Of a stretch of 64,000 nucleotides of DNA, positions 1-64,000 are shown one piece after another. The notes under the pieces were generated by a model. It worked only from the letters and a program-made list of their open reading frames with translations. It did not search any database and was not told the origin of the DNA. The DNA is from a virus, in IMG/VR virus record IMGVR_UViG_3300020183_000012, positions 64,001 to 128,000 of that record; one strand, written 5' to 3'. Numbering within the stretch: the stretch's first letter is position 1; every line of letters starts with the position of its first letter. The translations under genes were made by a program, and so were the position numbers.

Positions 1-157
1 CCCTTCCCCTTGGGCGATGCGGAGTCTCCTGAGAAGTTCGTCTCTCTCGTGAGGCGAGAAATCCCATTCGTAGATGTCTCGTCTGATCCCTAGGCGTACA
101 CTGCGTGCCCAATCGTCTTTAAGAGTTAACTCTTTGTAATTAGGGCACTTACGCATC

Positions 158-769
158 TCATCCAGGAGCGTAGAGTGGAATCTGAACCAGGTTTCCATTC
201 GGCTCTCCGGAGAGCCCTGAACGGAGGATCGTTCTGCCTGAGAGTCGGATACAGTCGCGCAGGCTGTCTGGAACAGGAGGGATACAGGAAGGATCAAGAC
301 GGCTAATGCATTTTTCATATTGTCTCCAGCCCTGACGCGCACCCTTGTAGTGCTCATTTTCGATGATTTTTGAAAGATGAGATCTGAATATGGAGGCACT
401 GAGGGCCTTGGGGCCCAGCAGCGCTTCGGGTGAAGCGGGACGCACTGAACCGTCCCTACGGTCATATTTTTTGCCATCAGGATGGTTTGCGTACCTGCGT
501 GCTCGGGTAAAGCCCATCTGGATAAACTTTCTGGCCATGTCGGCACCAGGGAAGTCTCCGTCCAGTGAGTATCTGCAGTAGAGAGACAGGATGCTGGACG
601 CACTGAGCTGAGCTTCGGCAGGAGCCCGGAATCTCCAGTGAGGCAAGATCTCTGACTTGTAGGGTTGAACTAAAAGAACCCCCTGCTCTCCTCTTCCGAC
701 TCTGTACAGATGCGGTGTCTCCCGCATGTTCAGCTCTCCGTAGGGAAGGTTGTAATTAAAAGGAGCCAT
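158..769 (-). CDS. DUF4385 family protein
   Basis: YRVGRGEQGVLLVQPYKSEILPHWRFR and DMARKFIQMGFTRARRYANH motifs typical of DUF4385. Confidence 0.85.
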   Translation of the reverse strand: MAPFNYNLPYGELNMRETPHLYRVGRGEQGVLLVQPYKSEILPHWRFRAPAEAQLSASSILSLYCRYSLDGDFPGADMARKFIQMGFTRARRYANHPDGKKYDRRDGSVRPASPEALLGPKALSASIFRSHLSKIIENEHYKGARQGWRQYEKCISRLDPSCIPPVPDSLRDCIRLSGRTILRSGLSGEPNGNLVQIPLYAPG

Positions 770-954
770 TCTTTTCGAATCTGATGATTGGTGACTCTGG
801 CACCACTTGGTGGCGGAGTCACGGTACGAACGGAGGGTCTCGGTTGGGTAATTTTATTTTGCATAATTTTTTTGGTAAAAGAAATGTCCCGCTTTGACGA
901 AAGAATTCTCTAGGTTCTATTTTTGCCCGAATAATTTAAAAAAGGAGTCCAAGC

Positions 955-1347
955 ATGGATAGCAAAGCAAGAGAGATAGACGGAAGCCAGTTCAGAGAGG
1001 TTGTTCTAGAGAACCCAAAGCCAGTCATGGTCGATTTTTACGCCCAATGGTGCGGACCTTGTCGTCTCATGTCACCGGTCGTTGACCGGTTAGCAGGTGA
1101 GTGGAGTGACCGCGTGGAGATCGTGAAGGTAGACACAGACAAGGCAGGAGAGATCTGTCGTGAGCTGGGGGTGCAGGCGCTGCCCACGGTCATGATTTTT
1201 TGGGCAGGAGAGACGATTGCCCGATTAGTTGGTTTCCGTGGCGAAGACGGGTTGCGCAGAGAGCTGAAGCGGGCAGAAGAGATCTGTGCGGAATATTCCC
1301 GGAGCTCGGACAGTCCCGACTCGGGGCACCGAGAAGGGGCGGACTAG
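955..1347 (+). CDS. trxA: thioredoxin
   Basis: VDFYAQWCGPC active site, cis-Pro motif ALPT, AAGGAG SD upstream. Confidence 0.95.
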   Translation: MDSKAREIDGSQFREVVLENPKPVMVDFYAQWCGPCRLMSPVVDRLAGEWSDRVEIVKVDTDKAGEICRELGVQALPTVMIFWAGETIARLVGFRGEDGLRRELKRAEEICAEYSRSSDSPDSGHREGAD

Positions 1348-2039
1348 AGAGACGTGCCTATTAGGGTCTCTTCTCTTTGGGTCAAGGGTGGGTAAAAGTC
1401 AGGGTTCTGCCACAATCCATGGTGTAGCCAGTACTTTGAATACATATTACGAGTATTCCAGATCTCCCCACGTGTCCATCCATACAGGTGGAATGGCAGC
1501 CCCCAATGCATGCGCAATAGCAGGAAGATCATTATCCCAGTCTCAAAATTTCTGCTTAGGTAGGGCGCACTGAATGCAAAACGGAAAGGAAGCAACCAAG
1601 CAAACTCCGCCTGCTGGAGGGCTCGAGCTGACTCGAGAGCCCGTATGTGCTCAATTGCCTTTATTATAAAGGCCTCACCACTTTCCCTAGACAGACAACC
1701 AGTAGGTATGGGGTCTGCAGGTACACGCAGAGGGGGCGTCTTGGTTCTACGAATCTCCCAGTCAGATCCAGAACGGGCGTCCACAGAGGCCTGAACAAGT
1801 GATGCGACGGAGCTCACGTGTTCCGTTTTTAGGGTACCCATATCCGTTACCTCTCCGTACAGTGCATAGACTTTATTAATCAGCAACATTGTCCCCCGAA
1901 TGGCAGGATCTGTTTGCTCCATTCGATTGTGGGTGTGCTCAATAATTGAAAAATCGCTACGTTCCACCCCCGAAATATGGAGGAAGTTTTTCACAAATGT
2001 GGAAAGGTAGACAGGTTCAACCCGAGGAAAAGGACGCAT
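1344..2039 (-). CDS. hypothetical protein, possibly degenerate Fic-like fold
   Basis: 231-aa ORF; APYLSRNFETG loosely aligns with Fic HPFxxGNGRxxR. Confidence 0.4.
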   Translation of the reverse strand: MRPFPRVEPVYLSTFVKNFLHISGVERSDFSIIEHTHNRMEQTDPAIRGTMLLINKVYALYGEVTDMGTLKTEHVSSVASLVQASVDARSGSDWEIRRTKTPPLRVPADPIPTGCLSRESGEAFIIKAIEHIRALESARALQQAEFAWLLPFRFAFSAPYLSRNFETGIMIFLLLRMHWGLPFHLYGWTRGEIWNTRNMYSKYWLHHGLWQNPDFYPPLTQREETLIGTSL

Positions 2040-2112
2040 AGGCTTTAAAAAAATAACGAATGGATTTGTTAAAAACGTACCCTTTTCTCGTCCAAATTAA
2101 GAGAATCAAAAA

Positions 2113-2748
2113 ATGACAAGTTTAGTAAAAGAAAATTATTCACACGTCAGGAAAATGACGGATCGCTCAAAATCAGGAAGCACTGAACTTCTTAAACTGA
2201 GGAAACACCATCTCAGCTCATGTGAGCTCTCGTGTGTGAGTAGAGCTTGGTCAGACGGCGTATGGGTAGCACCGTACCGCAAAGGCATACGTTCCTGCTT
2301 CGTAGGCGCACTCTGGGAACTTGGCAAGGACACTCCACACAGGACAGAGAATGTTTGCGAAAAATTCATCGATATCGCTGCCCTGACGGAACTTAAAGGG
2401 GGTACGGTTCTTGACTCCTATAGGAAGAGAAGAGCTGGATCAGAGAACCCGAAGAACATGATCGACATCGGTCGGGAGCTCCAGAGACTCTCCGGCATGC
2501 ATCCCTATGGCCTCAAACTGGCACAGATAGGACATTCTGTGGATATATTGAGCATTGGTGGGGATATCCATATCCGCTTGGCTTCACACGTCCAGGGGAA
2601 GGTCGTCATCCCCCGGAATGACCTGGTCACCCCGTACCGCAAGAACACAGTGCTGGCGACGGTGGAACTGACATCAGATCTGCAGAATTCGGGAAGATGG
2701 ACAACAATCCGCGAAATCCGTGACTGCGACTGTGATAGCAAAAATTAA
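2113..2748 (+). CDS. hypothetical protein
   Basis: 211-aa ORF, divergent from the previous gene. Confidence 0.55.
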   Translation: MTSLVKENYSHVRKMTDRSKSGSTELLKLRKHHLSSCELSCVSRAWSDGVWVAPYRKGIRSCFVGALWELGKDTPHRTENVCEKFIDIAALTELKGGTVLDSYRKRRAGSENPKNMIDIGRELQRLSGMHPYGLKLAQIGHSVDILSIGGDIHIRLASHVQGKVVIPRNDLVTPYRKNTVLATVELTSDLQNSGRWTTIREIRDCDCDSKN

Positions 2749-2811
2749 TCGGATGAAAGTTTCCGGGAAGCGGTTCTGAAAATTACATCGGCGGATCGAA
2801 GCACGCACCAC

Positions 2812-2839
2812 TTGACAGAGGGGTGCGCTGTGGTATATT
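2812..2839 (+). promoter_or_regulatory. sigma70-type promoter
   Basis: TTGACA-16 nt-TATATT with extended -10 TG; similar 16-nt-spaced pairs at 5908-5935 (TTGACT/TATCCT) and 19784-19811 (TTGCCT/TATAGT). Confidence 0.55.
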
Positions 2840-2940
2840 ACGACACTTTGGTGAGTTGTTTAAGACCGGGGCAAAAGTTTCATCGTGAGAATACGCTAGT
2901 AGGGTTCGCCACATTTCTGATTCAGAGGAGAAAAATAATT

Positions 2941-3900
2941 ATGGCTCGTACAAAGGGGACTGTGGAGGGAATTGTCGGCAAGGTTTCTCTCGGCAGACAG
3001 GTTGAGTTCTTTGTCCAACTGTTCGGTTGGGACGAGGAACGGATTGTGGCTGCTCTCGTTGCCACCGATCCGACCGTTTCCGATCCTGATAAGATGAAGA
3101 ATCTCAGGAATCTTATCCGTGTAACAAAAAGCAAGTTCAAGTTTGAAACTCAGGAGAGTGACATGATTGATGGCATTGTCGGCAAAGGCGAAATGGTTGG
3201 TTTTGACAATATCAAGGCTCAACCAGTTGACCGGATTGCCTGTGGAATAAGCCAAATTGACGAATTGTTTGGTTATTCCGATGAGTTCAAGCGTTGGGGA
3301 TTTCCGCGTGGTCAGGTGAGCCTTATCGCGGGAAGTCCGGGTGTCGGAAAGACCCGACTCATGGTTGCCGTCTGTGGCTCCATGACGGAACCCATAGCCA
3401 AAAAGAAGTCCACGGCTGTCTACTTTCAGAACGAGTTTGCCCTAAGCCAGTTCAAAGTCATGTCTAGCCGCGTAATCAAGGAAGGCAGTCGCTTCATCTG
3501 CGGCGATCTACACAGGTTGAAGGATCAGTTGGACTGGATTACGGAGCAAAAACTTTGTCCCGACCTTGTTGTCGTTGATTCGATTCAGATGCTTGCAGAG
3601 GCAAAGAACAGATCAGGCATTGAGCGATGTATTGCTGCCTACAAGTGTGCTGCAATGGAGCGCGGTTTCCATGTCTGCTTCATCGGTCAGTTGAACAAGC
3701 AGGGTGAAGTTGCGGGTAGCCGAAGCGTGGAACACCTTGTGGATCAGGTATTTACGGCGAAAACTGCCTTTCTTCCAAACCAGTTCTCTCTCCATGTCAC
3801 GAAGAACCGTTGGGGTCGTTCAGGTATCTCTGCCCGGTTTGAACACCACGGGTTCGGAGTCCGCTGCGTCAGCGAAGGGTTGAGTTTGGCGGAAAAATAA
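2941..3900 (+). CDS. RadA/Sms-like RecA-fold ATPase (no C-terminal Lon-like domain)
   Basis: Walker A GSPGVGKT, Walker B VVVDSIQ, AGSRSVEHLVD, KNRWG; start moved to ATG 2941 behind GAGGAG. Confidence 0.85.
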   Translation: MARTKGTVEGIVGKVSLGRQVEFFVQLFGWDEERIVAALVATDPTVSDPDKMKNLRNLIRVTKSKFKFETQESDMIDGIVGKGEMVGFDNIKAQPVDRIACGISQIDELFGYSDEFKRWGFPRGQVSLIAGSPGVGKTRLMVAVCGSMTEPIAKKKSTAVYFQNEFALSQFKVMSSRVIKEGSRFICGDLHRLKDQLDWITEQKLCPDLVVVDSIQMLAEAKNRSGIERCIAAYKCAAMERGFHVCFIGQLNKQGEVAGSRSVEHLVDQVFTAKTAFLPNQFSLHVTKNRWGRSGISARFEHHGFGVRCVSEGLSLAEK

Positions 3901-4028
3901 TTAATCGTTTGAAAAGTCTCAAACTTCTTTCCCCAAAATTACATCAGGGGAATACACTAATGGAGTGACCAACAAGAACTCTCAGCGTTGAGAGTCAGGA
4001 TTGGTCAATAACAAGTAAGGATACAGTA

Positions 4029-4649
4029 ATGTTTAATCCCATTGTTCGTCCGTCCGCTGTCTACAACGAGTCCACCGGGGAATACGATTGCTCGGTCACG
4101 AAGGATCAGGCGATCCTCGCCGCAGCCATCTCCTCCTGCTTTGGTTCAGGCGAGGCTGACAAGGCAATCATCGCCGCTTGCAAGCGTTCGTTTGAGCCGA
4201 ATCAGCAGTACCACTTCGATGCCAACATCCGCATCCGTGGGACGCTCAAGACGCAGAAGCCCCGCGTCTGCGCGGTCAAGGCGAAGGACAACTACAAGGC
4301 GGCTCTCATCGAACTCCTCAGCGATGCAGCCGTTCCTCAGTCGGTCAAGGACCGCATCCGCATCAAGTTCACCGCTGAGTCCGCTCGGCGTGATGGCTTC
4401 GACACCAAGACCATCCTCACATCGGTTGATCCCGCCGTGCGCGAGACAATCGAAGGCATGGACCGTTCGCTCCCCGAAGAGGTGACTTATCCGCCGTCCG
4501 TCAGCGGGACCGTCACTTGGGAGACTGTTGAAGTCCCCGTTGCCCGTTCGGAGCCTGAGCGCATCCCGGTCGGCACGGGAGGAAAGGCGATCACCAAGCG
4601 GAGCGATGAGGGCAAGACCTCGCCGCGCAAGAGCGTGAATGGTCGCTGA
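4029..4649 (+). CDS. hypothetical protein
   Basis: ORF with TAAGGA SD behind the promoter motif. Confidence 0.75.
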   Translation: MFNPIVRPSAVYNESTGEYDCSVTKDQAILAAAISSCFGSGEADKAIIAACKRSFEPNQQYHFDANIRIRGTLKTQKPRVCAVKAKDNYKAALIELLSDAAVPQSVKDRIRIKFTAESARRDGFDTKTILTSVDPAVRETIEGMDRSLPEEVTYPPSVSGTVTWETVEVPVARSEPERIPVGTGGKAITKRSDEGKTSPRKSVNGR

Positions 4650-4664
4650 GACAGACACCGCAAA

Positions 4665-4702
4665 CCCTCCCGGCATGGTTTTCTTTCGCCATGTCGGGAG
4701 GG
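4665..4702 (+). terminator. intergenic hairpin / terminator
   Basis: CCCTCCCGGCATGG...CCATGTCGGGAGGG inverted repeat. Confidence 0.55.
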
Positions 4703-4749
4703 AATCTTTCATCCCGTGAATAGGCTAATCGTGACACAAGGAGAACCCG

Positions 4750-5856
4750 ATGACTACCAAGACAATCGCCCGAATGCCGCTTGCATCAATGGTCAAGGTC
4801 GATGAACTCATCTCCAAGTTGGAGAAGCGTGACCGTGACCGCGAGGACTTTATGATCCTTGACCCTAAGGATGTGGACTTGCGCTACGAGATCGGAGACA
4901 AGGAGCAGGGAGAGAAGGACAAGTTCCTGATGACCTTCAACGACAGGGACATTGAACTGTCTGACTCCGCGATCTCATCCGCTTGCAGGATGCTCAAGAC
5001 AACTCCGCAGTATTTCCGCGAGAACTTCTCTGATTGGCAGCGGAAGTTCTGCTCCGACTTTTCGTCAGCAATGAGGCACAACGAGCGGGGCTGCTACGCC
5101 CGTACCGACTGCCTCCGCGATGGAATCAGCCGAAGGGTTGAGAGTTTCGTTGGAGGAAACTGGCAACTGAATGTCGGTGAAAGCACCATCGTCCGTGGAG
5201 TCGCGGAAAGACTGAACGCTCAGTACGGCGACAGCATCCTCGGTGTGCAAGTCGTGACCGAAGGCGGTCGCAACAGCGTGTACCGATTCGTGTTCGGCAA
5301 CACGATCATGGGCAACGACAACCATGTGAAGATGTATCCCATGATCTCGCTGATCCACAGCCCGTATGGATTCAGCACTACGGAACTCTCGCTCGGCATC
5401 TACCGCGTGATCTGCGAGAACGGTGCGTTGCGCCGTGACTTCTCTGCGGGAACCGCCAAGTGGAATCAGCGCAGCAACCCCGACACATTCTTCTCCAAGA
5501 TGAACGGTGCGATTGACGCTGCGGGAGACTTCTCAAACGAGTGCAAGCGTCACTTTGAGCGAATGGTTGAAAAGAGAATCAACCACCACCCGCTCATCGT
5601 TCTTAAGAGCCTGTTCAACGGGAAGGCGATCACCAACTCCCATCTTGAGAGCGCAACGATGTTCCTGACGGAGCGTGACATCAGAACGGAGTACGATATG
5701 CTCAATGTCCTGACGGACTCTGCAAAGACGCTTCACCCGCTTCAGAAGCGTCAGGAAGCAGAAAGCAACGCCCTCCGCATTGCCATGCATGGGGACGGGT
5801 TTGGCGGGTTCGTCACGGAATCCCGTCTTGCCGAAATGGAACTTCTTGAGTCCTGA
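4750..5856 (+). CDS. DUF932-like protein
   Basis: LGIYRVICENG motif; C-terminal TEYDMLNVLT helix typical of the family. Confidence 0.65.
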   Translation: MTTKTIARMPLASMVKVDELISKLEKRDRDREDFMILDPKDVDLRYEIGDKEQGEKDKFLMTFNDRDIELSDSAISSACRMLKTTPQYFRENFSDWQRKFCSDFSSAMRHNERGCYARTDCLRDGISRRVESFVGGNWQLNVGESTIVRGVAERLNAQYGDSILGVQVVTEGGRNSVYRFVFGNTIMGNDNHVKMYPMISLIHSPYGFSTTELSLGIYRVICENGALRRDFSAGTAKWNQRSNPDTFFSKMNGAIDAAGDFSNECKRHFERMVEKRINHHPLIVLKSLFNGKAITNSHLESATMFLTERDIRTEYDMLNVLTDSAKTLHPLQKRQEAESNALRIAMHGDGFGGFVTESRLAEMELLES

Positions 5857-5986
5857 TAACAACAAAAATTACATCGCAGAAATAAAGTAATATAAACAGG
5901 AAAGCGTTTGACTATTCTTGGCAAATGGCTATCCTAAATTGAAGTTAGGCGTTCCTAACAGATCCTTACCCCGGAGATTCAACACA

Positions 5987-6634
5987 ATGGCTAGAACTGC
6001 TACTCCCACCGTGACCGATTTCTCGGTCGAAACCATCCGCAAGTTCGCTCTGTCGAACAAGTCGTTCATCTCTGCCATCAACAAGCGGCGCAGGGAACTG
6101 ACGAGCCAACTCAGCGAGATCGACACGATGCTCGGCAACGAGGAAGAGGCTCCTAAAGGCAAGCCCGGTCGCAAGCCCGGTCGCAAGCCGGGTCGAAAGC
6201 CCGGTCGCAAGCCCGGTCGCCCCGCTGCGGTCAAGCGCGGTCGCCCTGCCAAGAAGAAGGCAGGAAAGGTTGGTCGCCCCCCGATGAAGAAGAAGCGGGC
6301 TTCGGCTACCGCTGCTCCGGCAACAGGTCGCGGTCGCGGTCGCCCGTCGAAGGGCAAGCACTCGCTCCGTGATGCCGTCCTGACCGTGATCCGCAACAAC
6401 GGCGGTCGCGTGGATGTCAGCGATATCATCAGCCACCTCAAGAGCGCGGGTTACGATGTGTCTGCCAAGACCATCAATGTGATGATCCAACACGCTCTCA
6501 GCGCACTCGCTAAGGACGGCATGATTGACCGTTCGGAGCGTGGCGTGGCGAAGGTCACCGCGAAGGGTTCCACCGCTACCGTGGTGGTCGAAGCGGCTGA
6601 TAACGCTGAGGAGTCCTCGGAAGTTGCCGCGTAA
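5987..6634 (+). CDS. basic histone-like / nucleoid-associated protein with (KPGR)n repeats and C-terminal winged helix
   Basis: N-terminal coiled coil, five tandem KPGR units, GRP AT-hook-like motifs, LRDAVLTVI...LKSAGY...HALSAL wHTH. Confidence 0.75.
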   Translation: MARTATPTVTDFSVETIRKFALSNKSFISAINKRRRELTSQLSEIDTMLGNEEEAPKGKPGRKPGRKPGRKPGRKPGRPAAVKRGRPAKKKAGKVGRPPMKKKRASATAAPATGRGRGRPSKGKHSLRDAVLTVIRNNGGRVDVSDIISHLKSAGYDVSAKTINVMIQHALSALAKDGMIDRSERGVAKVTAKGSTATVVVEAADNAEESSEVAA

Positions 6635-6720
6635 AAATCCCAAATAGTGGGTGACGGACAGGAGAGCAGAGCCGTATACTCTCCTGTCCCCACCCTCTAA
6701 AGGGAACACCAAGCCCCCGG

Positions 6721-6763
6721 AAGGCGGTAGAGGTTGACTGCAAAGTCCCTCTACCGCTTTTTT
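6721..6763 (+). terminator. intrinsic terminator
   Basis: GCGGTAGAGG...CCTCTACCGC followed by T-tract. Confidence 0.8.
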
Positions 6764-6812
6764 ATTAACCACCTTTTACCGATACAGACTTTGTGTTCGT
6801 AATCTTTAATGC

Positions 6813-6897
6813 GGGACTGTGGCGGAATCGGCATACGCAGCAGACTTAAAATCTGCCGACCTCAAAAGTCTTGTGGGTTCAAGTCCCACCAGTCTCA
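6813..6897 (+). tRNA. tRNA-Leu(TAA)
   Basis: acceptor GGGACTG/CAGTCTC, anticodon TAA 6847-6849, long variable arm, TTCAAGT T-loop; no encoded CCA. Confidence 0.95.
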
Positions 6898-6900
6898 CTA

Positions 6901-7080
6901 ATGACCAATCAGTCAAAAACTTGGATAGCAATGGTTCAGCAGCAAGAGGATGAAGTATTCATCCCTCTGCCTGATGAATTAGTTAATCAATTGGGTTGGA
7001 GCGATGGAGACAACCTCAATTTTCAAATAAAGGATGGCTCCCTGATTTTGAGTAATCAGTCAATCCTAAAGTCGGAGTGA
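6901..7080 (+). CDS. AbrB/MazE/SpoVT family DNA-binding protein
   Basis: IPLPDELVNQLGWSDGDNLNFQIKDGSLIL pattern. Confidence 0.75.
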   Translation: MTNQSKTWIAMVQQQEDEVFIPLPDELVNQLGWSDGDNLNFQIKDGSLILSNQSILKSE

Positions 7081-7110
7081 TTGTTCTCAAATCAAGGGAA
7101 AGGAGACACT

Positions 7111-7329
7111 ATGTTTTGGTCGGTTGTTTTTTCTATAGGAGTAGGATCGTTTGGTTATTGGATAGGCTTCAAGCAAGGCAAGAAAGACGGATTTGCCTTA
7201 GGCGAATCCACAGGCTACAATAAGGCGAAGTCCAAGTATGACATACCTTTACGCAAGAGCGTGAACCATCAGGTCAAGCCAAGCGTAAGAGCAAAGTCAG
7301 GACCAGTTGATACCGTATGGATGGGCTAG
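7111..7329 (+). CDS. small membrane-anchored hypothetical protein
   Basis: AAGGAG SD, hydrophobic N-terminus, GFKQGKKDG. Confidence 0.7.
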   Translation: MFWSVVFSIGVGSFGYWIGFKQGKKDGFALGESTGYNKAKSKYDIPLRKSVNHQVKPSVRAKSGPVDTVWMG

Positions 7330-7387
7330 TGCCATTCAAGTCTTGCAAGGAAGCAATTTTAAGTCCCGTTTTTAGGAGTTGTTAACA

Positions 7388-7732
7388 ATGAGTATGAGTG
7401 AACACGCCGTTAGCATGAGACTGAGCCCCACTTTCTCCGAGATTGAAAGCAGAGTTTCGTCATCAAGAGTTCCGCGTCCGAAGAGTTTCATCTTCCCCCA
7501 AGCACCATTCGCTGCGGGTAGCATCTTCATGTGCGTGAACCAGGAAATGGCGAAGGAACTGATCGCTTTGATCAAGGACACTTGCTGCGATGATCGTGGC
7601 AATGTCGTTGAAGACGGTTGCAACGAGGAACTCGTTGGGCTTGCCGAAAAGTTGCAGAACAACATGGACTTCAGCGACTTCCACCGGGAGCGCAGACGAA
7701 GGTTCTACAACGCGAACCACGGAAACGACTGA
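7388..7732 (+). CDS. hypothetical protein
   Basis: AGGAG SD; followed by terminator. Confidence 0.7.
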   Translation: MSMSEHAVSMRLSPTFSEIESRVSSSRVPRPKSFIFPQAPFAAGSIFMCVNQEMAKELIALIKDTCCDDRGNVVEDGCNEELVGLAEKLQNNMDFSDFHRERRRRFYNANHGND

Positions 7733-7751
7733 GAAACTTGCTCAGTCAATT

Positions 7752-7784
7752 AAAAGGACCGCACCGAAAGGTGTGGTCTTTTTT
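7752..7784 (+). terminator. intrinsic terminator
   Basis: GGACCGCACC-GAAA-GGTGTGGTCTTTTTT. Confidence 0.85.
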
Positions 7785-7832
7785 GTCCAAATGTAATCCC
7801 CAACCGTATGTTTGTCTTGCTTGAAGGTTGAA

Positions 7833-7906
7833 GGGAGATTAGCTTAGCGGCCTAAAGCCTTCGACTCATAATCGAAATACCACTGGTTCGAATCCAGTAT
7901 CTCCCA
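7833..7906 (+). tRNA. tRNA with CAT anticodon (elongator Met or Ile2)
   Basis: acceptor GGGAGAT/ATCTCCC, anticodon CAT 7867-7869, no initiator GGG:CCC stem; no CCA. Confidence 0.9.
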
Positions 7907-7947
7907 CTCGTTGATATTTAAGAATCTCGCTAATAAAGGAAACAGAA

Positions 7948-8325
7948 ATGGCAAGAACATCTCGCAATTCTCATAATGGCCTTAAATCAATCAGCATCCG
8001 TGACGAAGAGAGCGCATCCCGTTACATTGACGCTTTCGCTGGCACGATTAATTCTTCTCCCGCAGCAAACGGTGCTTATTCCAAAGCCGTGAACAATGGC
8101 GGCTGGACTAACCCATCCGGTCCTTTTGGACTGACCAATCAGGGACTCATCAAGAGTATCGTATGGTCAGTCTCGATTCTCTCGTCCCGCGCAAAGAACG
8201 GAGATGCAGAAGCAAGAGAGATCATCGCGTCTATTGAGCCGATCATCAACGGAGCGCAGGACCGCCCGGTGTCTGCTCCGGCTGTTGCCATCGCCAGTAA
8301 CAGCCAACCCGCTGAGGTGGCCTGA
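7948..8325 (+). CDS. hypothetical protein
   Basis: AAAGGA SD, 125 aa. Confidence 0.7.
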   Translation: MARTSRNSHNGLKSISIRDEESASRYIDAFAGTINSSPAANGAYSKAVNNGGWTNPSGPFGLTNQGLIKSIVWSVSILSSRAKNGDAEAREIIASIEPIINGAQDRPVSAPAVAIASNSQPAEVA

Positions 8326-8349
8326 GGGCGGAGTGAGGGAATCTGGGAG

Positions 8350-8376
8350 AACGCTCACCTTCGGGTGGGCGTTTTT
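8350..8376 (+). terminator. intrinsic terminator
   Basis: ACGCTCACC-TTCG-GGTGGGCGT-TTTT. Confidence 0.85.
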
Positions 8377-8412
8377 ACATCCGGGGAATAAACTAATGGC
8401 GGAGACTCAAGA

Positions 8413-8817
8413 ATGACCAATCAACAAGAACGAATGGCTTGGGAACTTCACAAGAACAACAGGATCAACAGCAGACCTGCGCCACCGGACATGAACCGAA
8501 CCTGCTACGAAGTGTTTGATTCGTTCGATGAGTTCGTGGCCAACGGCAGCCCGTATCACCTTAACGGGTGCGGAGGTCTGCCACCGCAATTCGTGCAAAC
8601 GGCATCTTCTTCTGTGCCGATGGTTGAGTACCATGAACAGGACAGGGGACAGGTAGGCGAATCCGTCACCATCAATCAGGATTCAGGCATCAGTCCTCAA
8701 ACCGATGCAGCCCTGTGGTCACAGGCCACCGGAATCCCTTTTACTCCCTACTTCGGAACCATCGGCGCGGAACACATGAGGCTCCTGCGCGAGATGAATC
8801 AAGGATACAGGTGGTAA
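8413..8817 (+). CDS. hypothetical protein
   Basis: promoter motif plus GGAG SD. Confidence 0.7.
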   Translation: MTNQQERMAWELHKNNRINSRPAPPDMNRTCYEVFDSFDEFVANGSPYHLNGCGGLPPQFVQTASSSVPMVEYHEQDRGQVGESVTINQDSGISPQTDAALWSQATGIPFTPYFGTIGAEHMRLLREMNQGYRW

Positions 8818-8821
8818 TAAA

Positions 8822-9733
8822 GTGATTCGTCATTTCGGGTATGCCTGTCAGAACATGACATTGAGTGAGTTGGTCAAACCCAAGAGCAAGAGGGTTTTCA
8901 CAGACCGCACTCTCAGGCTTGCCAATTTCAGCATCCGAAGAGTAGATGAACTGATCCTTCAAAATGTGAAGGACTTGCTCAAGATCGTCCATTGGAACAA
9001 GGATCACGGAATCCACTTCTTCCGGGTAGGCAGCAATGTGTTTCCATTCATGGATCACCCGGAACTGAAGTACGGAATTGACGATCTTGCACACGCATCA
9101 GACATCAAGGCGATCATCGCAAGGGCAGGAGAAGTGGCGCACTCAGCAGGGATGAGACTCAGTTCTCATCCGGGTCCGTACACCTGTCTTGCATCTACTG
9201 ATGAAGCGATTGTCCAAAAGTCAATCGACTCTCTCAATATGCACTCGCTCATGGGCGATCTGCTCGGTCACGATGAGTTCGTCATCAACATCCATGTTGG
9301 TGGCTCATACGGTGGAGATTTCAATGGGACCGCAGACAGGTTCATCGCCAACTGGAACAAATTGTCTGATCGGGTAAAATCTCGCCTTACCATCGAAAAC
9401 GATGACAAGAAGAATATGTGGACCGTTGACAAAATCAACGACCTCATCTGTAAAAGAATTAATCTGCCAATCGTGATGGACATTCATCATCACAGGCTCA
9501 ACCCCGGAACTCTGTCCGTGGAGGATGCGCTTATGACTTCCTTGATTACTTGGAAGAGTGGAAGGGTTCCGAAGATTCATTATTCGGACCCGCGTGACGA
9601 AGAGTATCCTCAAGCCCACCATGACTTCGTTGATGGATGGAAAGACCTTCCCGATGTCGGAATGGAGTTCGACTGTATGCTTGAGGCGAAGCATAAAGAG
9701 TTGGCATTGCTCAGGTTACGCGAACGAATCTGA
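8822..9733 (+). CDS. uvsE: UV damage endonuclease UvsE
   Basis: GYAC, RLSSHPGPY, INIHVGG, LTIENDD, MDIHHH, PKIHYS, MLEAKHKE motifs. Confidence 0.95.
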   Translation: MIRHFGYACQNMTLSELVKPKSKRVFTDRTLRLANFSIRRVDELILQNVKDLLKIVHWNKDHGIHFFRVGSNVFPFMDHPELKYGIDDLAHASDIKAIIARAGEVAHSAGMRLSSHPGPYTCLASTDEAIVQKSIDSLNMHSLMGDLLGHDEFVINIHVGGSYGGDFNGTADRFIANWNKLSDRVKSRLTIENDDKKNMWTVDKINDLICKRINLPIVMDIHHHRLNPGTLSVEDALMTSLITWKSGRVPKIHYSDPRDEEYPQAHHDFVDGWKDLPDVGMEFDCMLEAKHKELALLRLRERI

Positions 9734-9849
9734 GAAACTTTCATCCGGTGAATAAAATAGTCCTGCCCGTGTGGGCGGGACTTGTCTTTTTCGGGACAGT
9801 CAGAACTTTCATCGAAGAAATAAACTAGCGTCACTAAGGAGAAATCACC

Positions 9850-10749
9850 ATGTCACCCATTACTGCTGCAATCAACAAGTTCAACGGCGTTTTCGTTCCC
9901 CCGGTCAATGACACCTACTTCATCACCGCAGAGGTTGAGAGTCTTTTCAACCGACTGAACATCCTGTCTAAGAACAAGACACAGAAGGTTCTTCTGCAAG
10001 GCGCACATGGCGCAGGCAAGACTGAGATGGCAATGCAGTACGCAGCCCGTGCGAACAGACCCATGCTCATCATGGACTGCGCGAATCTCAAGGAGCCGCG
10101 TGATTGGTTCGGATACAAGACAATCGTGAACGGAGAGATTGTGTGGCACGAATCTCAGTTCGACCGTGCAATCAGCACGGGTGGTCATGTCATCCTGCTT
10201 GACGAAATCAACCGTGTTCATCCCTCTGTCCTCAACACTCTTATCCCGCTGCTTGACGGTCGTGGATTTACCTACCTTGAGGAAAAGGGAGACTGCATCC
10301 GTGTCGGCAACGAGACTGTGATCTTTGCTACCATGAACGAGGGCGCGGGTTACACGGGTACAAGCGCGACCGACATCGCTCTGCGCGACCGCTTCTCTCG
10401 CATCGTTGAGGTTCAGTATCTTGTGAAGGCAAAGGAGATCGAACTGCTCTGCAAGCGCACGGGCATCAGCAAGTCTGACGCTACTAAGTTGGTGGACATT
10501 GCCAATCAGATTCGCAAGAAGAGCATGGGTGTTGGATCGTCCTTCTCTATGGCTTTCTCAACCCGTCAGTTGATCGCTGTCGCGGAGGACTTCGTTATTG
10601 ACGGCTCTGATTCACTTCAGTTCACCATGACCAATCTGTTCTCTGCCGAAGGTGGGACGAACAGCGAACGAGCCTCCGTGCTTCAGTTGATTCAAGGCAA
10701 GTTCGGCAGCGGCGAGGACGCCGCCAAGAGCAAGATCAAGGGCGAGTGA
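9850..10749 (+). CDS. MoxR/CbbQ-NirQ-NorQ-type AAA+ ATPase
   Basis: GAHGAGKT, ILLDEINR, FATMN, ALRDRF, STRQL. Confidence 0.9.
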   Translation: MSPITAAINKFNGVFVPPVNDTYFITAEVESLFNRLNILSKNKTQKVLLQGAHGAGKTEMAMQYAARANRPMLIMDCANLKEPRDWFGYKTIVNGEIVWHESQFDRAISTGGHVILLDEINRVHPSVLNTLIPLLDGRGFTYLEEKGDCIRVGNETVIFATMNEGAGYTGTSATDIALRDRFSRIVEVQYLVKAKEIELLCKRTGISKSDATKLVDIANQIRKKSMGVGSSFSMAFSTRQLIAVAEDFVIDGSDSLQFTMTNLFSAEGGTNSERASVLQLIQGKFGSGEDAAKSKIKGE

Positions 10750-10793
10750 AAGTTACATCCGCTGAATAAAGTAGTCGCACAAGGAGACTTCCC

Positions 10794-12719
10794 ATGAGCA
10801 AGAGAAACGACAAAGAAGGTCAATCCGAAAGCGGTTGGTGGTTTGACCGCTACGACTACGATTACCGTGATTACTCGTATAGCCGCGAGAGTGGTTCCCG
10901 TGGTTGGATGAGCAAACTCGGTGGCTACGATGACTGCGGCTATTCGGGATGGTACGGTTATCAAAAGGATGATCCGAAGCGGGTCTTTCAGAATCTACTC
11001 AATCAGTTGCAGAACAGCGCGAACATCATCGGTGATAACGATGATGGTGTCCTCAAGGTAAAGTGGTCGAATGGCGAGAATTGCAATGACACGACAGGTG
11101 TTGTCTACCTGTCTCCCGACAACCTCACCAACCAAGAAGGATGTGTCGAAGAAGAGACTGTTGATGCCATGACGGGCAAGGTCTACCTCGCATCAGCCAT
11201 GCGCGATACGGTCGATGAAGATTCGTACCGTGCTGCTCAAGTTGCCCGTGATATGTCGGCAAAAAGCCATATTCATCGTGGTGCTGTGAAGATTTGGGAA
11301 GCAATCGAAACCTCCATCGCCCGTCACAAGGTGATTGGGGATTGGGTTGGGTTTGCTCCCTATATCTGCAAGGATTCGGAACGCTCCTCTGCGACAAAGG
11401 ATGACATTCAGAAGTTCATTGATGCCTCTTCTGAAAATCCAAACATTGATGCTGCGGTATTGGCTATCTCTTGGAATCTCTTGAACCCAAGTGACCGCAT
11501 CAGGATTCCCGACTGCTATGACTCCTGTGTTGATGCCGCAGCAGAAATCCTAAGCGAGGAGATCAAGTCGAAGGATCGTTTCCGTACCGCGTTCTCTCTG
11601 TCATCGAAGATCGCGTCTATGCTCCCTAGTCCTCCGAAGGAAGAGGACAGCAGCGAAAGTGGGGTCGATAGCAAGGATGACGATGATGGTTGCAACTGTG
11701 CGGAATGTCGCAAGAGGAGAGCAGAAGCAAAGAAGAAGGGAAGCAAGAGTAAGGATCATACCCCGAAGGTATTGGATAGTTCTCTTCTTGGTGATCGCGT
11801 GACAAACAATACCGATGAAAGTCTCGCCAATCAAGAGGGCGAGAGCGATGATGAATCCGATACCGACAAGAGAGTTGACATTCAGTTGGACGGCGATGAT
11901 GATTTCTCAAGACAACATGAGTTCTTGATTGCGAAAGAGGGCAACAAGAGTCAGTTTGATTCCATACTGAAGAAGCACTCGTCTGCCATTCGTGCGATTC
12001 GCAACGGTCTTTCGTTCCGCAACAACTCCATGAAGATGCCCTCGTATGGTCATCGTTCAGGGGATATTGACGAGAACGCTCTGTTCAAGATCAAGATGAA
12101 TGATGACAGGATCATGCTTCGCAGCGAAACCATCTCTGAAAAGAGCATCGCCGTGTGCCTTCTCGTTGACGAGAGTGGTTCAATGGGTGGCGACAGAGTT
12201 CGCAATGCGCGTGATGTCGCAATCACTCTTGCCTCTGCATTGGGTGGCGTTGGTGGGATTACCACTTCTGTTTATGGTCACACAGCAGAGGAGAATGTTT
12301 CGGGTTGTACCATCAGAGAGTATTTCACTCCTCGCAATCCGAATCTCTCATCCTGCATGGGAATGTTGGGTCGCATGGAAAACCACGATGGATTTGCGAT
12401 TCAGCACACCGCCAATGCGTTTTACCGCGACTATGGAACCTATGATCGCAAGATCATGTTCGTCATCTCTGATGGTCAACCCGCAGGGAGTAACTATGGC
12501 GGATCGACAGCCCGTAAGCACATGAAGAAGGTTGCCGATGCCTGTCGCAGAAAACTTGGCGTGGAGGTCTACGGCATCGGCATTGACAAAGCATACGAGA
12601 ACAGGCATGGCAATGAAATGTATGGTCAGGACAACTTCGTGGTCTTGGAAGATGTTTCCTCGTCACTCCCGATCATGTCTCGCTTCATCCGTCAGATTGC
12701 GATGTCAATGAAGAAGTGA
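10794..12719 (+). CDS. vWA (MIDAS) domain protein, CobT/NorD-like partner of the AAA ATPase
   Basis: LLVDESGSM, FVISDGQP, VYGIGI; acidic linker. Confidence 0.85.
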   Translation: MSKRNDKEGQSESGWWFDRYDYDYRDYSYSRESGSRGWMSKLGGYDDCGYSGWYGYQKDDPKRVFQNLLNQLQNSANIIGDNDDGVLKVKWSNGENCNDTTGVVYLSPDNLTNQEGCVEEETVDAMTGKVYLASAMRDTVDEDSYRAAQVARDMSAKSHIHRGAVKIWEAIETSIARHKVIGDWVGFAPYICKDSERSSATKDDIQKFIDASSENPNIDAAVLAISWNLLNPSDRIRIPDCYDSCVDAAAEILSEEIKSKDRFRTAFSLSSKIASMLPSPPKEEDSSESGVDSKDDDDGCNCAECRKRRAEAKKKGSKSKDHTPKVLDSSLLGDRVTNNTDESLANQEGESDDESDTDKRVDIQLDGDDDFSRQHEFLIAKEGNKSQFDSILKKHSSAIRAIRNGLSFRNNSMKMPSYGHRSGDIDENALFKIKMNDDRIMLRSETISEKSIAVCLLVDESGSMGGDRVRNARDVAITLASALGGVGGITTSVYGHTAEENVSGCTIREYFTPRNPNLSSCMGMLGRMENHDGFAIQHTANAFYRDYGTYDRKIMFVISDGQPAGSNYGGSTARKHMKKVADACRRKLGVEVYGIGIDKAYENRHGNEMYGQDNFVVLEDVSSSLPIMSRFIRQIAMSMKK

Positions 12720-12832
12720 AAAATACAAAAATCTTGGAAGGATAATTAACCGTATGTCGATAAACATAATCCACATCGGCAGACCCAACCTTACCGTAAT
12801 TCAAATAATCGGTATAAATGGGAATCATGGTA

Positions 12833-12861
12833 GTCCCCCATCCTCACGGGTGGGGGATTTT
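12833..12861 (+). terminator. hairpin/terminator
   Basis: TCCCCCATCC-TCAC-GGGTGGGGGA-TTTT. Confidence 0.65.
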
Positions 12862-12913
12862 ACATCCGGGAAATAAAATAGTGGTGTCCGAATGCATCTG
12901 TCAGCCGTATCAT

Positions 12914-12946
12914 AAAAAAAGAAAGGGGCGGGTCGAAACCCACCCC
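12914..12946 (-). terminator. intrinsic terminator of the minus-strand small ORF
   Basis: reverse strand GGGGTGGGT-TTCG-ACCCGCCCC-TTTCTTTTTT. Confidence 0.8.
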
Positions 12947-12972
12947 AATCTCCACAAGAATGAAATAACTAA

Positions 12973-13104
12973 TCAAACCTTCTTGTTCCAAGGGAAAAAC
13001 TTATTGACCCACGCCCAAAGGGGTGCGCCAATCAAGGCTCCTGCAACGAACACGACAACGCTGTAGAAAACCGTACCAAGCGTACTATTAAGAATCTCCT
13101 GCAT
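12973..13104 (-). CDS. 43-aa single-pass membrane protein (not in ORF track)
   Basis: MQEILNSTLGTVFYSVVVFVAGALIGAPLWAWVNKFFPWNKKV; perfect AAGGAGGT SD; own terminator. Confidence 0.85.
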   Translation of the reverse strand: MQEILNSTLGTVFYSVVVFVAGALIGAPLWAWVNKFFPWNKKV

Positions 13105-13306
13105 AGTTACCTCCTTAAAAAAGATTAATGGTATTTCGACCAAATGGACAACTTTCCTCTTTATCTGCGTCAGTTGGAAAGGGTCATGGAATGGTGGATA
13201 AGTACCGTGCCAACTTGGATGCAGCCCAAGTGGTTTTGGGACTTTTATTACTATCTCATCGACTAAGACGAGTCAAAGTTGCATCAGATGAATAAAGTAA
13301 CTTTGG

Positions 13307-13921
13307 ATGACACCCATGAGCGAAGAAAAATCACAGTCCATTTCCCTGTGGCTCGTCAATGAGAACGCTTGGGAATACAATGACGAATATCACTATCCGA
13401 CTGAGGGCTATCATACTTTTGGAATCTTTTCTGATTCTGAAGTCGCTCAGAAAGTCGTGAATGAAATTAACCTTCGCTATTGGAGCAAAGGAGTTGGAGA
13501 CTTCATCAGCGTAGACCACGAAGAGGAGTTTAAGACTTTTTGCGAAAAGCGTTCCATCGTTTGCGATGAAGATAGCGGAAATACTTGGAATGACTTTATT
13601 GAAGGATCAGCGACAAACATGACGGAAACTGATATTTTATCTTTTCTGTCTAGGATTGGATTGTCATTTGCTCATGTTGGTCAGCAAGTAACTCAAGTTT
13701 GCTTGAGTGAAACGGAAATCAACGGAGGCTTCTGTGCTACGCTTGGGGGTGGCATGGAGAGCGTAGTTCGTGACGCTATGAAAGGTCGTCCCAAGTCTGA
13801 TATCGTCAAAATCGGGAAGATTGCAGTTGGTGCTTGCAAGTGTGACGGATGCGGCTACATTAACCCTGCGGGGGTTGCTACTTGCCGCCTGTGTAATCGT
13901 GAAATCGAAAAAGAAGGATAA
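13307..13921 (+). CDS. hypothetical protein with C-terminal zinc ribbon
   Basis: CDGC...CRLC at the C-terminus. Confidence 0.7.
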   Translation: MTPMSEEKSQSISLWLVNENAWEYNDEYHYPTEGYHTFGIFSDSEVAQKVVNEINLRYWSKGVGDFISVDHEEEFKTFCEKRSIVCDEDSGNTWNDFIEGSATNMTETDILSFLSRIGLSFAHVGQQVTQVCLSETEINGGFCATLGGGMESVVRDAMKGRPKSDIVKIGKIAVGACKCDGCGYINPAGVATCRLCNREIEKEG

Positions 13922-13924
13922 CAA

Positions 13925-14758
13925 ATGTCTATTGACAAGAACATCAACTCTCACTTTGACGGCATCAACAAGGATACTGCCGAAGTAATCAACGATGCGA
14001 TCAACGCTCCCGCCCCTACCGCAATGTGCGGCATCATTGGTTTCGACAATCTTGAGTGGGGAGAGAAGGCAAAGGCTCTTGCTGATGCGGTCAGCAATGA
14101 AGATGACTTTGACTTATGTGATCTTATTGATGACATCAAGAAGGATTGCATCCATCAGATCAAGGGTCAGAAAGATGAAGGCGAACAGTTTGAGTTCGTT
14201 CAGGCAATCGTTTTTGACAAGTTCCTAGCGGTCATCAAGCCGATGCAGTTCCGTGACAGCGATGACAAGGACATTTTCATGGAGGCTGTCGGGGTCATCG
14301 TTGAGAAGATCAAGGAGGACTTCGATGCGAAGCCGATCTTCACTTTCTCATACGGAGAGGCGTGGACTTGTGCGCTTCGCAAGACTTTCGCCGTTCGTCT
14401 TGGCAAGGCTGCGGACAATAGAGATACAATCAATCGTCTTGTGAAGTCAACTGTTGATGAGTTTGGTGGCATTGGTGCTATCCCTGAGAACCATCCCGCG
14501 CTCAAGCGTTTCGACATTATGATGTTCCTGTCGCAGTTCAACACGCAAAAAGGGTACGCATCAATCATCAGCACAGTCCCTATGGATGATTCTGTCATAG
14601 ACGAACTGCACGAAGGACATCGTGCGATCCCACGGGCGCACTTGGTTGAGTCTGATGACTACGGCAAGATTGAAGGTCGAATGGTGATCGACACAGGGGG
14701 CTACGAGAAGATCAAGTTCGACATTTCCAAGTTCGATGGCGAACACACGGATATGTAA
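13925..14758 (+). CDS. hypothetical protein
   Basis: 277-aa ORF, SD AAGGA. Confidence 0.75.
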   Translation: MSIDKNINSHFDGINKDTAEVINDAINAPAPTAMCGIIGFDNLEWGEKAKALADAVSNEDDFDLCDLIDDIKKDCIHQIKGQKDEGEQFEFVQAIVFDKFLAVIKPMQFRDSDDKDIFMEAVGVIVEKIKEDFDAKPIFTFSYGEAWTCALRKTFAVRLGKAADNRDTINRLVKSTVDEFGGIGAIPENHPALKRFDIMMFLSQFNTQKGYASIISTVPMDDSVIDELHEGHRAIPRAHLVESDDYGKIEGRMVIDTGGYEKIKFDISKFDGEHTDM

Positions 14759-15039
14759 TGAGACTCAAGATCAGCGAAACATTGTTCAAGGATGTATGCA
14801 AGAGTTCTGTCCTCAAGGGACATGGCAGAGTCATTGACCTTGATAGGGTTCGCCAATCTAAGGCTCATGCCTTCCGCGCTCAAATAATTCAACTAAACAG
14901 GATCAAGACATCTTTCGGTGAGACAAACAGATGCTTGGTTATTTTCTATGTTGACAGAGCATCAAGCGTCAAAGAGTTCATAGACATTGATGATGAGTTG
15001 ATGAAGGAGATTGTCGTTGAGCAAGACTCTGTTTGCTGA
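14758..15039 (+). CDS. hypothetical protein
   Basis: TAATG translational coupling. Confidence 0.65.
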   Translation: MRLKISETLFKDVCKSSVLKGHGRVIDLDRVRQSKAHAFRAQIIQLNRIKTSFGETNRCLVIFYVDRASSVKEFIDIDDELMKEIVVEQDSVC

Positions 15040-15280
15040 CGGGTTTGAGGATTGCGTGATTGGTTATTTCCGCAGATGCGGGCAACCAACGGTCATAGCC
15101 TATGATGCAGATAAGTGCATTCAGAAGATGGTCGCCCGTGATGGAATGACCGAAGAAGAAGCAATTGAGTATTTTGAGTTCAATGTGACAGGTGCTTGGG
15201 TTGGCGAAGGCACTCCTGCCTTCGTCTACAAAGTTACATCCCGTGAACTAAATAATATGGCAAAGGAAGGTTTTCTATGA
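15011..15280 (+). CDS. conserved phage hypothetical protein
   Basis: ADGFEDCVIG...YD..KC...DGMTEEEAIEYFEFNV.GAWVGEGTP pattern, recognised as a common phage family. Confidence 0.75.
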   Translation: MSLSKTLFADGFEDCVIGYFRRCGQPTVIAYDADKCIQKMVARDGMTEEEAIEYFEFNVTGAWVGEGTPAFVYKVTSRELNNMAKEGFL

Positions 15281-16074
15281 ATAAGCAAAAGAAGAAGTGG
15301 AGCGTCATCAACAACAAAAAAATCAATGACAAGGAATCATTGATTGAAACGGAAATCGTTTTCTCCAACGATGATGCAACCGAGGTGGTGACATTCGGTT
15401 TCATTCCTTATAGTAAGCATCCCTTGTTCTCAGGTGGACTTATGTCTGTTCCCGACTTTGAAAACATGAGGACAACTGACAGACTTGATGCCCGTAGGAC
15501 ATTCGCTGCAACCTACCACAAGTTTGAGTTCACCACATACTGCACGAAGAACTCCAAGCGCGATAAGATGTATGATTGCGTCAACATCATCACGGAGAAC
15601 GGAGTTTGGTGGGGCATGGTCAGCAACACCAAGAATACGAGCGGAGTCGATTCAAACGGACTCATCAGCGCATCGAACTTTATTCTTGAGGAAGTTGAGG
15701 ACGAGGACAGCGACAATCCTTTTTGTGTGATCTATAGTGGTCCTCTTGTTCGTGCAAACGAAGATAAGGACATCAAAAGAATGAAGATTATCTCTGACGA
15801 GTTTGGTGGAGTTCACAACATTCCGCACGACCATCCTTTTTTCTTGACCCGTCAGAGGGTTGCTTCAATCGCCTTTTTCCGTTCGGGAGACAAGGGCAAG
15901 GCTGTGATTGCAAGTATCAAAAAGTCCGAACTGAGTAAATTTTGTTCTAACAAGCCCGATCTAGCATCTTCCGTATCGCCTTCTATTGCTCTTGAAAATA
16001 CCGAGGAAGGAGATGAAAGTTGGATTTCGCATCCAGTATTGAGCATCAAGAGACTTGCTATGGTGAGTCGGTGA
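15277..16074 (+). CDS. hypothetical protein (distant paralog of 13925-14758)
   Basis: shared DEFGG..IP..HP motif. Confidence 0.7.
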   Translation: MNKQKKKWSVINNKKINDKESLIETEIVFSNDDATEVVTFGFIPYSKHPLFSGGLMSVPDFENMRTTDRLDARRTFAATYHKFEFTTYCTKNSKRDKMYDCVNIITENGVWWGMVSNTKNTSGVDSNGLISASNFILEEVEDEDSDNPFCVIYSGPLVRANEDKDIKRMKIISDEFGGVHNIPHDHPFFLTRQRVASIAFFRSGDKGKAVIASIKKSELSKFCSNKPDLASSVSPSIALENTEEGDESWISHPVLSIKRLAMVSR

Positions 16075-16206
16075 TCTACATGGTCCCGATGTTCCAAACG
16101 CCAAAATCACAACAACTTCTTTGGTTGCGAAGAAAAATCGCCCTTCAGAGGCTTCGGGAAAGTGTCGAGAAAGAAGAAGGCACTATTCGGCTGAAGGAAA
16201 TAATTA

Positions 16207-16512
16207 ATGAAGAATCAGAACAGAGATAAACTGATTGAGCATTTCTTCTTCAAAGGCGGATATGTCACCGTTGCCTTAGACTATTACGGCAATCGGTATG
16301 TGAGGGTTTGTATCAACGAGGCAGAGGATGAAAGTCTCTGCCCTGAACCTGAGTTTAACATTGACGCTTGGAGATATGCTTGGCGTTCGGTTTCTGTTAG
16401 CGTCAACACTCTGATGAACAGCACCGATTGTATCCTTACCGATAAAACAAAATCGGCAATCGAACAGATCAGAGAAAGAACACTTAATCAGTTTGTTCGT
16501 TCTTGTTCTTGA
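16207..16512 (+). CDS. hypothetical protein
   Basis: AAGGA SD. Confidence 0.6.
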   Translation: MKNQNRDKLIEHFFFKGGYVTVALDYYGNRYVRVCINEAEDESLCPEPEFNIDAWRYAWRSVSVSVNTLMNSTDCILTDKTKSAIEQIRERTLNQFVRSCS

Positions 16513-16626
16513 ATGTCACTCCATGTATATGGAGTAGATAGAGAGACAACCGGATATTCGGTTCTGCCCCACCGAAAGCGAGATACATCCTCTTCCAATT
16601 TTTCATCCGGGGAATAAGATAGAGGC

Positions 16627-17178
16627 ATGGATACCTCCTCCGTTGACAATCCCAAAGCACATGAAGTGATTGGTCAAGACCTAGATTCTCGTCCGCGTGG
16701 CAGACCCGCTAAAGTCAGGTTTGAACCCGGAGAGATCGCTGAAGGCAAGATCATCACCGCAGAGATCATCTCCCGCGTTACGGGAGTTCCGACTGATTGC
16801 ATCGGAACTGACCGCTGGAGCATCGCTCGTGTGAAGTGTCGTGGTTATATCAAGACGGCTTTCAAGAGAGATTTCGGTCACGCCTGTTTCGTCAAGAACA
16901 GCGGTTCGGGTCTTGTTCCTGTTCGTGCAGTCGATACGCTGCGCGAGAGCGACAGGCGTTACCGCGAATCCATGCGAGACATCCGAGATAACGCGAGGGT
17001 GTGCTTGGAGACTGCGGCTCATAGCAACTCCATCAATCAGGCTGACAGGTCTAGTCTTACGAGTCGTGGTGCAGCCCTTGCTGCTATCGCATCATCGGTT
17101 GAGGCCCGTGAACTGAGCAAAAGACTGTGGATGGGCAAACGCGCTTTTGAAAAGCGAGATATTGCATCGGGTGAATAA
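16627..17178 (+). CDS. hypothetical basic protein, possible DNA-binding
   Basis: ATG 7 nt after the -10-like box (leaderless); RGRP motif; stop lies inside the next promoter motif. Confidence 0.7.
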   Translation: MDTSSVDNPKAHEVIGQDLDSRPRGRPAKVRFEPGEIAEGKIITAEIISRVTGVPTDCIGTDRWSIARVKCRGYIKTAFKRDFGHACFVKNSGSGLVPVRAVDTLRESDRRYRESMRDIRDNARVCLETAAHSNSINQADRSSLTSRGAALAAIASSVEARELSKRLWMGKRAFEKRDIASGE

Positions 17179-17204
17179 ACTAAACCTGAAAGGAATAATG
17201 CCCA

Positions 17205-17660
17205 ATGGACGAGCATGAAAACTGCAAATGTGCATACTGTAGTGCGCCTGACAAGGCGGCGGAATGGGAAGCAAAGGCACTCATGGAATATGGGTTCTTT
17301 ATGCACTATGTTACGGACCATGACCCGCAGAGTCCGAGCGGATTCAATTGCCATACTCACGGTCTTGACCTGATCGGAGGATTTGATCTTCAGATCACCC
17401 TTCCACTCAAGCCTGAGATCGCTTCTTCTATTTTCCATGATCTTGCCGCAAGAACGAAAAGTGGTCGCAAGTTCTCCGATGGAGAGATTCTTGACGATGT
17501 TCTGTCAGGCGGATACAAGTGCAGGTTGGTCTTGGCAGAGGAATGTGAACGGCCTGTACTGAGGATCATTCTGCCCGACCCGAAGGGCAGAATTATGCCA
17601 AATGACATGGACAAGGCATACCGAGATGCACAGTATAAGGATATTTCATCCCGGGAATAA
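17205..17660 (+). CDS. DUF4262-like protein
   Basis: YGFFMHYV...FNCHTHGL...VLRIILPDPKGR pattern. Confidence 0.6.
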   Translation: MDEHENCKCAYCSAPDKAAEWEAKALMEYGFFMHYVTDHDPQSPSGFNCHTHGLDLIGGFDLQITLPLKPEIASSIFHDLAARTKSGRKFSDGEILDDVLSGGYKCRLVLAEECERPVLRIILPDPKGRIMPNDMDKAYRDAQYKDISSRE

Positions 17661-17672
17661 AATAATAGTGCC

Positions 17673-18347
17673 ATGCACGCAACATATGCATTCCTGATCT
17701 CCGTGCCAAGTTGTTTCTCTCTTAAGGGAAAGGCAGAACACGCAGCAAAAGTCTTTGAAAACGACTATGCATCATCCAGTCACATGGATGAAAACAACTG
17801 GTACGAGATTTGCGGAATCATTTCTGAAGATGGCGAATCTTTCAACTTGCTTGATGGCAAGGAAGATTACAGGGGTCGTGATTCCATCATTTCAAAGTTC
17901 ATCAAGTCTAGTCCCGAGGAGACTTGGAACGGGCTAATTGATTTCAGTCACGAAACTGTCAAAGGTGAACTTATTTGGAAATTAGGTCTTTACAAGAAGG
18001 ATGGGACAGTAGGAAACCCTCCACCAATATGCAAGAAGGATTTGGCTGCTTATTTGGACGCACACATTGTTGAAACGATCCAGTCAAACAAAGTTTGGTG
18101 GATGGATGGTGTGGACATAGAGACAAAATCAAATGGAGATGAAGAGGTAGCCAAAATGCTTCAAGAGGAGGTTTCAAATCACATCCACAGGACAAGACTT
18201 ATAAGAGATTGCATTCTTTCTTCCCGGTTTGGGTTGTTCAGTCGTACAATGGCTACGCCATATGACTACCGCTGCTTCGACCTTCGTGATGCTGCCGAGA
18301 CTGAAGAGACACAAGATGTTGTCCTTTTGGTGGACATTCACACCTAA
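17673..18347 (+). CDS. hypothetical protein
   Basis: ORF behind promoter motif; ends LLVDIHT. Confidence 0.7.
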   Translation: MHATYAFLISVPSCFSLKGKAEHAAKVFENDYASSSHMDENNWYEICGIISEDGESFNLLDGKEDYRGRDSIISKFIKSSPEETWNGLIDFSHETVKGELIWKLGLYKKDGTVGNPPPICKKDLAAYLDAHIVETIQSNKVWWMDGVDIETKSNGDEEVAKMLQEEVSNHIHRTRLIRDCILSSRFGLFSRTMATPYDYRCFDLRDAAETEETQDVVLLVDIHT

Positions 18348-18380
18348 ATGTCGAAAACAGAAATGACTGATTGAGCAAAA

Positions 18381-18455
18381 GGCTCTGTCGTCTAGTCTGG
18401 CTCAGGACTCAGCCCTTTCAAGGCTGCTACACGGGTTCGAATCCCGTCAGAGTCA
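18381..18455 (+). tRNA. tRNA-Glu(TTC)
   Basis: acceptor GGCTCTG/CAGAGTC, anticodon 18417-18419; no CCA. Confidence 0.95.
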
Positions 18456-18466
18456 CTCATAAAAAC

Positions 18467-18539
18467 GCCCTCATAGCTCAGTTGGTAGAGCAACCGGCTT
18501 TTAACCGGTTGGTCGTAGGTTCGAACCCTACTGAGGGCA
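18467..18539 (+). tRNA. tRNA-Lys(TTT)
   Basis: acceptor GCCCTCA/TGAGGGC, anticodon 18500-18502; no CCA. Confidence 0.95.
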
Positions 18540-18542
18540 TTT

Positions 18543-18665
18543 GGAGATGTGTAACACCGATGTCGGAGTCGGTGTTCCGAACAAGCGTCTAAGGGTACTC
18601 AGGCGAAGTACGGCAAGCCTTGAACTTGCACGGCTAACACCGAGTCTTAAATCTCTTGCATTTCC
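18543..18665 (+). ncRNA. candidate structured RNA after tRNA-Lys
   Basis: nested inverted repeats GGAGATGT/GCATTTCC, TCGGTGTT/AACACCGA, CAAG/CTTG, GTACT/AGTAC. Confidence 0.35.
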
Positions 18666-18733
18666 TCAAGTTTTACAAAGGATTTTTTCTTTTCATATAG
18701 AAATGCTTAGTTCTATGTGTTTGAAGGATTGTC

Positions 18734-19030
18734 ATGTCAAGAAAGAACAGATCATACATTTTGGTAGTTCGCTGCACCGTAGACGCGGTGGAATCTGTGC
18801 TTTCTGCGGAAAAAAGGTGTCCTTTTATTAGCAATCAGGTGGATTCCCGATATGCTTCGTCGTGGGGAAGTCAATACGAAATTGTTTATTCATGCAAACT
18901 AAAAAAAGACGCCTTTGCAATCAAGAGATGGTGGCTTGAAAATGGGCAACTGGACAATCCTGAGTTTTCAATAAATCAGTCATGCTCCACATATTCTACA
19001 ACCCGTCAAACGATTCTTTTAGGGTACTGA
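18734..19030 (+). CDS. hypothetical protein
   Basis: AAGGA SD, 98 aa. Confidence 0.5.
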   Translation: MSRKNRSYILVVRCTVDAVESVLSAEKRCPFISNQVDSRYASSWGSQYEIVYSCKLKKDAFAIKRWWLENGQLDNPEFSINQSCSTYSTTRQTILLGY

Positions 19031-19191
19031 AATACGACTACGAAGTAAGGGACTTCATCAATCGCCCAATTTACTCAGGCGGTCAATGGAAATACATTCA
19101 ACTAAGTCCCGATGACTGCATCGCAAAGTTGATGCAATTCGTCAGAGATGAAACACCGAGCGATGAGTACCGCTCTGACGAACTTATTTGA
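18982..19191 (+). CDS. hypothetical protein
   Basis: 69-aa ORF. Confidence 0.45.
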   Translation: MLHIFYNPSNDSFRVLKYDYEVRDFINRPIYSGGQWKYIQLSPDDCIAKLMQFVRDETPSDEYRSDELI

Positions 19192-19197
19192 CACAAC

Positions 19198-19242
19198 AGG
19201 GTCAGTTTAGGTTGGTTGAGGCTTGTTTAGATAAGGTATGAT
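19198..19242 (+). repeat. 5-nt periodic NN-GNY tract (9 units)
   Basis: ag-GGT ca-GTT ta-GGT tg-GTT ga-GGC tt-GTT ta-GAT aa-GGT at-GAT. Confidence 0.75.
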
Positions 19243-19269
19243 TTTTCATCGGGTGAATAAACTAATGGC

Positions 19270-19635
19270 ATGAGTCACCCTTACCATCACGCTCTGTCAA
19301 GTGTCAAGCGTTTCGGAGGCACTTGGAGCGATTACATTGAGATTCACGAATGGTTCGATCAGACGAAGGCTCTTATCCCTGATGTTCGTCATCGGGCAAT
19401 CCTTCATTCGTCTTTCGGAATCTTCCTGTGCCAACAGGTTTTCGGTGAGGTTCTTGTGCGGGATTCTGACGGAAAGCCCGTGCCTGTCCGTACCATTGCG
19501 GAGCAACACATTATTGAGGACATGGGATTTATCCCTACTCCTCAAGATTGGTTTGCGGGTATGCAGCCCGAGAAGTGGATGGCAAGAGGAGCAAAGCCTC
19601 TTTCCGCTGAAACAGAACAAGTTTTGGCTGACTAG
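19270..19635 (+). CDS. DUF6915 family protein
   Basis: MSHPYHHALSSVKRFGG...IHEWFD...RHRAILHSSFGIF...VRTIAEQHIIED. Confidence 0.75.
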   Translation: MSHPYHHALSSVKRFGGTWSDYIEIHEWFDQTKALIPDVRHRAILHSSFGIFLCQQVFGEVLVRDSDGKPVPVRTIAEQHIIEDMGFIPTPQDWFAGMQPEKWMARGAKPLSAETEQVLAD

Positions 19636-19645
19636 ACAATCTTAA

Positions 19646-19719
19646 GTTCCCGTGGCTCAGTTGGATAGAGCAGCCGCCTTCTAAGCGGCAGGTCGCTGGT
19701 TCGAGTCCAGCCGGGAACG
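19646..19719 (+). tRNA. tRNA-Arg(TCT)
   Basis: acceptor GTTCCCG/CGGGAAC, anticodon 19680-19682; no CCA. Confidence 0.95.
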
Positions 19720-19727
19720 CTTCTACG

Positions 19728-19753
19728 ATACCCGGTTCATAGCCGGGTATTTT
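19728..19753 (+). terminator. intrinsic terminator
   Basis: ATACCCGGT-TCAT-AGCCGGGTAT-TTT. Confidence 0.75.
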
Positions 19754-19944
19754 AACTAATCCGGGGAATCTGCATTATTTTGCTTGCCTATTTGGTCTAT
19801 TGGGCTATAGTTCCACCTCTGAAGAGATGATTCAAGGTGCATAGACTACATAGGTGAAAGTTGCATCCCGAGAATAGACTAATGGGGTAATAGTGCCGCA
19901 CCGAGTGGCACAACAAGTTGAGCATTCGCACAAGGATACAAATA

Positions 19945-20583
19945 ATGCCTGTTGCAAGTCCTATTGATACCGGAACACGCACCTTGACTTTCATCATCAA
20001 GGGAATCGCACCGTTGATGATGCACAACGGTCTGTTGGCTTCGCCCTTCTATTCGTATACCAAGCGTCTGAAGGAGATCACCAAGAAGCGCGGCAAGACC
20101 GAAGAGGATCATATTGAGGTGGCTAAGATTGAGTGGGAAGGCGGTCTTTACATGAGTAGCCGCGATGCGGATACTGGTCTTTGGTCTGAGGACTCGCATC
20201 CCATCATTCCCGCTGAGTGTCTTTACGCGACCCTTCTCGCGGGAGCAAAGGCTTTCAAAGGCGGGATGTCTTTCAAGGCAGGAGTGTTCATTACTCAATC
20301 GGCTCGTCTGCGCTACAAGGGAGACAACAAGATCAAGACTCTTGCTGACCTTCGTGGCAAAGATATTTTCATCGACTCCCGCCTCGTTGATGTAAACGGC
20401 AGCAAGGTGACGCGAACCCGCCCGATCTTCCACGATTGGTCGTGCGAGTTCAATGTTGAGTATGATCCGTCCGTTGTTGATGAAGCAGACCTTATCCGTT
20501 GGGTTCAAACGGGCGGTAGGCTCAAGGGTCTTTGCGAACTGCGTCCAACGATGGGTCGGTTCACCATTGAGTCTTACAAGTGA
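19945..20583 (+). CDS. stand-alone Cas7/RAMP-like RNA-binding protein
   Basis: RAMP-like motif order: N-terminal strand + IKGIAPLMMHN, PIIPAECLYATL (cf. IPGSSLKG), C-terminal Gly-rich loop GGRLKGLCELRPTMGRFTI; directly followed by a repeat array. Confidence 0.65.
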   Translation: MPVASPIDTGTRTLTFIIKGIAPLMMHNGLLASPFYSYTKRLKEITKKRGKTEEDHIEVAKIEWEGGLYMSSRDADTGLWSEDSHPIIPAECLYATLLAGAKAFKGGMSFKAGVFITQSARLRYKGDNKIKTLADLRGKDIFIDSRLVDVNGSKVTRTRPIFHDWSCEFNVEYDPSVVDEADLIRWVQTGGRLKGLCELRPTMGRFTIESYK

Positions 20584-20584
20584 T

Positions 20585-20921
20585 GCTCTCCTCTCTCCGC
20601 AGAAATGCGTAGAGAGGCTTTCTTATGGTCTGCTTTGGCAGGATACGGTTCGTTGCGCTCAGGAGTGGTCTGCTTCTCGCCTTCTACCGGGGAAACCCGG
20701 TTTGGAGGCTTTCTTTAGGTCGGATGCCCTCAGATTGGGCTAGTTTAGGTAGGGTGTGATGCGATGTGTTCCGCTTCTCGCCTTCTACCGGGGAAACCCG
20801 GTTTGGAGGCTTTCTTTAGTCTTGTTGGGGCATGATACGGTCAGGTTCGGTAAGGTCAGAAGAGGTATGCTTCTCGCCTTCTACCGGGGAAACCCGGTTT
20901 GAAGGCTTTCGTGGGTACGGC
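20585..20921 (+). repeat. array of hairpin repeats separating 5-nt periodic tracts (candidate guide-RNA array)
   Basis: 42-nt repeat GCTTCTCGCCTTCTACCGGGGAAACCCGGTTTG(G/A)AGGCTTTC at 20672-20713, 20773-20814, 20869-20910; structural variant at 20585-20622; intervening tracts of 10, 12 and 11 NN-GNY pentamers. Confidence 0.9.
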
Positions 20922-20992
20922 AAAGTTGCATCCGTTGAATAAAGTAGTCTTGCCCAAGTGGGCAATCTCAATCATCTAGGAGCAGAACAACA

Positions 20993-22003
20993 ATGGCACA
21001 TGGAATTAAGAATCGTGATCGCGTCCTCATCGTTGGTGACCGTGGTTGGCACGGGTTGGGTCAGCAGATGGATTCGATCAGCATGACCGATCTCAAGGAG
21101 CAGTTCCCATACTCCTACGAGAAGGTTCCGATGTTCACCGCCGATGGCGTGGAAGTTGAAGGCTTCAAGGCTGTCATCACTACCGATGACAAGCAGAGCA
21201 ACGGTGTCGTGGGTGACACCTACGAGATCATCAACCTTGACGAGATGTTTGGTCTTGCTAACGATCTTGTTGTTGCTCACGGGACGGGTCGTGTTGTCAG
21301 CGCAGGAAGCCTTCACAACCGCGAGGACTTTTTCGTTGATCTCGGCATCGACCGCGAGTTCCGCAGCGGTGAGGATGTCAACAAGCCATTCATCGGTATC
21401 ACCAACAACTTCTGTGGTATGCGCCACTTCGTTGCGGGAGCGCACATGAACAGGATCGTCTGCGCCAATACTCTGAATCTCATGCTCCGCGAAGTCAAGG
21501 GTTCTCCTCGCGCCATCAAGATTCGTCACACTAAGGGTGCATGGAACCGACTCGCTGAGGCGAAGCGCATTCTCGGCATCACCCTTGCCGCGTTCGACAA
21601 GGCTGATGAGGAGATGCACCAAATGATCTCCAAGAAGATGACCGATGCAGAGATCGCTTCGTACTATGATGCCATCATGCCGATGACCAACATCCCGCCT
21701 CGCCGTGCAGACGAGAACGAGGAGCAGTATGAAGCCCGTGTTGAAACCATCGAACGCGCAAACCGCAAGGCTTCCCGTGTCCGTGCAGAGTGGAGCATGA
21801 CGCTTGACAACGAGCGCGGCGTTCTTGGTCAGGAGCCGAACCTTTGGCTTGCGATGAACTCCGTGACCAAGTGGGTTCAGCATGAGAATCAGGTGAAGAA
21901 CGAATCGACCAATCCCCTGATCCGTGGTTGGAGCAACCGTTTTGCAACGGGCTTCAAGATGACAAACGAAGCCCATGACGCAGCATTGTCTGTGCTTGGG
22001 TAA
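20993..22003 (+). CDS. DUF932 domain protein (phage/plasmid-like protein)
   Basis: GWHGLG, SAGSL, RIVCANTL, IRHT, NLWLAMNSVTKW motifs. Confidence 0.85.
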   Translation: MAHGIKNRDRVLIVGDRGWHGLGQQMDSISMTDLKEQFPYSYEKVPMFTADGVEVEGFKAVITTDDKQSNGVVGDTYEIINLDEMFGLANDLVVAHGTGRVVSAGSLHNREDFFVDLGIDREFRSGEDVNKPFIGITNNFCGMRHFVAGAHMNRIVCANTLNLMLREVKGSPRAIKIRHTKGAWNRLAEAKRILGITLAAFDKADEEMHQMISKKMTDAEIASYYDAIMPMTNIPPRRADENEEQYEARVETIERANRKASRVRAEWSMTLDNERGVLGQEPNLWLAMNSVTKWVQHENQVKNESTNPLIRGWSNRFATGFKMTNEAHDAALSVLG

Positions 22004-22011
22004 ACCGAACT

Positions 22012-22104
22012 AAGGTTAGGTATGGCGAGTCTAGGTATGCCCTGCCATTGTATGGTCTGTCAAGTTCAGTCCCCTTCACCGGAGAAATCCGGTGGAGGGG
22101 TTTT
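22012..22104 (+). repeat. orphan NN-GNY tract (12 units) plus array-like hairpin/terminator
   Basis: aa-GGT ta-GGT at-GGC ga-GTC ta-GGT at-GCC ct-GCC at-TGT at-GGT ct-GTC aa-GTT ca-GTC then CCCTTCACCGGA-GAAA-TCCGGTGGAGGG-GTTTT. Confidence 0.8.
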
Positions 22105-22122
22105 GCCGATAAACATAATGAC

Positions 22123-22193
22123 TGCCTTGTGGTGAAACGGTATCACGGGAGACTTTGGATCTCCTTTTCTTGGTTCAAATCCAAGCAGGGCAA
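22123..22193 (+). tRNA. tRNA-Gln(TTG)
   Basis: acceptor TGCCTTG/CAGGGCA, anticodon 22155-22157; no CCA. Confidence 0.9.
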
Positions 22194-22236
22194 ATCTTTC
22201 ATCCTGGAAATAAACTAATCGGACAAGGAGAACCGG

Positions 22237-22452
22237 ATGCAGAACCCCGTTACCATCACCGAAAACTGCCGAATCACCGGAGAGGCTTACTCAGTCACGG
22301 TGGATTCAGGCGACCTTGAGCGTTACAAGAACGGCGAGGGTCTGATTCAGAACATCTTCCACTACCTTAACGCAGGGGATCGTGAGTTCATCAAGACAGG
22401 CATCTCGCCCAAGGGTTGGGAAATCATGTTTGCAAACGAAGAAGAGGACTAA
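22237..22452 (+). CDS. hypothetical protein
   Basis: promoter + ACAAGGAG SD; LIQNIFHYLNAGDREFIKTG. Confidence 0.8.
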   Translation: MQNPVTITENCRITGEAYSVTVDSGDLERYKNGEGLIQNIFHYLNAGDREFIKTGISPKGWEIMFANEEED

Positions 22453-22454
22453 CA

Positions 22455-22712
22455 ATGTCATTTGAACTACGCGCACGGATTATGATTGGAAGAGGGTACA
22501 AGTTTGCCCTCGCTCAGATTTCTGAGGACGGTGTTAATGAGTTCATCCCTGCATTTGCAAACCGTGGTGCTTTTCTTGTTCCCATATGGATCAAGTCTCA
22601 GGATGCCCACAATGTTGTCGCGGTTCTTGGTAGTGAACCAACAGACGATCAGAAGGAAGTGACCATCCCGCGTGGCTACATCCTCAGCATCGCAATGATG
22701 CCAAGTATGTAA
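22455..22712 (+). CDS. hypothetical protein
   Basis: GAGGA SD. Confidence 0.6.
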   Translation: MSFELRARIMIGRGYKFALAQISEDGVNEFIPAFANRGAFLVPIWIKSQDAHNVVAVLGSEPTDDQKEVTIPRGYILSIAMMPSM

Positions 22713-22776
22713 GTGCCATCTCAATAATTGGCAATCTTTCATCGGGCAAATAAACTAATAGGACAAGGAGAACCGG

Positions 22777-22974
22777 ATGCAGAACCCCTTTGACAACGAA
22801 CCTGAGTGTTCCTGTGACGGCTGTGACGGCAAGTTTCCCGAATCATTGATGCGTCCTGCCACCTACCGTTATGTGGACGAATCTTGGGAGACTTTCCACT
22901 TCTGCCCGTCATGCATCGCTAGAGATAGAAAACTGGATGAAGAAGCGCACCTCCGGTCACCGCACCTGTGGTGA
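22777..22974 (+). CDS. small zinc-finger-like protein
   Basis: CDGC...CPSC; promoter + SD. Confidence 0.7.
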   Translation: MQNPFDNEPECSCDGCDGKFPESLMRPATYRYVDESWETFHFCPSCIARDRKLDEEAHLRSPHLW

Positions 22975-22999
22975 TCGACAAATGAACTAACTGTGCAAA

Positions 23000-23203
23000 A
23001 TGAGCAAGAAAGACGATTCTTCAAGAAAATCAAAGAGCCTTGGGGAACTGATTGACCGTTGTCCAAGATGCGGTCGTACAATCACTTGGTTCAACGACAT
23101 TCCGCTCAGGGGTTTCTGTTGGGGAACGCCCGATAACGAACACGAAGAGTATTCCGTGATTGTCTGTCAGAAGAAGATCGAAGATTTTTCATCGCGGAAA
23201 TAA
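23000..23203 (+). CDS. hypothetical protein
   Basis: CPRC; stop inside the next promoter motif. Confidence 0.55.
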   Translation: MSKKDDSSRKSKSLGELIDRCPRCGRTITWFNDIPLRGFCWGTPDNEHEEYSVIVCQKKIEDFSSRK

Positions 23204-23226
23204 AGTAGTTGCACAGGAAACAAGCA

Positions 23227-23544
23227 ATGAGCGATGCATTTTCTAAAGAAATAAACTCTCATGTCTCCTCCATGAAGCAGGACATGAAAGATGTGGTTGA
23301 CAAAGAACTTAAGTCTCTTGTCCTCTCCCTTGTTTCCGAGGGAATCGTCAATGCCAATTTTGACGACAAGGGCTATCTGAACGACATTTCGTTTACGGAA
23401 GGAGGCAAGGCTTTCATGGAAGTCTTGGCTTTCAATCTATCGCACCGAATCGAAAAGATTATTGAGAGCGATGGCATCAAGGAAAAGGAAAAGCAGGAAC
23501 TTAAATCAGTCCTGAAGCACATGAAAAACTTGCCGCTCCCGTGA
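23227..23544 (+). CDS. hypothetical protein
   Basis: promoter + ACAGGA SD. Confidence 0.7.
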
Positions 23545-23565
23545 TGGAGCCGTATAGTTTGGAAA

Positions 23566-23639
23566 GCCCTCGTAGTTCAGTTGGATAGAGCGACGGTTTC
23601 CTAAACCGTAGGTCACAGGTTCGAACCCTGTCGGGGGCG
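23566..23639 (+). tRNA. tRNA-Arg(CCT)
   Basis: acceptor GCCCTCG/CGGGGGC, anticodon 23600-23602; no CCA. Confidence 0.95.
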
Positions 23640-23673
23640 TTTCAAAGTTTCATCACAGGAATAAACTAGAAAT

Positions 23674-23985
23674 ATGAACACGAATTACGAAGATTTCCTC
23701 AGTCTCAGCGAAGTGACCGCTGCCGTTGCGCTTGCAGAAGGCGACAATACAACGGGAATGGAACTCATCCTGCTGAATGACGATGACGGCAATCTGACGG
23801 GAGCAGTTGCAGTCCATACGGACGGTACGCTTGTCGGTCTTGATACTTCCGACATTATGACTGCCGTAGGATATCACAAGAACAAGGATGCTTTCACAAA
23901 TGACGGCGAAGGAGCCGTCACGGTGCGCCTTGAGGACGGATTCGTAACGGGGATTGATGTCGTTTTGAGAACCCACGAGTCTTGA
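23674..23985 (+). CDS. acidic hypothetical protein
   Basis: ATG 7 nt after the -10-like box. Confidence 0.7.
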   Translation: MNTNYEDFLSLSEVTAAVALAEGDNTTGMELILLNDDDGNLTGAVAVHTDGTLVGLDTSDIMTAVGYHKNKDAFTNDGEGAVTVRLEDGFVTGIDVVLRTHES

Positions 23986-24089
23986 GTTCATCTCACGGGT
24001 CGCACTCTCGTTATAAGTGCAAACACTACGACCATCTGTAGCCTAAATGCTCAGGTGGTCATTTTACATCCGGCAAACAGGATAATAGT

Positions 24090-24284
24090 ATGAAGAAGCA
24101 AAGACAGAGCGAAATACGCAGGGCTTTGAGTCCAAACTCAGAATCCATCATGGCTTCATTTTGGTTTCTATGCGGATTCTTTGTGTTACTTTACATTTTC
24201 ATAAAGACACCAATACTAAATGTCATTTCACAGTATGTTCTTCATCCTATCAGGGATGCCCTGATGCCGGGGCCGCCGCCATGA
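24090..24284 (+). CDS. small membrane protein
   Basis: hydrophobic FWFLCGFFVLLYIFI; leaderless start. Confidence 0.55.
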   Translation: MKKQRQSEIRRALSPNSESIMASFWFLCGFFVLLYIFIKTPILNVISQYVLHPIRDALMPGPPP

Positions 24285-24340
24285 GAACGAGCACGAAAGT
24301 TTCATCCGTTGAATAAACTAATCGTACAAGGAGAGCATAA

Positions 24341-25051
24341 ATGCCAAACTGGACTGGAAATCTTCTCAAGGTCAAGGGTAAGAAGGCCGACCGCGATCTG
24401 TTTGCATCCGAACTCAAGGCTTTCATCCGCAGCAAGTTCAAGCCTCTAATCAACAAGTGGGCGGAGGAAAACCCAGACGAGTGCCGCAACAAGTACGAGA
24501 AGCGAATCGTTCCGGTGTTCGACTTCAACTTCGTGATCCCAATGCCCGAGGAACTGGAAGGCACTACTTCTCCCCGTCCGATGACGCGAGAGCAAATCAT
24601 TCATTTGGCGAAGGAGAATGAATGGCCGGAGGACACTCTGAAGTGGCGGCTTGAAAACGCTCTTACTGAAGATGATGCAAAGCGTCTTGATGAACTTAAG
24701 AGCCGCTATGGTTTCGATAACTGGTACGAATGGTGCTGTGCCCATTGGGGGACTAAGTGGAATGCCTGTAACTCTGAAGGTAACAGCCCCCAAGAAACAG
24801 CGACCATGACTATCTACAGTTTCGATACCGCTTGGTCACCGCCTGTCCCTGTCATTCACGCACTTGCCGCTGCCTACCCCAAACTGACTTTCCGCCTTGA
24901 CTTTACCCTTGAGGGTGAGTCAGGAAAGTGGAACATTATTGGCGATTCCAAGCAATACGCAGGGTGCATCAAGGCACTTGCGAAACGCCAAGTGGAGTTG
25001 GAACAGACGATCTGTGCAATGTTCCGTGAAGGCACTATCGAAAGCAAATAA
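24341..25051 (+). CDS. DUF1281/YubB-like ferredoxin-fold protein
   Basis: MPNW...FDFN..IPMP...NWYEWCCAHWGTKWNA...FDTAWSPP. Confidence 0.8.
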   Translation: MPNWTGNLLKVKGKKADRDLFASELKAFIRSKFKPLINKWAEENPDECRNKYEKRIVPVFDFNFVIPMPEELEGTTSPRPMTREQIIHLAKENEWPEDTLKWRLENALTEDDAKRLDELKSRYGFDNWYEWCCAHWGTKWNACNSEGNSPQETATMTIYSFDTAWSPPVPVIHALAAAYPKLTFRLDFTLEGESGKWNIIGDSKQYAGCIKALAKRQVELEQTICAMFREGTIESK

Positions 25052-25069
25052 TCTGCCGATAGAGGAGAT

Positions 25070-25516
25070 ATGGCTAACTTTCTCCGTTCCATCTTTGCTG
25101 CGCTAAAGGAGCCATTTCCGGCTGCGATATGCAACTGTATCCTTGATGCCTATGTCCATCCACGCGACATTCCTGTCGTGATCCAATACATGAAGGACTT
25201 TACTTATCAAGATATAAGTCTTTCTTTCGGAAACACGGACAGTCCAGATAGGACTCACATTGAGGTGAAATTCAGGGATTCGGAGTGGACTCCCAACGAG
25301 ATCGTTGATTCTTTCTTTATTTATCAGGACGATCTTCAAAGACTCATCCCCAATGGGGAATTCGTTTTCTCCATCCAAGATCACCATGTTGTTCCGTCAT
25401 TTAGGAACATCATAAGGGAGAAGTACCGCACCTTCTTGTCGCGGTGGACTAGACACCGGATGAAGGTAAGCAAGCGTTGGAGGTCAGGAGATGTCGAAGT
25501 TACATCATGTAAATAA
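25070..25516 (+). CDS. hypothetical protein
   Basis: GAGGAG SD; stop inside the next promoter motif. Confidence 0.65.
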   Translation: MANFLRSIFAALKEPFPAAICNCILDAYVHPRDIPVVIQYMKDFTYQDISLSFGNTDSPDRTHIEVKFRDSEWTPNEIVDSFFIYQDDLQRLIPNGEFVFSIQDHHVVPSFRNIIREKYRTFLSRWTRHRMKVSKRWRSGDVEVTSCK

Positions 25517-25540
25517 ACTAATTGGACAAGGAGAACACCC

Positions 25541-25903
25541 ATGACATTCATTCCCGCCAACTTTGATGCCATGCTGACCGATCCCGGCAAAACCGTTGCG
25601 AAAGACCCATGCTTCCGTTCATGCCGAAACATGGGTTTTCAGATGACCTTCTCCAACGGATGGATGATCTCCGTACAGTTTGGAGCGTTCAACTACTGCT
25701 CCAACCGCGACTTGAACGCAGACTCAACCATGTTTCTTGATGGGCCGAAGGGGACTCTGGAGTGCGCCAACGCCGAGGTTGCCGTCTTCAACCCTGACGG
25801 CGATTTTGTTCGCCCCGATGGTTTTGACTTTAGTGAAGATGTGAAGGGTTTTGTTAACCCTGACGAGGTTTCTCTTTTGGTTAGGTGGGTTTCTAGCCGA
25901 TAA
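25541..25903 (+). CDS. hypothetical protein
   Basis: GFQMTFSNGWMISVQFG..NYC; promoter + SD. Confidence 0.8.
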   Translation: MTFIPANFDAMLTDPGKTVAKDPCFRSCRNMGFQMTFSNGWMISVQFGAFNYCSNRDLNADSTMFLDGPKGTLECANAEVAVFNPDGDFVRPDGFDFSEDVKGFVNPDEVSLLVRWVSSR

Positions 25904-25928
25904 AGGGTTCCTACAGAAAGGAACTCCT

Positions 25929-26219
25929 ATGGGCAAGATCAAATCATTTACATTAAATATAGAACCGGAAATCGTCAGTCAGACCTACCCTGAACTTACC
26001 GAAGCACAGGTCGCCGCCGTCATGGAAGAACTGATTCAGTACGAAACTGACATCTTTGACTTCATATTCGAGAAAATTGAAGAGATTGTTGAGGATACAA
26101 CCGATGGCGACGAAGAGGCGGATGATGATGACGAAGATGACGAAGATGACGACGACAATGACGAACCGTGGATGGATGAGGACGAAGACGAAGACGAAGA
26201 CGAAGACGAAGACTTCTGA
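25929..26219 (+). CDS. highly acidic protein with (DE)n tail
   Basis: AAAGGA SD; GACGAA tandem repeats. Confidence 0.7.
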   Translation: MGKIKSFTLNIEPEIVSQTYPELTEAQVAAVMEELIQYETDIFDFIFEKIEEIVEDTTDGDEEADDDDEDDEDDDDNDEPWMDEDEDEDEDEDEDF

Positions 26220-26261
26220 AAGTTTCATCCGCTGAATAAACTAATCGGACAAGGAGAACCC

Positions 26262-26564
26262 ATGACGAAGAAGATGACCGTGCACGAATCGTTGGCTTGC
26301 AACAATTGCCTCATCGCAATTACGATGCTCGACCTGTCGCTGAACGATGTCTACGGTGGTGGTGGTGCGAAGTCGATGATCCGCGAACTCGCCCCTGAGT
26401 TTTGCGGGAGCCACTACAACTCCGAACACATCACCGACCGTTGGGATGATATCAAAGAGATTCTGATGAATCTTGACATTCCTGACGATCATCAGTCGAA
26501 TCTCGCAGGGATGGCTGCGGAGGAGTCCATTCAGACTCTCCTGCTTGTCCGCGCTGTCGGTTAA
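26262..26564 (+). CDS. hypothetical protein
   Basis: promoter + SD. Confidence 0.75.
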   Translation: MTKKMTVHESLACNNCLIAITMLDLSLNDVYGGGGAKSMIRELAPEFCGSHYNSEHITDRWDDIKEILMNLDIPDDHQSNLAGMAAEESIQTLLLVRAVG

Positions 26565-26588
26565 GACTTTGGGTTCTCCTCCCCATTA

Positions 26589-26625
26589 GACGGGTAGGTT
26601 CTTCTTCGGAAGTTCCTACCCGTCA
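26589..26625 (+). terminator. hairpin/terminator
   Basis: GACGGGTAGG..CTTC-TTCG-GAAG..CCTACCCGTC. Confidence 0.65.
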
Positions 26626-26668
26626 ACTTTACATCCGGGGAATAAACTAACTGTACAAGGAGAACCCG

Positions 26669-27124
26669 ATGAACTTCAGGTACAACGATGGAGGACGAGC
26701 CGCTGCCGGATACAAGGGACACACCGGAGACTGCGTGACTCGTTCGATTGCGATTATCACCGGGCTTCCGTATCAGGAGGTCTACGATGTCCTGTCGAAC
26801 GGATGCCGCACTCAGCGCATCACCCGTGGAGGTCGCTACAAGTCATCTGCCAGTAACGGAGTGAACACCAAGCGCAAGTGGTTCCGCGATTACATGGAGG
26901 CACTTGGCTTCCAGTATGTCGCAACGATGGGAATTGGCAGCGGGTGCAAGACCCATTTGCGTTCGGATGAACTGCCGAAGGGCCGTCTTATTGTGCAGGT
27001 CAGCAAGCATTACACCGCCGTGATTGACGGAGTAATCAACGATACCTTTGACCCGTCCCGTGACGGCACTCGTTGCGTCTACGGTTACTGGATTCACAAA
27101 CCCCTGTCCAAGATCACTGCCTGA
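26669..27124 (+). CDS. conserved phage protein with Cys-His-Asp motif set
   Basis: YNDGGRAAAGYKG.TGDCVTRSIAI...HYTAVIDGVINDT. Confidence 0.75.
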   Translation: MNFRYNDGGRAAAGYKGHTGDCVTRSIAIITGLPYQEVYDVLSNGCRTQRITRGGRYKSSASNGVNTKRKWFRDYMEALGFQYVATMGIGSGCKTHLRSDELPKGRLIVQVSKHYTAVIDGVINDTFDPSRDGTRCVYGYWIHKPLSKITA

Positions 27125-27150
27125 TACCTCTCACACTGGAGAACCTGACC

Positions 27151-27630
27151 ATGCAAATCAAGATCACAATCAACCTCGCATGCAACAACGCCGCATTCGC
27201 CCCGGACGATGCTAGAGGATCGAGCGTTGCGGCATACGAGGAGGTCATGCGCATCATCAACGACGGCACGATGCCTTGGGTCATCGAAACGGCACTTGAG
27301 ACGGCGACCGATACCGTCACCTCGCACATCGGGCGCATCCTGAAGGATGTGAACGGCAACACAGTCGGGCGCATCGATGCGGAGGTGCAGTCGGCGCGGA
27401 TGCACCACGCGGCGGAGATCCCAGCACCGTGCAGGAACGACTCGACACCAACAACGAAGACCGCGATCAGTGGATGGACCGATTCCGATCTGACGATTGT
27501 GCTAGAAGCCGCCTATCAGGCTCTGTCCGACAGTCGCACTGGAGCGTCCATTGCAGAGCGCATGGACATCAGTGACGATGAACTCGATGCGACCATCTTG
27601 CGCCTCCGCGCAGTGCTGTGGACTGACTGA
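27151..27630 (+). CDS. hypothetical protein
   Basis: GGAG SD; ITIN..NAAF...DVNGNTVG. Confidence 0.7.
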   Translation: MQIKITINLACNNAAFAPDDARGSSVAAYEEVMRIINDGTMPWVIETALETATDTVTSHIGRILKDVNGNTVGRIDAEVQSARMHHAAEIPAPCRNDSTPTTKTAISGWTDSDLTIVLEAAYQALSDSRTGASIAERMDISDDELDATILRLRAVLWTD

Positions 27631-27699
27631 CCGATGTACGCCGCCGCGTGAAAGAAAGTTTCATCCAATGAATAAACTAATCGGACAAGGAGAACACCC

Positions 27700-28035
27700 A
27701 TGACATTCATTCCCGCCAACTTTGATGCCGACCAGTACGAACTGTATACCCCCGACAACGGAGACCGGAGTCAGTCAGAGGATGCGGCAGCGAAGATCAA
27801 TAACATCATCAACTGTCAACTTCAGAACAACATCACGAATTGTCGCACCGCTGCGGTTGGTGCTGCCACGAAGATGCTCCGTGAGGTTGAGCGTCAGATC
27901 ATCGCACTTGGATATGAAAAGAAGTTTGGTGCGCTAGACACCGAGCCTCGCTACATCATCCGCCTTGCAATCGCCCGTAACATCCGCAAGTGGGCGGATA
28001 TGGAAGAATACGAGTTCAACACGGACTCATTCTGA
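27700..28035 (+). CDS. hypothetical protein (first 10 codons identical to 25541 gene)
   Basis: MTFIPANFDA. Confidence 0.75.
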   Translation: MTFIPANFDADQYELYTPDNGDRSQSEDAAAKINNIINCQLQNNITNCRTAAVGAATKMLREVERQIIALGYEKKFGALDTEPRYIIRLAIARNIRKWADMEEYEFNTDSF

Positions 28036-28067
28036 AACTTTCATCGGGCAAATAAACTAACTAGGCA

Positions 28068-28289
28068 ATGTTTCATCCTTCCCAACAGCACCGCAGAGGG
28101 ACTCCCGTGATTCAACTCCATGAAACTGTAATGGGTCAAAGGCTGATTCTTCGTGACATTCCGACTTTGGTTGACCAACTGGCTCTCCTCAACCGTAACC
28201 TTGAGGCGTTGACAATTCAACTTTCCTCACTCCGTGCAGAACAGAAGCCTAACACCGAGGCTGAAGTTTCATCGGAGAAAATGAAATAA
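28068..28289 (+). CDS. hypothetical protein
   Basis: behind promoter motif. Confidence 0.55.
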   Translation: MFHPSQQHRRGTPVIQLHETVMGQRLILRDIPTLVDQLALLNRNLEALTIQLSSLRAEQKPNTEAEVSSEKMK

Positions 28290-28306
28290 TCAAACAAAGG
28301 AATCCA

Positions 28307-28573
28307 ATGCACGAAGAACTCATGACACTTGACCAGTATATCGAAGCCCTCAACGCCATGAAAAAGACGCATGGTGGGGACAGCCTGATCTTCGTCTTTG
28401 ATCGCTCGTTCAGCGATCTTGCTACTCAGGTTAAGAAGATGGGCAAGCGAGAGTTTGACCGTGAAATGTCGGACGATGATGTGGACAGCATCATCTTCTC
28501 CATCAACCCGAGTCCTGTTCACGATGCCATCAACGGCGCGATTGAGAGTGCCTTTGATTCGTATGTGAAGTAA
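28307..28573 (+). CDS. hypothetical protein
   Basis: AAAGGA SD. Confidence 0.7.
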   Translation: MHEELMTLDQYIEALNAMKKTHGGDSLIFVFDRSFSDLATQVKKMGKREFDREMSDDDVDSIIFSINPSPVHDAINGAIESAFDSYVK

Positions 28574-28603
28574 ACTTTCATCGCAGGAATAAACTAACTG
28601 CGG

Positions 28604-28665
28604 ACTCGTCTGAGCGAGTATAAACAGGGTATTAGGCTCAGAGCGGCAGGGAAACCTGCTTTACC
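28604..28665 (+). ncRNA. pistol self-cleaving ribozyme
   Basis: P1 ACTCG/CGAGT, pseudoknot TCTGAG/CTCAGA, ATAAACAG junction, P2 GGTA/TACC, TTAGG, GCG, P3 GCAGG-GAAA-CCTGC; predicted cut between 28660 and 28661. Confidence 0.88.
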
Positions 28666-28863
28666 GCCTCCCACGCCATGCAGAAAGTCCGGACTTTCAG
28701 CACCGCGTTCCAACTGTGGTGAATGCGCAGCCGCAGGGGAGAAAGAGCGTCGGCATCCTTCCCTCGCTCAAGGTGTTAAAAAGGGTGCGAACGGAACCCA
28801 CCGCAGCCCCACTAGACCCAAAGAGGAGAAATTCTCGCGGGAAAGGTGGGGCTGTGCGTTGGC
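28661..28863 (+). ncRNA. uncharacterised structured RNA 3' of the pistol cleavage site
   Basis: no + strand ORF in the track; multiple stems (see findings). Confidence 0.55.
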
Positions 28864-28908
28864 AAACTTACATCAGTCGAATAAACTAATTTCAGCAAGG
28901 AGGCTAAA

Positions 28909-29091
28909 ATGCTTGTAATCACCCGTAGAGAAGGCGAAGAGATCGTGATAGGTGAGCCACGCGCACCGCTTGGGATCATCCGTATTGTAGCCATCAAGGG
29001 AAGCCAAGTTAAAGTGGCACTTGAGTTCCCGAAGGAAGTCCCGGTGAACCGCCGCGAGATTGCGGAAGAGATCATCAGCGAAGAGGAGTGA
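28909..29091 (+). CDS. csrA: carbon storage regulator CsrA
   Basis: MLVITRREGEEIVIG...VKVALEFPKEVPVNRREI. Confidence 0.9.
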   Translation: MLVITRREGEEIVIGEPRAPLGIIRIVAIKGSQVKVALEFPKEVPVNRREIAEEIISEEE

Positions 29092-29095
29092 TCGA

Positions 29096-29317
29096 ATGAA
29101 AACCTTTCATGTGTGTTGGAAACTGAAGACGAGCGTGGTCACCGTGGAGGTGATTACGATGACGGGACGCGAAGACAGCATGGTGGAAAAGACCGCCATG
29201 CACAATCTCAAGCGCGACGGGGTCTTCATTGACAAAACTCGTCTTGAAAAACCGACCATCACTCTTGTCTACAGCGGGGAGTCAACAGCCAAAACTTTCA
29301 TCGGGCAAATAAACTAA
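29096..29317 (+). CDS. hypothetical protein
   Basis: GAGGAG SD; stop inside the next promoter motif. Confidence 0.6.
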   Translation: MKTFHVCWKLKTSVVTVEVITMTGREDSMVEKTAMHNLKRDGVFIDKTRLEKPTITLVYSGESTAKTFIGQIN

Positions 29318-29333
29318 CCCGACAAGGACAGAT

Positions 29334-29555
29334 ATGCTTAGCATCACCCGTTCAGAAGGCCAAGAAGTTGTGGTCGGAAATCCTGCCGCACCGCTTGGAA
29401 TTATTCGGATTGAAAAGATCAAGAGCGGGAAGGTAAGGATAACCTTTGACTTCCCAAGAGAGATGCCTGTGCATCGCGCTGAGGTTGCAGCCGAAATCTT
29501 GCGTGATCGGGAGGCTCAAGACAAGGAGTTCATGAAGAGGACTTTCGGGGAGTGA
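29334..29555 (+). CDS. csrA: carbon storage regulator CsrA paralog
   Basis: MLSITRSEGQEVVVG...VRITFDFPREMPVHRAEV. Confidence 0.88.
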   Translation: MLSITRSEGQEVVVGNPAAPLGIIRIEKIKSGKVRITFDFPREMPVHRAEVAAEILRDREAQDKEFMKRTFGE

Positions 29556-29598
29556 AACTTTCATCGGGCAAATAAACTAACTGCACAAGGAGAACCCA

Positions 29599-30141
29599 AT
29601 GCGACTTGTGATTGACGCAGAAACAAACGCAATCGACTTCAATGCTTGGAACAAGGGAGACAGTTCTTCGCTCAAGAAGATTCATTGCCTTTGCGCGATT
29701 GACGCAGACACCGGAGAGGAATACTCTTACGAAAGCGACACGCTGAACATAGGTCTGATCCATGTTTACTCTGCTGATATGCTGATCGGACACAACCTTG
29801 CGTTTGATATCCGTGCAATGGAGGTGTGGAGTGGAACACCGCTTCCCTCCCGGATCAAGAAGAACTGCACTTACAAGTCCGTTAAGAAGATGTTTCCCCA
29901 CGGCTTCCGCGAACACCGCATCACCAACCCTGATCGCAAGGGGTCGAACTCGCTTGAGGCTTGGGGATACCGCTTGGGAGTCCACAAGGAAAAGCCTCCG
30001 ATTGATTGGAGCAAGCCGGATCCGTTGATGCTTGGTTACTGCTTGCAAGACTGCCGTGTGACGCTTGCGCTGCATCGCCTCATCGAACGCCGCAAGAGAT
30101 GGGGAATGCTTTCCCCGCTCATTGAAACTTTCATCGGGTAA
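29599..30141 (+). CDS. stand-alone DEDD 3'-5' exonuclease (T7 DNA polymerase exo-domain-like)
   Basis: ExoI VIDAETN, ExoII GHNLAFDI, SLEAWGYRLG, ExoIII YCLQD. Confidence 0.85.
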   Translation: MRLVIDAETNAIDFNAWNKGDSSSLKKIHCLCAIDADTGEEYSYESDTLNIGLIHVYSADMLIGHNLAFDIRAMEVWSGTPLPSRIKKNCTYKSVKKMFPHGFREHRITNPDRKGSNSLEAWGYRLGVHKEKPPIDWSKPDPLMLGYCLQDCRVTLALHRLIERRKRWGMLSPLIETFIG

Positions 30142-30168
30142 ATAAACTAACTGGACAAGGAGAGTCTC

Positions 30169-30444
30169 ATGTGCAAGTCAAAGACTGACATCAGCCCGAA
30201 GGTCGCAGAGAACCTCATCAGCGAGATCAACCGTCTGAAGGCGAAACTGGACATCGCACCGCGTGTCGCCGTGAAGGGAAACCCGGACTCGCAGATGGTT
30301 GAGGTTTCTCGTACCGGATTCGAGGACGCGCTTGACTGGATGGCGTTTATCATCCACCGTGCCTCTGAAACACCGGAGCAGCGCGAAGCCCGTGAGCAAC
30401 TGGACGAACAGAACAGCGTCTACAATCGCGGACTGGGAATCTGA
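30169..30444 (+). CDS. hypothetical protein
   Basis: promoter + SD. Confidence 0.75.
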   Translation: MCKSKTDISPKVAENLISEINRLKAKLDIAPRVAVKGNPDSQMVEVSRTGFEDALDWMAFIIHRASETPEQREAREQLDEQNSVYNRGLGI

Positions 30445-30549
30445 GCCATCCTGTGTGGCGGGGTGCGGCAGTCCGAGCGGGCTGTCCACCCCGTCACCTT
30501 ACGAACTTGCATCGGGGAAATAAACTAACTGGACAAGGAGAACCCAGCC

Positions 30550-30789
30550 ATGATCGTCCACTTCGTCAAGTCCAACCCCGAATACCCGAACATGATCGTC
30601 TTCGTCTACGAGGACACCATCAGCCTCTGCAAGGGCAGCACTGGCAACGCCATCGTGACCGCTTGGGCTAAGGCTGACCGCTCCGTCCCGAACGAGGACG
30701 AGGTTCACGACATCATCAGCGACTTCATTGAGCGTTGGCAGGACGAATACAGCCCGAGCGAGTGGAGCAAGTTCGCACCCGCCACCTGA
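30550..30789 (+). CDS. hypothetical protein
   Basis: promoter + SD. Confidence 0.75.
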   Translation: MIVHFVKSNPEYPNMIVFVYEDTISLCKGSTGNAIVTAWAKADRSVPNEDEVHDIISDFIERWQDEYSPSEWSKFAPAT

Positions 30790-30802
30790 CGAGGATCAAC
30801 CA

Positions 30803-31042
30803 ATGAACACGACTCCGCTCCGCGTCTCGTTCACCTGCCCCTGCTGCAACAGCGGGGGCTTCTTCAGTCCTGAGTTGAAGTCTTTCGACCAAATCGCGGG
30901 TTCCACCACCGATTGTGGGAACTGCGATGCCCTCCTCATCGTGACCCTGGACGGGACTGTCGCACCGTTCCATGAGTGGGTTAACACGGGAGATTACCGT
31001 TGGCCGAAGGACGGCAAGGGGACGAGTTTCATTACCGTCTGA
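30803..31042 (+). CDS. zinc-ribbon protein
   Basis: CPCC...CGNC; GAGGA SD. Confidence 0.7.
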   Translation: MNTTPLRVSFTCPCCNSGGFFSPELKSFDQIAGSTTDCGNCDALLIVTLDGTVAPFHEWVNTGDYRWPKDGKGTSFITV

Positions 31043-31085
31043 AACTTTCATCGGGCAAATAAACTAATCCGACAAGGAGAACCGA

Positions 31086-31364
31086 ATGACTTACAAGAAG
31101 GAAGGCTACATCTCGGTCGATAGCGGTCAGATCATGATCATCGACCCGTGCTACATCAAGAAGGACTTTGAGAGCGAAAGCACCGACAAGGCGGGTCTGA
31201 ACTACGCAGGTGCTTGCGCTGTCACCCTGTCGGAGAACCTCTGCGGTGAGTTCGGTGGCCTTGCGTTTGCCTCCTCCACCTATTCAGGTGACGGGGAATA
31301 CCCTGTCTATGTCAAGCGTGACCGCTACGGCAAGATTCTCTCCGTCAAGATCAAGTTTGCCTAA
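31086..31364 (+). CDS. DUF4241-like protein
   Basis: VDSGQIMIIDPCY...GDGEYPVY. Confidence 0.65.
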   Translation: MTYKKEGYISVDSGQIMIIDPCYIKKDFESESTDKAGLNYAGACAVTLSENLCGEFGGLAFASSTYSGDGEYPVYVKRDRYGKILSVKIKFA

Positions 31365-31493
31365 TGGGTGCATCATGGGGCGTGGCAGGGATTCTCTGAC
31401 GAGATCCTGTGGCGGGTAGCCAACGGGTGCGTTCCTGACCACGCCCCTCCAATCTTTCATCGGGCAAATAAACTAATCGGGCAAAGAGAACCC

Positions 31494-31763
31494 ATGAACA
31501 CCCGAATCACCATCAAGGACTTGGATCGCGCTGTGATCGAACTGAACTCGCTCCTCGGCTACACGATGGGGCAGGAAGGATCGTTCTGCTTGCAGGGATC
31601 CTACGGCGGATGGCAACTTCAGCGCAAGTGTGGCATCGGAAACGAGGCCGTCACGAACGGATACATTCCGAAGCGCAAACTGTTTGACCGCATCACCGAC
31701 ATTCGACGGGGCGTACAGATCACCAAGAAGGTGCTGAATCTCAACGCCTACTACACGAACTAG
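31494..31763 (+). CDS. hypothetical protein
   Basis: promoter motif; RITIKDL...GSYGGWQL. Confidence 0.7.
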   Translation: MNTRITIKDLDRAVIELNSLLGYTMGQEGSFCLQGSYGGWQLQRKCGIGNEAVTNGYIPKRKLFDRITDIRRGVQITKKVLNLNAYYTN

Positions 31764-31810
31764 CAACAATCTTTCATCGGGGAAATAAACTAATCCGACA
31801 AGGAGAACCC

Positions 31811-32128
31811 ATGTCGAACCAAGCAATGTACCGCGAAGGCGCACCCTGCCCGTGGGGAAAGATTCTTGACACTCAGAAAGTGGCTGACGGAATCCACTTC
31901 CTCAGCACCGCAGGACACGGAGGCTACCTTCTGTCCCGTGAGCGTTTCAATCAGATGCCCGAGCACCTACGCAACCTTTCGTTCACCTCCGATCAATACT
32001 TTGAGGAAGATGTTTCGTGGTGTGCCGTTCCAATCGCCTTCCCTGAGGCGTTCAGCAAGGGAACCGTTGCAGCCGCCCAAGACTGCTACGACTCATGGCT
32101 TCACAACAATCTTTCATCGGGCAAATAA
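31811..32128 (+). CDS. DUF7007-like protein
   Basis: PWG...ADGI.F.STAGHGGY.LS.ER...YFEED..W. Confidence 0.7.
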   Translation: MSNQAMYREGAPCPWGKILDTQKVADGIHFLSTAGHGGYLLSRERFNQMPEHLRNLSFTSDQYFEEDVSWCAVPIAFPEAFSKGTVAAAQDCYDSWLHNNLSSGK

Positions 32129-32151
32129 ACTAATCCGACAAGGAGAACCCA

Positions 32152-32544
32152 ATGAACCGGAACCTCAAGTACCTGACCGTTGCCCTGACTGGTGGAGCAG
32201 TCTCGTTTGCCGTGGCAATCGCATTGGACAGATCCATGCCCAAGGCATTGACCTTCATCGCTACTGGTGTGGCAGCATCGCTCGTCTCCCACATCGTGCT
32301 GTCGCTCATGGTCGCACGGAAGGTCAACCGTGTGAGCAAGACGAGCAAGAAGTTCGGTGACTTCCACCACGATCTCAACCACCTCAAGTATCCGGTTTAC
32401 AACCGCAGCAAGGTGATTGAGAAGGAATCACCTGCCGCACCGAAGGGCAAGACCAAGCCGAAGCGGAAGAACCCGCCAAAGGGAAAGAAGCCAAACCCGC
32501 CCACCGATGCGGTGAATGACGCTTCAAGCCTCAACACCGACTGA
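32152..32544 (+). CDS. membrane protein with basic tail
   Basis: two hydrophobic segments, Lys/Pro-rich C-terminus. Confidence 0.7.
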   Translation: MNRNLKYLTVALTGGAVSFAVAIALDRSMPKALTFIATGVAASLVSHIVLSLMVARKVNRVSKTSKKFGDFHHDLNHLKYPVYNRSKVIEKESPAAPKGKTKPKRKNPPKGKKPNPPTDAVNDASSLNTD

Positions 32545-32590
32545 AACTTGCATCAGGGAAATAAACTAACTGCACAAGGAGAACCCACCA

Positions 32591-32974
32591 ATGAGCAGCA
32601 CCAAGACGATGATCCTGATCAAGGTCGATGGAACCGTGAGCGAAATCCCTAACACCGGATACGAAAGCATCGTGGCCGCAATCGGCGGCGGTTACATTGA
32701 GGCAGTCCCGATGGGCGATGGTCACGCAGCCTACATCGACGAGGAGGGCAAGTTGAAGAACCTCCCCATCAATCCGGTCGCAACCTTCCTGTGGTACAAG
32801 CGTCTGCGACCAATGGGAGACTTCCTGTGCGGAGACTGCGTGGTTGTCCGCAGCGTCAACGACGAGGGCGAACTGGACGGCGAGGACTACACTCCCTGCC
32901 CCGAAATCCGCAAGACCGCAGATCAGATCACCGCGATGGACGACCTTGCACGGTGTCACTTCGTCACCCCCTGA
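32591..32974 (+). CDS. DUF3846 domain protein
   Basis: GGGYIEAV...DEEGKLKNLPINPVAT...GD. Confidence 0.8.
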   Translation: MSSTKTMILIKVDGTVSEIPNTGYESIVAAIGGGYIEAVPMGDGHAAYIDEEGKLKNLPINPVATFLWYKRLRPMGDFLCGDCVVVRSVNDEGELDGEDYTPCPEIRKTADQITAMDDLARCHFVTP

Positions 32975-32986
32975 CACATTGGGTTC

Positions 32987-33040
32987 CGCGTGTGGGGCAG
33001 GGCAGGCAGCGTCTCGCCTCCCTGCCCCACCGCGTTTCTT
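32987..33040 (+). terminator. long GC hairpin / terminator
   Basis: GTGGGGCAGGG...CCCTGCCCCAC then TTTCTT. Confidence 0.65.
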
Positions 33041-33082
33041 GCATCCGGAGAATAAACTAATCGGGCAAGGAGAACCCACCAC

Positions 33083-33253
33083 ATGACCACCAAGCCACCC
33101 ACCGGACACCGACCCGGAAAGTTCGTACACGACGCCTTCCGAGCAGGCATCCGACTCCGCGCCAAGACTTGGGGCAAGCGGAACACCGACCCCCGCACCG
33201 AACGCAGACGCGCCAAGAGCGAACTGCGGCGGGAAGTTGCATCAGGGAAATAA
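33083..33253 (+). CDS. 56-aa Arg-rich protein (not in ORF track)
   Basis: MTTKPPTGHRPGKFVHDAFRAGIRLRAKTWGKRNTDPRTERRRAKSELRREVASGK; promoter + CAAGGAG SD; stop inside the next motif. Confidence 0.7.
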   Translation: MTTKPPTGHRPGKFVHDAFRAGIRLRAKTWGKRNTDPRTERRRAKSELRREVASGK

Positions 33254-33298
33254 ACTAATCAGGCAAGGGAATAGTTCCCCTGCAAGGAGAACCCAACC

Positions 33299-33697
33299 GT
33301 GAAGCAGATCAGCAGCGTCAGCAAGGATACCGCCACCGCACTCCGCGATGCCGTCAAGACCCACTTCGACATCACCCCCGGAAGCGCGATGAGCGGCGAG
33401 ATCACCTTCGCCATCACCTTCGACATGAAGCGCGGCGAACCGTACACCAAGACCGTCCCCCAAGCCGCTTGCCCGTGGACGCTACTCTCTGTGGCACTCC
33501 ACCTCGCAGGATTCGGTCGCGGTCGCATCACCGAGATCGTCAGTACCGTGCAGCAGATGACCGATGAGCAGCGCAAGGAGTACCGCGACTCCATGAGCGA
33601 ATCCGTCAAGGAAGTCATGGAAGGGATCGGCGCAACCACCGTCCGCACCGTGCCAGGAACGCAGACCTTCAACACCTTCACCGTGCAGGTCACCTAA
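33299..33697 (+). CDS. hypothetical protein
   Basis: CAAGGAG SD, GTG start. Confidence 0.7.
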   Translation: MKQISSVSKDTATALRDAVKTHFDITPGSAMSGEITFAITFDMKRGEPYTKTVPQAACPWTLLSVALHLAGFGRGRITEIVSTVQQMTDEQRKEYRDSMSESVKEVMEGIGATTVRTVPGTQTFNTFTVQVT

Positions 33698-33810
33698 ACG
33701 GGTGAACCCACGGTCAGGATGAACCAAGCAGGGCGTGGTGAGCCGTACACCGCGCCCTGTACCATTGTTGCATCGGGGAAACAAACTAACTAGACAAGAG
33801 GAACCCACCC

Positions 33811-34206
33811 ATGCCCACCACTACCTACACCGCCGAAACCGTCCGCACCAAACTGATGACCGATGACGCTTGGCTCATTCGTGGCTTGCTTGCCATCTTC
33901 GCCCTACAGACCGAGGACGAACGCGCCGCAGGCAGCACAACCCATCACAACGGCGTAGGCTTCAACGGAGTGGATGCTTCGTTCTGCACCTCCCTTGTCG
34001 AGCAGTTCAAGGGGCGTGGCTCCCTGTCCCCCAAGCAGATCGCATCCCTCCGCAAGATCATGCCCAAGTACGCCGCGCAGTTGGCAGCCGTCGCCAACGC
34101 GAAGGCAGCCGCAGCCGCAGCCACAGCAGACGCAGACGCAGCCCGTGCAGCCGCAGCCGAAGCCGCTCACGAAGCCCGTCTGCAAGCCGAGTACGGCGAA
34201 CCCTAG
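33811..34206 (+). CDS. conserved phage hypothetical protein with Ala-rich tail
   Basis: QTEDE...NGVGFNGVDA...LSPKQ...KYAAQL. Confidence 0.8.
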   Translation: MPTTTYTAETVRTKLMTDDAWLIRGLLAIFALQTEDERAAGSTTHHNGVGFNGVDASFCTSLVEQFKGRGSLSPKQIASLRKIMPKYAAQLAAVANAKAAAAAATADADAARAAAAEAAHEARLQAEYGEP

Positions 34207-34525
34207 TAAGTCGAACCGGGCAGAGCAGCACGCCGCTACACTAGACCCTGCACAGACGGACTCAGCCACAGACCAACCGGAATCCGTGGGGTAACAAGTT
34301 GCATCCCGCGAATAGACTAACTGTGCAACCGAACCACGAAAAAACCACGGACAAACCAGCGTCAAACTGAGCCGACCGGAAAGTGCCTTGGCGGCTACCC
34401 CCTACCGTACCCCCCTATTACTTGGGGTAAAATCCCTCTGAGGGGATACCTTAGTGGGAAAATGGTAGTTTTTTAATTTTGGGTGGAAGGGATACCTTAG
34501 TGGGAGGTGGTATAGGTATAATATT

Positions 34526-35566
34526 ATGAACTGGTTGAAATTTGCAAGGGACGAGCGAGATAATTTTTCGGGAAAGAAACCCAGGGTGCTTTCGGGAAAG
34601 AAACCCAGGGTGCTTATGGTGTCTCTTCCGGACATGTGGGGCATTACGGACGAAGATCTGAAGCCTTTGCGTGAGATTGCCCAGGTGGATTGGGTTCAGA
34701 CGAAGCACATTACGGAGCGTGAGCTTGGTAAGCGTTGCGAGGGCTACGACTATCTGATGTTGAACATGGATCCGATGCCTTTTCCGGACCCGAACAAGTT
34801 GGACAAGCTTACGGAGGTATTTTATAAATTTCCGGGTGTTCGGGGTTTGAAGGGGATTAATGTTGACATGACTGACGCGGACTTCTTTAGTCCTGGTATT
34901 GCGAAGCGGCTTGGTATTGTGCTTCAGGATTCTCCTGACACTACGACAGAAAGTGTTGCTGAATCAGCACTTACGGAGATACTTTTGCATGCCAGGAACC
35001 GTCATCTTGCGTATGTTGACGTGGTGAAGGATCGTGACGTGGAGTGCAGGAAGTCTCTTGACCTGAAGGGCAAGGTTGCAGGGGTGATAGGTAAGGGACA
35101 CATAGGTTCACGCGTGGGTTCATTCCTTGAGGCTTTGGGGATGCGTGTTATGTACAACGATGTGGATCCGAAGCGTGGCGGCGGGGATTCTCTGGAGGAC
35201 ATATTCAGGGAGGCTTGCGTGGTGAGCATCCACGTACCGTGCCACCAGCCTCATACGAACAAGAGCAATGAGGGTCTTATAGGGGAGAAGCTTTTGGGTA
35301 TGTGTAAGGACCTGATACTGGTGAATCTTGCAACGGACATTATTGTTGACATTGGGGCGTTGAAGGATGCTCTGGACGGGGGCAGGATTCGCGGTTACTC
35401 TGTGGAGAGTGGCAGGCATGAGACCGAAAGTCTGCGTCGTTACGAGAACGTCCACATATCTCCGTGTTCATACGATTCAGATGAGTCGGTTGCGAACGTG
35501 AAGAGGGTGTGGATCCGCAACATGATCTCTGCGGTACGGGGTTCTCCCGAGAACGTTTGGATTTAA
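34526..35566 (+). CDS. D-isomer-specific 2-hydroxyacid dehydrogenase family NAD(P)-binding protein
   Basis: TTESVAE, LKGKVAGVIGKGHIG, SIHVP, ENVHISP; N-terminal 24-bp duplication (SGKKPRVL x2). Confidence 0.85.
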   Translation: MNWLKFARDERDNFSGKKPRVLSGKKPRVLMVSLPDMWGITDEDLKPLREIAQVDWVQTKHITERELGKRCEGYDYLMLNMDPMPFPDPNKLDKLTEVFYKFPGVRGLKGINVDMTDADFFSPGIAKRLGIVLQDSPDTTTESVAESALTEILLHARNRHLAYVDVVKDRDVECRKSLDLKGKVAGVIGKGHIGSRVGSFLEALGMRVMYNDVDPKRGGGDSLEDIFREACVVSIHVPCHQPHTNKSNEGLIGEKLLGMCKDLILVNLATDIIVDIGALKDALDGGRIRGYSVESGRHETESLRRYENVHISPCSYDSDESVANVKRVWIRNMISAVRGSPENVWI

Positions 35567-35667
35567 TTTTCGGGCGTAGGGGATACCTTAGTGGGAGGTG
35601 GTATAGGTATAATATTATGAACTGGTTGAAAGAGGAACTTTACGAAGCGGTGGGGTAAAATGTAATC

Positions 35668-36606
35668 GTGAGAGACATCAATCGCAACATGGCGGCAAGA
35701 ACGGTGGGCAACTGGTGGAAGCGTGCGGGCATCGTAGACAATCCATCCAAGGAGTTGAGCGATGTATTTGATCCGGGCTCCACCCGCATGAGCGATTATG
35801 TCGTTGAGATGATCAACAGGGGTCTTGCACAGATACAGGAATATCTTGATTCCACCCATCCCGGGGTCAAGATCACGCATCATGAAGTCATTGGAGCAGC
35901 AGTAACTTACCAATACACCCCCAAGAGCGACATAGACACCACCGTTTTCATCAACATGCCTAAAACAGATCGGAGGTTTTGGGTCATCAACGATTGGATT
36001 ATAGAAAATCTTGACAAAACTATGTATTTTAAGGAGAGGCCAATCCAGTTCAAGATCGCACCAGATTCGTTAGTGGGGACCCAGAGTGCCAATGCTGATG
36101 CCATTTACGACCCCACCGAAAGGCGCTTTGTGAAGAAGCCCTCTCTGATAGGTGCCTCAGGTAGTTATCGCAAATTAGTTGAGTTAGGAAGTTCTGAGGA
36201 ACGCAAAGAGTACCGTCGCCTTGAGGAGGAGTTGCGAGGGATGGCAAGGTCCTGGGCAAAGGTGGGCAGACAGGCACTTGAATCAGGTAAGCCAAGCGAG
36301 TTAGGGAAGTGGCTTTGGCCCCAAGCTCGTGAGATAGCTTCAGCAATTAAGCGGATAAGAAGTTTGAGAGGCGAGGCCTACAGCCAGCCTGCAGCTCCTG
36401 GAAGAATAAGCCAAAACTGGGGTCGGGGTAACATACTATTCAAAATGATGGAGAGGGATGGATACATTGAGCTGTTTTCACTCATCAAAAAAACCTTGGG
36501 TGATCGGCAAGTTTTACACCCTGAAAATCTTGCAGCATCTGTAGAAATGGCTGAAAAAATAATGAATCAGCGTGTTGGTTTCGATCCAACCACCGATCCA
36601 GCATAG
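35668..36606 (+). CDS. Pol-beta-type nucleotidyltransferase-like protein
   Basis: IGAAVTYQYTPKSDIDT motif; C-terminal GNILFKMMERDGYI. Confidence 0.65.
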   Translation: MRDINRNMAARTVGNWWKRAGIVDNPSKELSDVFDPGSTRMSDYVVEMINRGLAQIQEYLDSTHPGVKITHHEVIGAAVTYQYTPKSDIDTTVFINMPKTDRRFWVINDWIIENLDKTMYFKERPIQFKIAPDSLVGTQSANADAIYDPTERRFVKKPSLIGASGSYRKLVELGSSEERKEYRRLEEELRGMARSWAKVGRQALESGKPSELGKWLWPQAREIASAIKRIRSLRGEAYSQPAAPGRISQNWGRGNILFKMMERDGYIELFSLIKKTLGDRQVLHPENLAASVEMAEKIMNQRVGFDPTTDPA

Positions 36607-36764
36607 TCTTGACAGCAGGGTGTTTGGATTTAATTTTCGGGCGTAGGGGATACCTTAGTGGGAGGTTATGGCATTATTATTTTCGGGCGTGGGGGATACC
36701 TTAGTGGGAGTTTATGATATTATTATTTATGTAAAGTCGATAGAAGCCTAAAGGAGCACGCACT

Positions 36765-37535
36765 ATGGAAAGTTATAAAATAGAACATTTCAGCGTAAGC
36801 AAGACCAACGACCACGTTGAGAACGACCCTACCGACTACGGGAGGCTGTGGAAGGAGCTAAACCGCCAGCAAGCGGAGAACGAGCTTAAGCACGGCAGTC
36901 TTTTCAATGGTCAGTGGTACAAGCCATGGAGAATGGTGAGGATGATGAAGCTGTGCAAGCTTATGGGTGGCAAGGGGTGGTTTGGGGGCAAGAGGATTCT
37001 TGAGCTTGGTTGTGGTCACGGTCATGTGAGCAAGATGCTGAAGGACTGGGGAGCGAACCCATTGGCAACGGACGGCAGGGAGTGGTGCGTGGAGGCAACG
37101 AACTACTACTGGCCAGACCTTGAGGTAAAGCTTGTGGACCAGACGAAGGACTACGATCTTGGGAAGTTTGACCTTGTGATACACTGGGGTATATCGCACC
37201 ATCTTCCTCCTGATGCATGGGAGTACGATCTGATGTGTGCAGTGGGTCATGCCCCGGTAATGAGCTACGAGTGTGAGGTAGTGGACTCGAGTGATCCTAA
37301 GTGGGTGAAGATAAACTCGAATGACACGGGAGGCATGGACAAGAGCCTTACGGGTGTAGGTACGTTTTTGAGTGCTGCAGCCGTAGAGAGGTGCTTCGGT
37401 GATATAGGCTGTAGTTTCAAGCGATACGACGACAGGGATCTGGACTGCGGATCGTGTCACTATTCATGGAAAGAGATGGACTCTGGGGATTTCAATTACG
37501 GGCACATGCGTTTATGGATGGTCCATGGGACGTAA
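36765..37535 (+). CDS. class I SAM-dependent methyltransferase
   Basis: ILELGCGHG, FDLVIHWG. Confidence 0.85.
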   Translation: MESYKIEHFSVSKTNDHVENDPTDYGRLWKELNRQQAENELKHGSLFNGQWYKPWRMVRMMKLCKLMGGKGWFGGKRILELGCGHGHVSKMLKDWGANPLATDGREWCVEATNYYWPDLEVKLVDQTKDYDLGKFDLVIHWGISHHLPPDAWEYDLMCAVGHAPVMSYECEVVDSSDPKWVKINSNDTGGMDKSLTGVGTFLSAAAVERCFGDIGCSFKRYDDRDLDCGSCHYSWKEMDSGDFNYGHMRLWMVHGT

Positions 37536-38107
37536 GGTGTTTTGGTAATAAAATTTTGGGGCAAGGAGAAGCCTGGTATATTTTCCCTGTTCTGCCCGTA
37601 GGGCAGTTGTGGCGGATCCGTTCCCTCTAGTGATGAAAAGCCCCTTATGGGGATACCTTAGCGGCTGAGTGGGCATCCGATGGAGTCCGATGGCACAAAC
37701 CCAATAGGTATTATTGAAGCCCGAAAAATATTTATACGGTAAGAGATACATCTCAGAAAGTGGTGTATTAGCGCATATGGGTAACATAGAGAATGGGTGT
37801 GGCGATAGAAGTTATAATAATCAAGGGGGGATCCACCGAAACGGGTGGCTGAAAAGGCAATGGATGGGAGACACAAATGATTTAATGACAAAGCAGCTTA
37901 TAAGTTATGGTATTGGAATAGGATTAATTATATCTGGATTCTTTGGATCTTTCAGACGAATCAAGTAAAATTTATGGTTTAACTTGCCCCAAAAATATAA
38001 ATTTATAAAATTCATGGGGGAGATCCCTAAAAGGGTCGGCTTAGGATATTGGGAATTAGCAATCAAAAAAAAGGTTATTATAATCTATAATATTAAATAT
38101 TAGTATC

Positions 38108-38557
38108 ATGAATTGGTATAAGAGCGCAGGAAAATGGACAAAAGGAGACGGAGACTGCTTTAAAGCGGCATTAAATCTTCTTTTAGTGAGGAATTTTCCT
38201 AAAGACAACGGAGATTTGCTGGTTCACGCATTGGTGCACGGTCGCGGAAGTGCATACGGGCATCGATTTCCTCATGCTTGGGTTGAGACAAAAGAGGGCA
38301 TTGCAATGGACCACTCCAGTGGTAAGAGTATAGATATACCAAAAGAAATATATTACGCCCTTGGAAACATAAATCCAGACGAAAAGGGAAGCTACATGTC
38401 GTACACGCTTGCAGACGTAAGAAAGAAAATTACCGAGCACAAGCACTACGGACCATGGGATCTAGATACAGAACTGCAGAGAACTCCAGAAGACTGGAAT
38501 GAACCAGAGGAAGAGACGGATGATGATGAAGACTGGGATGACGATGAGGATGAATAA
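38108..38557 (+). CDS. hypothetical protein, transglutaminase/papain-like C..HAW.E motif
   Basis: GDC...LVHA...HAWVE; MNWYKSA N-terminus. Confidence 0.65.
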   Translation: MNWYKSAGKWTKGDGDCFKAALNLLLVRNFPKDNGDLLVHALVHGRGSAYGHRFPHAWVETKEGIAMDHSSGKSIDIPKEIYYALGNINPDEKGSYMSYTLADVRKKITEHKHYGPWDLDTELQRTPEDWNEPEEETDDDEDWDDDEDE

Positions 38558-39108
38558 TGAATTGGTATAAAAATGCATCTAATTACAGCGAAATGAAAGA
38601 TTTTATGGAAGAATTTCAGTGGTACAGGGACCGTGGTGTCGCATCCGGACTCACGGACAAAGAAATAGAAAAAATATGGACAGAATCTCCAGTGGGATAC
38701 ACCGATCCAGTTGATCTAGACAGAATAGGGAATACATATACTCCAGAAGTTACAGGAGAATCCGAAGAGGAAAGAATTAATAAATTTATAGAATGGGCAA
38801 AGAAAGAGAATAGAGAAGACAGTGCGGAGAGCGAATGGGGAGAGAAAAGACTAAGAGATCCAGAAGGATATCTTCGCAATCTTTTAGTGGGTATAGGCAG
38901 AGGTGACTATCCTGCAGTAAACATCGTTGAAGCTGAGGGTCTGGGAAGCTTTATTGTTGGAGGTAGAACTCGCGCTGCGGCTGCCCGCGCACTAGACATG
39001 CCTCTGAGGACCAGAAAAATAAAAATGCCCTGGAAGGAAAATGAGAGCACCAGAGAGGTAAAGGATTTATTTTATAAATTTGATGAACAGGAAAGTAAGG
39101 ACGCTTAA
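38557..39108 (+). CDS. ParB/Srx-like domain protein
   Basis: YPAVNIV...IVGGRTRAAAARAL; MNWYKNAS N-terminus. Confidence 0.55.
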   Translation: MNWYKNASNYSEMKDFMEEFQWYRDRGVASGLTDKEIEKIWTESPVGYTDPVDLDRIGNTYTPEVTGESEEERINKFIEWAKKENREDSAESEWGEKRLRDPEGYLRNLLVGIGRGDYPAVNIVEAEGLGSFIVGGRTRAAAARALDMPLRTRKIKMPWKENESTREVKDLFYKFDEQESKDA

Positions 39109-39121
39109 GGGCAGAATCTCA

Positions 39122-39835
39122 TTAATTCTTTCGGAGTACCCAATAGGTCTGTTCAAAAACTTTTCCCCATCCTCTGAGGAGTGAGAATACTCCCAGTGGT
39201 ATCTTGGTTCTCTCGACAAACTCATTGACGCCTATCTCCACTCCCTGCCAGCTGTTGTAGTCGTCTCCGAATATAACGCCTCCTGGAGAGAGTAGATCCC
39301 AATAGAGATTCAGGTCACGGGTAAAGTCTTCGTAATCGTGACTTGCGTCTAGATAGATCATATTCGGATGTACTTTGAATGTCTTTAGGATGGTGGCTCC
39401 TGTCACTGATGTCTGTGGAAGTGGAATGACTCTTTCGGAATATCCCTTATGTACGCAGTTGCTCAGGAATTGCTGATAGATGGTGGGGTATCCGTGCACC
39501 AATTTCATATCCCTCTCCCTTAGCCATATTTTTGCATCATGTTCATTAAGAGATCTAGGAGGAAGATTCGTCCTCATCTCTTGGGATCCTAGCCAGGTGT
39601 CTACGCATATGATGTCTGTATCTAGTCCTTCCTTGGTTGCAGCATCGAGCATTGTGAAGCAGGATTGTCCTTTCCAGGTTCCCACTTCTAGTATAAAGGG
39701 GGGTTTGTATTCCCTCACTAGATCTCCGAATATTCTTGCTGTACCGTTCCATCCGCTGTAATCAGGCTCCATCAATTGAAGTCCAGACCAGATGTCTCCT
39801 CTAAGTAGCTTTTCTTTTGTTTCTATATTAAGCAT
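39122..39835 (-). CDS. class I SAM methyltransferase (Methyltransf_24-like)
   Basis: LEVGTWKGQS, CVDTWLGS, IYLDASHDY, GGVIFGDDY. Confidence 0.88.
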   Translation of the reverse strand: MLNIETKEKLLRGDIWSGLQLMEPDYSGWNGTARIFGDLVREYKPPFILEVGTWKGQSCFTMLDAATKEGLDTDIICVDTWLGSQEMRTNLPPRSLNEHDAKIWLRERDMKLVHGYPTIYQQFLSNCVHKGYSERVIPLPQTSVTGATILKTFKVHPNMIYLDASHDYEDFTRDLNLYWDLLSPGGVIFGDDYNSWQGVEIGVNEFVERTKIPLGVFSLLRGWGKVFEQTYWVLRKN

Positions 39836-41311
39836 AACTTGTATATCGACACATGACTGAATAACAAATGAAGGCACGAAACAAAAAGATCAATCCCTAT
39901 GGTGGTAGATGCGTGCACGGATACGTGAAAGACTGGAGAAAAGGAATAAAATTAGAATTTCTTAAAAAGGGGGATACCTTAGCGGGAGTGTAAGAATATT
40001 ATATTAATATTACATTTTAAGGAGACCACATGGCAGTACTGCGCTACTACAAACCCAACATCCACGATGTGTACCGCTACCCAACACAAGCCACACCAAC
40101 AAGCGGGGGTATCGCACCCAATGGTTACAACTCAGAGTGTCAGTCATATGACCACATTGACTGGTCGGGCACCAGCGCCCTCCATCGAAACTTCTGCAAC
40201 AACATTCCAAACAATAGTTTCAACAATATTTTCTTCACGATTCCATATGATCGAAACAGCGTGAACTTTTGGAATCAATGCACCTATGGCGCGGTGCTGA
40301 TCTCGCCACGGCATGCGCTTATCTGCCAACACTTCCGTGGTGCTAGACCCGACCCGAATGACAACACAGGTGGTATTCGGTTCCTAGGAAAGAGCGGTGC
40401 TTTCTATGAAAACAAGGTCACTCGCGTCTATCTCAACATCGGCCCTGATACGACTATGCTTGAGTTTGATAAGGAACTTCCCGATTCCGATGTCAAAATC
40501 TATAACAGGATCGCTGATCCGCTTTACATTCCCACAGGCACTTCGCTGTGGACGAAGGATAGCAACGGCAAAATCTACAAGACACTCTTTAAGAGCGCAT
40601 ACTTGGATACAACTACCAACGATACGAGAGGGTACAACTTCAACGCATGCTTGGATGGCATCAACGATGGGGCGTTCAGGAACGGAGCACTCGCTATCTT
40701 TGCTGGCGACTCGGGTTCACCTGTGATGGTGCGAGACGCATACGGAGACACAGTCTTTGTTGGATTGGAGTACGGTGGTCAATCGGTCAGCAAGGCTACC
40801 TTCGCAAACCTTGTTGCAGCACTCACTCCCTTTGGATATAAGGTGCAGCATGTCAAGTTGTCTGCCAAGATGGAAGACATCAATCAGGACGGTGTGGTTG
40901 ATCAGGAAGACCTAAATCGAATCCTCGCCAGATGGGGTCAAACGAAACCTGTCTTTGAGGACATGGATGGAGACGGCAAGGTGGACGGGATCGACCTGTC
41001 ACGGGTACTAGCGGCATGGGGGTCGTACACCATGCCAACATTCCCGCAAGCCGTGGTCAACCCAGGAACGGTCATTACGAATCCCCCAACTGGCAAGCCA
41101 CGGGCATAAATTGCTTACCTAATTATTAGTAAACAAGAGGGCACTTCATAGCAAGCAGCAAAGGTGGTTTTCTCAATACAAGCAAGAGAGCGCAGAAGCA
41201 TGCCGCTTTCGTAAAGGCTCTGAACCGCAAGCGCAACCAAGATGGAACCTCCAAGAAGAAAGGGGGCGGTCTTTTCTTTTGTTTCTATATTAAGCATAGC
41301 TTGTATATCGA
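39809..41311. repeat. 41-bp direct repeat (39809-39849 and 41271-41311, 1 mismatch) flanking the dockerin gene
   Basis: CTTTTCTTTTGTTTCTATATTAAGCATA(A/G)CTTGTATATCGA. Confidence 0.85.
40030..41109 (+). CDS. trypsin-like serine protease domain + C-terminal dockerin-type repeat
   Basis: AVLISPRHALICQH, DTTML, GDSGSP; DINQDGVVDQEDLNRILARWG / DMDGDGKVDGIDLSRVLAAWG. Confidence 0.8.
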   Translation: MAVLRYYKPNIHDVYRYPTQATPTSGGIAPNGYNSECQSYDHIDWSGTSALHRNFCNNIPNNSFNNIFFTIPYDRNSVNFWNQCTYGAVLISPRHALICQHFRGARPDPNDNTGGIRFLGKSGAFYENKVTRVYLNIGPDTTMLEFDKELPDSDVKIYNRIADPLYIPTGTSLWTKDSNGKIYKTLFKSAYLDTTTNDTRGYNFNACLDGINDGAFRNGALAIFAGDSGSPVMVRDAYGDTVFVGLEYGGQSVSKATFANLVAALTPFGYKVQHVKLSAKMEDINQDGVVDQEDLNRILARWGQTKPVFEDMDGDGKVDGIDLSRVLAAWGSYTMPTFPQAVVNPGTVITNPPTGKPRA

Positions 41312-41401
41312 TAGAGGATAAAGCATCGATTAAATAATATAGCATAAAACATAGGATCTAATATGATTATGTTCTAATATAGAATAGAAAAAGGAGATTT
41401 C

Positions 41402-41566
41402 ATGCAATATAAATTATCAAAAGATCAGTGGTTGGAAATAGGGGAAAAAGCTGGATGGATAAAAGAAGCAAAAAAGAATAAAGGGCAGTGTTGGGAGGGG
41501 TACAAAATGGTTGGAATGAAAAATAAAAATGGTAAAAAAGTGCCAAACTGCGTGCCTAAAAATTAA
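41402..41566 (+). CDS. 54-aa protein with CWxGY...VPNCVP motif (not in ORF track)
   Basis: MQYKLSKDQWLEIGEKAGWIKEAKKNKGQCWEGYKMVGMKNKNGKKVPNCVPKN; AAGGAG SD. Confidence 0.8.
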   Translation: MQYKLSKDQWLEIGEKAGWIKEAKKNKGQCWEGYKMVGMKNKNGKKVPNCVPKN

Positions 41567-41592
41567 TCATATAATTTGTATCATGGTACTTT

Positions 41593-42504
41593 ATGAAAAT
41601 AAAAAAAGAAAAGTTGAGACAAGATAAAGTACTTTGGGCTCTACCTACATATCCAGCTAAATATAAATATATACCAAAAATAATAGAAGCAGTTGAAAAA
41701 GAGCCAACTGTTGATATTGTATTTGTTATAACAAGGCAATCAGAAAAGAAAGAGCTTAAAAAAATAACAAACGGCAAATACAAGATATTAATAGTTGGTG
41801 ATGATGTAGGAGAAGAAAGATTAAAACATATAGAAAAAGTAAATGCAATACGTAGTTATAAGCAATACTGGGCTTTAGATAAACTTAGAAAAAGTGGATA
41901 TCGTTGGGTTGTAATGACTGAAGCAGAAGTAGAGCCAGTAGACCTTTCTCTCATGCTAGATGCTTGCATAGCGCTTGATAGAAATAAGGTCTTGGCCGGT
42001 TTTTCTGTTCACCTTACTGATATATTCAGAAATATAAGTCATGCTTCATTCAACATAATATCAAATGGAGAAAGGGAAAAATTTGTACTTAAAAATAAAT
42101 CTTCTTTAGAGAAGATGAGACTAAATAACATTATGATGAATGTAAATATATGGTTTAGTGAAATGCTAATATATGACATGTCGGTCGTTCCTTCCTTTCT
42201 AAAGGCTTCTAATTGGAGTGACTGGAACTATATCAAAGATACACTTACTTGGTACACATTTTGTTATGTCTCGTATTATTATTATCTTATGATTAATAAT
42301 GGATATCGAATATGGGAATTTAAACCAAGACCAATAGGAGACGACAAAATGCCTGGAGGCCTAGAACACATAAACAGAGAAAACTGGGAAGCATTAAATA
42401 AAAAAATAAAGATATACTGGACTCCATGGTGGGTTTATAGAAAAGAAGATAGGGTATGCTTAAAATTTCATCTTGACTGCAATCCGTGGTTTATTAAAAA
42501 ATGA
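41593..42504 (+). CDS. hypothetical protein, possibly glycosyltransferase-related
   Basis: 303-aa ORF in the glycan-modification cluster. Confidence 0.55.
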   Translation: MKIKKEKLRQDKVLWALPTYPAKYKYIPKIIEAVEKEPTVDIVFVITRQSEKKELKKITNGKYKILIVGDDVGEERLKHIEKVNAIRSYKQYWALDKLRKSGYRWVVMTEAEVEPVDLSLMLDACIALDRNKVLAGFSVHLTDIFRNISHASFNIISNGEREKFVLKNKSSLEKMRLNNIMMNVNIWFSEMLIYDMSVVPSFLKASNWSDWNYIKDTLTWYTFCYVSYYYYLMINNGYRIWEFKPRPIGDDKMPGGLEHINRENWEALNKKIKIYWTPWWVYRKEDRVCLKFHLDCNPWFIKK

Positions 42505-42566
42505 TCTTTTAATTGAAGGATGATTCACTATAAAATAATTGAAAATAAAAATTCAGGAGTACACAA

Positions 42567-42827
42567 ATGGGATTAAAAGAACAATTGGGGTTTGAAAAAA
42601 ATGGAGATACATGGATTTTGTCAAATTCTGGAATAGACAAAGCAAAAACTGCGTCCATAAAAAGAATAGAGCATTTTATATCAGAGGCAAACATTGCTTT
42701 TAATGAAGAAAATGGTCAAAATTTAATCTTTAATCGTACTTGGGGTTCAAAAATTATTGAAAGTGCTTTTGATTTTGGTTTTATAAATCAAAATGAAAAA
42801 AATGACTATAAAAACAGACTAGGATAA
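42567..42827 (+). CDS. hypothetical protein
   Basis: AGGAG SD. Confidence 0.6.
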   Translation: MGLKEQLGFEKNGDTWILSNSGIDKAKTASIKRIEHFISEANIAFNEENGQNLIFNRTWGSKIIESAFDFGFINQNEKNDYKNRLG

Positions 42828-42858
42828 AAAATATATTATATATATAAGGAAAAATAGT

Positions 42859-43257
42859 ATGAAATTTAATCTAAAAAAATTTAATCTCAATAAAAATAGG
42901 CAAAAAATAAGTCATCATCTCAAGCAGGCATCAAGCTGGTCTGGAAAATTCAATTACGAATTTGATGATTTAGAAATAAAAAACCCACCATGTAAATGTA
43001 GTGGAGAGGCTGAAATTTCGTATCAAGCTAGTTATGACAGTGGAACATGGTATGATCCGCCAGAATCAGATATAAAAATAAAAGTAAATATAACAGCGGT
43101 TAAATGCATTGAGGAATCAGGAAGAGAAGAGCCCATGGATCCTTATATTATGGATAATATAAAAGAACAGCTTGAAAAAGATGAAAATATTAAGGAGATG
43201 GCCTTTAATCAAAAAGGCATGGACGAAGACGAACCCGATTACGATATAGAATATTAA
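42859..43257 (+). CDS. hypothetical protein
   Basis: MKFNLKKF...LKQAS leader, acidic body. Confidence 0.7.
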   Translation: MKFNLKKFNLNKNRQKISHHLKQASSWSGKFNYEFDDLEIKNPPCKCSGEAEISYQASYDSGTWYDPPESDIKIKVNITAVKCIEESGREEPMDPYIMDNIKEQLEKDENIKEMAFNQKGMDEDEPDYDIEY

Positions 43258-43265
43258 ATCACGCT

Positions 43266-44015
43266 ATGAAAAAAACCAAATATAAAACAATATTTGTAAG
43301 CGATTGGCATCTTGGAAGCGATGGCTCTAAGAGCAAAGACATTGCTAATTGGCTTGATAGTGTTGAAGCAGAAAAAATTTATCTAGTAGGTGACATAATA
43401 GACTGGTGGAGATTGAAAAAAAGATGGAAGTGGTCTGAAAATGATGCAAGACCAGTTGTAAAAATATTAAAAGCAGCAAGAAAAGGCACCAAGGTAATTT
43501 GGGTTGCAGGAAATCATGACGAATTCATGAGAGAGGTTAGCAAATTTGCAGACACGATAGCAGGCATAGAGCTTGTCCCATTAGAAACTATTCATGAATG
43601 TGCAAACGGGAAAAAAATGATGATTACTCATGGAGACATGATAGATGCGTCTGTGAGACTTACTCCATGGCTTGCAATAATTGGGAGTCACGCATATGAC
43701 AATTTAGTGGTAATATCAAGGATGATTGACAGAATTAGAAAAATAATTGGTCTCAAGCCCTGGTCTGCAAGTAAATTTGTAAAAAGTAAAGTTAAAAAAG
43801 CGGTTGACTGGGTGACTGGCTGGGAAAATTCAATAACTATGATAGCAAAAAGAAGAGGGTACGATGGCGTAATATGTGGACATATTCACAACCCAGAAAT
43901 AAGAATAATTGATGGAGTTCAGTATGTAAATTGTGGAGACTGGATAGAGCATGCTACATGGGCAGCAGAAGAAGAAAATGGAGATATAAAAATATTTTAC
44001 TGGAATAAAGAATGA
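43266..44015 (+). CDS. metallophosphoesterase, UDP-2,3-diacylglucosamine diphosphatase (LpxH-like) family
   Basis: SDWHLG, VGDIID, GNHD, THGD, CGHIH, NCGDW. Confidence 0.9.
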   Translation: MKKTKYKTIFVSDWHLGSDGSKSKDIANWLDSVEAEKIYLVGDIIDWWRLKKRWKWSENDARPVVKILKAARKGTKVIWVAGNHDEFMREVSKFADTIAGIELVPLETIHECANGKKMMITHGDMIDASVRLTPWLAIIGSHAYDNLVVISRMIDRIRKIIGLKPWSASKFVKSKVKKAVDWVTGWENSITMIAKRRGYDGVICGHIHNPEIRIIDGVQYVNCGDWIEHATWAAEEENGDIKIFYWNKE

Positions 44016-45010
44016 AGATAGCAATAGTTACTGATACTTCCTGTAGGCAAATGAATGGCGTATCAACAAGCGTAAAAATTCTTTTTGAAGAATTAAAAGA
44101 AAAAGGCAAAAGAGCAATAGTCATCGATGCTGAAAAAATAAACGGAATAGATCTTTCAAGGTGGAGTCCAGGATTGCATTTAGCGAATCCAATAAAAGCA
44201 CAAAGATACTGCTATGAATTGCTGGATAAGTTCAAGCCAGACCATGTTCATGTTGCCACTGAAGGACCAATGGGATGCTCAGGATTAAAATGGGCATCAT
44301 ATAATGGCGTAAGAAGCAGTGCTTGTTCTCATACTGATTGGGAAAAAATACTTTCAAAAATGGTACCTTTGATAGGCGGACTGATTGGAAGATGGTTTAC
44401 ATCTAGAACTACAAAAGCAGATATACGTTTTTTTAGAAATAGCAGTGCAGCTAAAGAATGGAAATTAAAAACCGGGATGGATGGGCACGTGCTAAAAGGC
44501 GGAGTTGACAGGTGCTTTAAATATAGAAATGGCATCAGGAAAAATTCAATATTGTGGGCTGGAAGAATATCAAAAGACAAAAATCTAGAAGACGTAAGAA
44601 TGGTTGCAGAGCATGGATTTAGGGTGGTGATCGCAGGAGACGGTCCAATGGTTGGATCGGATATATTGGCACATAAAAATATAGAATATCTTGGCAGATT
44701 GAGCAAATGGGCTCTTAGCGACTCAATGAATAGATACAGAGGTTTTTTATTCACAAGCAAAACAGATACTTTGGGACTTGTTTGTTTGGAATCCGCATGC
44801 TGCGGCATGCCCACAGTTGCATATGAAAATGATGCAACATCAGATAGTGTAATTAATGGGAAGACTGGGTTAAAAGGTGAAAACTTAATAGAATTAATTG
44901 AAAAATTAGAACAAATAGATTATGCAGATTGTGCAAATTTTGCAAGCAAAGAATGGGGAACTGGAGCTATGGCCAAGTCTTTTTTAAATAGCATTGACAA
45001 AAAAAGTTAA
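44012..45010 (+). CDS. GT4 glycosyltransferase
   Basis: MKIAIVTD...NGV, HVATEGP.G, GRISKDKN, DTLGLVCLE. Confidence 0.9.
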   Translation: MKIAIVTDTSCRQMNGVSTSVKILFEELKEKGKRAIVIDAEKINGIDLSRWSPGLHLANPIKAQRYCYELLDKFKPDHVHVATEGPMGCSGLKWASYNGVRSSACSHTDWEKILSKMVPLIGGLIGRWFTSRTTKADIRFFRNSSAAKEWKLKTGMDGHVLKGGVDRCFKYRNGIRKNSILWAGRISKDKNLEDVRMVAEHGFRVVIAGDGPMVGSDILAHKNIEYLGRLSKWALSDSMNRYRGFLFTSKTDTLGLVCLESACCGMPTVAYENDATSDSVINGKTGLKGENLIELIEKLEQIDYADCANFASKEWGTGAMAKSFLNSIDKKS

Positions 45011-45049
45011 AAACAAAGGTTTGTATATAATTATTAATTAAAAAACGAT

Positions 45050-45274
45050 ATGCATTGGTACAAAAAATGTTCCCAAAAAGAAGATAAAAAGACCGTTTCT
45101 GATCTTGCAAAAGATCTAATGAAAAGGTTGTTAGCATATGGAATGACCCCTGAAGAAATAGAAAGAGCAATAAAATCTGGATACCTTGAAAGAATTATTG
45201 GTAAAAAACCACCATTATCAAATACATCTGATTCAGGATGGGATGATCCATCATTTTGGAAAGACAACAATTAA
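45050..45274 (+). CDS. hypothetical protein
   Basis: MHWYKKCSQ N-terminus. Confidence 0.65.
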   Translation: MHWYKKCSQKEDKKTVSDLAKDLMKRLLAYGMTPEEIERAIKSGYLERIIGKKPPLSNTSDSGWDDPSFWKDNN

Positions 45275-45275
45275 T

Positions 45276-45947
45276 ATGAACTGGAAAAAAAGAGCGCAAT
45301 TTTCTGGACCAGCAATTGGTGACATTGATGACATTTTGGGAAACATACATCAGACTAAAATGTATGAAGAAGATGCCAAACAAGGTACAATTAGGGGACG
45401 TAGGCCTTCCGAAGATTCTGTACCAACAGTGCAAACAGAGCCTGAATATTTATTGACCCAAAAAAGAGAGAAAGATCTTGAGAATAAAGAAACAAAAATA
45501 TCAAGATATTATTCTCCTCACATTTCAGAACAAGTTAATCATTCTGTAAATAGCGCTATTGATTCGATATTAAAACTAAGCAAAGCATTTAAACTCGGCA
45601 AGGCCATTAATGAATTAATGGAAAATAAAAATATTATAGATAAAATAACTTTGCATTCCTACAAGATGTTAAGAGCAAAGCTTGTTTCAGGTGTTCTTAG
45701 CAATATTAATAAAAAGAATGAATGGGCAGATAGAGAAACAGCTATAATATCTAATATAAGAGTAAAAGAATTATTATCTGTTTACGAGAATGAAGAAAAA
45801 AATATACTAGGAGTTTTTAAAGAAGTAGTAGAAGAAATTTCTTTTAAGACAAAAAAAATTGCTGAATATTCAGCGATATTTGAAATGATAGTAAAAGAAT
45901 TTTTAAACAGTTTGAAATATAATAGTTTAGATTATTCTGAAAGTTAA
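45276..45947 (+). CDS. hypothetical protein
   Basis: start reassigned to MNWKKRAQ. Confidence 0.7.
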   Translation: MNWKKRAQFSGPAIGDIDDILGNIHQTKMYEEDAKQGTIRGRRPSEDSVPTVQTEPEYLLTQKREKDLENKETKISRYYSPHISEQVNHSVNSAIDSILKLSKAFKLGKAINELMENKNIIDKITLHSYKMLRAKLVSGVLSNINKKNEWADRETAIISNIRVKELLSVYENEEKNILGVFKEVVEEISFKTKKIAEYSAIFEMIVKEFLNSLKYNSLDYSES

Positions 45948-45973
45948 AACCTTACAGACAATAAAAATTAAAA

Positions 45974-46711
45974 ATGAAAGTAGCTGTTTGCGTATCTGGA
46001 AAATTTGAAAGTGCACGCGATTTAATAATCTCCAATAATAGTATATTGAAAGACAAATTTTGTGGTGCTGATTTTTATTATGCAACATGGGATTACTATA
46101 AAGATTCTTTTTTAAACACTTTTCCAACATATGAATGTTTTTATTTTCAAGAGCCAGAAATAGAATATCATCCATATAAAGATATTAATCCAAAAAATTA
46201 TATATCTGCACGTTTTAAGGAAGCTTTTAAATATATAAAAAAGAAAAAAGACGGAAAAGGGATGGAGTGGTCATCTCATCATACAAAACAAATAATAATT
46301 CATTCTTGGCTTGCCGATTTGATAAGTGGAAAATACGACATTGTAATAAGAACAAGATTTGATGCAAGAATATGGGAAGAGGCAAATTTTGAATCATATA
46401 TTAGTGATTCTTATAAAAATAACAGGACAATAGGTTTTGCAACGACAAGACATAGTATGTTTAATAAAATATATGAGTCTACCAAGGGAGAAAAAAAAAG
46501 CACATCTGATTGGTTGCTTGATCAACTGATCATTCATCCTGCAAATTTCATAAATAGAAAAACCGTAGAAGAGCTGGACAGAAATAAAATACTTCATCCA
46601 GCTGAAATGGGATGGTATCAAGTTTTAAGTATGCCATATGGTTCAAGGCACAGAAATATGCATGGATGGGTAAATCATGATCGAAACATACCAGAAATAT
46701 TTATTAAGTAA
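45974..46711 (+). CDS. putative glycosyltransferase-like protein
   Basis: MKVAVCVSG...YDIVIRTRFD. Confidence 0.6.
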   Translation: MKVAVCVSGKFESARDLIISNNSILKDKFCGADFYYATWDYYKDSFLNTFPTYECFYFQEPEIEYHPYKDINPKNYISARFKEAFKYIKKKKDGKGMEWSSHHTKQIIIHSWLADLISGKYDIVIRTRFDARIWEEANFESYISDSYKNNRTIGFATTRHSMFNKIYESTKGEKKSTSDWLLDQLIIHPANFINRKTVEELDRNKILHPAEMGWYQVLSMPYGSRHRNMHGWVNHDRNIPEIFIK

Positions 46712-46723
46712 AAGGATTGAGTA

Positions 46724-47389
46724 ATGAAAAAAATCATAATGCAGCATTATACTGGTGAAATAAGCGGCTTAGTAAAATTATCAATAGAAAATATAAGTAA
46801 ATATGCAAAGAAGGTGGGATCAGAATATAAGCTTATAACTGGAAATGTTTTTCATTCCAATCTGAGTCCCCCGTGTCAAAAAATGCACATGCTTAATGAA
46901 ATTTTTGATTCATATGATGTTGTAGTAATGATGGATACAGATATGTTTAAAACAAAAAATGTTAATTTAAGTATATTCGAAGATACTGACGGAGTTGGGA
47001 TATTCACAAAAGATCAAAAAAGAGTTTTTAAAATGTTCAAAAAAATCCATCCAAATTTAGCAAATATAGAATATCCATATTTTGGAGGATGCATATGGAG
47101 AATGGATTTAAATTTGAGACAAACATTAAGAAAACACTTAGTTGAAGATGAAATATTAAAATTTAATTGTTCATTTGAAGATGAGGCAATATTCCATAGA
47201 CTTGCAACTAGAGCAGGAATAAAAGAATGTAAAATATTAGAAGAGATGTGGGGATACGGGAGTTATTATCCTAATCTTGAAGAACAGGCCATCATACACA
47301 TAAGAACAAAAATAAATCCAAATAATAAATTTTTAAAACGAACAAAAATGGAAAATTATATTGAGATTAAAAATGGGGGGATAATATAA
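46724..47389 (+). CDS. putative GT-A glycosyltransferase
   Basis: YDVVVMMDTD DxD motif. Confidence 0.65.
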   Translation: MKKIIMQHYTGEISGLVKLSIENISKYAKKVGSEYKLITGNVFHSNLSPPCQKMHMLNEIFDSYDVVVMMDTDMFKTKNVNLSIFEDTDGVGIFTKDQKRVFKMFKKIHPNLANIEYPYFGGCIWRMDLNLRQTLRKHLVEDEILKFNCSFEDEAIFHRLATRAGIKECKILEEMWGYGSYYPNLEEQAIIHIRTKINPNNKFLKRTKMENYIEIKNGGII

Positions 47390-48183
47390 TGAAATATTTA
47401 ATATATCAATACTGGGATGGAGATATAAATGAAGGTGCTAAATTTTCATCAAAACTGATGAAAGCATATGCAAAACAAATAGAATCAGATTATGTTTTTG
47501 AACTTAATCCAAAATTCAGAACTGATCTTGGTAAATATTCTCCTCACTATGGCCAATTTAAAATTGTATATGACAGCTTATTTAATAAGTATGATAAGAT
47601 TTTGTTTGCAGATACCGATGTGTTTCCAGTGGAAAATTTAAATAAAAATATTTTTGATGAATTTACATCAGATGTTGGGATGTGCACTGAACCATATCAG
47701 CCAAAAGCAAGATTAAAAATGAAAGGAAGTATAAATTCAAAAAATGACGAAAAGTGGGCAAAAGCAATAGAAAAAAAATGGAAAGCAAAAATGCCAAGGG
47801 GAGAAGATGGATTGTTGAAGGTTTACAATTCTGGTGTTGTTCTTTATTCCCAAAAGGGGATAGAGCAAATGAGAAAAAGATTTGTAGATTTTAAAAAATA
47901 TGTAAATTATATAAAGTCATGTGACTTGCCAGTTTTTTATACATGTGACCAGCCATATTTGCATGCTATGCTAAAAGTTTGCGAATTAAATTATCAAGAA
48001 ATGGAAAATGGATGGAATAGTTATATACATTATATTTTAGATGAAAATCAAAACAAAAAAATAAATGACACTCGTAATAAAAATACAAAGTTTGTGCACA
48101 TTCAACTTAGAGGAGCAGACAATTTTAGCGAAGATGTTTTATGGAGAATAACAAATAGATCTATAGCGGAGTGGGGAATATGA
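47389..48183 (+). CDS. putative GT-A glycosyltransferase
   Basis: ILFADTDV, YNSGVV, DQPYL, WN motifs. Confidence 0.75.
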   Translation: MKYLIYQYWDGDINEGAKFSSKLMKAYAKQIESDYVFELNPKFRTDLGKYSPHYGQFKIVYDSLFNKYDKILFADTDVFPVENLNKNIFDEFTSDVGMCTEPYQPKARLKMKGSINSKNDEKWAKAIEKKWKAKMPRGEDGLLKVYNSGVVLYSQKGIEQMRKRFVDFKKYVNYIKSCDLPVFYTCDQPYLHAMLKVCELNYQEMENGWNSYIHYILDENQNKKINDTRNKNTKFVHIQLRGADNFSEDVLWRITNRSIAEWGI

Positions 48184-48277
48184 TTGACTCCAAATAAACA
48201 AGAGTGTATAGAATATCTAAATAAATTAAATTATATTCAGTTTGATAAAACTGATGTAGACTATTATTTTTTAAAGT

Positions 48278-48967
48278 CTAATTGATATTTTTACTAAGAG
48301 CAATTATACATCTTTGTATTGTGTCTTTTTTTTCTTCTTCTGAAAATTCTACTCGTATTTTTTGTAAAAACATCATAGAGTCCTCACCCATTAGTTCAAG
48401 TATGACATGTTCGTAAAAGTTTCTATAGGAACCCGAGTATCCATCATGTATTTTTCTATGATCTATGCCAAGTTGTTTCTCAAGATCACATAAATCAGAC
48501 CACCATTCATCTATATCTTTTTTTGACAAAGTTCTACCATCAACTGTTTTTATCAGACTGCATTGATTTCTTGTGTTTGGATATATCACTTTTAGTCTTT
48601 CATATCTGGGCTTAAACTCTTCTTCTGGTATTATCCCATATATTCTGCAGTTATATGGGCGTTTATCGTGTATGGTGCATTTGTTTTCTTTAGATAGAAA
48701 TATGCATGGGTTGTCTTGTGAATTAAAAACATATGATGTCAGTGCTTTTTCAACAAGGTTTATAAAGGACTCTTTGCTCCAATTATTTGTTATAAAATTC
48801 CATATTAATTTAAATTCAACATTAAGTAAATTAGGCTGCTGTTTGGAGCAGCACCATGATGAACAGCCACCCTCATTTTCTGGCTTTAATATCCAATCCA
48901 TGCAGCCTGTAGTTTCAGGTATTTTGTTATACAGTAAAGACAGATCTTCAAATATTTTTTTACTCAT
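48278..48967 (-). CDS. YkgJ family cysteine-cluster protein
   Basis: CSSWCC, PCIFL...CTIHDKRPYNCRIYG. Confidence 0.8.
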   Translation of the reverse strand: MSKKIFEDLSLLYNKIPETTGCMDWILKPENEGGCSSWCCSKQQPNLLNVEFKLIWNFITNNWSKESFINLVEKALTSYVFNSQDNPCIFLSKENKCTIHDKRPYNCRIYGIIPEEEFKPRYERLKVIYPNTRNQCSLIKTVDGRTLSKKDIDEWWSDLCDLEKQLGIDHRKIHDGYSGSYRNFYEHVILELMGEDSMMFLQKIRVEFSEEEKKDTIQRCIIALSKNIN

Positions 48968-49041
48968 ATATAATTTTCGACATCATTGACAAATGATTAT
49001 TTTATTAAAAAATATAATATGTCAATAGGATGTAAATAAAA

Positions 49042-50637
49042 ATGAAAAATTGGTATAAACACATTAAAATATCTGAAACAAATACTGAAGAAGACAAACA
49101 CATAACTCTTACTTCAAATGAAGAAAATATTTTTAACATAATAAGATCTGCACGTAGCAAATACGCGAGTGATGTATCTCTTAGGGTTGCTGGAGGATGG
49201 GTTAGGGACAGGTTGCTAGGCAATATGTCTGATGACATAGATATAGCAGTTAGCGGAGGAAATGGCATAGTAATAGCAGAAGCAGTAAGAAAATTTGATC
49301 TTGATATGACTGGCGGAAAAAGAACAGATGATCCTTATTCTGTAAGTCTAGAAAAATCAAATAAAGGCTTAAAGGAAAAAAGTGCAGGCTTGCAGGTTGG
49401 TGGTATCAATATACTCGGTATGAAAATTGAATTTGTTCCAATGAGAACAGAAGTGTATTCTGAAGAAAGTAGAATTCCCTTAATAAGAGCAACTGACAGC
49501 CCATCTGAAGACGCAAAAAGAAGAGATCTTACAATAAATTCTCTATACTACAATCTAGATACAAGAGAAGTAGAAGATTACACTGGGGGATTTGATGATC
49601 TTAAAAGCAAGGTACTGAAAACACCAATAAGCCCACTAGAGACATTAATAGAAGATCCGCTGAGAGCGCTTAGGGCGATAAGATTTGTATCTAAAATGCC
49701 TGGTTTTAAACTTGATGATTCTTTGCTTTCTGCTCTATCAATGAAAGAATTACACGATGCATACAGAAAAAAAGTTTCACCAGAAAGAGCAAAAGTAGAG
49801 ATAGAAAAAATAATAAAGGGAGAAAGACCGTCAGATTCTATTAGATTGCTTTTGCAAAGCGGACTTTATTTACCCGTTTTTTCAAGTGAAAGACTTGACT
49901 CATTTAAGCCAATAACCATGGATCAAAACACCAAGCACCATAAATTAAACTTACTTAACCACACAATTTTAGTTGTTGAAAATCTTGATAGGATCATGAG
50001 AGAAAATGGATTCTCTGATAGAGAAAGATATCTTGCAGTACTTGCTGCTCTTTTTCATGATTTTGGCAAAATGGATCCTTCAATAGAAAAACCAAGTAAA
50101 AAAGACCCATCTCAATCAAGCTATCATGGACATGAAAATGTTTCAGCAGAGATTGCCGAAGAAATACTTAAAAGACTTGGTTTTGGCGCGGACAGAAATA
50201 TAGTAAAGTCAATAGTAGAGAGCCACATGATACCGCACTCTTTTATTGATTTGAGCAACAAGTCAATCGGAAATTTTATTAGAAGATTTGAAAGTTTGCC
50301 TATTGATGATGAAATAAAAGAGTCTCTTTGGAAACTTGTGTTTGTCCATTCAATTGCAGATACTATGGGCAAGGGAAAAATAGATGAAAAAGAACTTGAA
50401 GAAATAGAGCAAAAGAAAAAATCTATAAGTAAAATAGAAGAGTTCTTAAAAGAAAGAGAAAAAGTGGGCAAAAAACCTATTTTAAATGGCAATCAAATAA
50501 TGAAATTGTTTCCAATGAAAGATCCTAAAAGTCGATACATAGCAGATATGCAAAAAACACTTTTAGAAGCACAGGACAATGGATCTGTAACTAACGAAGA
50601 GCAAGCAAAAGAATATTTACTTGAATTGTTTAATTAA
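49042..50637 (+). CDS. cca: CCA tRNA nucleotidyltransferase with HD domain
   Basis: VAGGWVRDRLLG..SDDIDI, RTEVY..SR, DAKRRDLTINS, EDPLRALRAIRF, HDFGK. Confidence 0.92.
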   Translation: MKNWYKHIKISETNTEEDKHITLTSNEENIFNIIRSARSKYASDVSLRVAGGWVRDRLLGNMSDDIDIAVSGGNGIVIAEAVRKFDLDMTGGKRTDDPYSVSLEKSNKGLKEKSAGLQVGGINILGMKIEFVPMRTEVYSEESRIPLIRATDSPSEDAKRRDLTINSLYYNLDTREVEDYTGGFDDLKSKVLKTPISPLETLIEDPLRALRAIRFVSKMPGFKLDDSLLSALSMKELHDAYRKKVSPERAKVEIEKIIKGERPSDSIRLLLQSGLYLPVFSSERLDSFKPITMDQNTKHHKLNLLNHTILVVENLDRIMRENGFSDRERYLAVLAALFHDFGKMDPSIEKPSKKDPSQSSYHGHENVSAEIAEEILKRLGFGADRNIVKSIVESHMIPHSFIDLSNKSIGNFIRRFESLPIDDEIKESLWKLVFVHSIADTMGKGKIDEKELEEIEQKKKSISKIEEFLKEREKVGKKPILNGNQIMKLFPMKDPKSRYIADMQKTLLEAQDNGSVTNEEQAKEYLLELFN

Positions 50638-50647
50638 TGTAAAAAAT

Positions 50648-51331
50648 ATGAGATGTCCATCTGTTTTTATAGTTTCTCAAGGAGGGTGTGGATCCTCAGT
50701 TTTTTTTGATCAACTTGGATATGGATCAAAATGTGAGCGTGTAACTGGCTGTGTATGTGTAAAAAAACATGTAAAGTCTTCATTCTTAAAAAAAATGAAG
50801 TTCCCAAAAAATACTAAAATTTTATACATATATGGAAACCCATATGATCAAATCATATCATTGTCAAGAAGAAATTTGATACCGCTTTTAATATATGAAT
50901 ATGAAAATTCATGTAATGAAAAATACATAAACGCGTTTAGTAATTCTAGTTTTTTAAAATGGGTTAACTATGAATTAAAAAATGCTACAAAAAAAAATGA
51001 CGAAGACCTTACGGCTGAATATCTATCTAGATACACAGAAGACAATAATGTACTTTTGGACTTTAAGGAGCACTATATGTCTTGGAGAAAAGTACCAATT
51101 AAAAATGTTTCTGTGAGGCTTATAAAATATGATGAAATATTAAAATCTGGAAAAGAAAAAATATGCTCATGGCTTAAAAGAGATTTTCATTTTGAACCTA
51201 AAAAAAGAAATTCAAACTATATAAATTTCAAAAACAACCATCCTGATTTGTTTAAAAAAATAGAAAATAAATATAAAAATTGGTTCAATATATATGAAAA
51301 ATTACCATTAGTTGAAGACATAATATGGTAG
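50648..51331 (+). CDS. sulfotransferase-like P-loop protein
   Basis: VSQGGCGSS, IYGNPYD..IS, IKYDE. Confidence 0.55.
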   Translation: MRCPSVFIVSQGGCGSSVFFDQLGYGSKCERVTGCVCVKKHVKSSFLKKMKFPKNTKILYIYGNPYDQIISLSRRNLIPLLIYEYENSCNEKYINAFSNSSFLKWVNYELKNATKKNDEDLTAEYLSRYTEDNNVLLDFKEHYMSWRKVPIKNVSVRLIKYDEILKSGKEKICSWLKRDFHFEPKKRNSNYINFKNNHPDLFKKIENKYKNWFNIYEKLPLVEDIIW

Positions 51332-51455
51332 ATGAATGAAAAACCGCAAACAGTATAAATTAAATTTATACCAAGTTGGGGGTAAATTAAGAAAAGGTCT
51401 GGTAACAATTGTACGGTAATAGATATCGTATATTTATAAATTAAGGAAATTTAAA

Positions 51456-51974
51456 ATGAAAAATTGGTTTTTGAAGTCAGCAGAATCTGGAGATGAAAAA
51501 TTAAAGTCTTTTGTTGAAAGCGTAGAGTTTAAGACAACAAAAAAGAAGCCACTTAATTATGTTTTTTATCAAATAATTAATGGAGACGTAAGTAAAATGC
51601 CAGCTTTGAGCTATGGAGTAAACGACAAAGATCAGAATCTTATAGTTACTCAATTTCCGGACGAAGGTGAGGAAGAAACACAAAATATGGCAAAGAATGG
51701 AGATATAATCGTATCCGGGCCTGCGCATGAAAAATATGTAGTAAAACAAGAAAAATTTAAAAAGAACTATTCTGGAGAGATTGGTGAAAGCGTTTCTCCT
51801 GAGCAGTCTACCAGGATGGCTGCAAAGTATACAGGACAAGAAGAAATAATGTTTACTGCTTCATGGGGAGAAAAAATGAGGCTTAAACCTGGAGACTACA
51901 TAATAAAAGAAGATGAAAACAAATACTATAGAGTTAGACGTAAAATGTTTGAGTTGACATACGAGCCAGTGTAA
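51456..51974 (+). CDS. PGDYG-like domain protein
   Basis: GDIIVSGPAHEKY...ASWGE.M.LKPGDY...FELTY. Confidence 0.65.
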   Translation: MKNWFLKSAESGDEKLKSFVESVEFKTTKKKPLNYVFYQIINGDVSKMPALSYGVNDKDQNLIVTQFPDEGEEETQNMAKNGDIIVSGPAHEKYVVKQEKFKKNYSGEIGESVSPEQSTRMAAKYTGQEEIMFTASWGEKMRLKPGDYIIKEDENKYYRVRRKMFELTYEPV

Positions 51975-51990
51975 ATGGTATAAATATGTT

Positions 51991-52623
51991 ATGAAAAAAC
52001 CATTCAATCTACATAGATTTGCGTCAAATAAAATACCAGCGACAAAAGCCAGTATTCTTGTTGACAATTTGAGAAACACGTATGTCGCTAAAATAATTAA
52101 AAATAAAAAAATAGATAAAAATCTATATATAGATTTAAATAAAAAAAATTTATATGTAATAGCTGAACTTAATAGTATATTTAATCATTCTAGGTATAAA
52201 AATTTAAGCATGATGGTTTATTTACTTCAATCATCGATGCCGATTCAAAATATTCCAGTTGGAATAATTATTGATTATTTGTTACACAATCCAATGGCAC
52301 TATTAGAAGCAATAGGAAATGCATATTCATACAAAAACTTTACACATCCAGATCGGTTTACAGCACCTTATACGAATAATATTAAAACAAAAAATAAAAC
52401 CGACTTTAAAAATATATTAGAAATTTTACCATTAGATTGGATTAATTTAGTACTGTTAAAAGGCACAAACATAATAGAAGTTGTAAAAATTATGTGTGAA
52501 ATAAATTTTGATTTTTCAAAAGTCAATAAAGAATCTATTAGGGCATTAAGATTGAACAAAAGAATTTTAAATAGTATCGATGATTGTCCTAATCTTAAAG
52601 GTTTTTTAGCCAGTAAAAAGTAA
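51991..52623 (+). CDS. hypothetical protein
   Basis: MKKPFNLHRFAS leader. Confidence 0.65.
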   Translation: MKKPFNLHRFASNKIPATKASILVDNLRNTYVAKIIKNKKIDKNLYIDLNKKNLYVIAELNSIFNHSRYKNLSMMVYLLQSSMPIQNIPVGIIIDYLLHNPMALLEAIGNAYSYKNFTHPDRFTAPYTNNIKTKNKTDFKNILEILPLDWINLVLLKGTNIIEVVKIMCEINFDFSKVNKESIRALRLNKRILNSIDDCPNLKGFLASKK

Positions 52624-52634
52624 TATTTTATATT

Positions 52635-52862
52635 ATGAATACATTATTAATAAAATTAAAGTCTTATGTATGTGCGTTTTTTTCTTTTATATCTTCTGAA
52701 TTAAATATAATTGATAGCCAGGTAAAGCAAAAACAAGAACCTAAAAAGTCTACAAGAAAAACCGGATCTGAATCTGAAAGGCTTTCATATTCTCAAAAAA
52801 ATAAAATAGAAAGTTACTTAAAAAATAATTCAAAGTCTAAATCAATAAAGAAGAATAAGTAG
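52635..52862 (+). CDS. hypothetical protein
   Basis: 75-aa basic ORF. Confidence 0.45.
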   Translation: MNTLLIKLKSYVCAFFSFISSELNIIDSQVKQKQEPKKSTRKTGSESERLSYSQKNKIESYLKNNSKSKSIKKNK

Positions 52863-52867
52863 CATAC

Positions 52868-53125
52868 TCATCTTCTTTTCTTTTTGCATTCAGATTGAGG
52901 AATAAGAAAAATTGGGAATGTGGCAATAGACATAAATATTAACATTGCTATAAAGCTTGAAATCTGTTCGTCAACCATTATATACTCTTTCAGTATATGG
53001 CCAAATATTGAAGAAACAGGAAGAGATGGCAACATAAAAACAGCACAACACAACCACGGTATAAAGTTGGCGCAAACAGTTTTACCAGTTCTTTCCAGTA
53101 TTATCTTAATTTTATTATAATCCAT
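52868..53125 (-). CDS. small membrane protein
   Basis: two hydrophobic segments; AAAGGAG SD. Confidence 0.65.
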   Translation of the reverse strand: MDYNKIKIILERTGKTVCANFIPWLCCAVFMLPSLPVSSIFGHILKEYIMVDEQISSFIAMLIFMSIATFPIFLIPQSECKKKRR

Positions 53126-53205
53126 TGTTTTCTCCTTTGTATATTTAATTATTATATTAATATAAAAATTACCCTCCTAAAAGTACGATATAAAATAATT
53201 GATTT

Positions 53206-53922
53206 ATGAAGTACTTGGTATACACTGTATCTGATTTTACTGATTACGCAGAAGAGTGCATAGCATATCTTTATGAAAGCATAATAAACAATAATGATGC
53301 GTCGATTTTTGATTTTTGTATAGTTTCAAATAATAAAAATTTAAAGTCTAATTTTGATATAATATTTGATGATAATAATAGTAGCTATATAGGGTGGTCA
53401 AAGTACACAAAAAAATTACCAAACGGATATGATGGCTATCTATATTTAGATAGTGATATATTATTTAATGAAAAAATTAAAAACATGTTTGGGCAATATG
53501 ATAATTCAGTTGTATGTGAAAGTCAACAGATGGCATCTCCATGGTTTATGTTTAGTTTATCAAGCGAAGAAGAAAAAAAAGAAATGTCAAAAATAAATGG
53601 ATTTAATGCTGGGACTTTTGCTTTCAAAAAAAAAGATGTTTTGATAGAGATAAGTAACATATGTGATAGAATAAAAAATAAAAATTTTAATACGATACAG
53701 CAGGCCTGTACTGAGCAAACATGTTTTAACTATTGGATTTTTAATTGTTTAAAGAAAAAAATACTTTTTAACAACTTGACAAGAATGGTTCAATTGCATG
53801 TTACTGAAAAGCAAGAAAATAAAAGCGTTTTTCATTTTTGCGGATTTACGGGTAATATGAAAGACAAATATGAAAGAATGAAAAAATTTATAGAAAGGTA
53901 TGAAAAAAATGGATCGAGATAA
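53206..53922 (+). CDS. GT8-like glycosyltransferase
   Basis: YLYLDSDI, FNAG, EQTCFN, HFCG. Confidence 0.75.
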   Translation: MKYLVYTVSDFTDYAEECIAYLYESIINNNDASIFDFCIVSNNKNLKSNFDIIFDDNNSSYIGWSKYTKKLPNGYDGYLYLDSDILFNEKIKNMFGQYDNSVVCESQQMASPWFMFSLSSEEEKKEMSKINGFNAGTFAFKKKDVLIEISNICDRIKNKNFNTIQQACTEQTCFNYWIFNCLKKKILFNNLTRMVQLHVTEKQENKSVFHFCGFTGNMKDKYERMKKFIERYEKNGSR

Positions 53923-54436
53923 AATGATATCGCTTTTACCTAAAAATCTAGTTTGGGTTGAACTTGGAGTTTTTGAGGGGGAATTTTCTAAAAAAATATT
54001 CGAACTAACACAGCCAAAAGAACTTCATCTTGTTGACATATTTCCAAAATCTATGGTGTCTGGAGATAAAGACGGGAAAAACAGAAAAACGCTAGACTTA
54101 AGAAATATTCCAAGTGAACTTAAAGATTATTTTAGGGGCAAAAATGTTCATATACACAAATGCACAACAACGGAATTTTTAGAAAAAGCAATAGAAACTT
54201 CTATGCATATAGATGCAGTGTATATAGACGCTGATCATTCTTATGGAGCTGTTGCTTCTGATTTAAAAAGAAGCTTTCAGGCCTTAAAAAAAGGTGGATA
54301 CATATGTGGGCACGACTATAATCCTCAAAGATTTCCAGGAGTAGTAAAAGCAGTTAATGAATTTTGTGCAAAAAGAAATCTAAAGATAGAGACAAAGACA
54401 GAAGATCTGCTACCTTCTTATCTTATAAAGTTATAA
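53900..54436 (+). CDS. class I SAM methyltransferase (Methyltransf_24-like)
   Basis: VELGVFEGEFS, YIDADHSY, GGYICGHDY. Confidence 0.88.
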   Translation: MKKMDRDKMISLLPKNLVWVELGVFEGEFSKKIFELTQPKELHLVDIFPKSMVSGDKDGKNRKTLDLRNIPSELKDYFRGKNVHIHKCTTTEFLEKAIETSMHIDAVYIDADHSYGAVASDLKRSFQALKKGGYICGHDYNPQRFPGVVKAVNEFCAKRNLKIETKTEDLLPSYLIKL

Positions 54437-54439
54437 AAA

Positions 54440-55120
54440 TTAACTTGAAATGTTTTTTCTTGTCTTTTGATTTATATAAGAATAAACCTCTAATATATCG
54501 TCATGGGCTGTAGTTATGTGCTCAAGCTCCCAGCCTTCTATTTTATCAGAATTTGATATTTTTTCTTTCATTTCTTCAAGCATTGGTATCATTTGATGTA
54601 TTTTTTCCATCATCATACCTTGGTTCTGATTAAAGCAATCATCACATGATGAAGAAGCTTTTTTTGTTGCAGGATTAGACTTAATTATATTTATAGTGTC
54701 GGTATAGTTTTTATCGTATCTCTGTTTTATAAATGCATTTAAATTATTAACTTGTTGAGGAGAGGCGATTCCAGATATTGCATTATTAAAAATTTCTATC
54801 ATTTGACCGTTTATAAACTCAAGTTGCCCTCCAATGTTGTTTGGCAAATTGTTCATTGGAAGCGCTTCAAATATACCTTTATTAGCTTTTCCTAATGAGG
54901 TGATCATTGCAGCAATATCTTTAGCCCCAGCAATTCCAGAAGATGCAATCATATTTTTAAGTTGACTGGAATAGGCATTTAGTGTTTGCGAAACTTGCTG
55001 ATTATTTGATTGATTTGCACCTTGTGCATTTTGGGTATTTTGTTCGTACTGTGGTGCTGCGCCAGGAATTACTGCACCGAATCCTTGATTTTGCTGCGAT
55101 GACTTAAACCAATTATGCAT
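54440..55120 (-). CDS. hypothetical protein
   Basis: MHNWFKSSQ N-terminus, Q/N-rich. Confidence 0.7.
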   Translation of the reverse strand: MHNWFKSSQQNQGFGAVIPGAAPQYEQNTQNAQGANQSNNQQVSQTLNAYSSQLKNMIASSGIAGAKDIAAMITSLGKANKGIFEALPMNNLPNNIGGQLEFINGQMIEIFNNAISGIASPQQVNNLNAFIKQRYDKNYTDTINIIKSNPATKKASSSCDDCFNQNQGMMMEKIHQMIPMLEEMKEKISNSDKIEGWELEHITTAHDDILEVYSYINQKTRKNISS

Positions 55121-55161
55121 AATATATATGTATTATGTATAATATTTAAAAAACCTTTAAG

Positions 55162-55494
55162 CTATTCTTCTGGGTTTATTCTAAAATAAATGTCTTTTAT
55201 TTTAGAATTAAGATATTCATTTTGAAAATCTGCATCAATAGCATCTTCTATTGCAGAAAAAAGATCATCTAGTAAAGATGATGAATTTTTACTAAAATCA
55301 AATGTTTCGTTGACAAAATTTTCCATTTGATCTGAATTTTGTATATTATTTGGATTTATATAAAATGGATAAATGTAGCTATTGGGACCGTTGAGACCAT
55401 CTGGTATTTGCCAAATTTGATCCCAATTTATGCCTTCTATTTTTTCTAAATTATGGCTATTCTCTTCTTTGTTTTCTTCGTTTTTGTCTTTCAT
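55162..55494 (-). CDS. hypothetical protein
   Basis: 110-aa acidic ORF. Confidence 0.6.
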   Translation of the reverse strand: MKDKNEENKEENSHNLEKIEGINWDQIWQIPDGLNGPNSYIYPFYINPNNIQNSDQMENFVNETFDFSKNSSSLLDDLFSAIEDAIDADFQNEYLNSKIKDIYFRINPEE

Positions 55495-55558
55495 ATATCT
55501 TATTTCGTCATAGGATAATATTTTTTTTAAGAGAATATACTCATATTAGGAGATTTAA

Positions 55559-56974
55559 ATGACACCAGAGTTATATGTACCAATTTCTTGTTTGCTAGAC
55601 AAAAAAATATCCGATGAGATAAACACTAAACTTGAGATTGTATATAAATTTGCACAAGACAACATGATATCTTTTAGTGAAGTTCCAGAATATATATCTG
55701 AAATTTTAAAAAATAAAAAATATGCATCAGCTGGAATAAAATCAAGTCTTTCTAAATTACCTGATTTTATTTTCAAATTAGCTGATTTAAAAAACGATTC
55801 TTATTTCATAAAAACAGCTCAAGAAAAAGAACAAGAAGCTTCTAATGAATCTGATGGATCTGATTCCTGGACTAGAAGCTGGTGGGCAAGCGTTCTTGGT
55901 TTTATACCAGGAGTTGGCGGAGTAATAAGTTTAGTAAATATATATAAGTATAGTTATAAGGCATGCAAAAATGAAGGAGCTTTAAGTTGGAGCTGTGTAG
56001 AATTTGTCTTTGATATACTTGTTATATTACTTGATGCAGTGACAATAGCTGGAATTATGGGATCCGTTGGGACTGCCGGAGCATCAGGTGTTGGTGCAGC
56101 TGCAGCAATAGCAGCAGGAACAGTTATAAAGGCCATGAGACCAGTATTAAAAGTTATTATGCTTGGTGAAAAAATAACTAGGCCAATAAGGTTAGCGCTA
56201 ACTCAGTTTGGAAAAGGATTTATTGCAATTTTAGAAGCAGTAGGAATAAAATCTTCAAAAGTTATTGCGTGGTTTGCTGCAAAAAAATCTACTCCAGGAG
56301 TTTTAGGTAGAATATTTACAAAGCTAGAAAATATGTTTATATCATTTAAGGCAATAACAGTAAACATAATAAATAAATTGAAAAATGCAATAAAGGCAGA
56401 GAAAGATCTTTTAGATCCTTTTGCTTCTGCAACAGCAACAGGTCGGGGAAGGACGGCACGAAGGGCTGCCTATGCTGCAATAGTAAGCAGGGGCCAGTTG
56501 GGTTCAAGACAAATACTTCAGTGGTGTTCTTTCTTTAGACAAGGAAGTGGATGGATGTATACGTTTAATTTAAATGCATTAAGGTCTTTTGGAATATTAG
56601 GAAAAGCCGCAGAGTCACTTACAAATTGGTTTATGTCAGAAGGCGCTACCGACATAGAAAAAAGCGTTTCAGAAATGGAAAGCGAAGTTATGCAAAATCC
56701 TAATGCAATTGTTAGTGGTCAGCAAATGAAAGCAAGAATTAAATTAATAGTTGAAGAAAACTCTGAAAAACTAGTAGCAAGACTAAGAACTGAAGGCAAA
56801 AGCGAAGCAGAAATAGCCAAGATTAAGGAGGGATATGCAAGGTATATGGCCGAAATGCTTGAGGGTATCGCTGTTTCTGGAAGCGAGACTTCCGATGAAT
56901 ATACAGTACAAATGCCAGGTTATGGAAAAGATGCAACATTTGATAAAATGTCGATTCCAATCGGTCCTGGCTAA
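55559..56974 (+). CDS. hypothetical protein with Gly/Ala-rich hydrophobic region
   Basis: LGFIPGVGG and ILLDAVTIAGIMGSVGTAGASGVGAAAAIAAG; internal FIKTAQ. Confidence 0.7.
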   Translation: MTPELYVPISCLLDKKISDEINTKLEIVYKFAQDNMISFSEVPEYISEILKNKKYASAGIKSSLSKLPDFIFKLADLKNDSYFIKTAQEKEQEASNESDGSDSWTRSWWASVLGFIPGVGGVISLVNIYKYSYKACKNEGALSWSCVEFVFDILVILLDAVTIAGIMGSVGTAGASGVGAAAAIAAGTVIKAMRPVLKVIMLGEKITRPIRLALTQFGKGFIAILEAVGIKSSKVIAWFAAKKSTPGVLGRIFTKLENMFISFKAITVNIINKLKNAIKAEKDLLDPFASATATGRGRTARRAAYAAIVSRGQLGSRQILQWCSFFRQGSGWMYTFNLNALRSFGILGKAAESLTNWFMSEGATDIEKSVSEMESEVMQNPNAIVSGQQMKARIKLIVEENSEKLVARLRTEGKSEAEIAKIKEGYARYMAEMLEGIAVSGSETSDEYTVQMPGYGKDATFDKMSIPIGPG

Positions 56975-57193
56975 TTAATTTGATTTTTCGCAGCCAAGTT
57001 GAGGATATTCAGTATAATCAGGAGGGACATCAAAATTTTCTTTTGATAATATCTCCATTCCTGGTTTTTGATTGTCTATAAAATCTTGAATTCTTTCCCA
57101 TGCCCTGTATTGATTGTTGAAATTTCTCCAACAACCAGGGTTTCCGTATATTTTGTCAATTAAAATTTGTTGTAAATTTGGAAATTTAGACAT
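56975..57193 (-). CDS. hypothetical protein
   Basis: 72-aa ORF following the helicase. Confidence 0.55.
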   Translation of the reverse strand: MSKFPNLQQILIDKIYGNPGCWRNFNNQYRAWERIQDFIDNQKPGMEILSKENFDVPPDYTEYPQLGCEKSN

Positions 57194-57198
57194 TTTTA

Positions 57199-60180
57199 TT
57201 ACCTTGATATTTTATACCAGTTTGTGTTTGTATTTAAGCTTGCTTTTTTCATTTCTTTGCCTATTTGCTCTACTTTCTGTTCCAGTTTTTCATCTATTTC
57301 TTCAAGTTTTGCCTGAAGTTCATTTTTTCTTTTGTCATTTTCAGTAACCTCAAATCGACCTTCAGATATTCTTTCTATTTGTTCTTCATCTAGCCTTTGT
57401 ATCAACTCCATTATCATAATTTTTTGCTTGACTATTTCATAAATATCTTCATCAGCTGTGCCTTTTGCTATCATATAATAAACGTTTACGTCTTCTTTAC
57501 TATTAATTCTAAAAAATCTTCCTCTGGCCTGCTCGTCTTTTGCTGGACTCCAATCATAATCATTAAATATTACATCGGTTAGTATGTTTGGAAGATCTAT
57601 TCCAGTTCCACCAGCTGCTATATTTATGACAATTGCAAAATATTTACTATTTTCTGACTTAAAATCTTGAATTATAATGTCTCTATCTGCTTTTTCTTGG
57701 TTGCCTCTAATCTGAGCGACATTTTTGTTCATGGGTGCTAGCAACTTTGTTAGACCATCAGTAATAATATCAGCAGATTCGTTAAACGACGTAAATATTG
57801 CAACCTTTTTGCCTTGATTTATGAAAAATTTTGCAAATTCGAGTGTTTTTGGTGCTTTTGCGGAAGCAAGTTCGACTCTAATTGCACTTTGTTCATTAAG
57901 GGTACTCCTTCCTCGGTACGAACTCATGCGGGCGTTTATCTTAGCCATAAGCGTAGCCTTATCTAGATCAACATTTTTTTCTCCAACTGCAATATTTGGA
58001 AGATTTTCTTCCATCATTTTTTTAGTTCTTTGAATATATATTCTTTGAAGTATCAAAATTTGCCTTAATTTGTCTGCGTTGGCAAATTTTTCAGATGGAT
58101 TTTTTGTTTTTGGATCAAAATTGCCTTTAAAGCGACCGTGATCGAGTTTTCCAAGAGGATGATTTACAGCTCTAAGCTGATTATAGAGATCTACTGGCTT
58201 ATTCGCTATAATTGTTGCAGACAAACCCCATACGTATGGTATGTGCTGCGTAATATCTTGACAATTAAAGGTTGTTTTGTTCTTTTTGTGGTCTCCAGCT
58301 GGGTCTCTTGAGGACGGAGAGCCATTTTTTATGGTGTGACATTCATCAAGGATACAAAGAGCTATCTTGCCATCCATTGCTTGTTTTTTTAGAAATTCGG
58401 TAACTTCTTTTGACCTACTGGAAACAGAAAGATCGTTATATGGAAGAACTTTCCACATGGCTGACTCATTATTAAAAGAGTTGGAAACTTGATTTTCAGG
58501 TAGCCCTGTAATGTCTATTACATTTTTTGTGTATTGACTAACTACAGAGGGAAGAGTAAATACAAGACACTTTTTTCTAAATGAAGAACATACATTCGGA
58601 TCGGTTAAATTTGCGTCAAATGGTATGTTGTTCTCTCTCATGAGTCTTAATTGTGCGGCCATAATAGATTGAACAGTCTTGCCTGTTCCTGTTTCGTCGC
58701 CAAGAAGAGCGGAAGACCTGGAGTAAAGGAACTGGATACCGTGAACCTGCAGATCTTTAAGGGTAAACTGTTCTCCAGTTTTTATTTTGCTTATGTTTGA
58801 TTCAAATTTTTCAAGTGCTGATCTAAATTGTTCCTTATTGTCAAAGCCATCTACGCTTCCCTCAAGTCTCTCTTGCTTTATTATGCCTTTTGAAACCAGA
58901 GAGGATACAATCCTCTTGAGTTCAGACGCATCAAACCCTCTACTCTCACAACATTGTATGAATCTTGCATAATCATTAAGGGAACCCCTGGTTGGTCTTT
59001 GGTATTTAAATCTTGTATCAGAGCTTTCACTCATATTGAGATACGTATGTATATCTGGATCAGTGTTGTTTATGTCACTAGTTGAATTCACAAAACAAAA
59101 TCTAAGAGATTCATTGATAAATTTTCTTAATTCTTCTGGTTGAGATCTACTTAGATAGAAAATGCTTATAAGCCAGTTGTTATTTGTATCTGCAGATATG
59201 TCTTTGCAGGTTATTGACGTTCTTGAGTTTCCGTCTTCAAATATGGTACTTGCAGAAGATGCTTGATCAAAAGGATTGCGATCAAAACCAATTTTATCTG
59301 ATTGATCTCCAAGCTGTTTTAATGTTTCTTTTGACGGAGAATACAAAATCCAGCATCTTTTGGCAGCATCAAAAGTTCTTCTGGATTTTACATTTCGTAT
59401 AACATTAACCATTTCTGAACTATACTCAAAGTAAATTTCATAATTATTGCCATCTCTTATTATTTTTACTTTTTTCTTGTCTGTATTCTTACTTTCAAAT
59501 ACACCTTCTCTTGTATCAGCTGCATCACTTGTTGTTTTTTGTGTTGAGACTGCAATATTTGCGTTTTCTGTATTGTAGTCAAGCGATTTTAGATAATTGA
59601 AGACTATGCCCTCAACAAGTGGATGTATTTCTATTATGTCTGGTTGGCTTCTTGGATAAAAAAGCTTCCAAACTTGAATTTTGTCACCTGAAAAGTAGGA
59701 AGAAAAATCTTGTCTTTGCTCAGGAGGCAAAGACATAATTTTTTCTGATATTTCTTTTATGATTTTTCTAATTTTGACTGGGTCTAGAGACGGAATTATG
59801 TATGTACTTCTTCCATATCCTCCAGTACCAATTTTTTTAATAGATTTTGTTTTAGAAAGTTCGTTTATATCTTTAAATTCTGGATTTGTTTCAGAAAACT
59901 GGTCATTAATTCTACTTTCTATTTGATCTAAATTTTCATTTTTTAGTTGAGTATTTTTATATCTTTTTAATATGTATAGTATGCCATATATTTCATCCCA
60001 AGTCAATGGATCACTTATTTGCATTCTATATACAGACCTAAGAAGCGGATTATCATAATCAAATTTATTAAATCCTGAATTGTCATATGTTGTTGGAGCT
60101 CCTTTTCCAAACATATTTTTTACAATTTCTATTATTTTAGAAACTTCTGCACTACTGTGTTTTGATTTATTGATAGACAT
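57199..60180 (-). CDS. SNF2-family helicase (HARP-like upstream domain)
   Basis: LGDETGTGKT, ILDECH, LSAT, GTGIDL, DWSP...QARGRFFRI. Confidence 0.9.
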   Translation of the reverse strand: MSINKSKHSSAEVSKIIEIVKNMFGKGAPTTYDNSGFNKFDYDNPLLRSVYRMQISDPLTWDEIYGILYILKRYKNTQLKNENLDQIESRINDQFSETNPEFKDINELSKTKSIKKIGTGGYGRSTYIIPSLDPVKIRKIIKEISEKIMSLPPEQRQDFSSYFSGDKIQVWKLFYPRSQPDIIEIHPLVEGIVFNYLKSLDYNTENANIAVSTQKTTSDAADTREGVFESKNTDKKKVKIIRDGNNYEIYFEYSSEMVNVIRNVKSRRTFDAAKRCWILYSPSKETLKQLGDQSDKIGFDRNPFDQASSASTIFEDGNSRTSITCKDISADTNNNWLISIFYLSRSQPEELRKFINESLRFCFVNSTSDINNTDPDIHTYLNMSESSDTRFKYQRPTRGSLNDYARFIQCCESRGFDASELKRIVSSLVSKGIIKQERLEGSVDGFDNKEQFRSALEKFESNISKIKTGEQFTLKDLQVHGIQFLYSRSSALLGDETGTGKTVQSIMAAQLRLMRENNIPFDANLTDPNVCSSFRKKCLVFTLPSVVSQYTKNVIDITGLPENQVSNSFNNESAMWKVLPYNDLSVSSRSKEVTEFLKKQAMDGKIALCILDECHTIKNGSPSSRDPAGDHKKNKTTFNCQDITQHIPYVWGLSATIIANKPVDLYNQLRAVNHPLGKLDHGRFKGNFDPKTKNPSEKFANADKLRQILILQRIYIQRTKKMMEENLPNIAVGEKNVDLDKATLMAKINARMSSYRGRSTLNEQSAIRVELASAKAPKTLEFAKFFINQGKKVAIFTSFNESADIITDGLTKLLAPMNKNVAQIRGNQEKADRDIIIQDFKSENSKYFAIVINIAAGGTGIDLPNILTDVIFNDYDWSPAKDEQARGRFFRINSKEDVNVYYMIAKGTADEDIYEIVKQKIMIMELIQRLDEEQIERISEGRFEVTENDKRKNELQAKLEEIDEKLEQKVEQIGKEMKKASLNTNTNWYKISR

Positions 60181-60252
60181 TTTAAAAACAGTATTTATTG
60201 CTAGTATACAGGTTTATTTAAAAAAAACAAGAACTATCCTTTAGAGAAACTC

Positions 60253-60591
60253 ATGAACTTCAGCAATAACAAAGATTGTCACTTCTCATTTCATTACTCC
60301 ATTAATACTATTGGAGATCCCAATCATTTAGATGAGTCTTTTATAGATATAAAAATATCTAAAATTGATTTTTCGCATAAAAATCACGTTTCTTTTTCAA
60401 GAAAAATAAGTATTGGGCCATTTACTATGATAGAACAGGCCTATGAAGAGGGAACTATAGAAAATTTGATAAAATTAGCAATAGACAAATTTATGAATTC
60501 TGAAGAGTCTTTAAAAATGGTAAAATGCAACTTAGTTGAAATAATAAAAAATGGATTATATAAATATATTCATGACGAGGGTCTAATATGA
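60253..60591 (+). CDS. hypothetical protein
   Basis: 112-aa ORF. Confidence 0.55.
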   Translation: MNFSNNKDCHFSFHYSINTIGDPNHLDESFIDIKISKIDFSHKNHVSFSRKISIGPFTMIEQAYEEGTIENLIKLAIDKFMNSEESLKMVKCNLVEIIKNGLYKYIHDEGLI

Positions 60592-63038
60592 GCCACATAA
60601 CTGTAACCTTATCGAATACAACATATGATATAAATGAACAGTTTATAGAAAATGCAAAATCATGGTTTAATAGCAATGAAAAAAACATTCCAAATGTGTT
60701 TGGGAAAGTGACTATGGGTATATTTGTTGGAAACATGCCACAGGGATCTTCGAAAGATCATGAATGTGATTTTGTAAGATCAAAAATAGAAGGACTTAAA
60801 AAACCATTTAACACTTTAGGGTGTGAATATTATGTAGATAAAGATAAAAATCAAAAATATGTACCAAGAAATCAAAATCCTTACTTTTTTGCTCCATTTG
60901 TAATAGAAGGAGGCAATAATTTTTCTTTTGACCAATTAGATCAGGGCTTATACGGCGCTTTGGCTTACAGCGGTAATTTTAGAAGAATTTCATCTGGAGA
61001 TGTGCAAAGTCACTTGCTATATACTGTGCAAGTTCACGAAAATGTAGAAATGATTACCCCTAAAAGACCAAATAAAAGCACCATATTTAATTTTAGTGGC
61101 ATGGCAAGCAGCCTGCCTTTTATACAACAAGCTAATAGAAAGGAAAGTATAGGGATGAAAAAAATATCAATATCTGAAGATCTTTATAAATCAAGGGGAG
61201 AAGAAATTGCAGGTGGACTTGACAGAATAGACAGAAATAAAAGAACAGGAAAAGAAAAAAGTACCTTTATTCCAGGTATTGCCATGCTATTTAGCAAGAC
61301 AATCAGAGATCTTCCTCAAAAGGTAATAAACCCGATACTTGAAAGGTTCAATCAGAAGATGATGGAAGCTGGCATAACAACTATTGAAGCTCTTGATATG
61401 CCATTAATAGCGTTTCTTGGTAAAAATGATATATGGAACCTGGATGGAAGGGCAATTATTCCATTAGAAATAGAAAAAAAATCAAAAAAAGGTATTCAAG
61501 AAATTGAAATTACATATTTAGATCTTTCAACTATGCAAGTTGAAAAAAATGAAAGCCAAGAATTAAAAGACAGAGTTGAAAGAATTATAATAGAGCGTCA
61601 GGAAATGAAGCAGCTCAGAATTAATGCTTTGATAAGAGATAGAAATGCTTTTATAGAAAAAATGCAAACTTCTTCTAGGCCATCGGCGGGTGGATTCCCT
61701 GCAATTATTTTCATGATGAATAAACTTGACTCTTTGCTTAATTCTAGAGCATCTACATTAAAAATGCAGATAGCCTCAATGACAAAAAAATCAAGTAGTT
61801 TTGAGCAAAATCCATTGTTGTTAGAAATAGAGCAACAGTCAGAAGAGGAAATGACAAAACCTTTTGGCGAATCTGCTTTTTATACACATCCAGCTGACTA
61901 TTTAAAATCAATATTAAGAGAAATGCACTACAAAGGCAAACTAGAACAAATAATGAAAATGCTTGAAAGCGGAGAACTTCAAAGGAAGTATAATCCAGAG
62001 AACGATCCAAGATTAAATGCTGTTTTTGATGCTCTTATGGAGTTTGGAAGACAATTAAGAGAAAGAAAAGAAGAAAAGAACAGAAAAGAAGATGAATCAA
62101 AACAGGAAAGAAAAGAAAGATTTGATACTGGTGCTTTAGAACTTCCAGTATTAAGAGAAATACGAAAAATAGAAGAAATGAGTGTTGCAGACATGCCAAT
62201 TGAGACTTCTGGCATATCTCCAGAGCTTTACAAATCAGAGGGCTCAAAAATGGTTGCTCCCTCAAGAGCTATGGAATATATAAGAATTAATCTTAGAGAG
62301 GTAGAGACAACAAAAGATAGACTTGCAGGCATAAGAATGATACTGGTGAGATTGAATGAAGACAAAAACATTAATGCTAGATATTTTAGAACGACAAATG
62401 GACAGAGAGATATACAAAAGATAAAATCCATGTTTGCTCAACTTCATGGATTTATAACAAGATATGTAAATTCTATGTATAAGGATGGAAAATTAGATAA
62501 AGCAAAGATAGGCTCTTCGGCAGATCCCATTGCAAACCTAAATATAGCGGAATATCTTTTGGTTTTGAATACAAAAGTAGGAGAATATATTAGGCAACTA
62601 AATGAAAACTCTGAAAATAGAACTGCCTCAAACTCTTATCCCATAAAATTTGCTCAAGATGCTGCAGCCGCCCCGCCACCACCAGCTGCGCCTCCTTTAG
62701 GAGGTATGCCAGGTATGCCAGGAGCAGGAGCAGGATCAAAAGCAGGAGACTTAAGAGGTCCTGATGAGTCGAAAATAAATGAAGAGATACATGATGATGC
62801 AAGTGAAATAGAAAAATTAAGAAAACATTTTGATAGTGCATATAAATCAGGTCACTCAATAGAAGATTCAGTGATATTGGCTATACAGGGTTCTGGATCA
62901 AGAAGAGCCCCTAGCCAAATAGATGTTGCAATGGTGCCAGATGAGGATTATCCAGGTAGGGAGGCCCCTTTTGTCAGGGGAGTTTTTGGAATCGATCTTG
63001 GTCCAGTTCAGGATCAGCAGCCGCAAGTGCCACAGTAA
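60588..63038 (+). CDS. large hypothetical protein, coiled-coil with Pro-rich linker
   Basis: 816-aa ORF; RTAS..IKFAQ before the poly-Pro segment. Confidence 0.75.
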   Translation: MSHITVTLSNTTYDINEQFIENAKSWFNSNEKNIPNVFGKVTMGIFVGNMPQGSSKDHECDFVRSKIEGLKKPFNTLGCEYYVDKDKNQKYVPRNQNPYFFAPFVIEGGNNFSFDQLDQGLYGALAYSGNFRRISSGDVQSHLLYTVQVHENVEMITPKRPNKSTIFNFSGMASSLPFIQQANRKESIGMKKISISEDLYKSRGEEIAGGLDRIDRNKRTGKEKSTFIPGIAMLFSKTIRDLPQKVINPILERFNQKMMEAGITTIEALDMPLIAFLGKNDIWNLDGRAIIPLEIEKKSKKGIQEIEITYLDLSTMQVEKNESQELKDRVERIIIERQEMKQLRINALIRDRNAFIEKMQTSSRPSAGGFPAIIFMMNKLDSLLNSRASTLKMQIASMTKKSSSFEQNPLLLEIEQQSEEEMTKPFGESAFYTHPADYLKSILREMHYKGKLEQIMKMLESGELQRKYNPENDPRLNAVFDALMEFGRQLRERKEEKNRKEDESKQERKERFDTGALELPVLREIRKIEEMSVADMPIETSGISPELYKSEGSKMVAPSRAMEYIRINLREVETTKDRLAGIRMILVRLNEDKNINARYFRTTNGQRDIQKIKSMFAQLHGFITRYVNSMYKDGKLDKAKIGSSADPIANLNIAEYLLVLNTKVGEYIRQLNENSENRTASNSYPIKFAQDAAAAPPPPAAPPLGGMPGMPGAGAGSKAGDLRGPDESKINEEIHDDASEIEKLRKHFDSAYKSGHSIEDSVILAIQGSGSRRAPSQIDVAMVPDEDYPGREAPFVRGVFGIDLGPVQDQQPQVPQ

Positions 63039-63042
63039 TAAA

Positions 63043-63681
63043 ATGCAAGAATATAGATTCCAATTTCAAAAAATACCCTATGGTTTTAATGAACTAGAAG
63101 GTCTTTTTTCAGAAAATGCAGTAAAACTACATCATTTAAAGCACGAATATGGATATTTTACAAAACTAAACAAACTTGTTGAAAAAAATGTTATATTTAA
63201 AAAAAGTTCACTTGAAGAAATTGTTAGATATTTTAATCAGAATAAAAATGATGAAGAAAATGTCAGCATAAAAAATAATGCTTGTGGACTGTATAACCAT
63301 CAAATATGGTGGAAAATGCTTACATCAAAAAAGAAGCATAAAAAGCCAAATTCAGATATTAAATCTATAATAGAAAAAAACTTTAACTCATTTGAAGAGT
63401 TTGAAGAAAAATTTAAGGATTTGTCAAAAAATCTGTTTGGTTCTGGATGGGTTTGGATGGTATGTAAAAATGGAAAAATGTCTTTAGCTTCGTGTCAAAA
63501 TCAAAATAATCCAATTTCTGAAGGACTGGGATATCCGTTATTGGGAATAGATGTATGGGAACATGCATTTTATGTAGATTATTTAAATAGAAAAAAAGAA
63601 TATGTAAACAAATTTTTTGAATATATAAATTGGGACGAAATAACAAATAGATACTTTGAATCAGAAAAAAGTGCATTATGA
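63043..63681 (+). CDS. Fe/Mn superoxide dismutase
   Basis: HHLKH, NHQIWW, FGSGWVW, DVWEHAFY. Confidence 0.92.
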   Translation: MQEYRFQFQKIPYGFNELEGLFSENAVKLHHLKHEYGYFTKLNKLVEKNVIFKKSSLEEIVRYFNQNKNDEENVSIKNNACGLYNHQIWWKMLTSKKKHKKPNSDIKSIIEKNFNSFEEFEEKFKDLSKNLFGSGWVWMVCKNGKMSLASCQNQNNPISEGLGYPLLGIDVWEHAFYVDYLNRKKEYVNKFFEYINWDEITNRYFESEKSAL

Positions 63682-63947
63682 ACTGGTATAAGAATCAACT
63701 AAATAAAATTGCAGATGAATGTTTTTCGATAAGCATACCATCAAGTGCAAGAATAAAAAAAGATATAGATTCCATATTGGAAACTGAAATCACTATTAAA
63801 ATTGCGTCAAAAATAAGATCTATAATAAAAACAGCATCGAATGCTAAAAAGAATAAAGAAAAACACTTTTCTAAAATAGATGATATCGTTGACCCATCAA
63901 TAAAAGATCAGGTCAAGGGCATAGCAAGGTCTTATCTTGGAATTTAA
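63678..63947 (+). CDS. hypothetical protein
   Basis: MNWYKNQLNKIA; internal KIAS/KTAS. Confidence 0.65.
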   Translation: MNWYKNQLNKIADECFSISIPSSARIKKDIDSILETEITIKIASKIRSIIKTASNAKKNKEKHFSKIDDIVDPSIKDQVKGIARSYLGI

Positions 63948-64000
63948 AATACTTTTCTAAAAGTAACCCTGTTGGTGGCGCTTGAAAAATAACGAGAACT

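Follow-up and report, generated by a model that had tools for sequence, protein, structure and literature searches.

The locus at positions 19945 to 20921 raises the question of what a lone gene with RAMP-like motifs is doing in a virus and what is encoded by the hairpin-separated tracts behind it, which parse as five-nucleotide units. We studied it in the window, i.e., the whole stretch of 64,000 nucleotides (bases 64001 to 128000 of a 146,719-bp IMG/VR virus record with a CheckV completeness estimate of 36%), and in the contig as a whole. The source is probably a very large uncultivated phage. The context of the gene is viral, its neighbors being small phage genes, tRNAs, and DUF6915 and DUF932 genes. 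The helicase and CobT-like proteins, considered as a clue to the host, had only distant matches, in phages that infect hosts as varied as Bacteroides, Cellulophaga, Tunturiibacter, Pseudomonas, and Klebsiella, among others.

The original prediction had read the locus as an RNA-guided system with a gapped code, in which each subunit of the protein binds one pentamer of the form NN-GNY and exposes the two N bases, and had noted that a similar architecture had been reported as VIPR. This was correct. VIPR has been described, in seven types, as a system with vap genes and with vrRNAs that have 9 to 16 GGY/NN units and a 3′ tail and that follow a 1-nt skip rule (bioRxiv 10.64898/2026.04.26.720920); in the cryo-EM structures, each repeat is bound by a single protomer, in which H17 and D177 read G1, R138 and W178 read G2, and R179, E71, and M72 read Y3 (bioRxiv 10.64898/2026.04.26.720927); and a third preprint deals with satellites and solo vrRNAs, that is, dispersed guides (bioRxiv 10.64898/2026.10.15.759431). 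The gapped-code reading fits the mechanism published for SUSP1. We consider it very likely that the locus is a VIPR system, with hairpin-tailed guides, a protein filament, and silencing as the scheme proposed by homology with SUSP1. VIPR is an already published kind of system, and the locus is not a new kind; what sets it apart is a relaxed G-N-Y scaffold accompanied by a Trp-to-Leu replacement, a hairpin tail, and no vap1 found in the contig.

Pentamer tracts and the Vipr protein

The predicted parse could be reproduced base for base, with 10 units in the first tract (20625 to 20674), 12 in the second (20716 to 20775), and 11 in the third (20817 to 20871). Both strands of the entire 146,719-bp contig were then scanned for tracts with at least seven of eight in-register NNGNY units, with 20 block shuffles as the null. 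Five period-5 tracts were found, all on the plus strand and all around vipr: the three just mentioned, one at 19198 to 19242 (tract U), and one at 22012 to 22071 (tract D). The shuffles had 0 or 1 scoring positions apiece. Over the 54 units of the five tracts, scaffold base 1 was G in 52 (96%) and position 3 was a pyrimidine, also in 52 (96%; T in 41, C in 11, and A in 2). Position 2 was G in only 46% (G in 25 units, T in 12, A in 9, and C in 8), and the composition of the NN positions was near background (66% A+T).

Compared with the strict GGY scaffold of 9 to 16 units, the tracts have 9 to 12 units and fit at G1 and Y3, and they fail at G2. They do belong to the broader form of the pentamer repeat, since the preprint also lists “related consensus” repeats (NNNGG, YNNNG, and NNNNG) (bioRxiv 10.64898/2026.04.26.720920). 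The suggestion that a relaxed GNY consensus might be new was therefore borne out in part: the second scaffold base is indeed free here, but related repeats were already in the published text. The novelty suggested for the dispersed units did not hold, as dispersed and solo vrRNAs had been published. As the prediction had stated for cas1 and cas2, no cas genes were found at the locus; around vipr there was no CRISPR repeat-spacer array, no cas1 or cas2, and no further cas gene, and the repeats of the locus carry their own built-in 5-nt scaffold. An Rfam search returned tRNAs only.

The vipr gene (19945 to 20583, plus strand) encodes a lone RAMP protein of 212 aa. With phmmer, it matched PDB entry 36pp_D, “SUSP1 Vipr protein,” over its full length (E value of 3.5e-16, residues 14 to 209 on 4 to 188); it also matched phrog_4652 (E value of 3.5e-43), and no Pfam family was retrieved with it. 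A tblastn search with the protein found 131 phage records, Felix O1-type phages among them. The AlphaFold2 model, built from a 14-sequence alignment, had a pLDDT of 92 and a pTM of 0.85. Foldseek returned 66 PDB matches to this model at an E value of <1e-3, the top ones being Csm3/Cas7-type subunits of type III effectors (best matches with an E value of ca. 1e-5, a probability of 1.0, and a TM score of ca. 0.5). The model has the elements of a minimal RAMP fold, namely, an RRM core, a glycine-rich loop (G190 to F206), and a thumb, and its beta-hairpin at residues 143 to 162 carries R159. The RAMP-like motifs on which the prediction was based are also present (H27-N28, R159-P160, and the G190-to-F206 loop). 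Thus, full-length homology and the matches of the predicted structure both identify the ORF as a Vipr homolog with a Cas7/Csm3-like RAMP fold, in line with the identity first proposed for it.

This fold, with its G-loop and thumb, is shared with the Cas7/Csm3 backbone subunits (PDB 7uzw and 6ifl), which polymerize along their guide at a fixed periodicity, a property that window Vipr would have by homology. In contrast, sequence identity to them is only ca. 12 to 14%, their periodicity is 6 nt rather than 5 nt, and CRISPR repeats, further cas genes, and an adaptation module are all absent from the window locus, its guide being genome encoded with a built-in scaffold. The similarity to type II VIPR (Escherichia phage SUSP1 and a Pseudomonas fulva prophage; PDB 36pp) extends further. 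Window Vipr is 27 to 28% identical to the Felix O1-type/SUSP1 proteins over its full length (E value of ca. 1e-16), and the two systems have in common guides of 9 to 12 pentamers with variable NN, units of ca. 100 nt that end in an invariant 3′ structure (in the window, as read from the sequence), a three-guide array behind coding genes with further guides elsewhere in the locus, a phage-borne location without cas1 or cas2, and the absence of self-targets.

We compared the published contact set residue by residue (RNA contacts H17, D177, R138, W178, R179, and E71; DNA-backbone contact K33). Five of the six RNA-contact residues and K33 are kept in window Vipr. In the alignment, H27, K43, E91, R159, and R200 are kept relative to the SUSP1 contact residues, D177 of SUSP1 corresponds to E198, and W178, which stacks on G2, is replaced by L199. 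The two systems differ accordingly in both scaffold (G-G-Y versus G-N-Y) and protein (W178 to Leu and D177 to Glu). With G2 variable and W178 replaced, the published GGY recognition does not fully apply to this locus, which counts against the VIPR reading. By homology with SUSP1, one Vipr protomer would occupy each pentamer, G1 would be held by H27 and E198 and Y3 by R200 and E91, and the two N bases would be presented.

Tail hairpins and predicted transcription units

Directly after the stop codon of vipr lies a leader hairpin with a GAAA loop (20590 to 20617, plus strand; predicted folding energy of −17.2 kcal/mol), followed by CUUUCUU; this hairpin sets the 5′ boundary of tract 1. It is a variant of the near-identical repeats of ca. 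47 nt, each with a hairpin inside, that start at 20672, 20773, and 20869; the GAAA-capped hairpins were thus found where they had been described. Three putative vrRNAs follow on the plus strand. The first (20625 to 20715) consists of the 10 units at 20625 to 20674, a tail hairpin at 20679 to 20709, and a UUUCUU trailer; the second (20716 to 20816) consists of the 12 units at 20716 to 20775, a tail hairpin at 20780 to 20810, and a trailer; and the third (20817 to 20915) consists of the 11 units at 20817 to 20871 and a tail hairpin at 20876 to 20906. The 5′ half of the NN code of the third is common to the array guide of a related locus (L008). Downstream, a DUF932 gene (20993 to 22003, plus strand; 336 aa; Pfam PF06067, E value of 1.7e-29) separates the array from vrRNA D (22012 to 22105, plus strand), identified by the scan, its fold, and covariation, with 12 units at 22012 to 22071 and a tail hairpin at 22071 to 22100, followed by UUUU.

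Each tail has a 12-bp stem, a G[AU]AA loop, and a CUUUCUU trailer, so that the tracts with a tail all end in a constant 3′ structure. Across 10 copies of the hairpin (leader, array tails, and D tails of the window and of the related loci L005, L008, and L014), all 12 stem pairs had at least one double compensatory change. The motif CCTTC..CCGGNGAAANCCGG had four copies, versus none in 100 shuffles, and the D hairpin follows the design of the array tails with compensatory changes (CCCTTCACCGGAGAAATCCGGTGGAGGG versus GCCTTCTACCGGGGAAACCCGGTTTGGAGGC). The leader hairpin has the architecture of the tails, and L008 and L014 also have it 3′ of the stop codon of vipr. The tails of SUSP1-clade vrRNAs have been described as pseudoknots (bioRxiv 10.64898/2026.04.26.720920), in contrast to the GNRA-capped 12-bp hairpin of the window; no convincing pseudoknot was seen in the tails of the window clade, by what was not a strong test. 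By homology with SUSP1, the hairpin tail would cap the 3′ end of the guide.

Tract U (19198 to 19242, plus strand; nine NN-GNY units) has no hairpin tail, another point against the main reading, and is a candidate tail-less or solo vrRNA. It was detected in the contig-wide scan and occupies the same place in L005, L008, and L014. A weak stem across the start codon of the DUF6915 gene was considered as its tail and rejected, having no compensatory change in L008. In being single guides away from the main array, tracts U and D resemble the solo or orphan vrRNAs found in F5 satellites and in VIPR-null phages of the SUSP1 family, and L005 retains both with the array gone. They differ from these in that the window phage retains vipr and in that U has no recognizable tail.

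A promoter-like motif, TT[TG]CATC-N5-RAATAAACTA, occurs in 28 copies, on the plus strand only, each shortly 5′ of a ribosome-binding site and an ATG. The vipr locus has four of them (starting at 19244, 19861, 20926, and 22197), and the direct repeat seen in the locus is this motif. The copy at 19244 to 19264 (plus strand; TTTCATC-N5-GAATAAACTA) comes directly after tract U, 5′ of the DUF6915 gene (19270 to 19635, plus strand; 121 aa; Pfam PF21866, E value of 1.2e-44). This gene is a syntenic neighbor of vipr in the relatives; a tRNA-Arg(TCT) gene follows it (19646 to 19720, plus strand; ARAGORN and Rfam). The copy at 19861 to 19881 (plus strand; TTGCATCCCGAGAATAGACTA) would drive vipr together with the leader hairpin and the three guide units, and the copy at 20926 to 20946 (plus strand) would drive the DUF932 gene, with D as a fourth guide in the 3′ end of the unit. 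The transcription unit before these would end with tract U. The placement of the motif thus suggests that the array, D, and U each close a transcription unit on its 3′ side, and by homology with SUSP1 VIPR the transcripts would be cut to RNAs of ca. 95 to 100 nt.

Tails with U-rich runs could also act as terminators, which counts against the guide reading. If the hairpins were intrinsic terminators or attenuators and the tracts a DNA-level or structural feature instead of guides, one would understand both the GC-rich hairpins followed by a U-rich run (CUUUCUU, and GUUUUG after D) and the location of the tracts where the predicted transcription units end. However, a simple terminator scan made no call on the hairpins, the tracts are found only beside Vipr homologs, across very distant phages, and in SUSP1 an RNA of this architecture has been proven to be a guide. 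Nor can a feature at the DNA level explain G1 and Y3 being fixed and NN being kept in orthologs yet different between guides (see below). We regard this explanation as extremely improbable, and the roles of terminator and guide are in any case not exclusive.

Selection on the guides and scaffold base 2

If the tracts are VIPR guides, their NN positions should be the part under selection, and the relatives of the locus bear on this. The close relatives of Vipr (61 to 95% identity) come from metagenomes and have in common the gene order DUF6915, vipr, array, DUF932, and guide D. The content of the array varies, with three guides in the window, one long tract in L008, and none behind vipr in L005, which retains U and D. 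Several of the relative contigs break off shortly past vipr, as happens where an assembly runs into repeats. Nearly all of a wider set of 80 IMG/VR loci with Vipr proteins 33 to 44% identical have period-5 tracts adjoining the gene. Such tracts stand beside Vipr homologs in nearly all of ca. 70 loci other than that of the window, so that the periodicity for which the prediction had proposed to check homologs was seen beside the gene in nearly every locus examined.

In vipr, the window and L005 differ at 13% of first, 8.5% of second, and 46.5% of third codon positions, indicating purifying selection on the gene. In the guides U and D of the same pair, 3 of the 42 NN positions changed (7%), compared to 8 of the 21 second scaffold bases (38%) and none of the 21 G1 positions; the difference in rate between NN and base 2 was significant (Fisher p = 0.004). 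Taken separately, U has 2 differences in its 18 NN positions and D has 1 in its 24; in D, scaffold position 2 differs in 5 of 12 units. The rate of change at NN is about that of the second codon positions of vipr, which shows NN to be under purifying selection, while the drift of base 2 is close to that of third codon positions, so that this base is nearly neutral. Given that base 2 drifts in orthologous guides in which NN is kept, it is unlikely to read the target. Along similar lines, the selection on the NN of U suggests that this tail-less tract may be a working guide. When U and tract 3 were compared with the guides of L008, NN differed at ca. 45 to 50% of positions and G1 was kept (0 to 1 G1 changes per comparison). 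Hypervariable NN with a constant G1 is the pattern predicted for a guide code under target-driven selection.

Base 2 being unspecified in the window clade fits the swap of Trp (W178 in SUSP1) for Leu199. Grouping the loci by the residue at the W178 position, we found a median fraction of G at scaffold base 2 of 0.88 across loci with Trp or Tyr and of 0.94 with Phe, against 0.54 to 0.55 with Leu (Mann-Whitney p = 1.4e-4). Where Arg occupies the position, in locus L046, the units read G-T-Y, and 84% of them have T as base 2. In a quick maximum-likelihood tree (IQ-TREE), the Leu state appears in three places, namely, the window clade (100% support), L020 (beside a Tyr locus), and L029 (inside a Trp clade with 99% support), and base 2 is relaxed in all three lineages, with more than 100 units in L029; the tracts were called automatically, and the independent events are few. 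We tentatively propose, from this covariation, that the residue at the W178 position may set scaffold base 2, an aromatic residue giving G, Leu any base (ca. 45 to 65% G), and Arg U. The window clade could then be a natural G-N-Y subclass of VIPR, under-detected by a strict GG[CT]NN caller, in which tract U may work as a guide. We see this as a plausible proposal, though one that may well turn out otherwise.

Accessory genes are a further difference from type II VIPR. A vap gene beside vipr is a usual, though not a universal, feature of VIPR. SUSP1-type loci have a vap1 gene of ca. 145 to 155 aa that overlaps the end of vipr, whereas the window has the array directly 3′ of vipr and the DUF932 gene before the fourth guide. 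BLAST and HMM searches found no vap1 in the 146.7-kb contig, which is ca. 36% of the genome (best E value of 0.42), a point that also counts against the main reading; in other loci, the same HMM, built from 15 proteins, matched 36 ORFs. Stand-alone vipr genes have been reported (bioRxiv 10.64898/2026.04.26.720920). The DUF932 gene was considered as an accessory gene and rejected, as it adjoins vipr only in the clade of the window and is without a solved relative or relevant literature.

Several of these features might instead be signs of decay, the locus being an inactive relic of VIPR whose guides are not bound properly. G at base 2 in only 46% of units, Leu at the W178 position, the contig without vap1, a sister phage (L005) without any array behind vipr, and target searches that found none (below) would all fit. 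However, a relic is hard to reconcile with an intact vipr under purifying selection, with G1 and Y3 each strictly kept in 52 of 54 units, with NN positions in U and D that change as slowly as second codon positions, and with a tail structure held by compensatory changes. Moreover, Leu and a relaxed G2 recur together in two further lineages, one with more than 100 units. We consequently consider decay very unlikely, and a VIPR system with guides under selection remains our preferred reading.

Target search and implications

[quoted passage not shown] DNA silencing by VIPR and the absence of self-targets have been published (bioRxiv 10.64898/2026.04.26.720920). In agreement with the latter, the own contig, searched with skips of 0 to 3, had no match of ≥80% except the sequences of the guides themselves (at skip 3, own sequences only). 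In 511 kb of related loci, including the vipr genes and vrRNAs of the relatives, no target was found with skips of 0, 1, and 2. This is another difference from the solo or orphan vrRNAs, as the window guides have no match to vipr genes or vrRNAs of relatives.

Larger collections were scanned for exact matches only, an insensitive procedure that makes the negative results weak. With the 1-nt skip, tract 2 (11 units) and tract 3 had no match in viral contigs or in genomes, D (12 units) had none in viral contigs or metagenomes, and tract 1 had none in viral contigs. Tract 1 had two metagenome matches, one in a gene with RHS repeats and the other in a gene for asparagine synthase; with no relation between the two, they are at chance level, as are the two unrelated viral matches of U. 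The eight-unit core of D that is conserved with L005 had at least 118 matches, as expected by chance. Among them, about 15 related viral contigs of ca. 32% GC matched D at 22 of 24 positions; the matching site is part of a linker, AT-rich and repetitive, in an ORF of 235 aa, its skip base coincides with codon position 1, and we judged it not significant. The check proposed originally, a search with the concatenated NN strings, thus failed to produce a target: no natural target above chance level was found in the contig, the related loci, or the viral, metagenome, or genome collections.

This outcome, together with the altered base-2 pocket (L199), would also be expected if the guides of this clade followed a different reading rule, with base 2 also pairing with the target or with another skip length, since no exact or significant 1-nt-skip target turned up in the viral, metagenome, or genome collections. 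We judge such a rule unlikely. Base 2 is nearly neutral while NN is kept in orthologous guides, and K43 and thumb R159, which shape the pocket for the skip base and the contact to the backbone, are kept. Neither the contig nor the related loci had a match with skips of 0 or 2, and a skip of 3 recovered only own sequences in the contig; for the collections, the insensitivity of exact matching applies here as well.

VIPR is a newly described mode of RNA-guided DNA recognition with a gapped code, and the locus adds an example from a large phage. For NN as the selected part of the guide, the conservation of NN beside a drifting scaffold base provides evolutionary evidence that is independent of the published experiments. 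Callers of vrRNAs now assume GGY, and taking the G-N-Y case into account would improve them. If the proposed role of the W178 position is true, its covariation with base 2 points to a way of recoding the scaffold, and the covariation of this G-loop residue with base 2 would help to bound how far the scaffold can change.

Guide content in related phages

In a sister phage (locus L005) whose Vipr, the RAMP protein of the VIPR locus, shares 84% identity with that of the window, the guide array behind vipr was absent, and just 90 nt, promoter motif included, were found there (L005:4640-4729). Despite this absence, both the tail-less guide U (19198-19242 in the window) and guide D, which carries a hairpin tail (22012-22105), were retained, with a 1-nt insertion in the L005 guide D that puts its first four units out of register. 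In a second sister phage (L008:5951-6240), period-5 tracts lying in several registers enlarge the D region to ca. 240 nt, and only one tail is present, at its end. Long arrays were also present beside a distant Vipr homologue (L046:3100-3940), where the units follow a G-T-Y/NN pattern and the second scaffold base is T in 84% of 83 units. This homologue has Arg at the position of W178, the Trp that stacks on that base in the SUSP1 Vipr. Within the same array is a stretch that resembles a tRNA, as judged only by eye.

A guide D match in low-GC viral contigs

A family of viral contigs of ca. 32% GC (L192, with the site at 10907-10941, and ca. 14 related IMG/VR loci) matched guide D at 22 of its 24 variable (NN) positions. 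The matching site corresponds to an N/T/K-rich linker of a 235-aa open reading frame. As a target of guide D, this site was rejected and the match judged to be due to chance, because the sequence is AT-rich and repetitive and the skip base does not fall on the wobble position.

Genomic setting of the VIPR locus

The phage contig, of ca. 31% GC, encloses an island of ca. 50 kb and ca. 50% GC (window positions 1 to ca. 40000; contig, ca. 52 to 104 kb), which has low-GC DNA flanking both ends and gradual borders. The VIPR locus sits within it, as do all seven of the tRNA genes identified in the window. Two of these are close to parts of the locus: tRNA-Gln (22123-22193) begins 18 nt past the guide D tail, and tRNA-Arg (19646-19720) is flanked by the DUF6915 gene and the predicted vipr promoter. 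RNA ends could be partly defined by tRNA processing.

Across the contig there are 28 copies of a promoter-like motif, TT[TG]CATC-N5-RAATAAACTA, all on the plus strand (window positions 9807 to 34319, plus one copy ca. 13.7 kb ahead of the window's start), and each is followed, after 5 to 30 nt, by a small gene's ribosome-binding site and ATG. Of the 28 copies, 27 fall inside the island, which could be an acquired module or an early region under different regulation.

Follow-up and report, generated by a model that had tools for sequence, protein, structure and literature searches.

A recurrent N-terminal peptide on unrelated proteins of huge phages as a candidate capsid-loading tag and protease site

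A short peptide with the consensus M-N-W-Y-K-x-(A/S)-(Q/S), generally occupying residues 1-8 as M-N-W-Y-K-x-A-Q, recurs on many otherwise unrelated proteins of one lineage of huge phages, and with moderate confidence we propose that it may be a capsid-loading tag that doubles as a protease site. Several independent results point to loading into the head, and none contradicts it.

Within the window, that is, the whole 64,000-nt stretch of DNA analysed here, a six-frame search with the expression [NH]W[YFLWK]K returned 11 matches, every one at 34.5-64 kb and none within positions 1-34,500, and 9 of the 11 stood at the start of an ORF, 0-1 residues from the start codon. The DNA pattern AAYTGGNNNAAR matched 15 times in the window (10 of the matches being tags) against 4.5 ± 2.1 times in 100 shuffles, none of which reached 15; a chance origin of the tag set is excluded. 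All ten N-terminal tags listed in a preliminary description of this DNA were recovered at the positions given there (Table 1), one of which, GNWWKRAG of the 35668 ORF, is strictly not terminal, lying 7 residues past the nearest ATG (35689) and 14 past the GTG at 35668. The C-terminal copy on the SNF2 helicase was likewise confirmed, and the tag is indeed absent from the glycosyl- and methyltransferases of the window. A motif search over the whole proteome of the 147-kb contig found about 25 tagged ORFs among 215, including 13 beyond 34.5-64 kb of the window (eight of N-W-x-K type and five of F-N-L type), so the tag is not limited to that interval. The weaker F-N-L-x-K-x-A-S form stands in for the N-W-Y-K form on one orthologue, and GWIKEA at 41402, formerly counted as a related site, was left out as a weak match. 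The N-W-Y portion of the tag is the best conserved, while the residue preceding the tag Ala varies freely, which is odd for a residue adjoining the cut proposed below.

Table 1 Genes of the window that carry the tag or a variant of it (window positions)
Feature	Coordinates	Strand	Remarks
2-hydroxyacid dehydrogenase homologue, N-terminal MNWLKFAR	34526..35566	+	tag 34529-34549; PF02826, 1.3e-20
Orphan 13-codon leader MNWLKEELYEAVG	35617..35658	+	copy of promoter-like cassette and codons 1-5 of 34526
Protein with tag GNWWKRAG	35668..36606	+	tag 35710-35730
Small Cys-His protein, tag MNWYKSAG	38108..38557	+	weak papain/transglutaminase-like fold
183-aa tagged protein MNWYKNAS, no family assigned	38557..39108	+	orthologue L014:5491-6024 tagged too, MNWYKRAQ
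Protein with variant leader MKFNLKKFNLNK..HHLKQAS	42859..43257	+	site 42919-42933
74-aa tagged protein MHWYKKCS	45050..45274	+	
223-aa tagged protein MNWKKRAQ	45276..45947	+	
CCA-adding/poly(A) polymerase-family enzyme, leader MKNWYKHIKIS	49042..50637	+	PF01743, PF01966
PGDYG-domain protein, leader MKNWFLKSAE	51456..51974	+	Pfam match
Protein with variant leader MKKPFNLHRFAS	51991..52623	+	
Tagged protein MHNWFKSSQ	54440..55120	-	L006 orthologue begins MLNWFKYSQ
471-aa protein, internal YKFAQ (55643-55657) and IKTAQ (55808-55822)	55559..56974	+	
SNF2-family helicase, C-terminal NWYKISR (57202-57222)	57199..60180	-	PF00176, PF00271
816-aa protein, internal IKFAQ (62643-62657), then Ala/Pro/Gly-rich linker	60588..63038	+	
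89-aa tagged protein MNWYKNQL, internal IKIAS and IKTAS	63678..63947	+	L006 orthologue begins MNWYKQQL

Orthologues of several of these genes in other contigs are also tagged. The dehydrogenase encoded at 34526 has an orthologue in contig L014 that is 78% identical and begins MNWLKWAK, the orthologues of the 51456 protein begin MKNWFLKSAE (L006) or MNWYKIAQ (L022/L026), and those of the 42859 protein in L014 and L021 begin MNWYKSAR, with YKSAR aligned to LKQAS of the variant leader. Among 15 homologues of the 38108 protein, a tag-like peptide is kept at the aligned position in 14, the remaining one being without its N-terminus; six of the 14 have an MNW.. start, and the others carry variants (TDWYKTSQ, MTFKSAQ) or extra upstream residues. 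C17, H56 and D68 are invariant in this family, and the structure model of the 38108 protein (pLDDT 79.7 overall, <50 for residues 1-14) gave LapG (Z 5.9) and C8orf32 (Z 5.4) as top fold matches. The family was tried as the tag's reader and rejected, being present in just 2 of 5 complete tag-bearing genomes, and is taken as another cargo. Profile searches assigned the 35668 protein, previously labelled an NTase, to no Pfam family and no PHROG family.

The range of proteins bearing the tag was assessed on 119 tagged proteins, 94 from other contigs and 25 from the present genome, which fell into 90 clusters after masking of the first 15 residues, indicating that no fewer than 90 unrelated families of proteins bear the tag. 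Any Pfam match was obtained for 23 of the 94 proteins from other contigs, with types including ART-PolyVal (two), GNAT (five), AAA_33 (two), PcfJ (three), Tad6, SLT and a methylase, and the Pfam domains begin 11-24 residues in. These later-starting domains, together with the low pLDDT of residues 1-14 in the 38108 model, suggest that the tag is a flexible appendage. According to Iyer et al. (2017), phages package such effector domains in the head. A LysM/endolysin-like protein of the present genome is also tagged, as are two metabolic enzymes, G6PD and the 2-hydroxyacid dehydrogenase. The preliminary description had proposed a portable tag, resembling the capsid-targeting sequence (CTS) of T4, that loads enzymes for injection; that proposal is partly supported, as the tag is restricted to viruses and acts at the peptide level and the cargo types overlap with those of head-packaged proteins, whereas a pure "injected effector" reading is weakened because the metabolic enzymes would be odd cargo for injection.

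Use of the motif is not confined to N-termini. In the CCA enzymes of two other contigs (L034 and L013), the order is N-domain, IKTAQ, CCA domain, SNWY(K/R)K.. and C-domain, so that a D-x-x-IKTAQ junction stands where the 49042 CCA enzyme has its leader; in alignments of the latter with homologues from GenBank phages, the match begins at query residue 21. Among SNF2 homologues, 21 of 32 have [NST]W[YFIL] in the last 25 residues, compared with 11 of 1217 control windows. The SNF2 tag, at the extreme C-terminus, could not serve as a leader that is removed. Taken together, these observations indicate that the tag can be borne by unrelated proteins and at either terminus.

We then compared viral and cellular sequences. 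The DNA pattern for MNWYKxAQ was found in 44 stretches on 28 IMG/VR contigs, and in 12 stretches on 11 contigs of 596 Gb of cellular genomes (one genome per species, 185,579 species); those 11 comprised 2 small multi-tag phage pieces, 2 single ambiguous cases and 7 frames of ≤26 codons, with no clear cellular gene bearing MNWYKxAQ in this set. In these collections the tag is thus confined to viruses. The strict form ATGAAYTGGTAYAAR occurred 1-11 times per record in 15 records, with 0 matches to a reversed control in all 15; 10 of these records were fragments (9-42%) and 5 were 98-100% complete genomes of 296-548 kb, indicating that the tag is a property of a single lineage of huge phages (about 0.3-0.55 Mb). 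The 147-kb contig represents 36% of a genome of this kind. A cultured relative was not found, as CCA-enzyme matches in 50,697 GenBank phage records were all below 60% identity and did not exceed 33% among the 25 matches listed.

Relatives of the contig encode a giant head protein whose N-terminus resembles the tag. In one of them (G001), an 1834-aa protein matches phrog_18299 "head maturation protease" at its N-terminus, as do 4 of 4 aligned orthologues (best E 2.9e-20), and in this lineage the protein has ~1,850 residues with the protease as its first domain, within the gene order portal, two small ORFs, giant head protein, 195-aa ORF and major head protein. H102 and S153 are invariant. The protease assignment was made by PHROG profile matches alone; Pfam and PDB sequence searches were empty, the AF2 model was poor (pLDDT 54), with fold-search matches taken up by the helical tail, and PF03420 (Peptidase_S77, T4-type gp21) matched none of the 5 complete genomes that bear the tag and none of the 14 control genomes. 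All 4 of the other near-complete genomes with the tag have an orthologue of the giant head protein, as do 10 of 28 tag-bearing contigs. Among 5 further large genomes chosen for the head protein alone, 3 had strict MNWYK starts and the other 2, one of them 97% complete, had no strict MNWYK start; a tagged ORF was present in 9 of 69 head-protein neighbourhoods. The tag tracks a phage lineage that is marked out by one head-maturation-protease protein.

Two new likenesses connect the peptide with this protein. The tag shares its register (K5, A7) with the head protein's N-terminus, M-x-hydrophobic-x-K-x-A: K5 is found in 91 and A7 in 71 of 120 homologues, and just 6 of the 645 ORFs of G001 have both, namely four MNWYK tags, MGWYKYAK and the giant head protein itself. 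The second half of the tag also matches the conserved hydrophobic-K-x-A-(S/Q/T) sites that partition the giant head protein. IKTAS is invariant directly ahead of the protease domain, [IVML]K.A[STGQ] occurs at residues 25-62 in 92 of 120 homologues (control windows, mean 10.4, maximum 37), conserved sites lie at about residue 34 (50/67), 899 (43/67) and 1173 (52/67), and hydrophobic-KTA[QST] was seen 9 times in G001 against 1.5 expected, with 7 of the 9 within the head module. The N-W-Y portion was not found at the head protein's internal sites, and homology between the 60588 protein and the giant head protein was not found. Because profile searches revealed no recognisable head gene in the 147-kb contig, the link between tag and head protein is drawn from relatives with just 23-57% identity in the genes they share.

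Under the explanation that we favour, the tag would dock cargo on the protease/scaffold machinery during procapsid building, so that the cargo becomes enclosed. The protease would then cut hydrophobic-K-x-A|(Q/S/T), freeing N-terminally tagged cargo and splitting fused cargo at its junctions, and the cargo would stay inside the head and enter the next host with the DNA. Counting against this explanation are the genomes that have the head protein but no strict MNWYK start, the small share of head-protein neighbourhoods with a tagged ORF, the metabolic cargo, the C-terminal SNF2 tag and the variable residue ahead of the tag Ala. We tentatively extend this to a general system of protein delivery by an 8-residue address, a possible but more doubtful scheme in which the receptor would be the protease domain of the giant head protein, the cargo's substrate-like copy of that protein's N-terminus would ride into the procapsid, and cutting would release it.

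Two alternatives place the signal in nucleic acid. If the tag were a translation-start enhancer or a leaderless-mRNA start, with the peptide as a by-product, one might expect what is seen at 34526 and 35617, where a -10-like TATAAT adjoins the ATG, while the same 17-nt element is followed at untagged genes by a leader containing AAGGAG. The tag also over-uses AAC at codon 2 (54% vs 23%) and GCA for Ala (68% vs 34%), and an RNA-level constraint at the gene start therefore coexists to some degree. We nevertheless consider this account extremely unlikely, given that both synonymous codons are seen for each of N, Y, K, Q and A, different aromatic and hydrophobic residues occur at position 3, the tag is kept at C-termini and internal junctions, it also occurs on the 38557 gene, which overlaps the stop codon of the preceding gene, and Shine-Dalgarno-like words lie upstream of 8 of 23 tagged and 61 of 159 untagged genes, that is, with no deficit in tagged genes. 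A hitch-hiking recombination cassette, in which a promoter and first codons spread by easing gene swaps and the peptide is functionless, could account for the arrays of 4-11 tagged genes in other contigs and for an 83-nt direct repeat (34458-34540 and 35549-35631; 86% identical, and 100% from the GGGATACC motif through codon 5). This repeat moved the promoter-like element with five codons and left an orphan leader, and it bears out the earlier claim that the 13-codon orphan duplicates the 34526 leader together with upstream DNA. Such a cassette is very unlikely to explain the tag set as a whole, as most tagged genes of the present genome have no common upstream DNA, the peptide is kept between contigs whose DNA differs at synonymous sites, and C-termini and junctions bear the tag too. 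The evidence thus indicates that the tag acts at the peptide level, and the possibility of DNA-level conservation, raised in the preliminary description against its own proposal, is not borne out.

Other alternatives accept a working peptide and give it a different purpose. The motif could be a processing signal only, at which a protease of the phage or another source matures or splits proteins in the cytoplasm without capsid loading, as motifs at the domain junctions of fused CCA enzymes, conserved sites partitioning the giant head protein, and low-complexity linkers after the internal hydrophobic-K-x-A-Q of the 55559 and 60588 proteins would suggest. We regard this as unlikely: trimming a free N-terminus by seven residues would bring no evident benefit on its own, there is nothing to remove in the case of the C-terminal SNF2 tags, head-maturation proteases are known to act inside procapsids, and N-W-Y, the best-conserved portion, is missing from the head protein's internal sites and therefore must have some role besides specifying a cut. 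Docking to some other phage hub (a chaperone, a replication or assembly compartment, or an export route), with the likeness to the head protein arising from a shared hub, is also rather improbable in our judgement. The motif does occur N-terminally, C-terminally and internally, as short linear binding motifs do, metabolic enzymes are among its bearers, and it is virus-only, so that the reader would be viral; however, no candidate hub was found, the sole tagged family tried as reader (38108) being in 2 of 5 complete genomes, and the only protein with this register outside the cargo set belongs to head assembly. Variant leaders such as that of the 51991 protein presumably resemble the L27 leader in letters and spacing, which would favour cutting by a host protease, as of the Prp/L27 leader in phage 80alpha. 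Other phages set a Prp-type motif on non-homologous proteins, as Kizziah et al. (2017, PMC5744158) describe. This reading is most improbable, since the tag goes with a phage lineage that has a (PHROG-assigned) protease of its own and MNWYKxAQ is missing from clear cellular genes in one genome each of 185,579 species, and hence copies no host protein.

If the tag loads the head, the first eight residues would list, for each phage of this uncultivated 0.3-0.55 Mb group, the proteins brought into the cell, offering a sequence-only route to pre-made counter-defence and host-takeover proteins; tagged types include a Thoeris-inhibitor family, ADP-ribosyltransferases, acetyltransferases, kinases and CCA-adding enzymes. 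Eight added codons, or fusion behind a junction site, would then make any enzyme injectable, the injectable set would comprise counter-defence, tRNA-repair and even central-metabolism enzymes, and large capsids could be filled with foreign proteins by means of a natural tag of minimal size. Through the link to the head protein, what was an anonymous motif becomes a peptide and a protease domain, with predicted cut sites, that can be tested as a pair. Among the literature matches listed, searches by peptide string and by topic found no published description of the tag, and the topic matches concerned T4, SPN3US and unrelated work.

Several known systems resemble parts of the proposed one. Encapsulin cargo-loading peptides are short, C- or N-terminal, and dock unrelated enzymes inside an HK97-fold shell, and docking from either terminus would fit the tag, but encapsulins are cellular compartments with no protease and different sequences. 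In the giant phages SPN3US (gp245) and phiKZ, a single short motif serves as the processing site of many head and ejection proteins, and the prohead protease cuts itself and has several motifs within one propeptide (PMC10052503). Processing of many proteins at one short motif is predicted from sequence here as well; however, SPN3US propeptides are mostly of 111-254 residues, with only two of 20-24 and no single shared peptide, whereas the unit here is a single 8-residue tag and the protease is the first domain of a ~1,850-residue protein. Polyvalent proteins, for which packaging and delivery together with the DNA have been proposed (Iyer et al. 2017), have overlapping domains (ART, SNF2 ATPase, methylase, lysozyme-like), and ART-PolyVal itself is on two tagged proteins. 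As described there, they fuse two to 15 effector domains in one giant polypeptide, whereas the tagged proteins are mostly single-domain products of separate genes and, unlike in polyvalent proteins, the tag marks the junction in the few fusions. In 80alpha, the Prp cleavage site lies between F and A, close to the N-termini of L27 and of the capsid and scaffold proteins, CP and SP (Kizziah et al. 2017, PMC5744158); this too is a short N-terminal leader on non-homologous phage proteins, cut (as predicted here) a few residues in, before Ala, but its model is a ribosomal protein of the host and the enzyme that removes it is the host's, while the MNWYK tag is without a cellular counterpart. The CTS of T4 internal proteins and Alt is likewise a short N-terminal peptide on unrelated, fast-changing proteins of one phage. 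The present tag differs from it in sequence, in its far larger cargo set (~25 proteins within 36% of one genome, and no fewer than 90 families in all), in a cargo that includes metabolic and tRNA-repair enzymes, in its use at C-termini and domain junctions, and in that it mirrors the N-terminus of the protease-bearing head protein.

The virus contig that carries the window is a single fragment of 146,719 bp, 36% complete by CheckV-type estimate, and no terminal repeat was found at its ends. A six-frame search of the window for [NH]W[YFLWK]K returned 11 matches, nine of which began no more than one residue after a start codon, one lay further inside its frame, and one formed the C-terminus of the SNF2 helicase. 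At the DNA level, the pattern AAYTGGNNNAAR matched 15 times in the window against 4.5 ± 2.1 in shuffles, and 10 of these 15 were tags. All coordinates in the preliminary description were confirmed against the window sequence, and the orphan leader at 35617, described there as a copy of the 34526 leader with its upstream DNA, proved to belong to an 83-nt direct repeat that also bears a promoter-like element. Over the whole contig, the motif search found about 25 of 215 ORFs to be tagged, with eight further N-W-x-K-type starts beyond the window (for example MNWYKTAS, MFFNWYKTAQ, MKSNWYKKSG, MKINWYKTSQ and MTWYKSAQ) and a weaker form having L or F in place of W (MFRKFNLFKFSA, MGKFNFKKYSS, MKFNLKKQAQ, MKKPFNLHRFAS and MKNLFKLSQ). 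The W-form and the weaker L/F-form are interchangeable: window protein 42859 (..HHLKQAS) has orthologues on two further contigs that start with MNWYKSAR, and their YKSAR aligns with LKQAS. Hydrophobic-K-x-A-Q occurred nine times in the contig against 1.6 expected, among them the IKTAQ of protein 55559 and the IKFAQ of protein 60588, where a low-complexity Ala/Pro/Gly linker follows the site.

Coordinates of features in the window, elsewhere on its contig (genome) and in relatives
Feature	Window	Stretch or genome	Strand	Remark
[NH]W[YFLWK]K matches	34,529-63,681			range of the 11 matches
Match inside its frame	35710			seven residues downstream of ATG
GGGATACCTTAGTGGGA, 17 nt	34443, 34489, 35580, 36647, 36693, 39971		+	six copies vs 0.01 expected
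tRNA genes	6813-23639			seven: Leu-taa, Met, Glu, Lys, Arg-tct, Gln, Arg-cct
Candidate tRNA genes		genome 37.9-40.5 kb		suggested by ORF shapes
Tandem duplication	34566-34613			24 nt, perfect, in dehydrogenase gene
IKFAQ protein	60588-63038			no homology found to giant head protein
Staphylococcal-nuclease homologue		L004:1101-1496; genome 61098-61496	-	PF00565, 8.3e-18; start MYEYKIAS
Three tandem paralogues		L003:12323-16802; genome 52323-56805		~500 aa each
Portal of G001		L068:11380-13677		DUF559/REase-like domain, residues 638-704, E 2.6e-9
38108-family copy of G002		L064; G002:C1:28296-28613	-	one TGA and one TAA inside match
Rejected capsid and portal candidates		L002:15570-16706; L002:13836-15488

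With the first 15 residues masked, the 119 tagged proteins (94 from other contigs and 25 of this genome) fell into 90 clusters. Pfam named 23 of the 94, and families seen on tagged proteins comprised AAA_33 kinases, GNAT acetyltransferases, ART-PolyVal, PcfJ, DUF5661, Tad6, SLT, methyltransferase, cREC_REC, HATPase_c, PolyA_pol, G6PD and 2-hydroxyacid dehydrogenase. The tagged set of this genome includes a 2-hydroxyacid dehydrogenase, the CCA enzyme, a PGDYG protein, a LysM/endolysin-like protein, the three tandem paralogues and a small Cys-His protein. Of the tagged families overall, G6PD and a dehydrogenase are odd cargo. The tag is an appendage, given that Pfam domains start 11-24 residues from the N-terminus, that residues 1-14 are unstructured in the sole good predicted model, and that CCA enzymes of GenBank phages align only from residue 21 onward; conservation of the tag ends past position 8. 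The tandem paralogues are 14-27% identical, with the tag as their best-conserved stretch, and no Pfam or PHROGs family was found for them. The duplication within the dehydrogenase gene yields SGKKPRVL twice, and the orthologue on stretch L014 has one diverged copy. The staphylococcal-nuclease homologue has the only other start in this genome with K at position 5 and A at position 7, and staphylococcal nuclease is listed among foreign proteins loaded into T4 heads via the CTS (PMC3012670).

Window 1-36 kb has a G+C content of about 46-58%; from 42 kb the value drops to 26-35%, and the remaining contig is at about 28-42%. The tag is present on both sides of this boundary, with 34526 lying in 52% G+C, so there is no assembly chimera at that point. 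All seven tRNA genes lie in the high-G+C half. Every copy of GGGATACCTTAGTGGGA stands a few bases upstream of a -10-like TATAAT/TATTAT, ahead of tagged (34526, 35617) as well as untagged (36765, 40030) genes, and the element probably serves as a promoter or operator specific to the phage. The -10-like box adjoins the ATG at 34526 and 35617, which suggests leaderless mRNAs at these two tagged genes.

The preliminary description had raised the question of whether conservation lies in the DNA or in the peptide. Across 105 tags, both synonymous codons were in use for N, Y, K, Q and A; codon use for K, Y and Q equalled background, and AAC (54% vs 23%) and GCA (68% vs 34%) were over-used. Shine-Dalgarno-like words were equally common upstream of tagged (8/23) and untagged (61/159) genes. 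The SNF2 helicase provides the strongest argument: among 32 homologues, with identities as low as 30%, 21 have [NST]W[YFIL] in their last 25 residues, compared with 11 of 1217 control windows; an I-F-N-L-L-K-x-A-Q-type leader also stood at the start of nine SNF2 homologues. Fused CCA-adding enzymes on stretches L034 and L013 have the order N-domain, D-x-x-IKTAQ, CCA enzyme, S-N-W-Y-(K/R)-K.. and C-domain, and their IKTAQ junction takes the place of the MKNWYKHIKIS leader of the stand-alone window enzyme. The SNF2 C-termini and these junctions argue that the tag is selected as a peptide that would function at either terminus and at junctions, and together with the synonymous codons they answer the question in favor of the peptide level.

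In IMG/VR, a degenerate DNA pattern for MNWYKxAQ matched 44 stretches spread over 28 contigs, many of which had more than one match, and 94 distinct ORFs starting with the tag were found around these matches. Run against 596 Gb of genomes of bacteria and archaea, this pattern matched 12 stretches on 11 contigs. Two of these contigs are small and AT-rich, with five and three tagged ORFs, and are taken for phage fragments that had been binned into MAGs; a further two are ambiguous single cases; and in seven the match lies in frames of ≤26 codons, read as chance. By this distribution, the tag lacks a cellular model. The strict 15-nt tag start occurred 1-11 times per record in 15 viral records, with none in the reversed control. 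Ten of these records are 43-123 kb and rated 9-42% complete, and the five that are 98-100% complete measure 296-548 kb, so that the tag is a trait of huge phages. No near relative was found among GenBank phages; the contig shares with the 461-kb tag-bearing genome G001 a syntenic block of sigma factor, HNH, ribonucleotide reductase, dUTPase and a 605-aa protein, with identities of 23-57%.

As a reader of the tag, the Cys-His protein 38108 was considered. The tag is carried throughout its family, C17, H56 and D68 are invariant, and a fold search with the predicted model showed a weak papain/transglutaminase-like fold (best match LapG, Z 5.9). It was rejected as tag protease or universal reader and is classed as cargo, because it is absent from three of five complete tag-bearing genomes. 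One of its two complete-genome copies, in G002, has two in-frame stops, which would mean that the gene is broken or that it is read in an unusual way. The head genes lie off this contig; two stretches tried as capsid and portal were rejected, the atlas look-up giving CBM96-like and unnamed clusters instead.

In the complete genome G001, PHROG profiles identified the large terminase, portal and major head protein. Between the latter two, at L068:14390-19891, lies a giant head protein of 1834 aa, in which the N-terminal ~190 residues hit the profile "head maturation protease"; the protease domain was taken as residues of about 38-300. All four aligned orthologues matched this profile (best E 2.9e-20), and H102 and S153 (G-T-S-M-G) are invariant. 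Pfam and PDB sequence searches with this domain gave no match and its predicted model was too poor for an informative fold search, so that it is a candidate protease by PHROG profile only. The other four near-complete genomes with the tag all had an orthologue, as did 10 of 28 tag-bearing contigs. Among five further large genomes chosen solely for the giant head protein, three had strict MNWYK starts (4, 1 and 1; control 0) and two had none. A tagged ORF lay near the giant head protein at 9 of 69 loci, a test low in power because cargo arrays are located elsewhere. Intein and homing-endonuclease domains (PF14528, PF14890, PF05203) occur in many giant head protein homologues (P0019-P0021, P0048, P0049, P0051 and others) and in some SNF2 homologues (P0146, P0160, P0167). 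The G001 portal carries a C-terminal nuclease-like domain (table).

The giant head protein itself starts M-A-(F/I/M)-(Y/K)-K-x-A-(T/I)-F-S, with K at position 5 in 91 and A at position 7 in 71 of 120 homologues, the same register as in M-N-W-Y-K-x-A-Q. This is not a composition effect, since only 6 of 645 G001 ORFs have both residues: four MNWYK tags, MGWYKYAK and the giant head protein. About thirty residues downstream of the start, directly ahead of the protease domain, is an invariant I-K-T-A-S. Of the 120 homologues, 92 had a [IVML]K.A[STGQ] site within residues 25-62; control windows averaged 10.4 and reached at most 37. When 67 full-length proteins were aligned, sites of this kind proved conserved at about residues 34 (50/67), 899 (43/67, VKEAQ/IKTAQ) and 1173 (52/67) and, more weakly, at 52, 622 and 1749. 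Hydrophobic-KTA[QST] occurred nine times in G001 against 1.5 expected, seven of them inside the head module.

We weighed several readings of the motif. It could be a processing site and nothing else, dock on another viral hub, or be a mere recombination cassette; it could also act as a start signal in the RNA, or be a leader for a host protease of the Prp type (PMC5744158), and these last two are the readings most directly opposed by the data. In our reading, the tag is a signal made of two parts: the N-W-Y half would dock, and the hydrophobic-K-x-A-(Q/S/T) half would be recognized by the head protease, which would probably also cut there. Such a signal would account for the N-terminal, junction and C-terminal positions, and for the virus-only distribution, lineage restriction and polyvalent-like cargo types. 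No name for the motif was found in the literature, among the matches listed.

Self-processing prohead proteases show short conserved sites that recur in and around the protease-bearing head protein, and the giant head protein presents the same picture. The related herpesvirus assemblins cut after Ala and before Ser. The two-part reading draws on SPN3US gp245, described in PMC10052503 as cleaving itself and cutting several sites in single propeptides, and on T4, where, as PMC3012670 describes, a short common N-terminal peptide carries unrelated internal proteins into the scaffolding core. The tag is akin in kind to this T4-type capsid-targeting idea, and its cargo types overlap those of the polyvalent proteins, for which packaging in the capsid was proposed by Iyer et al. 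(2017).
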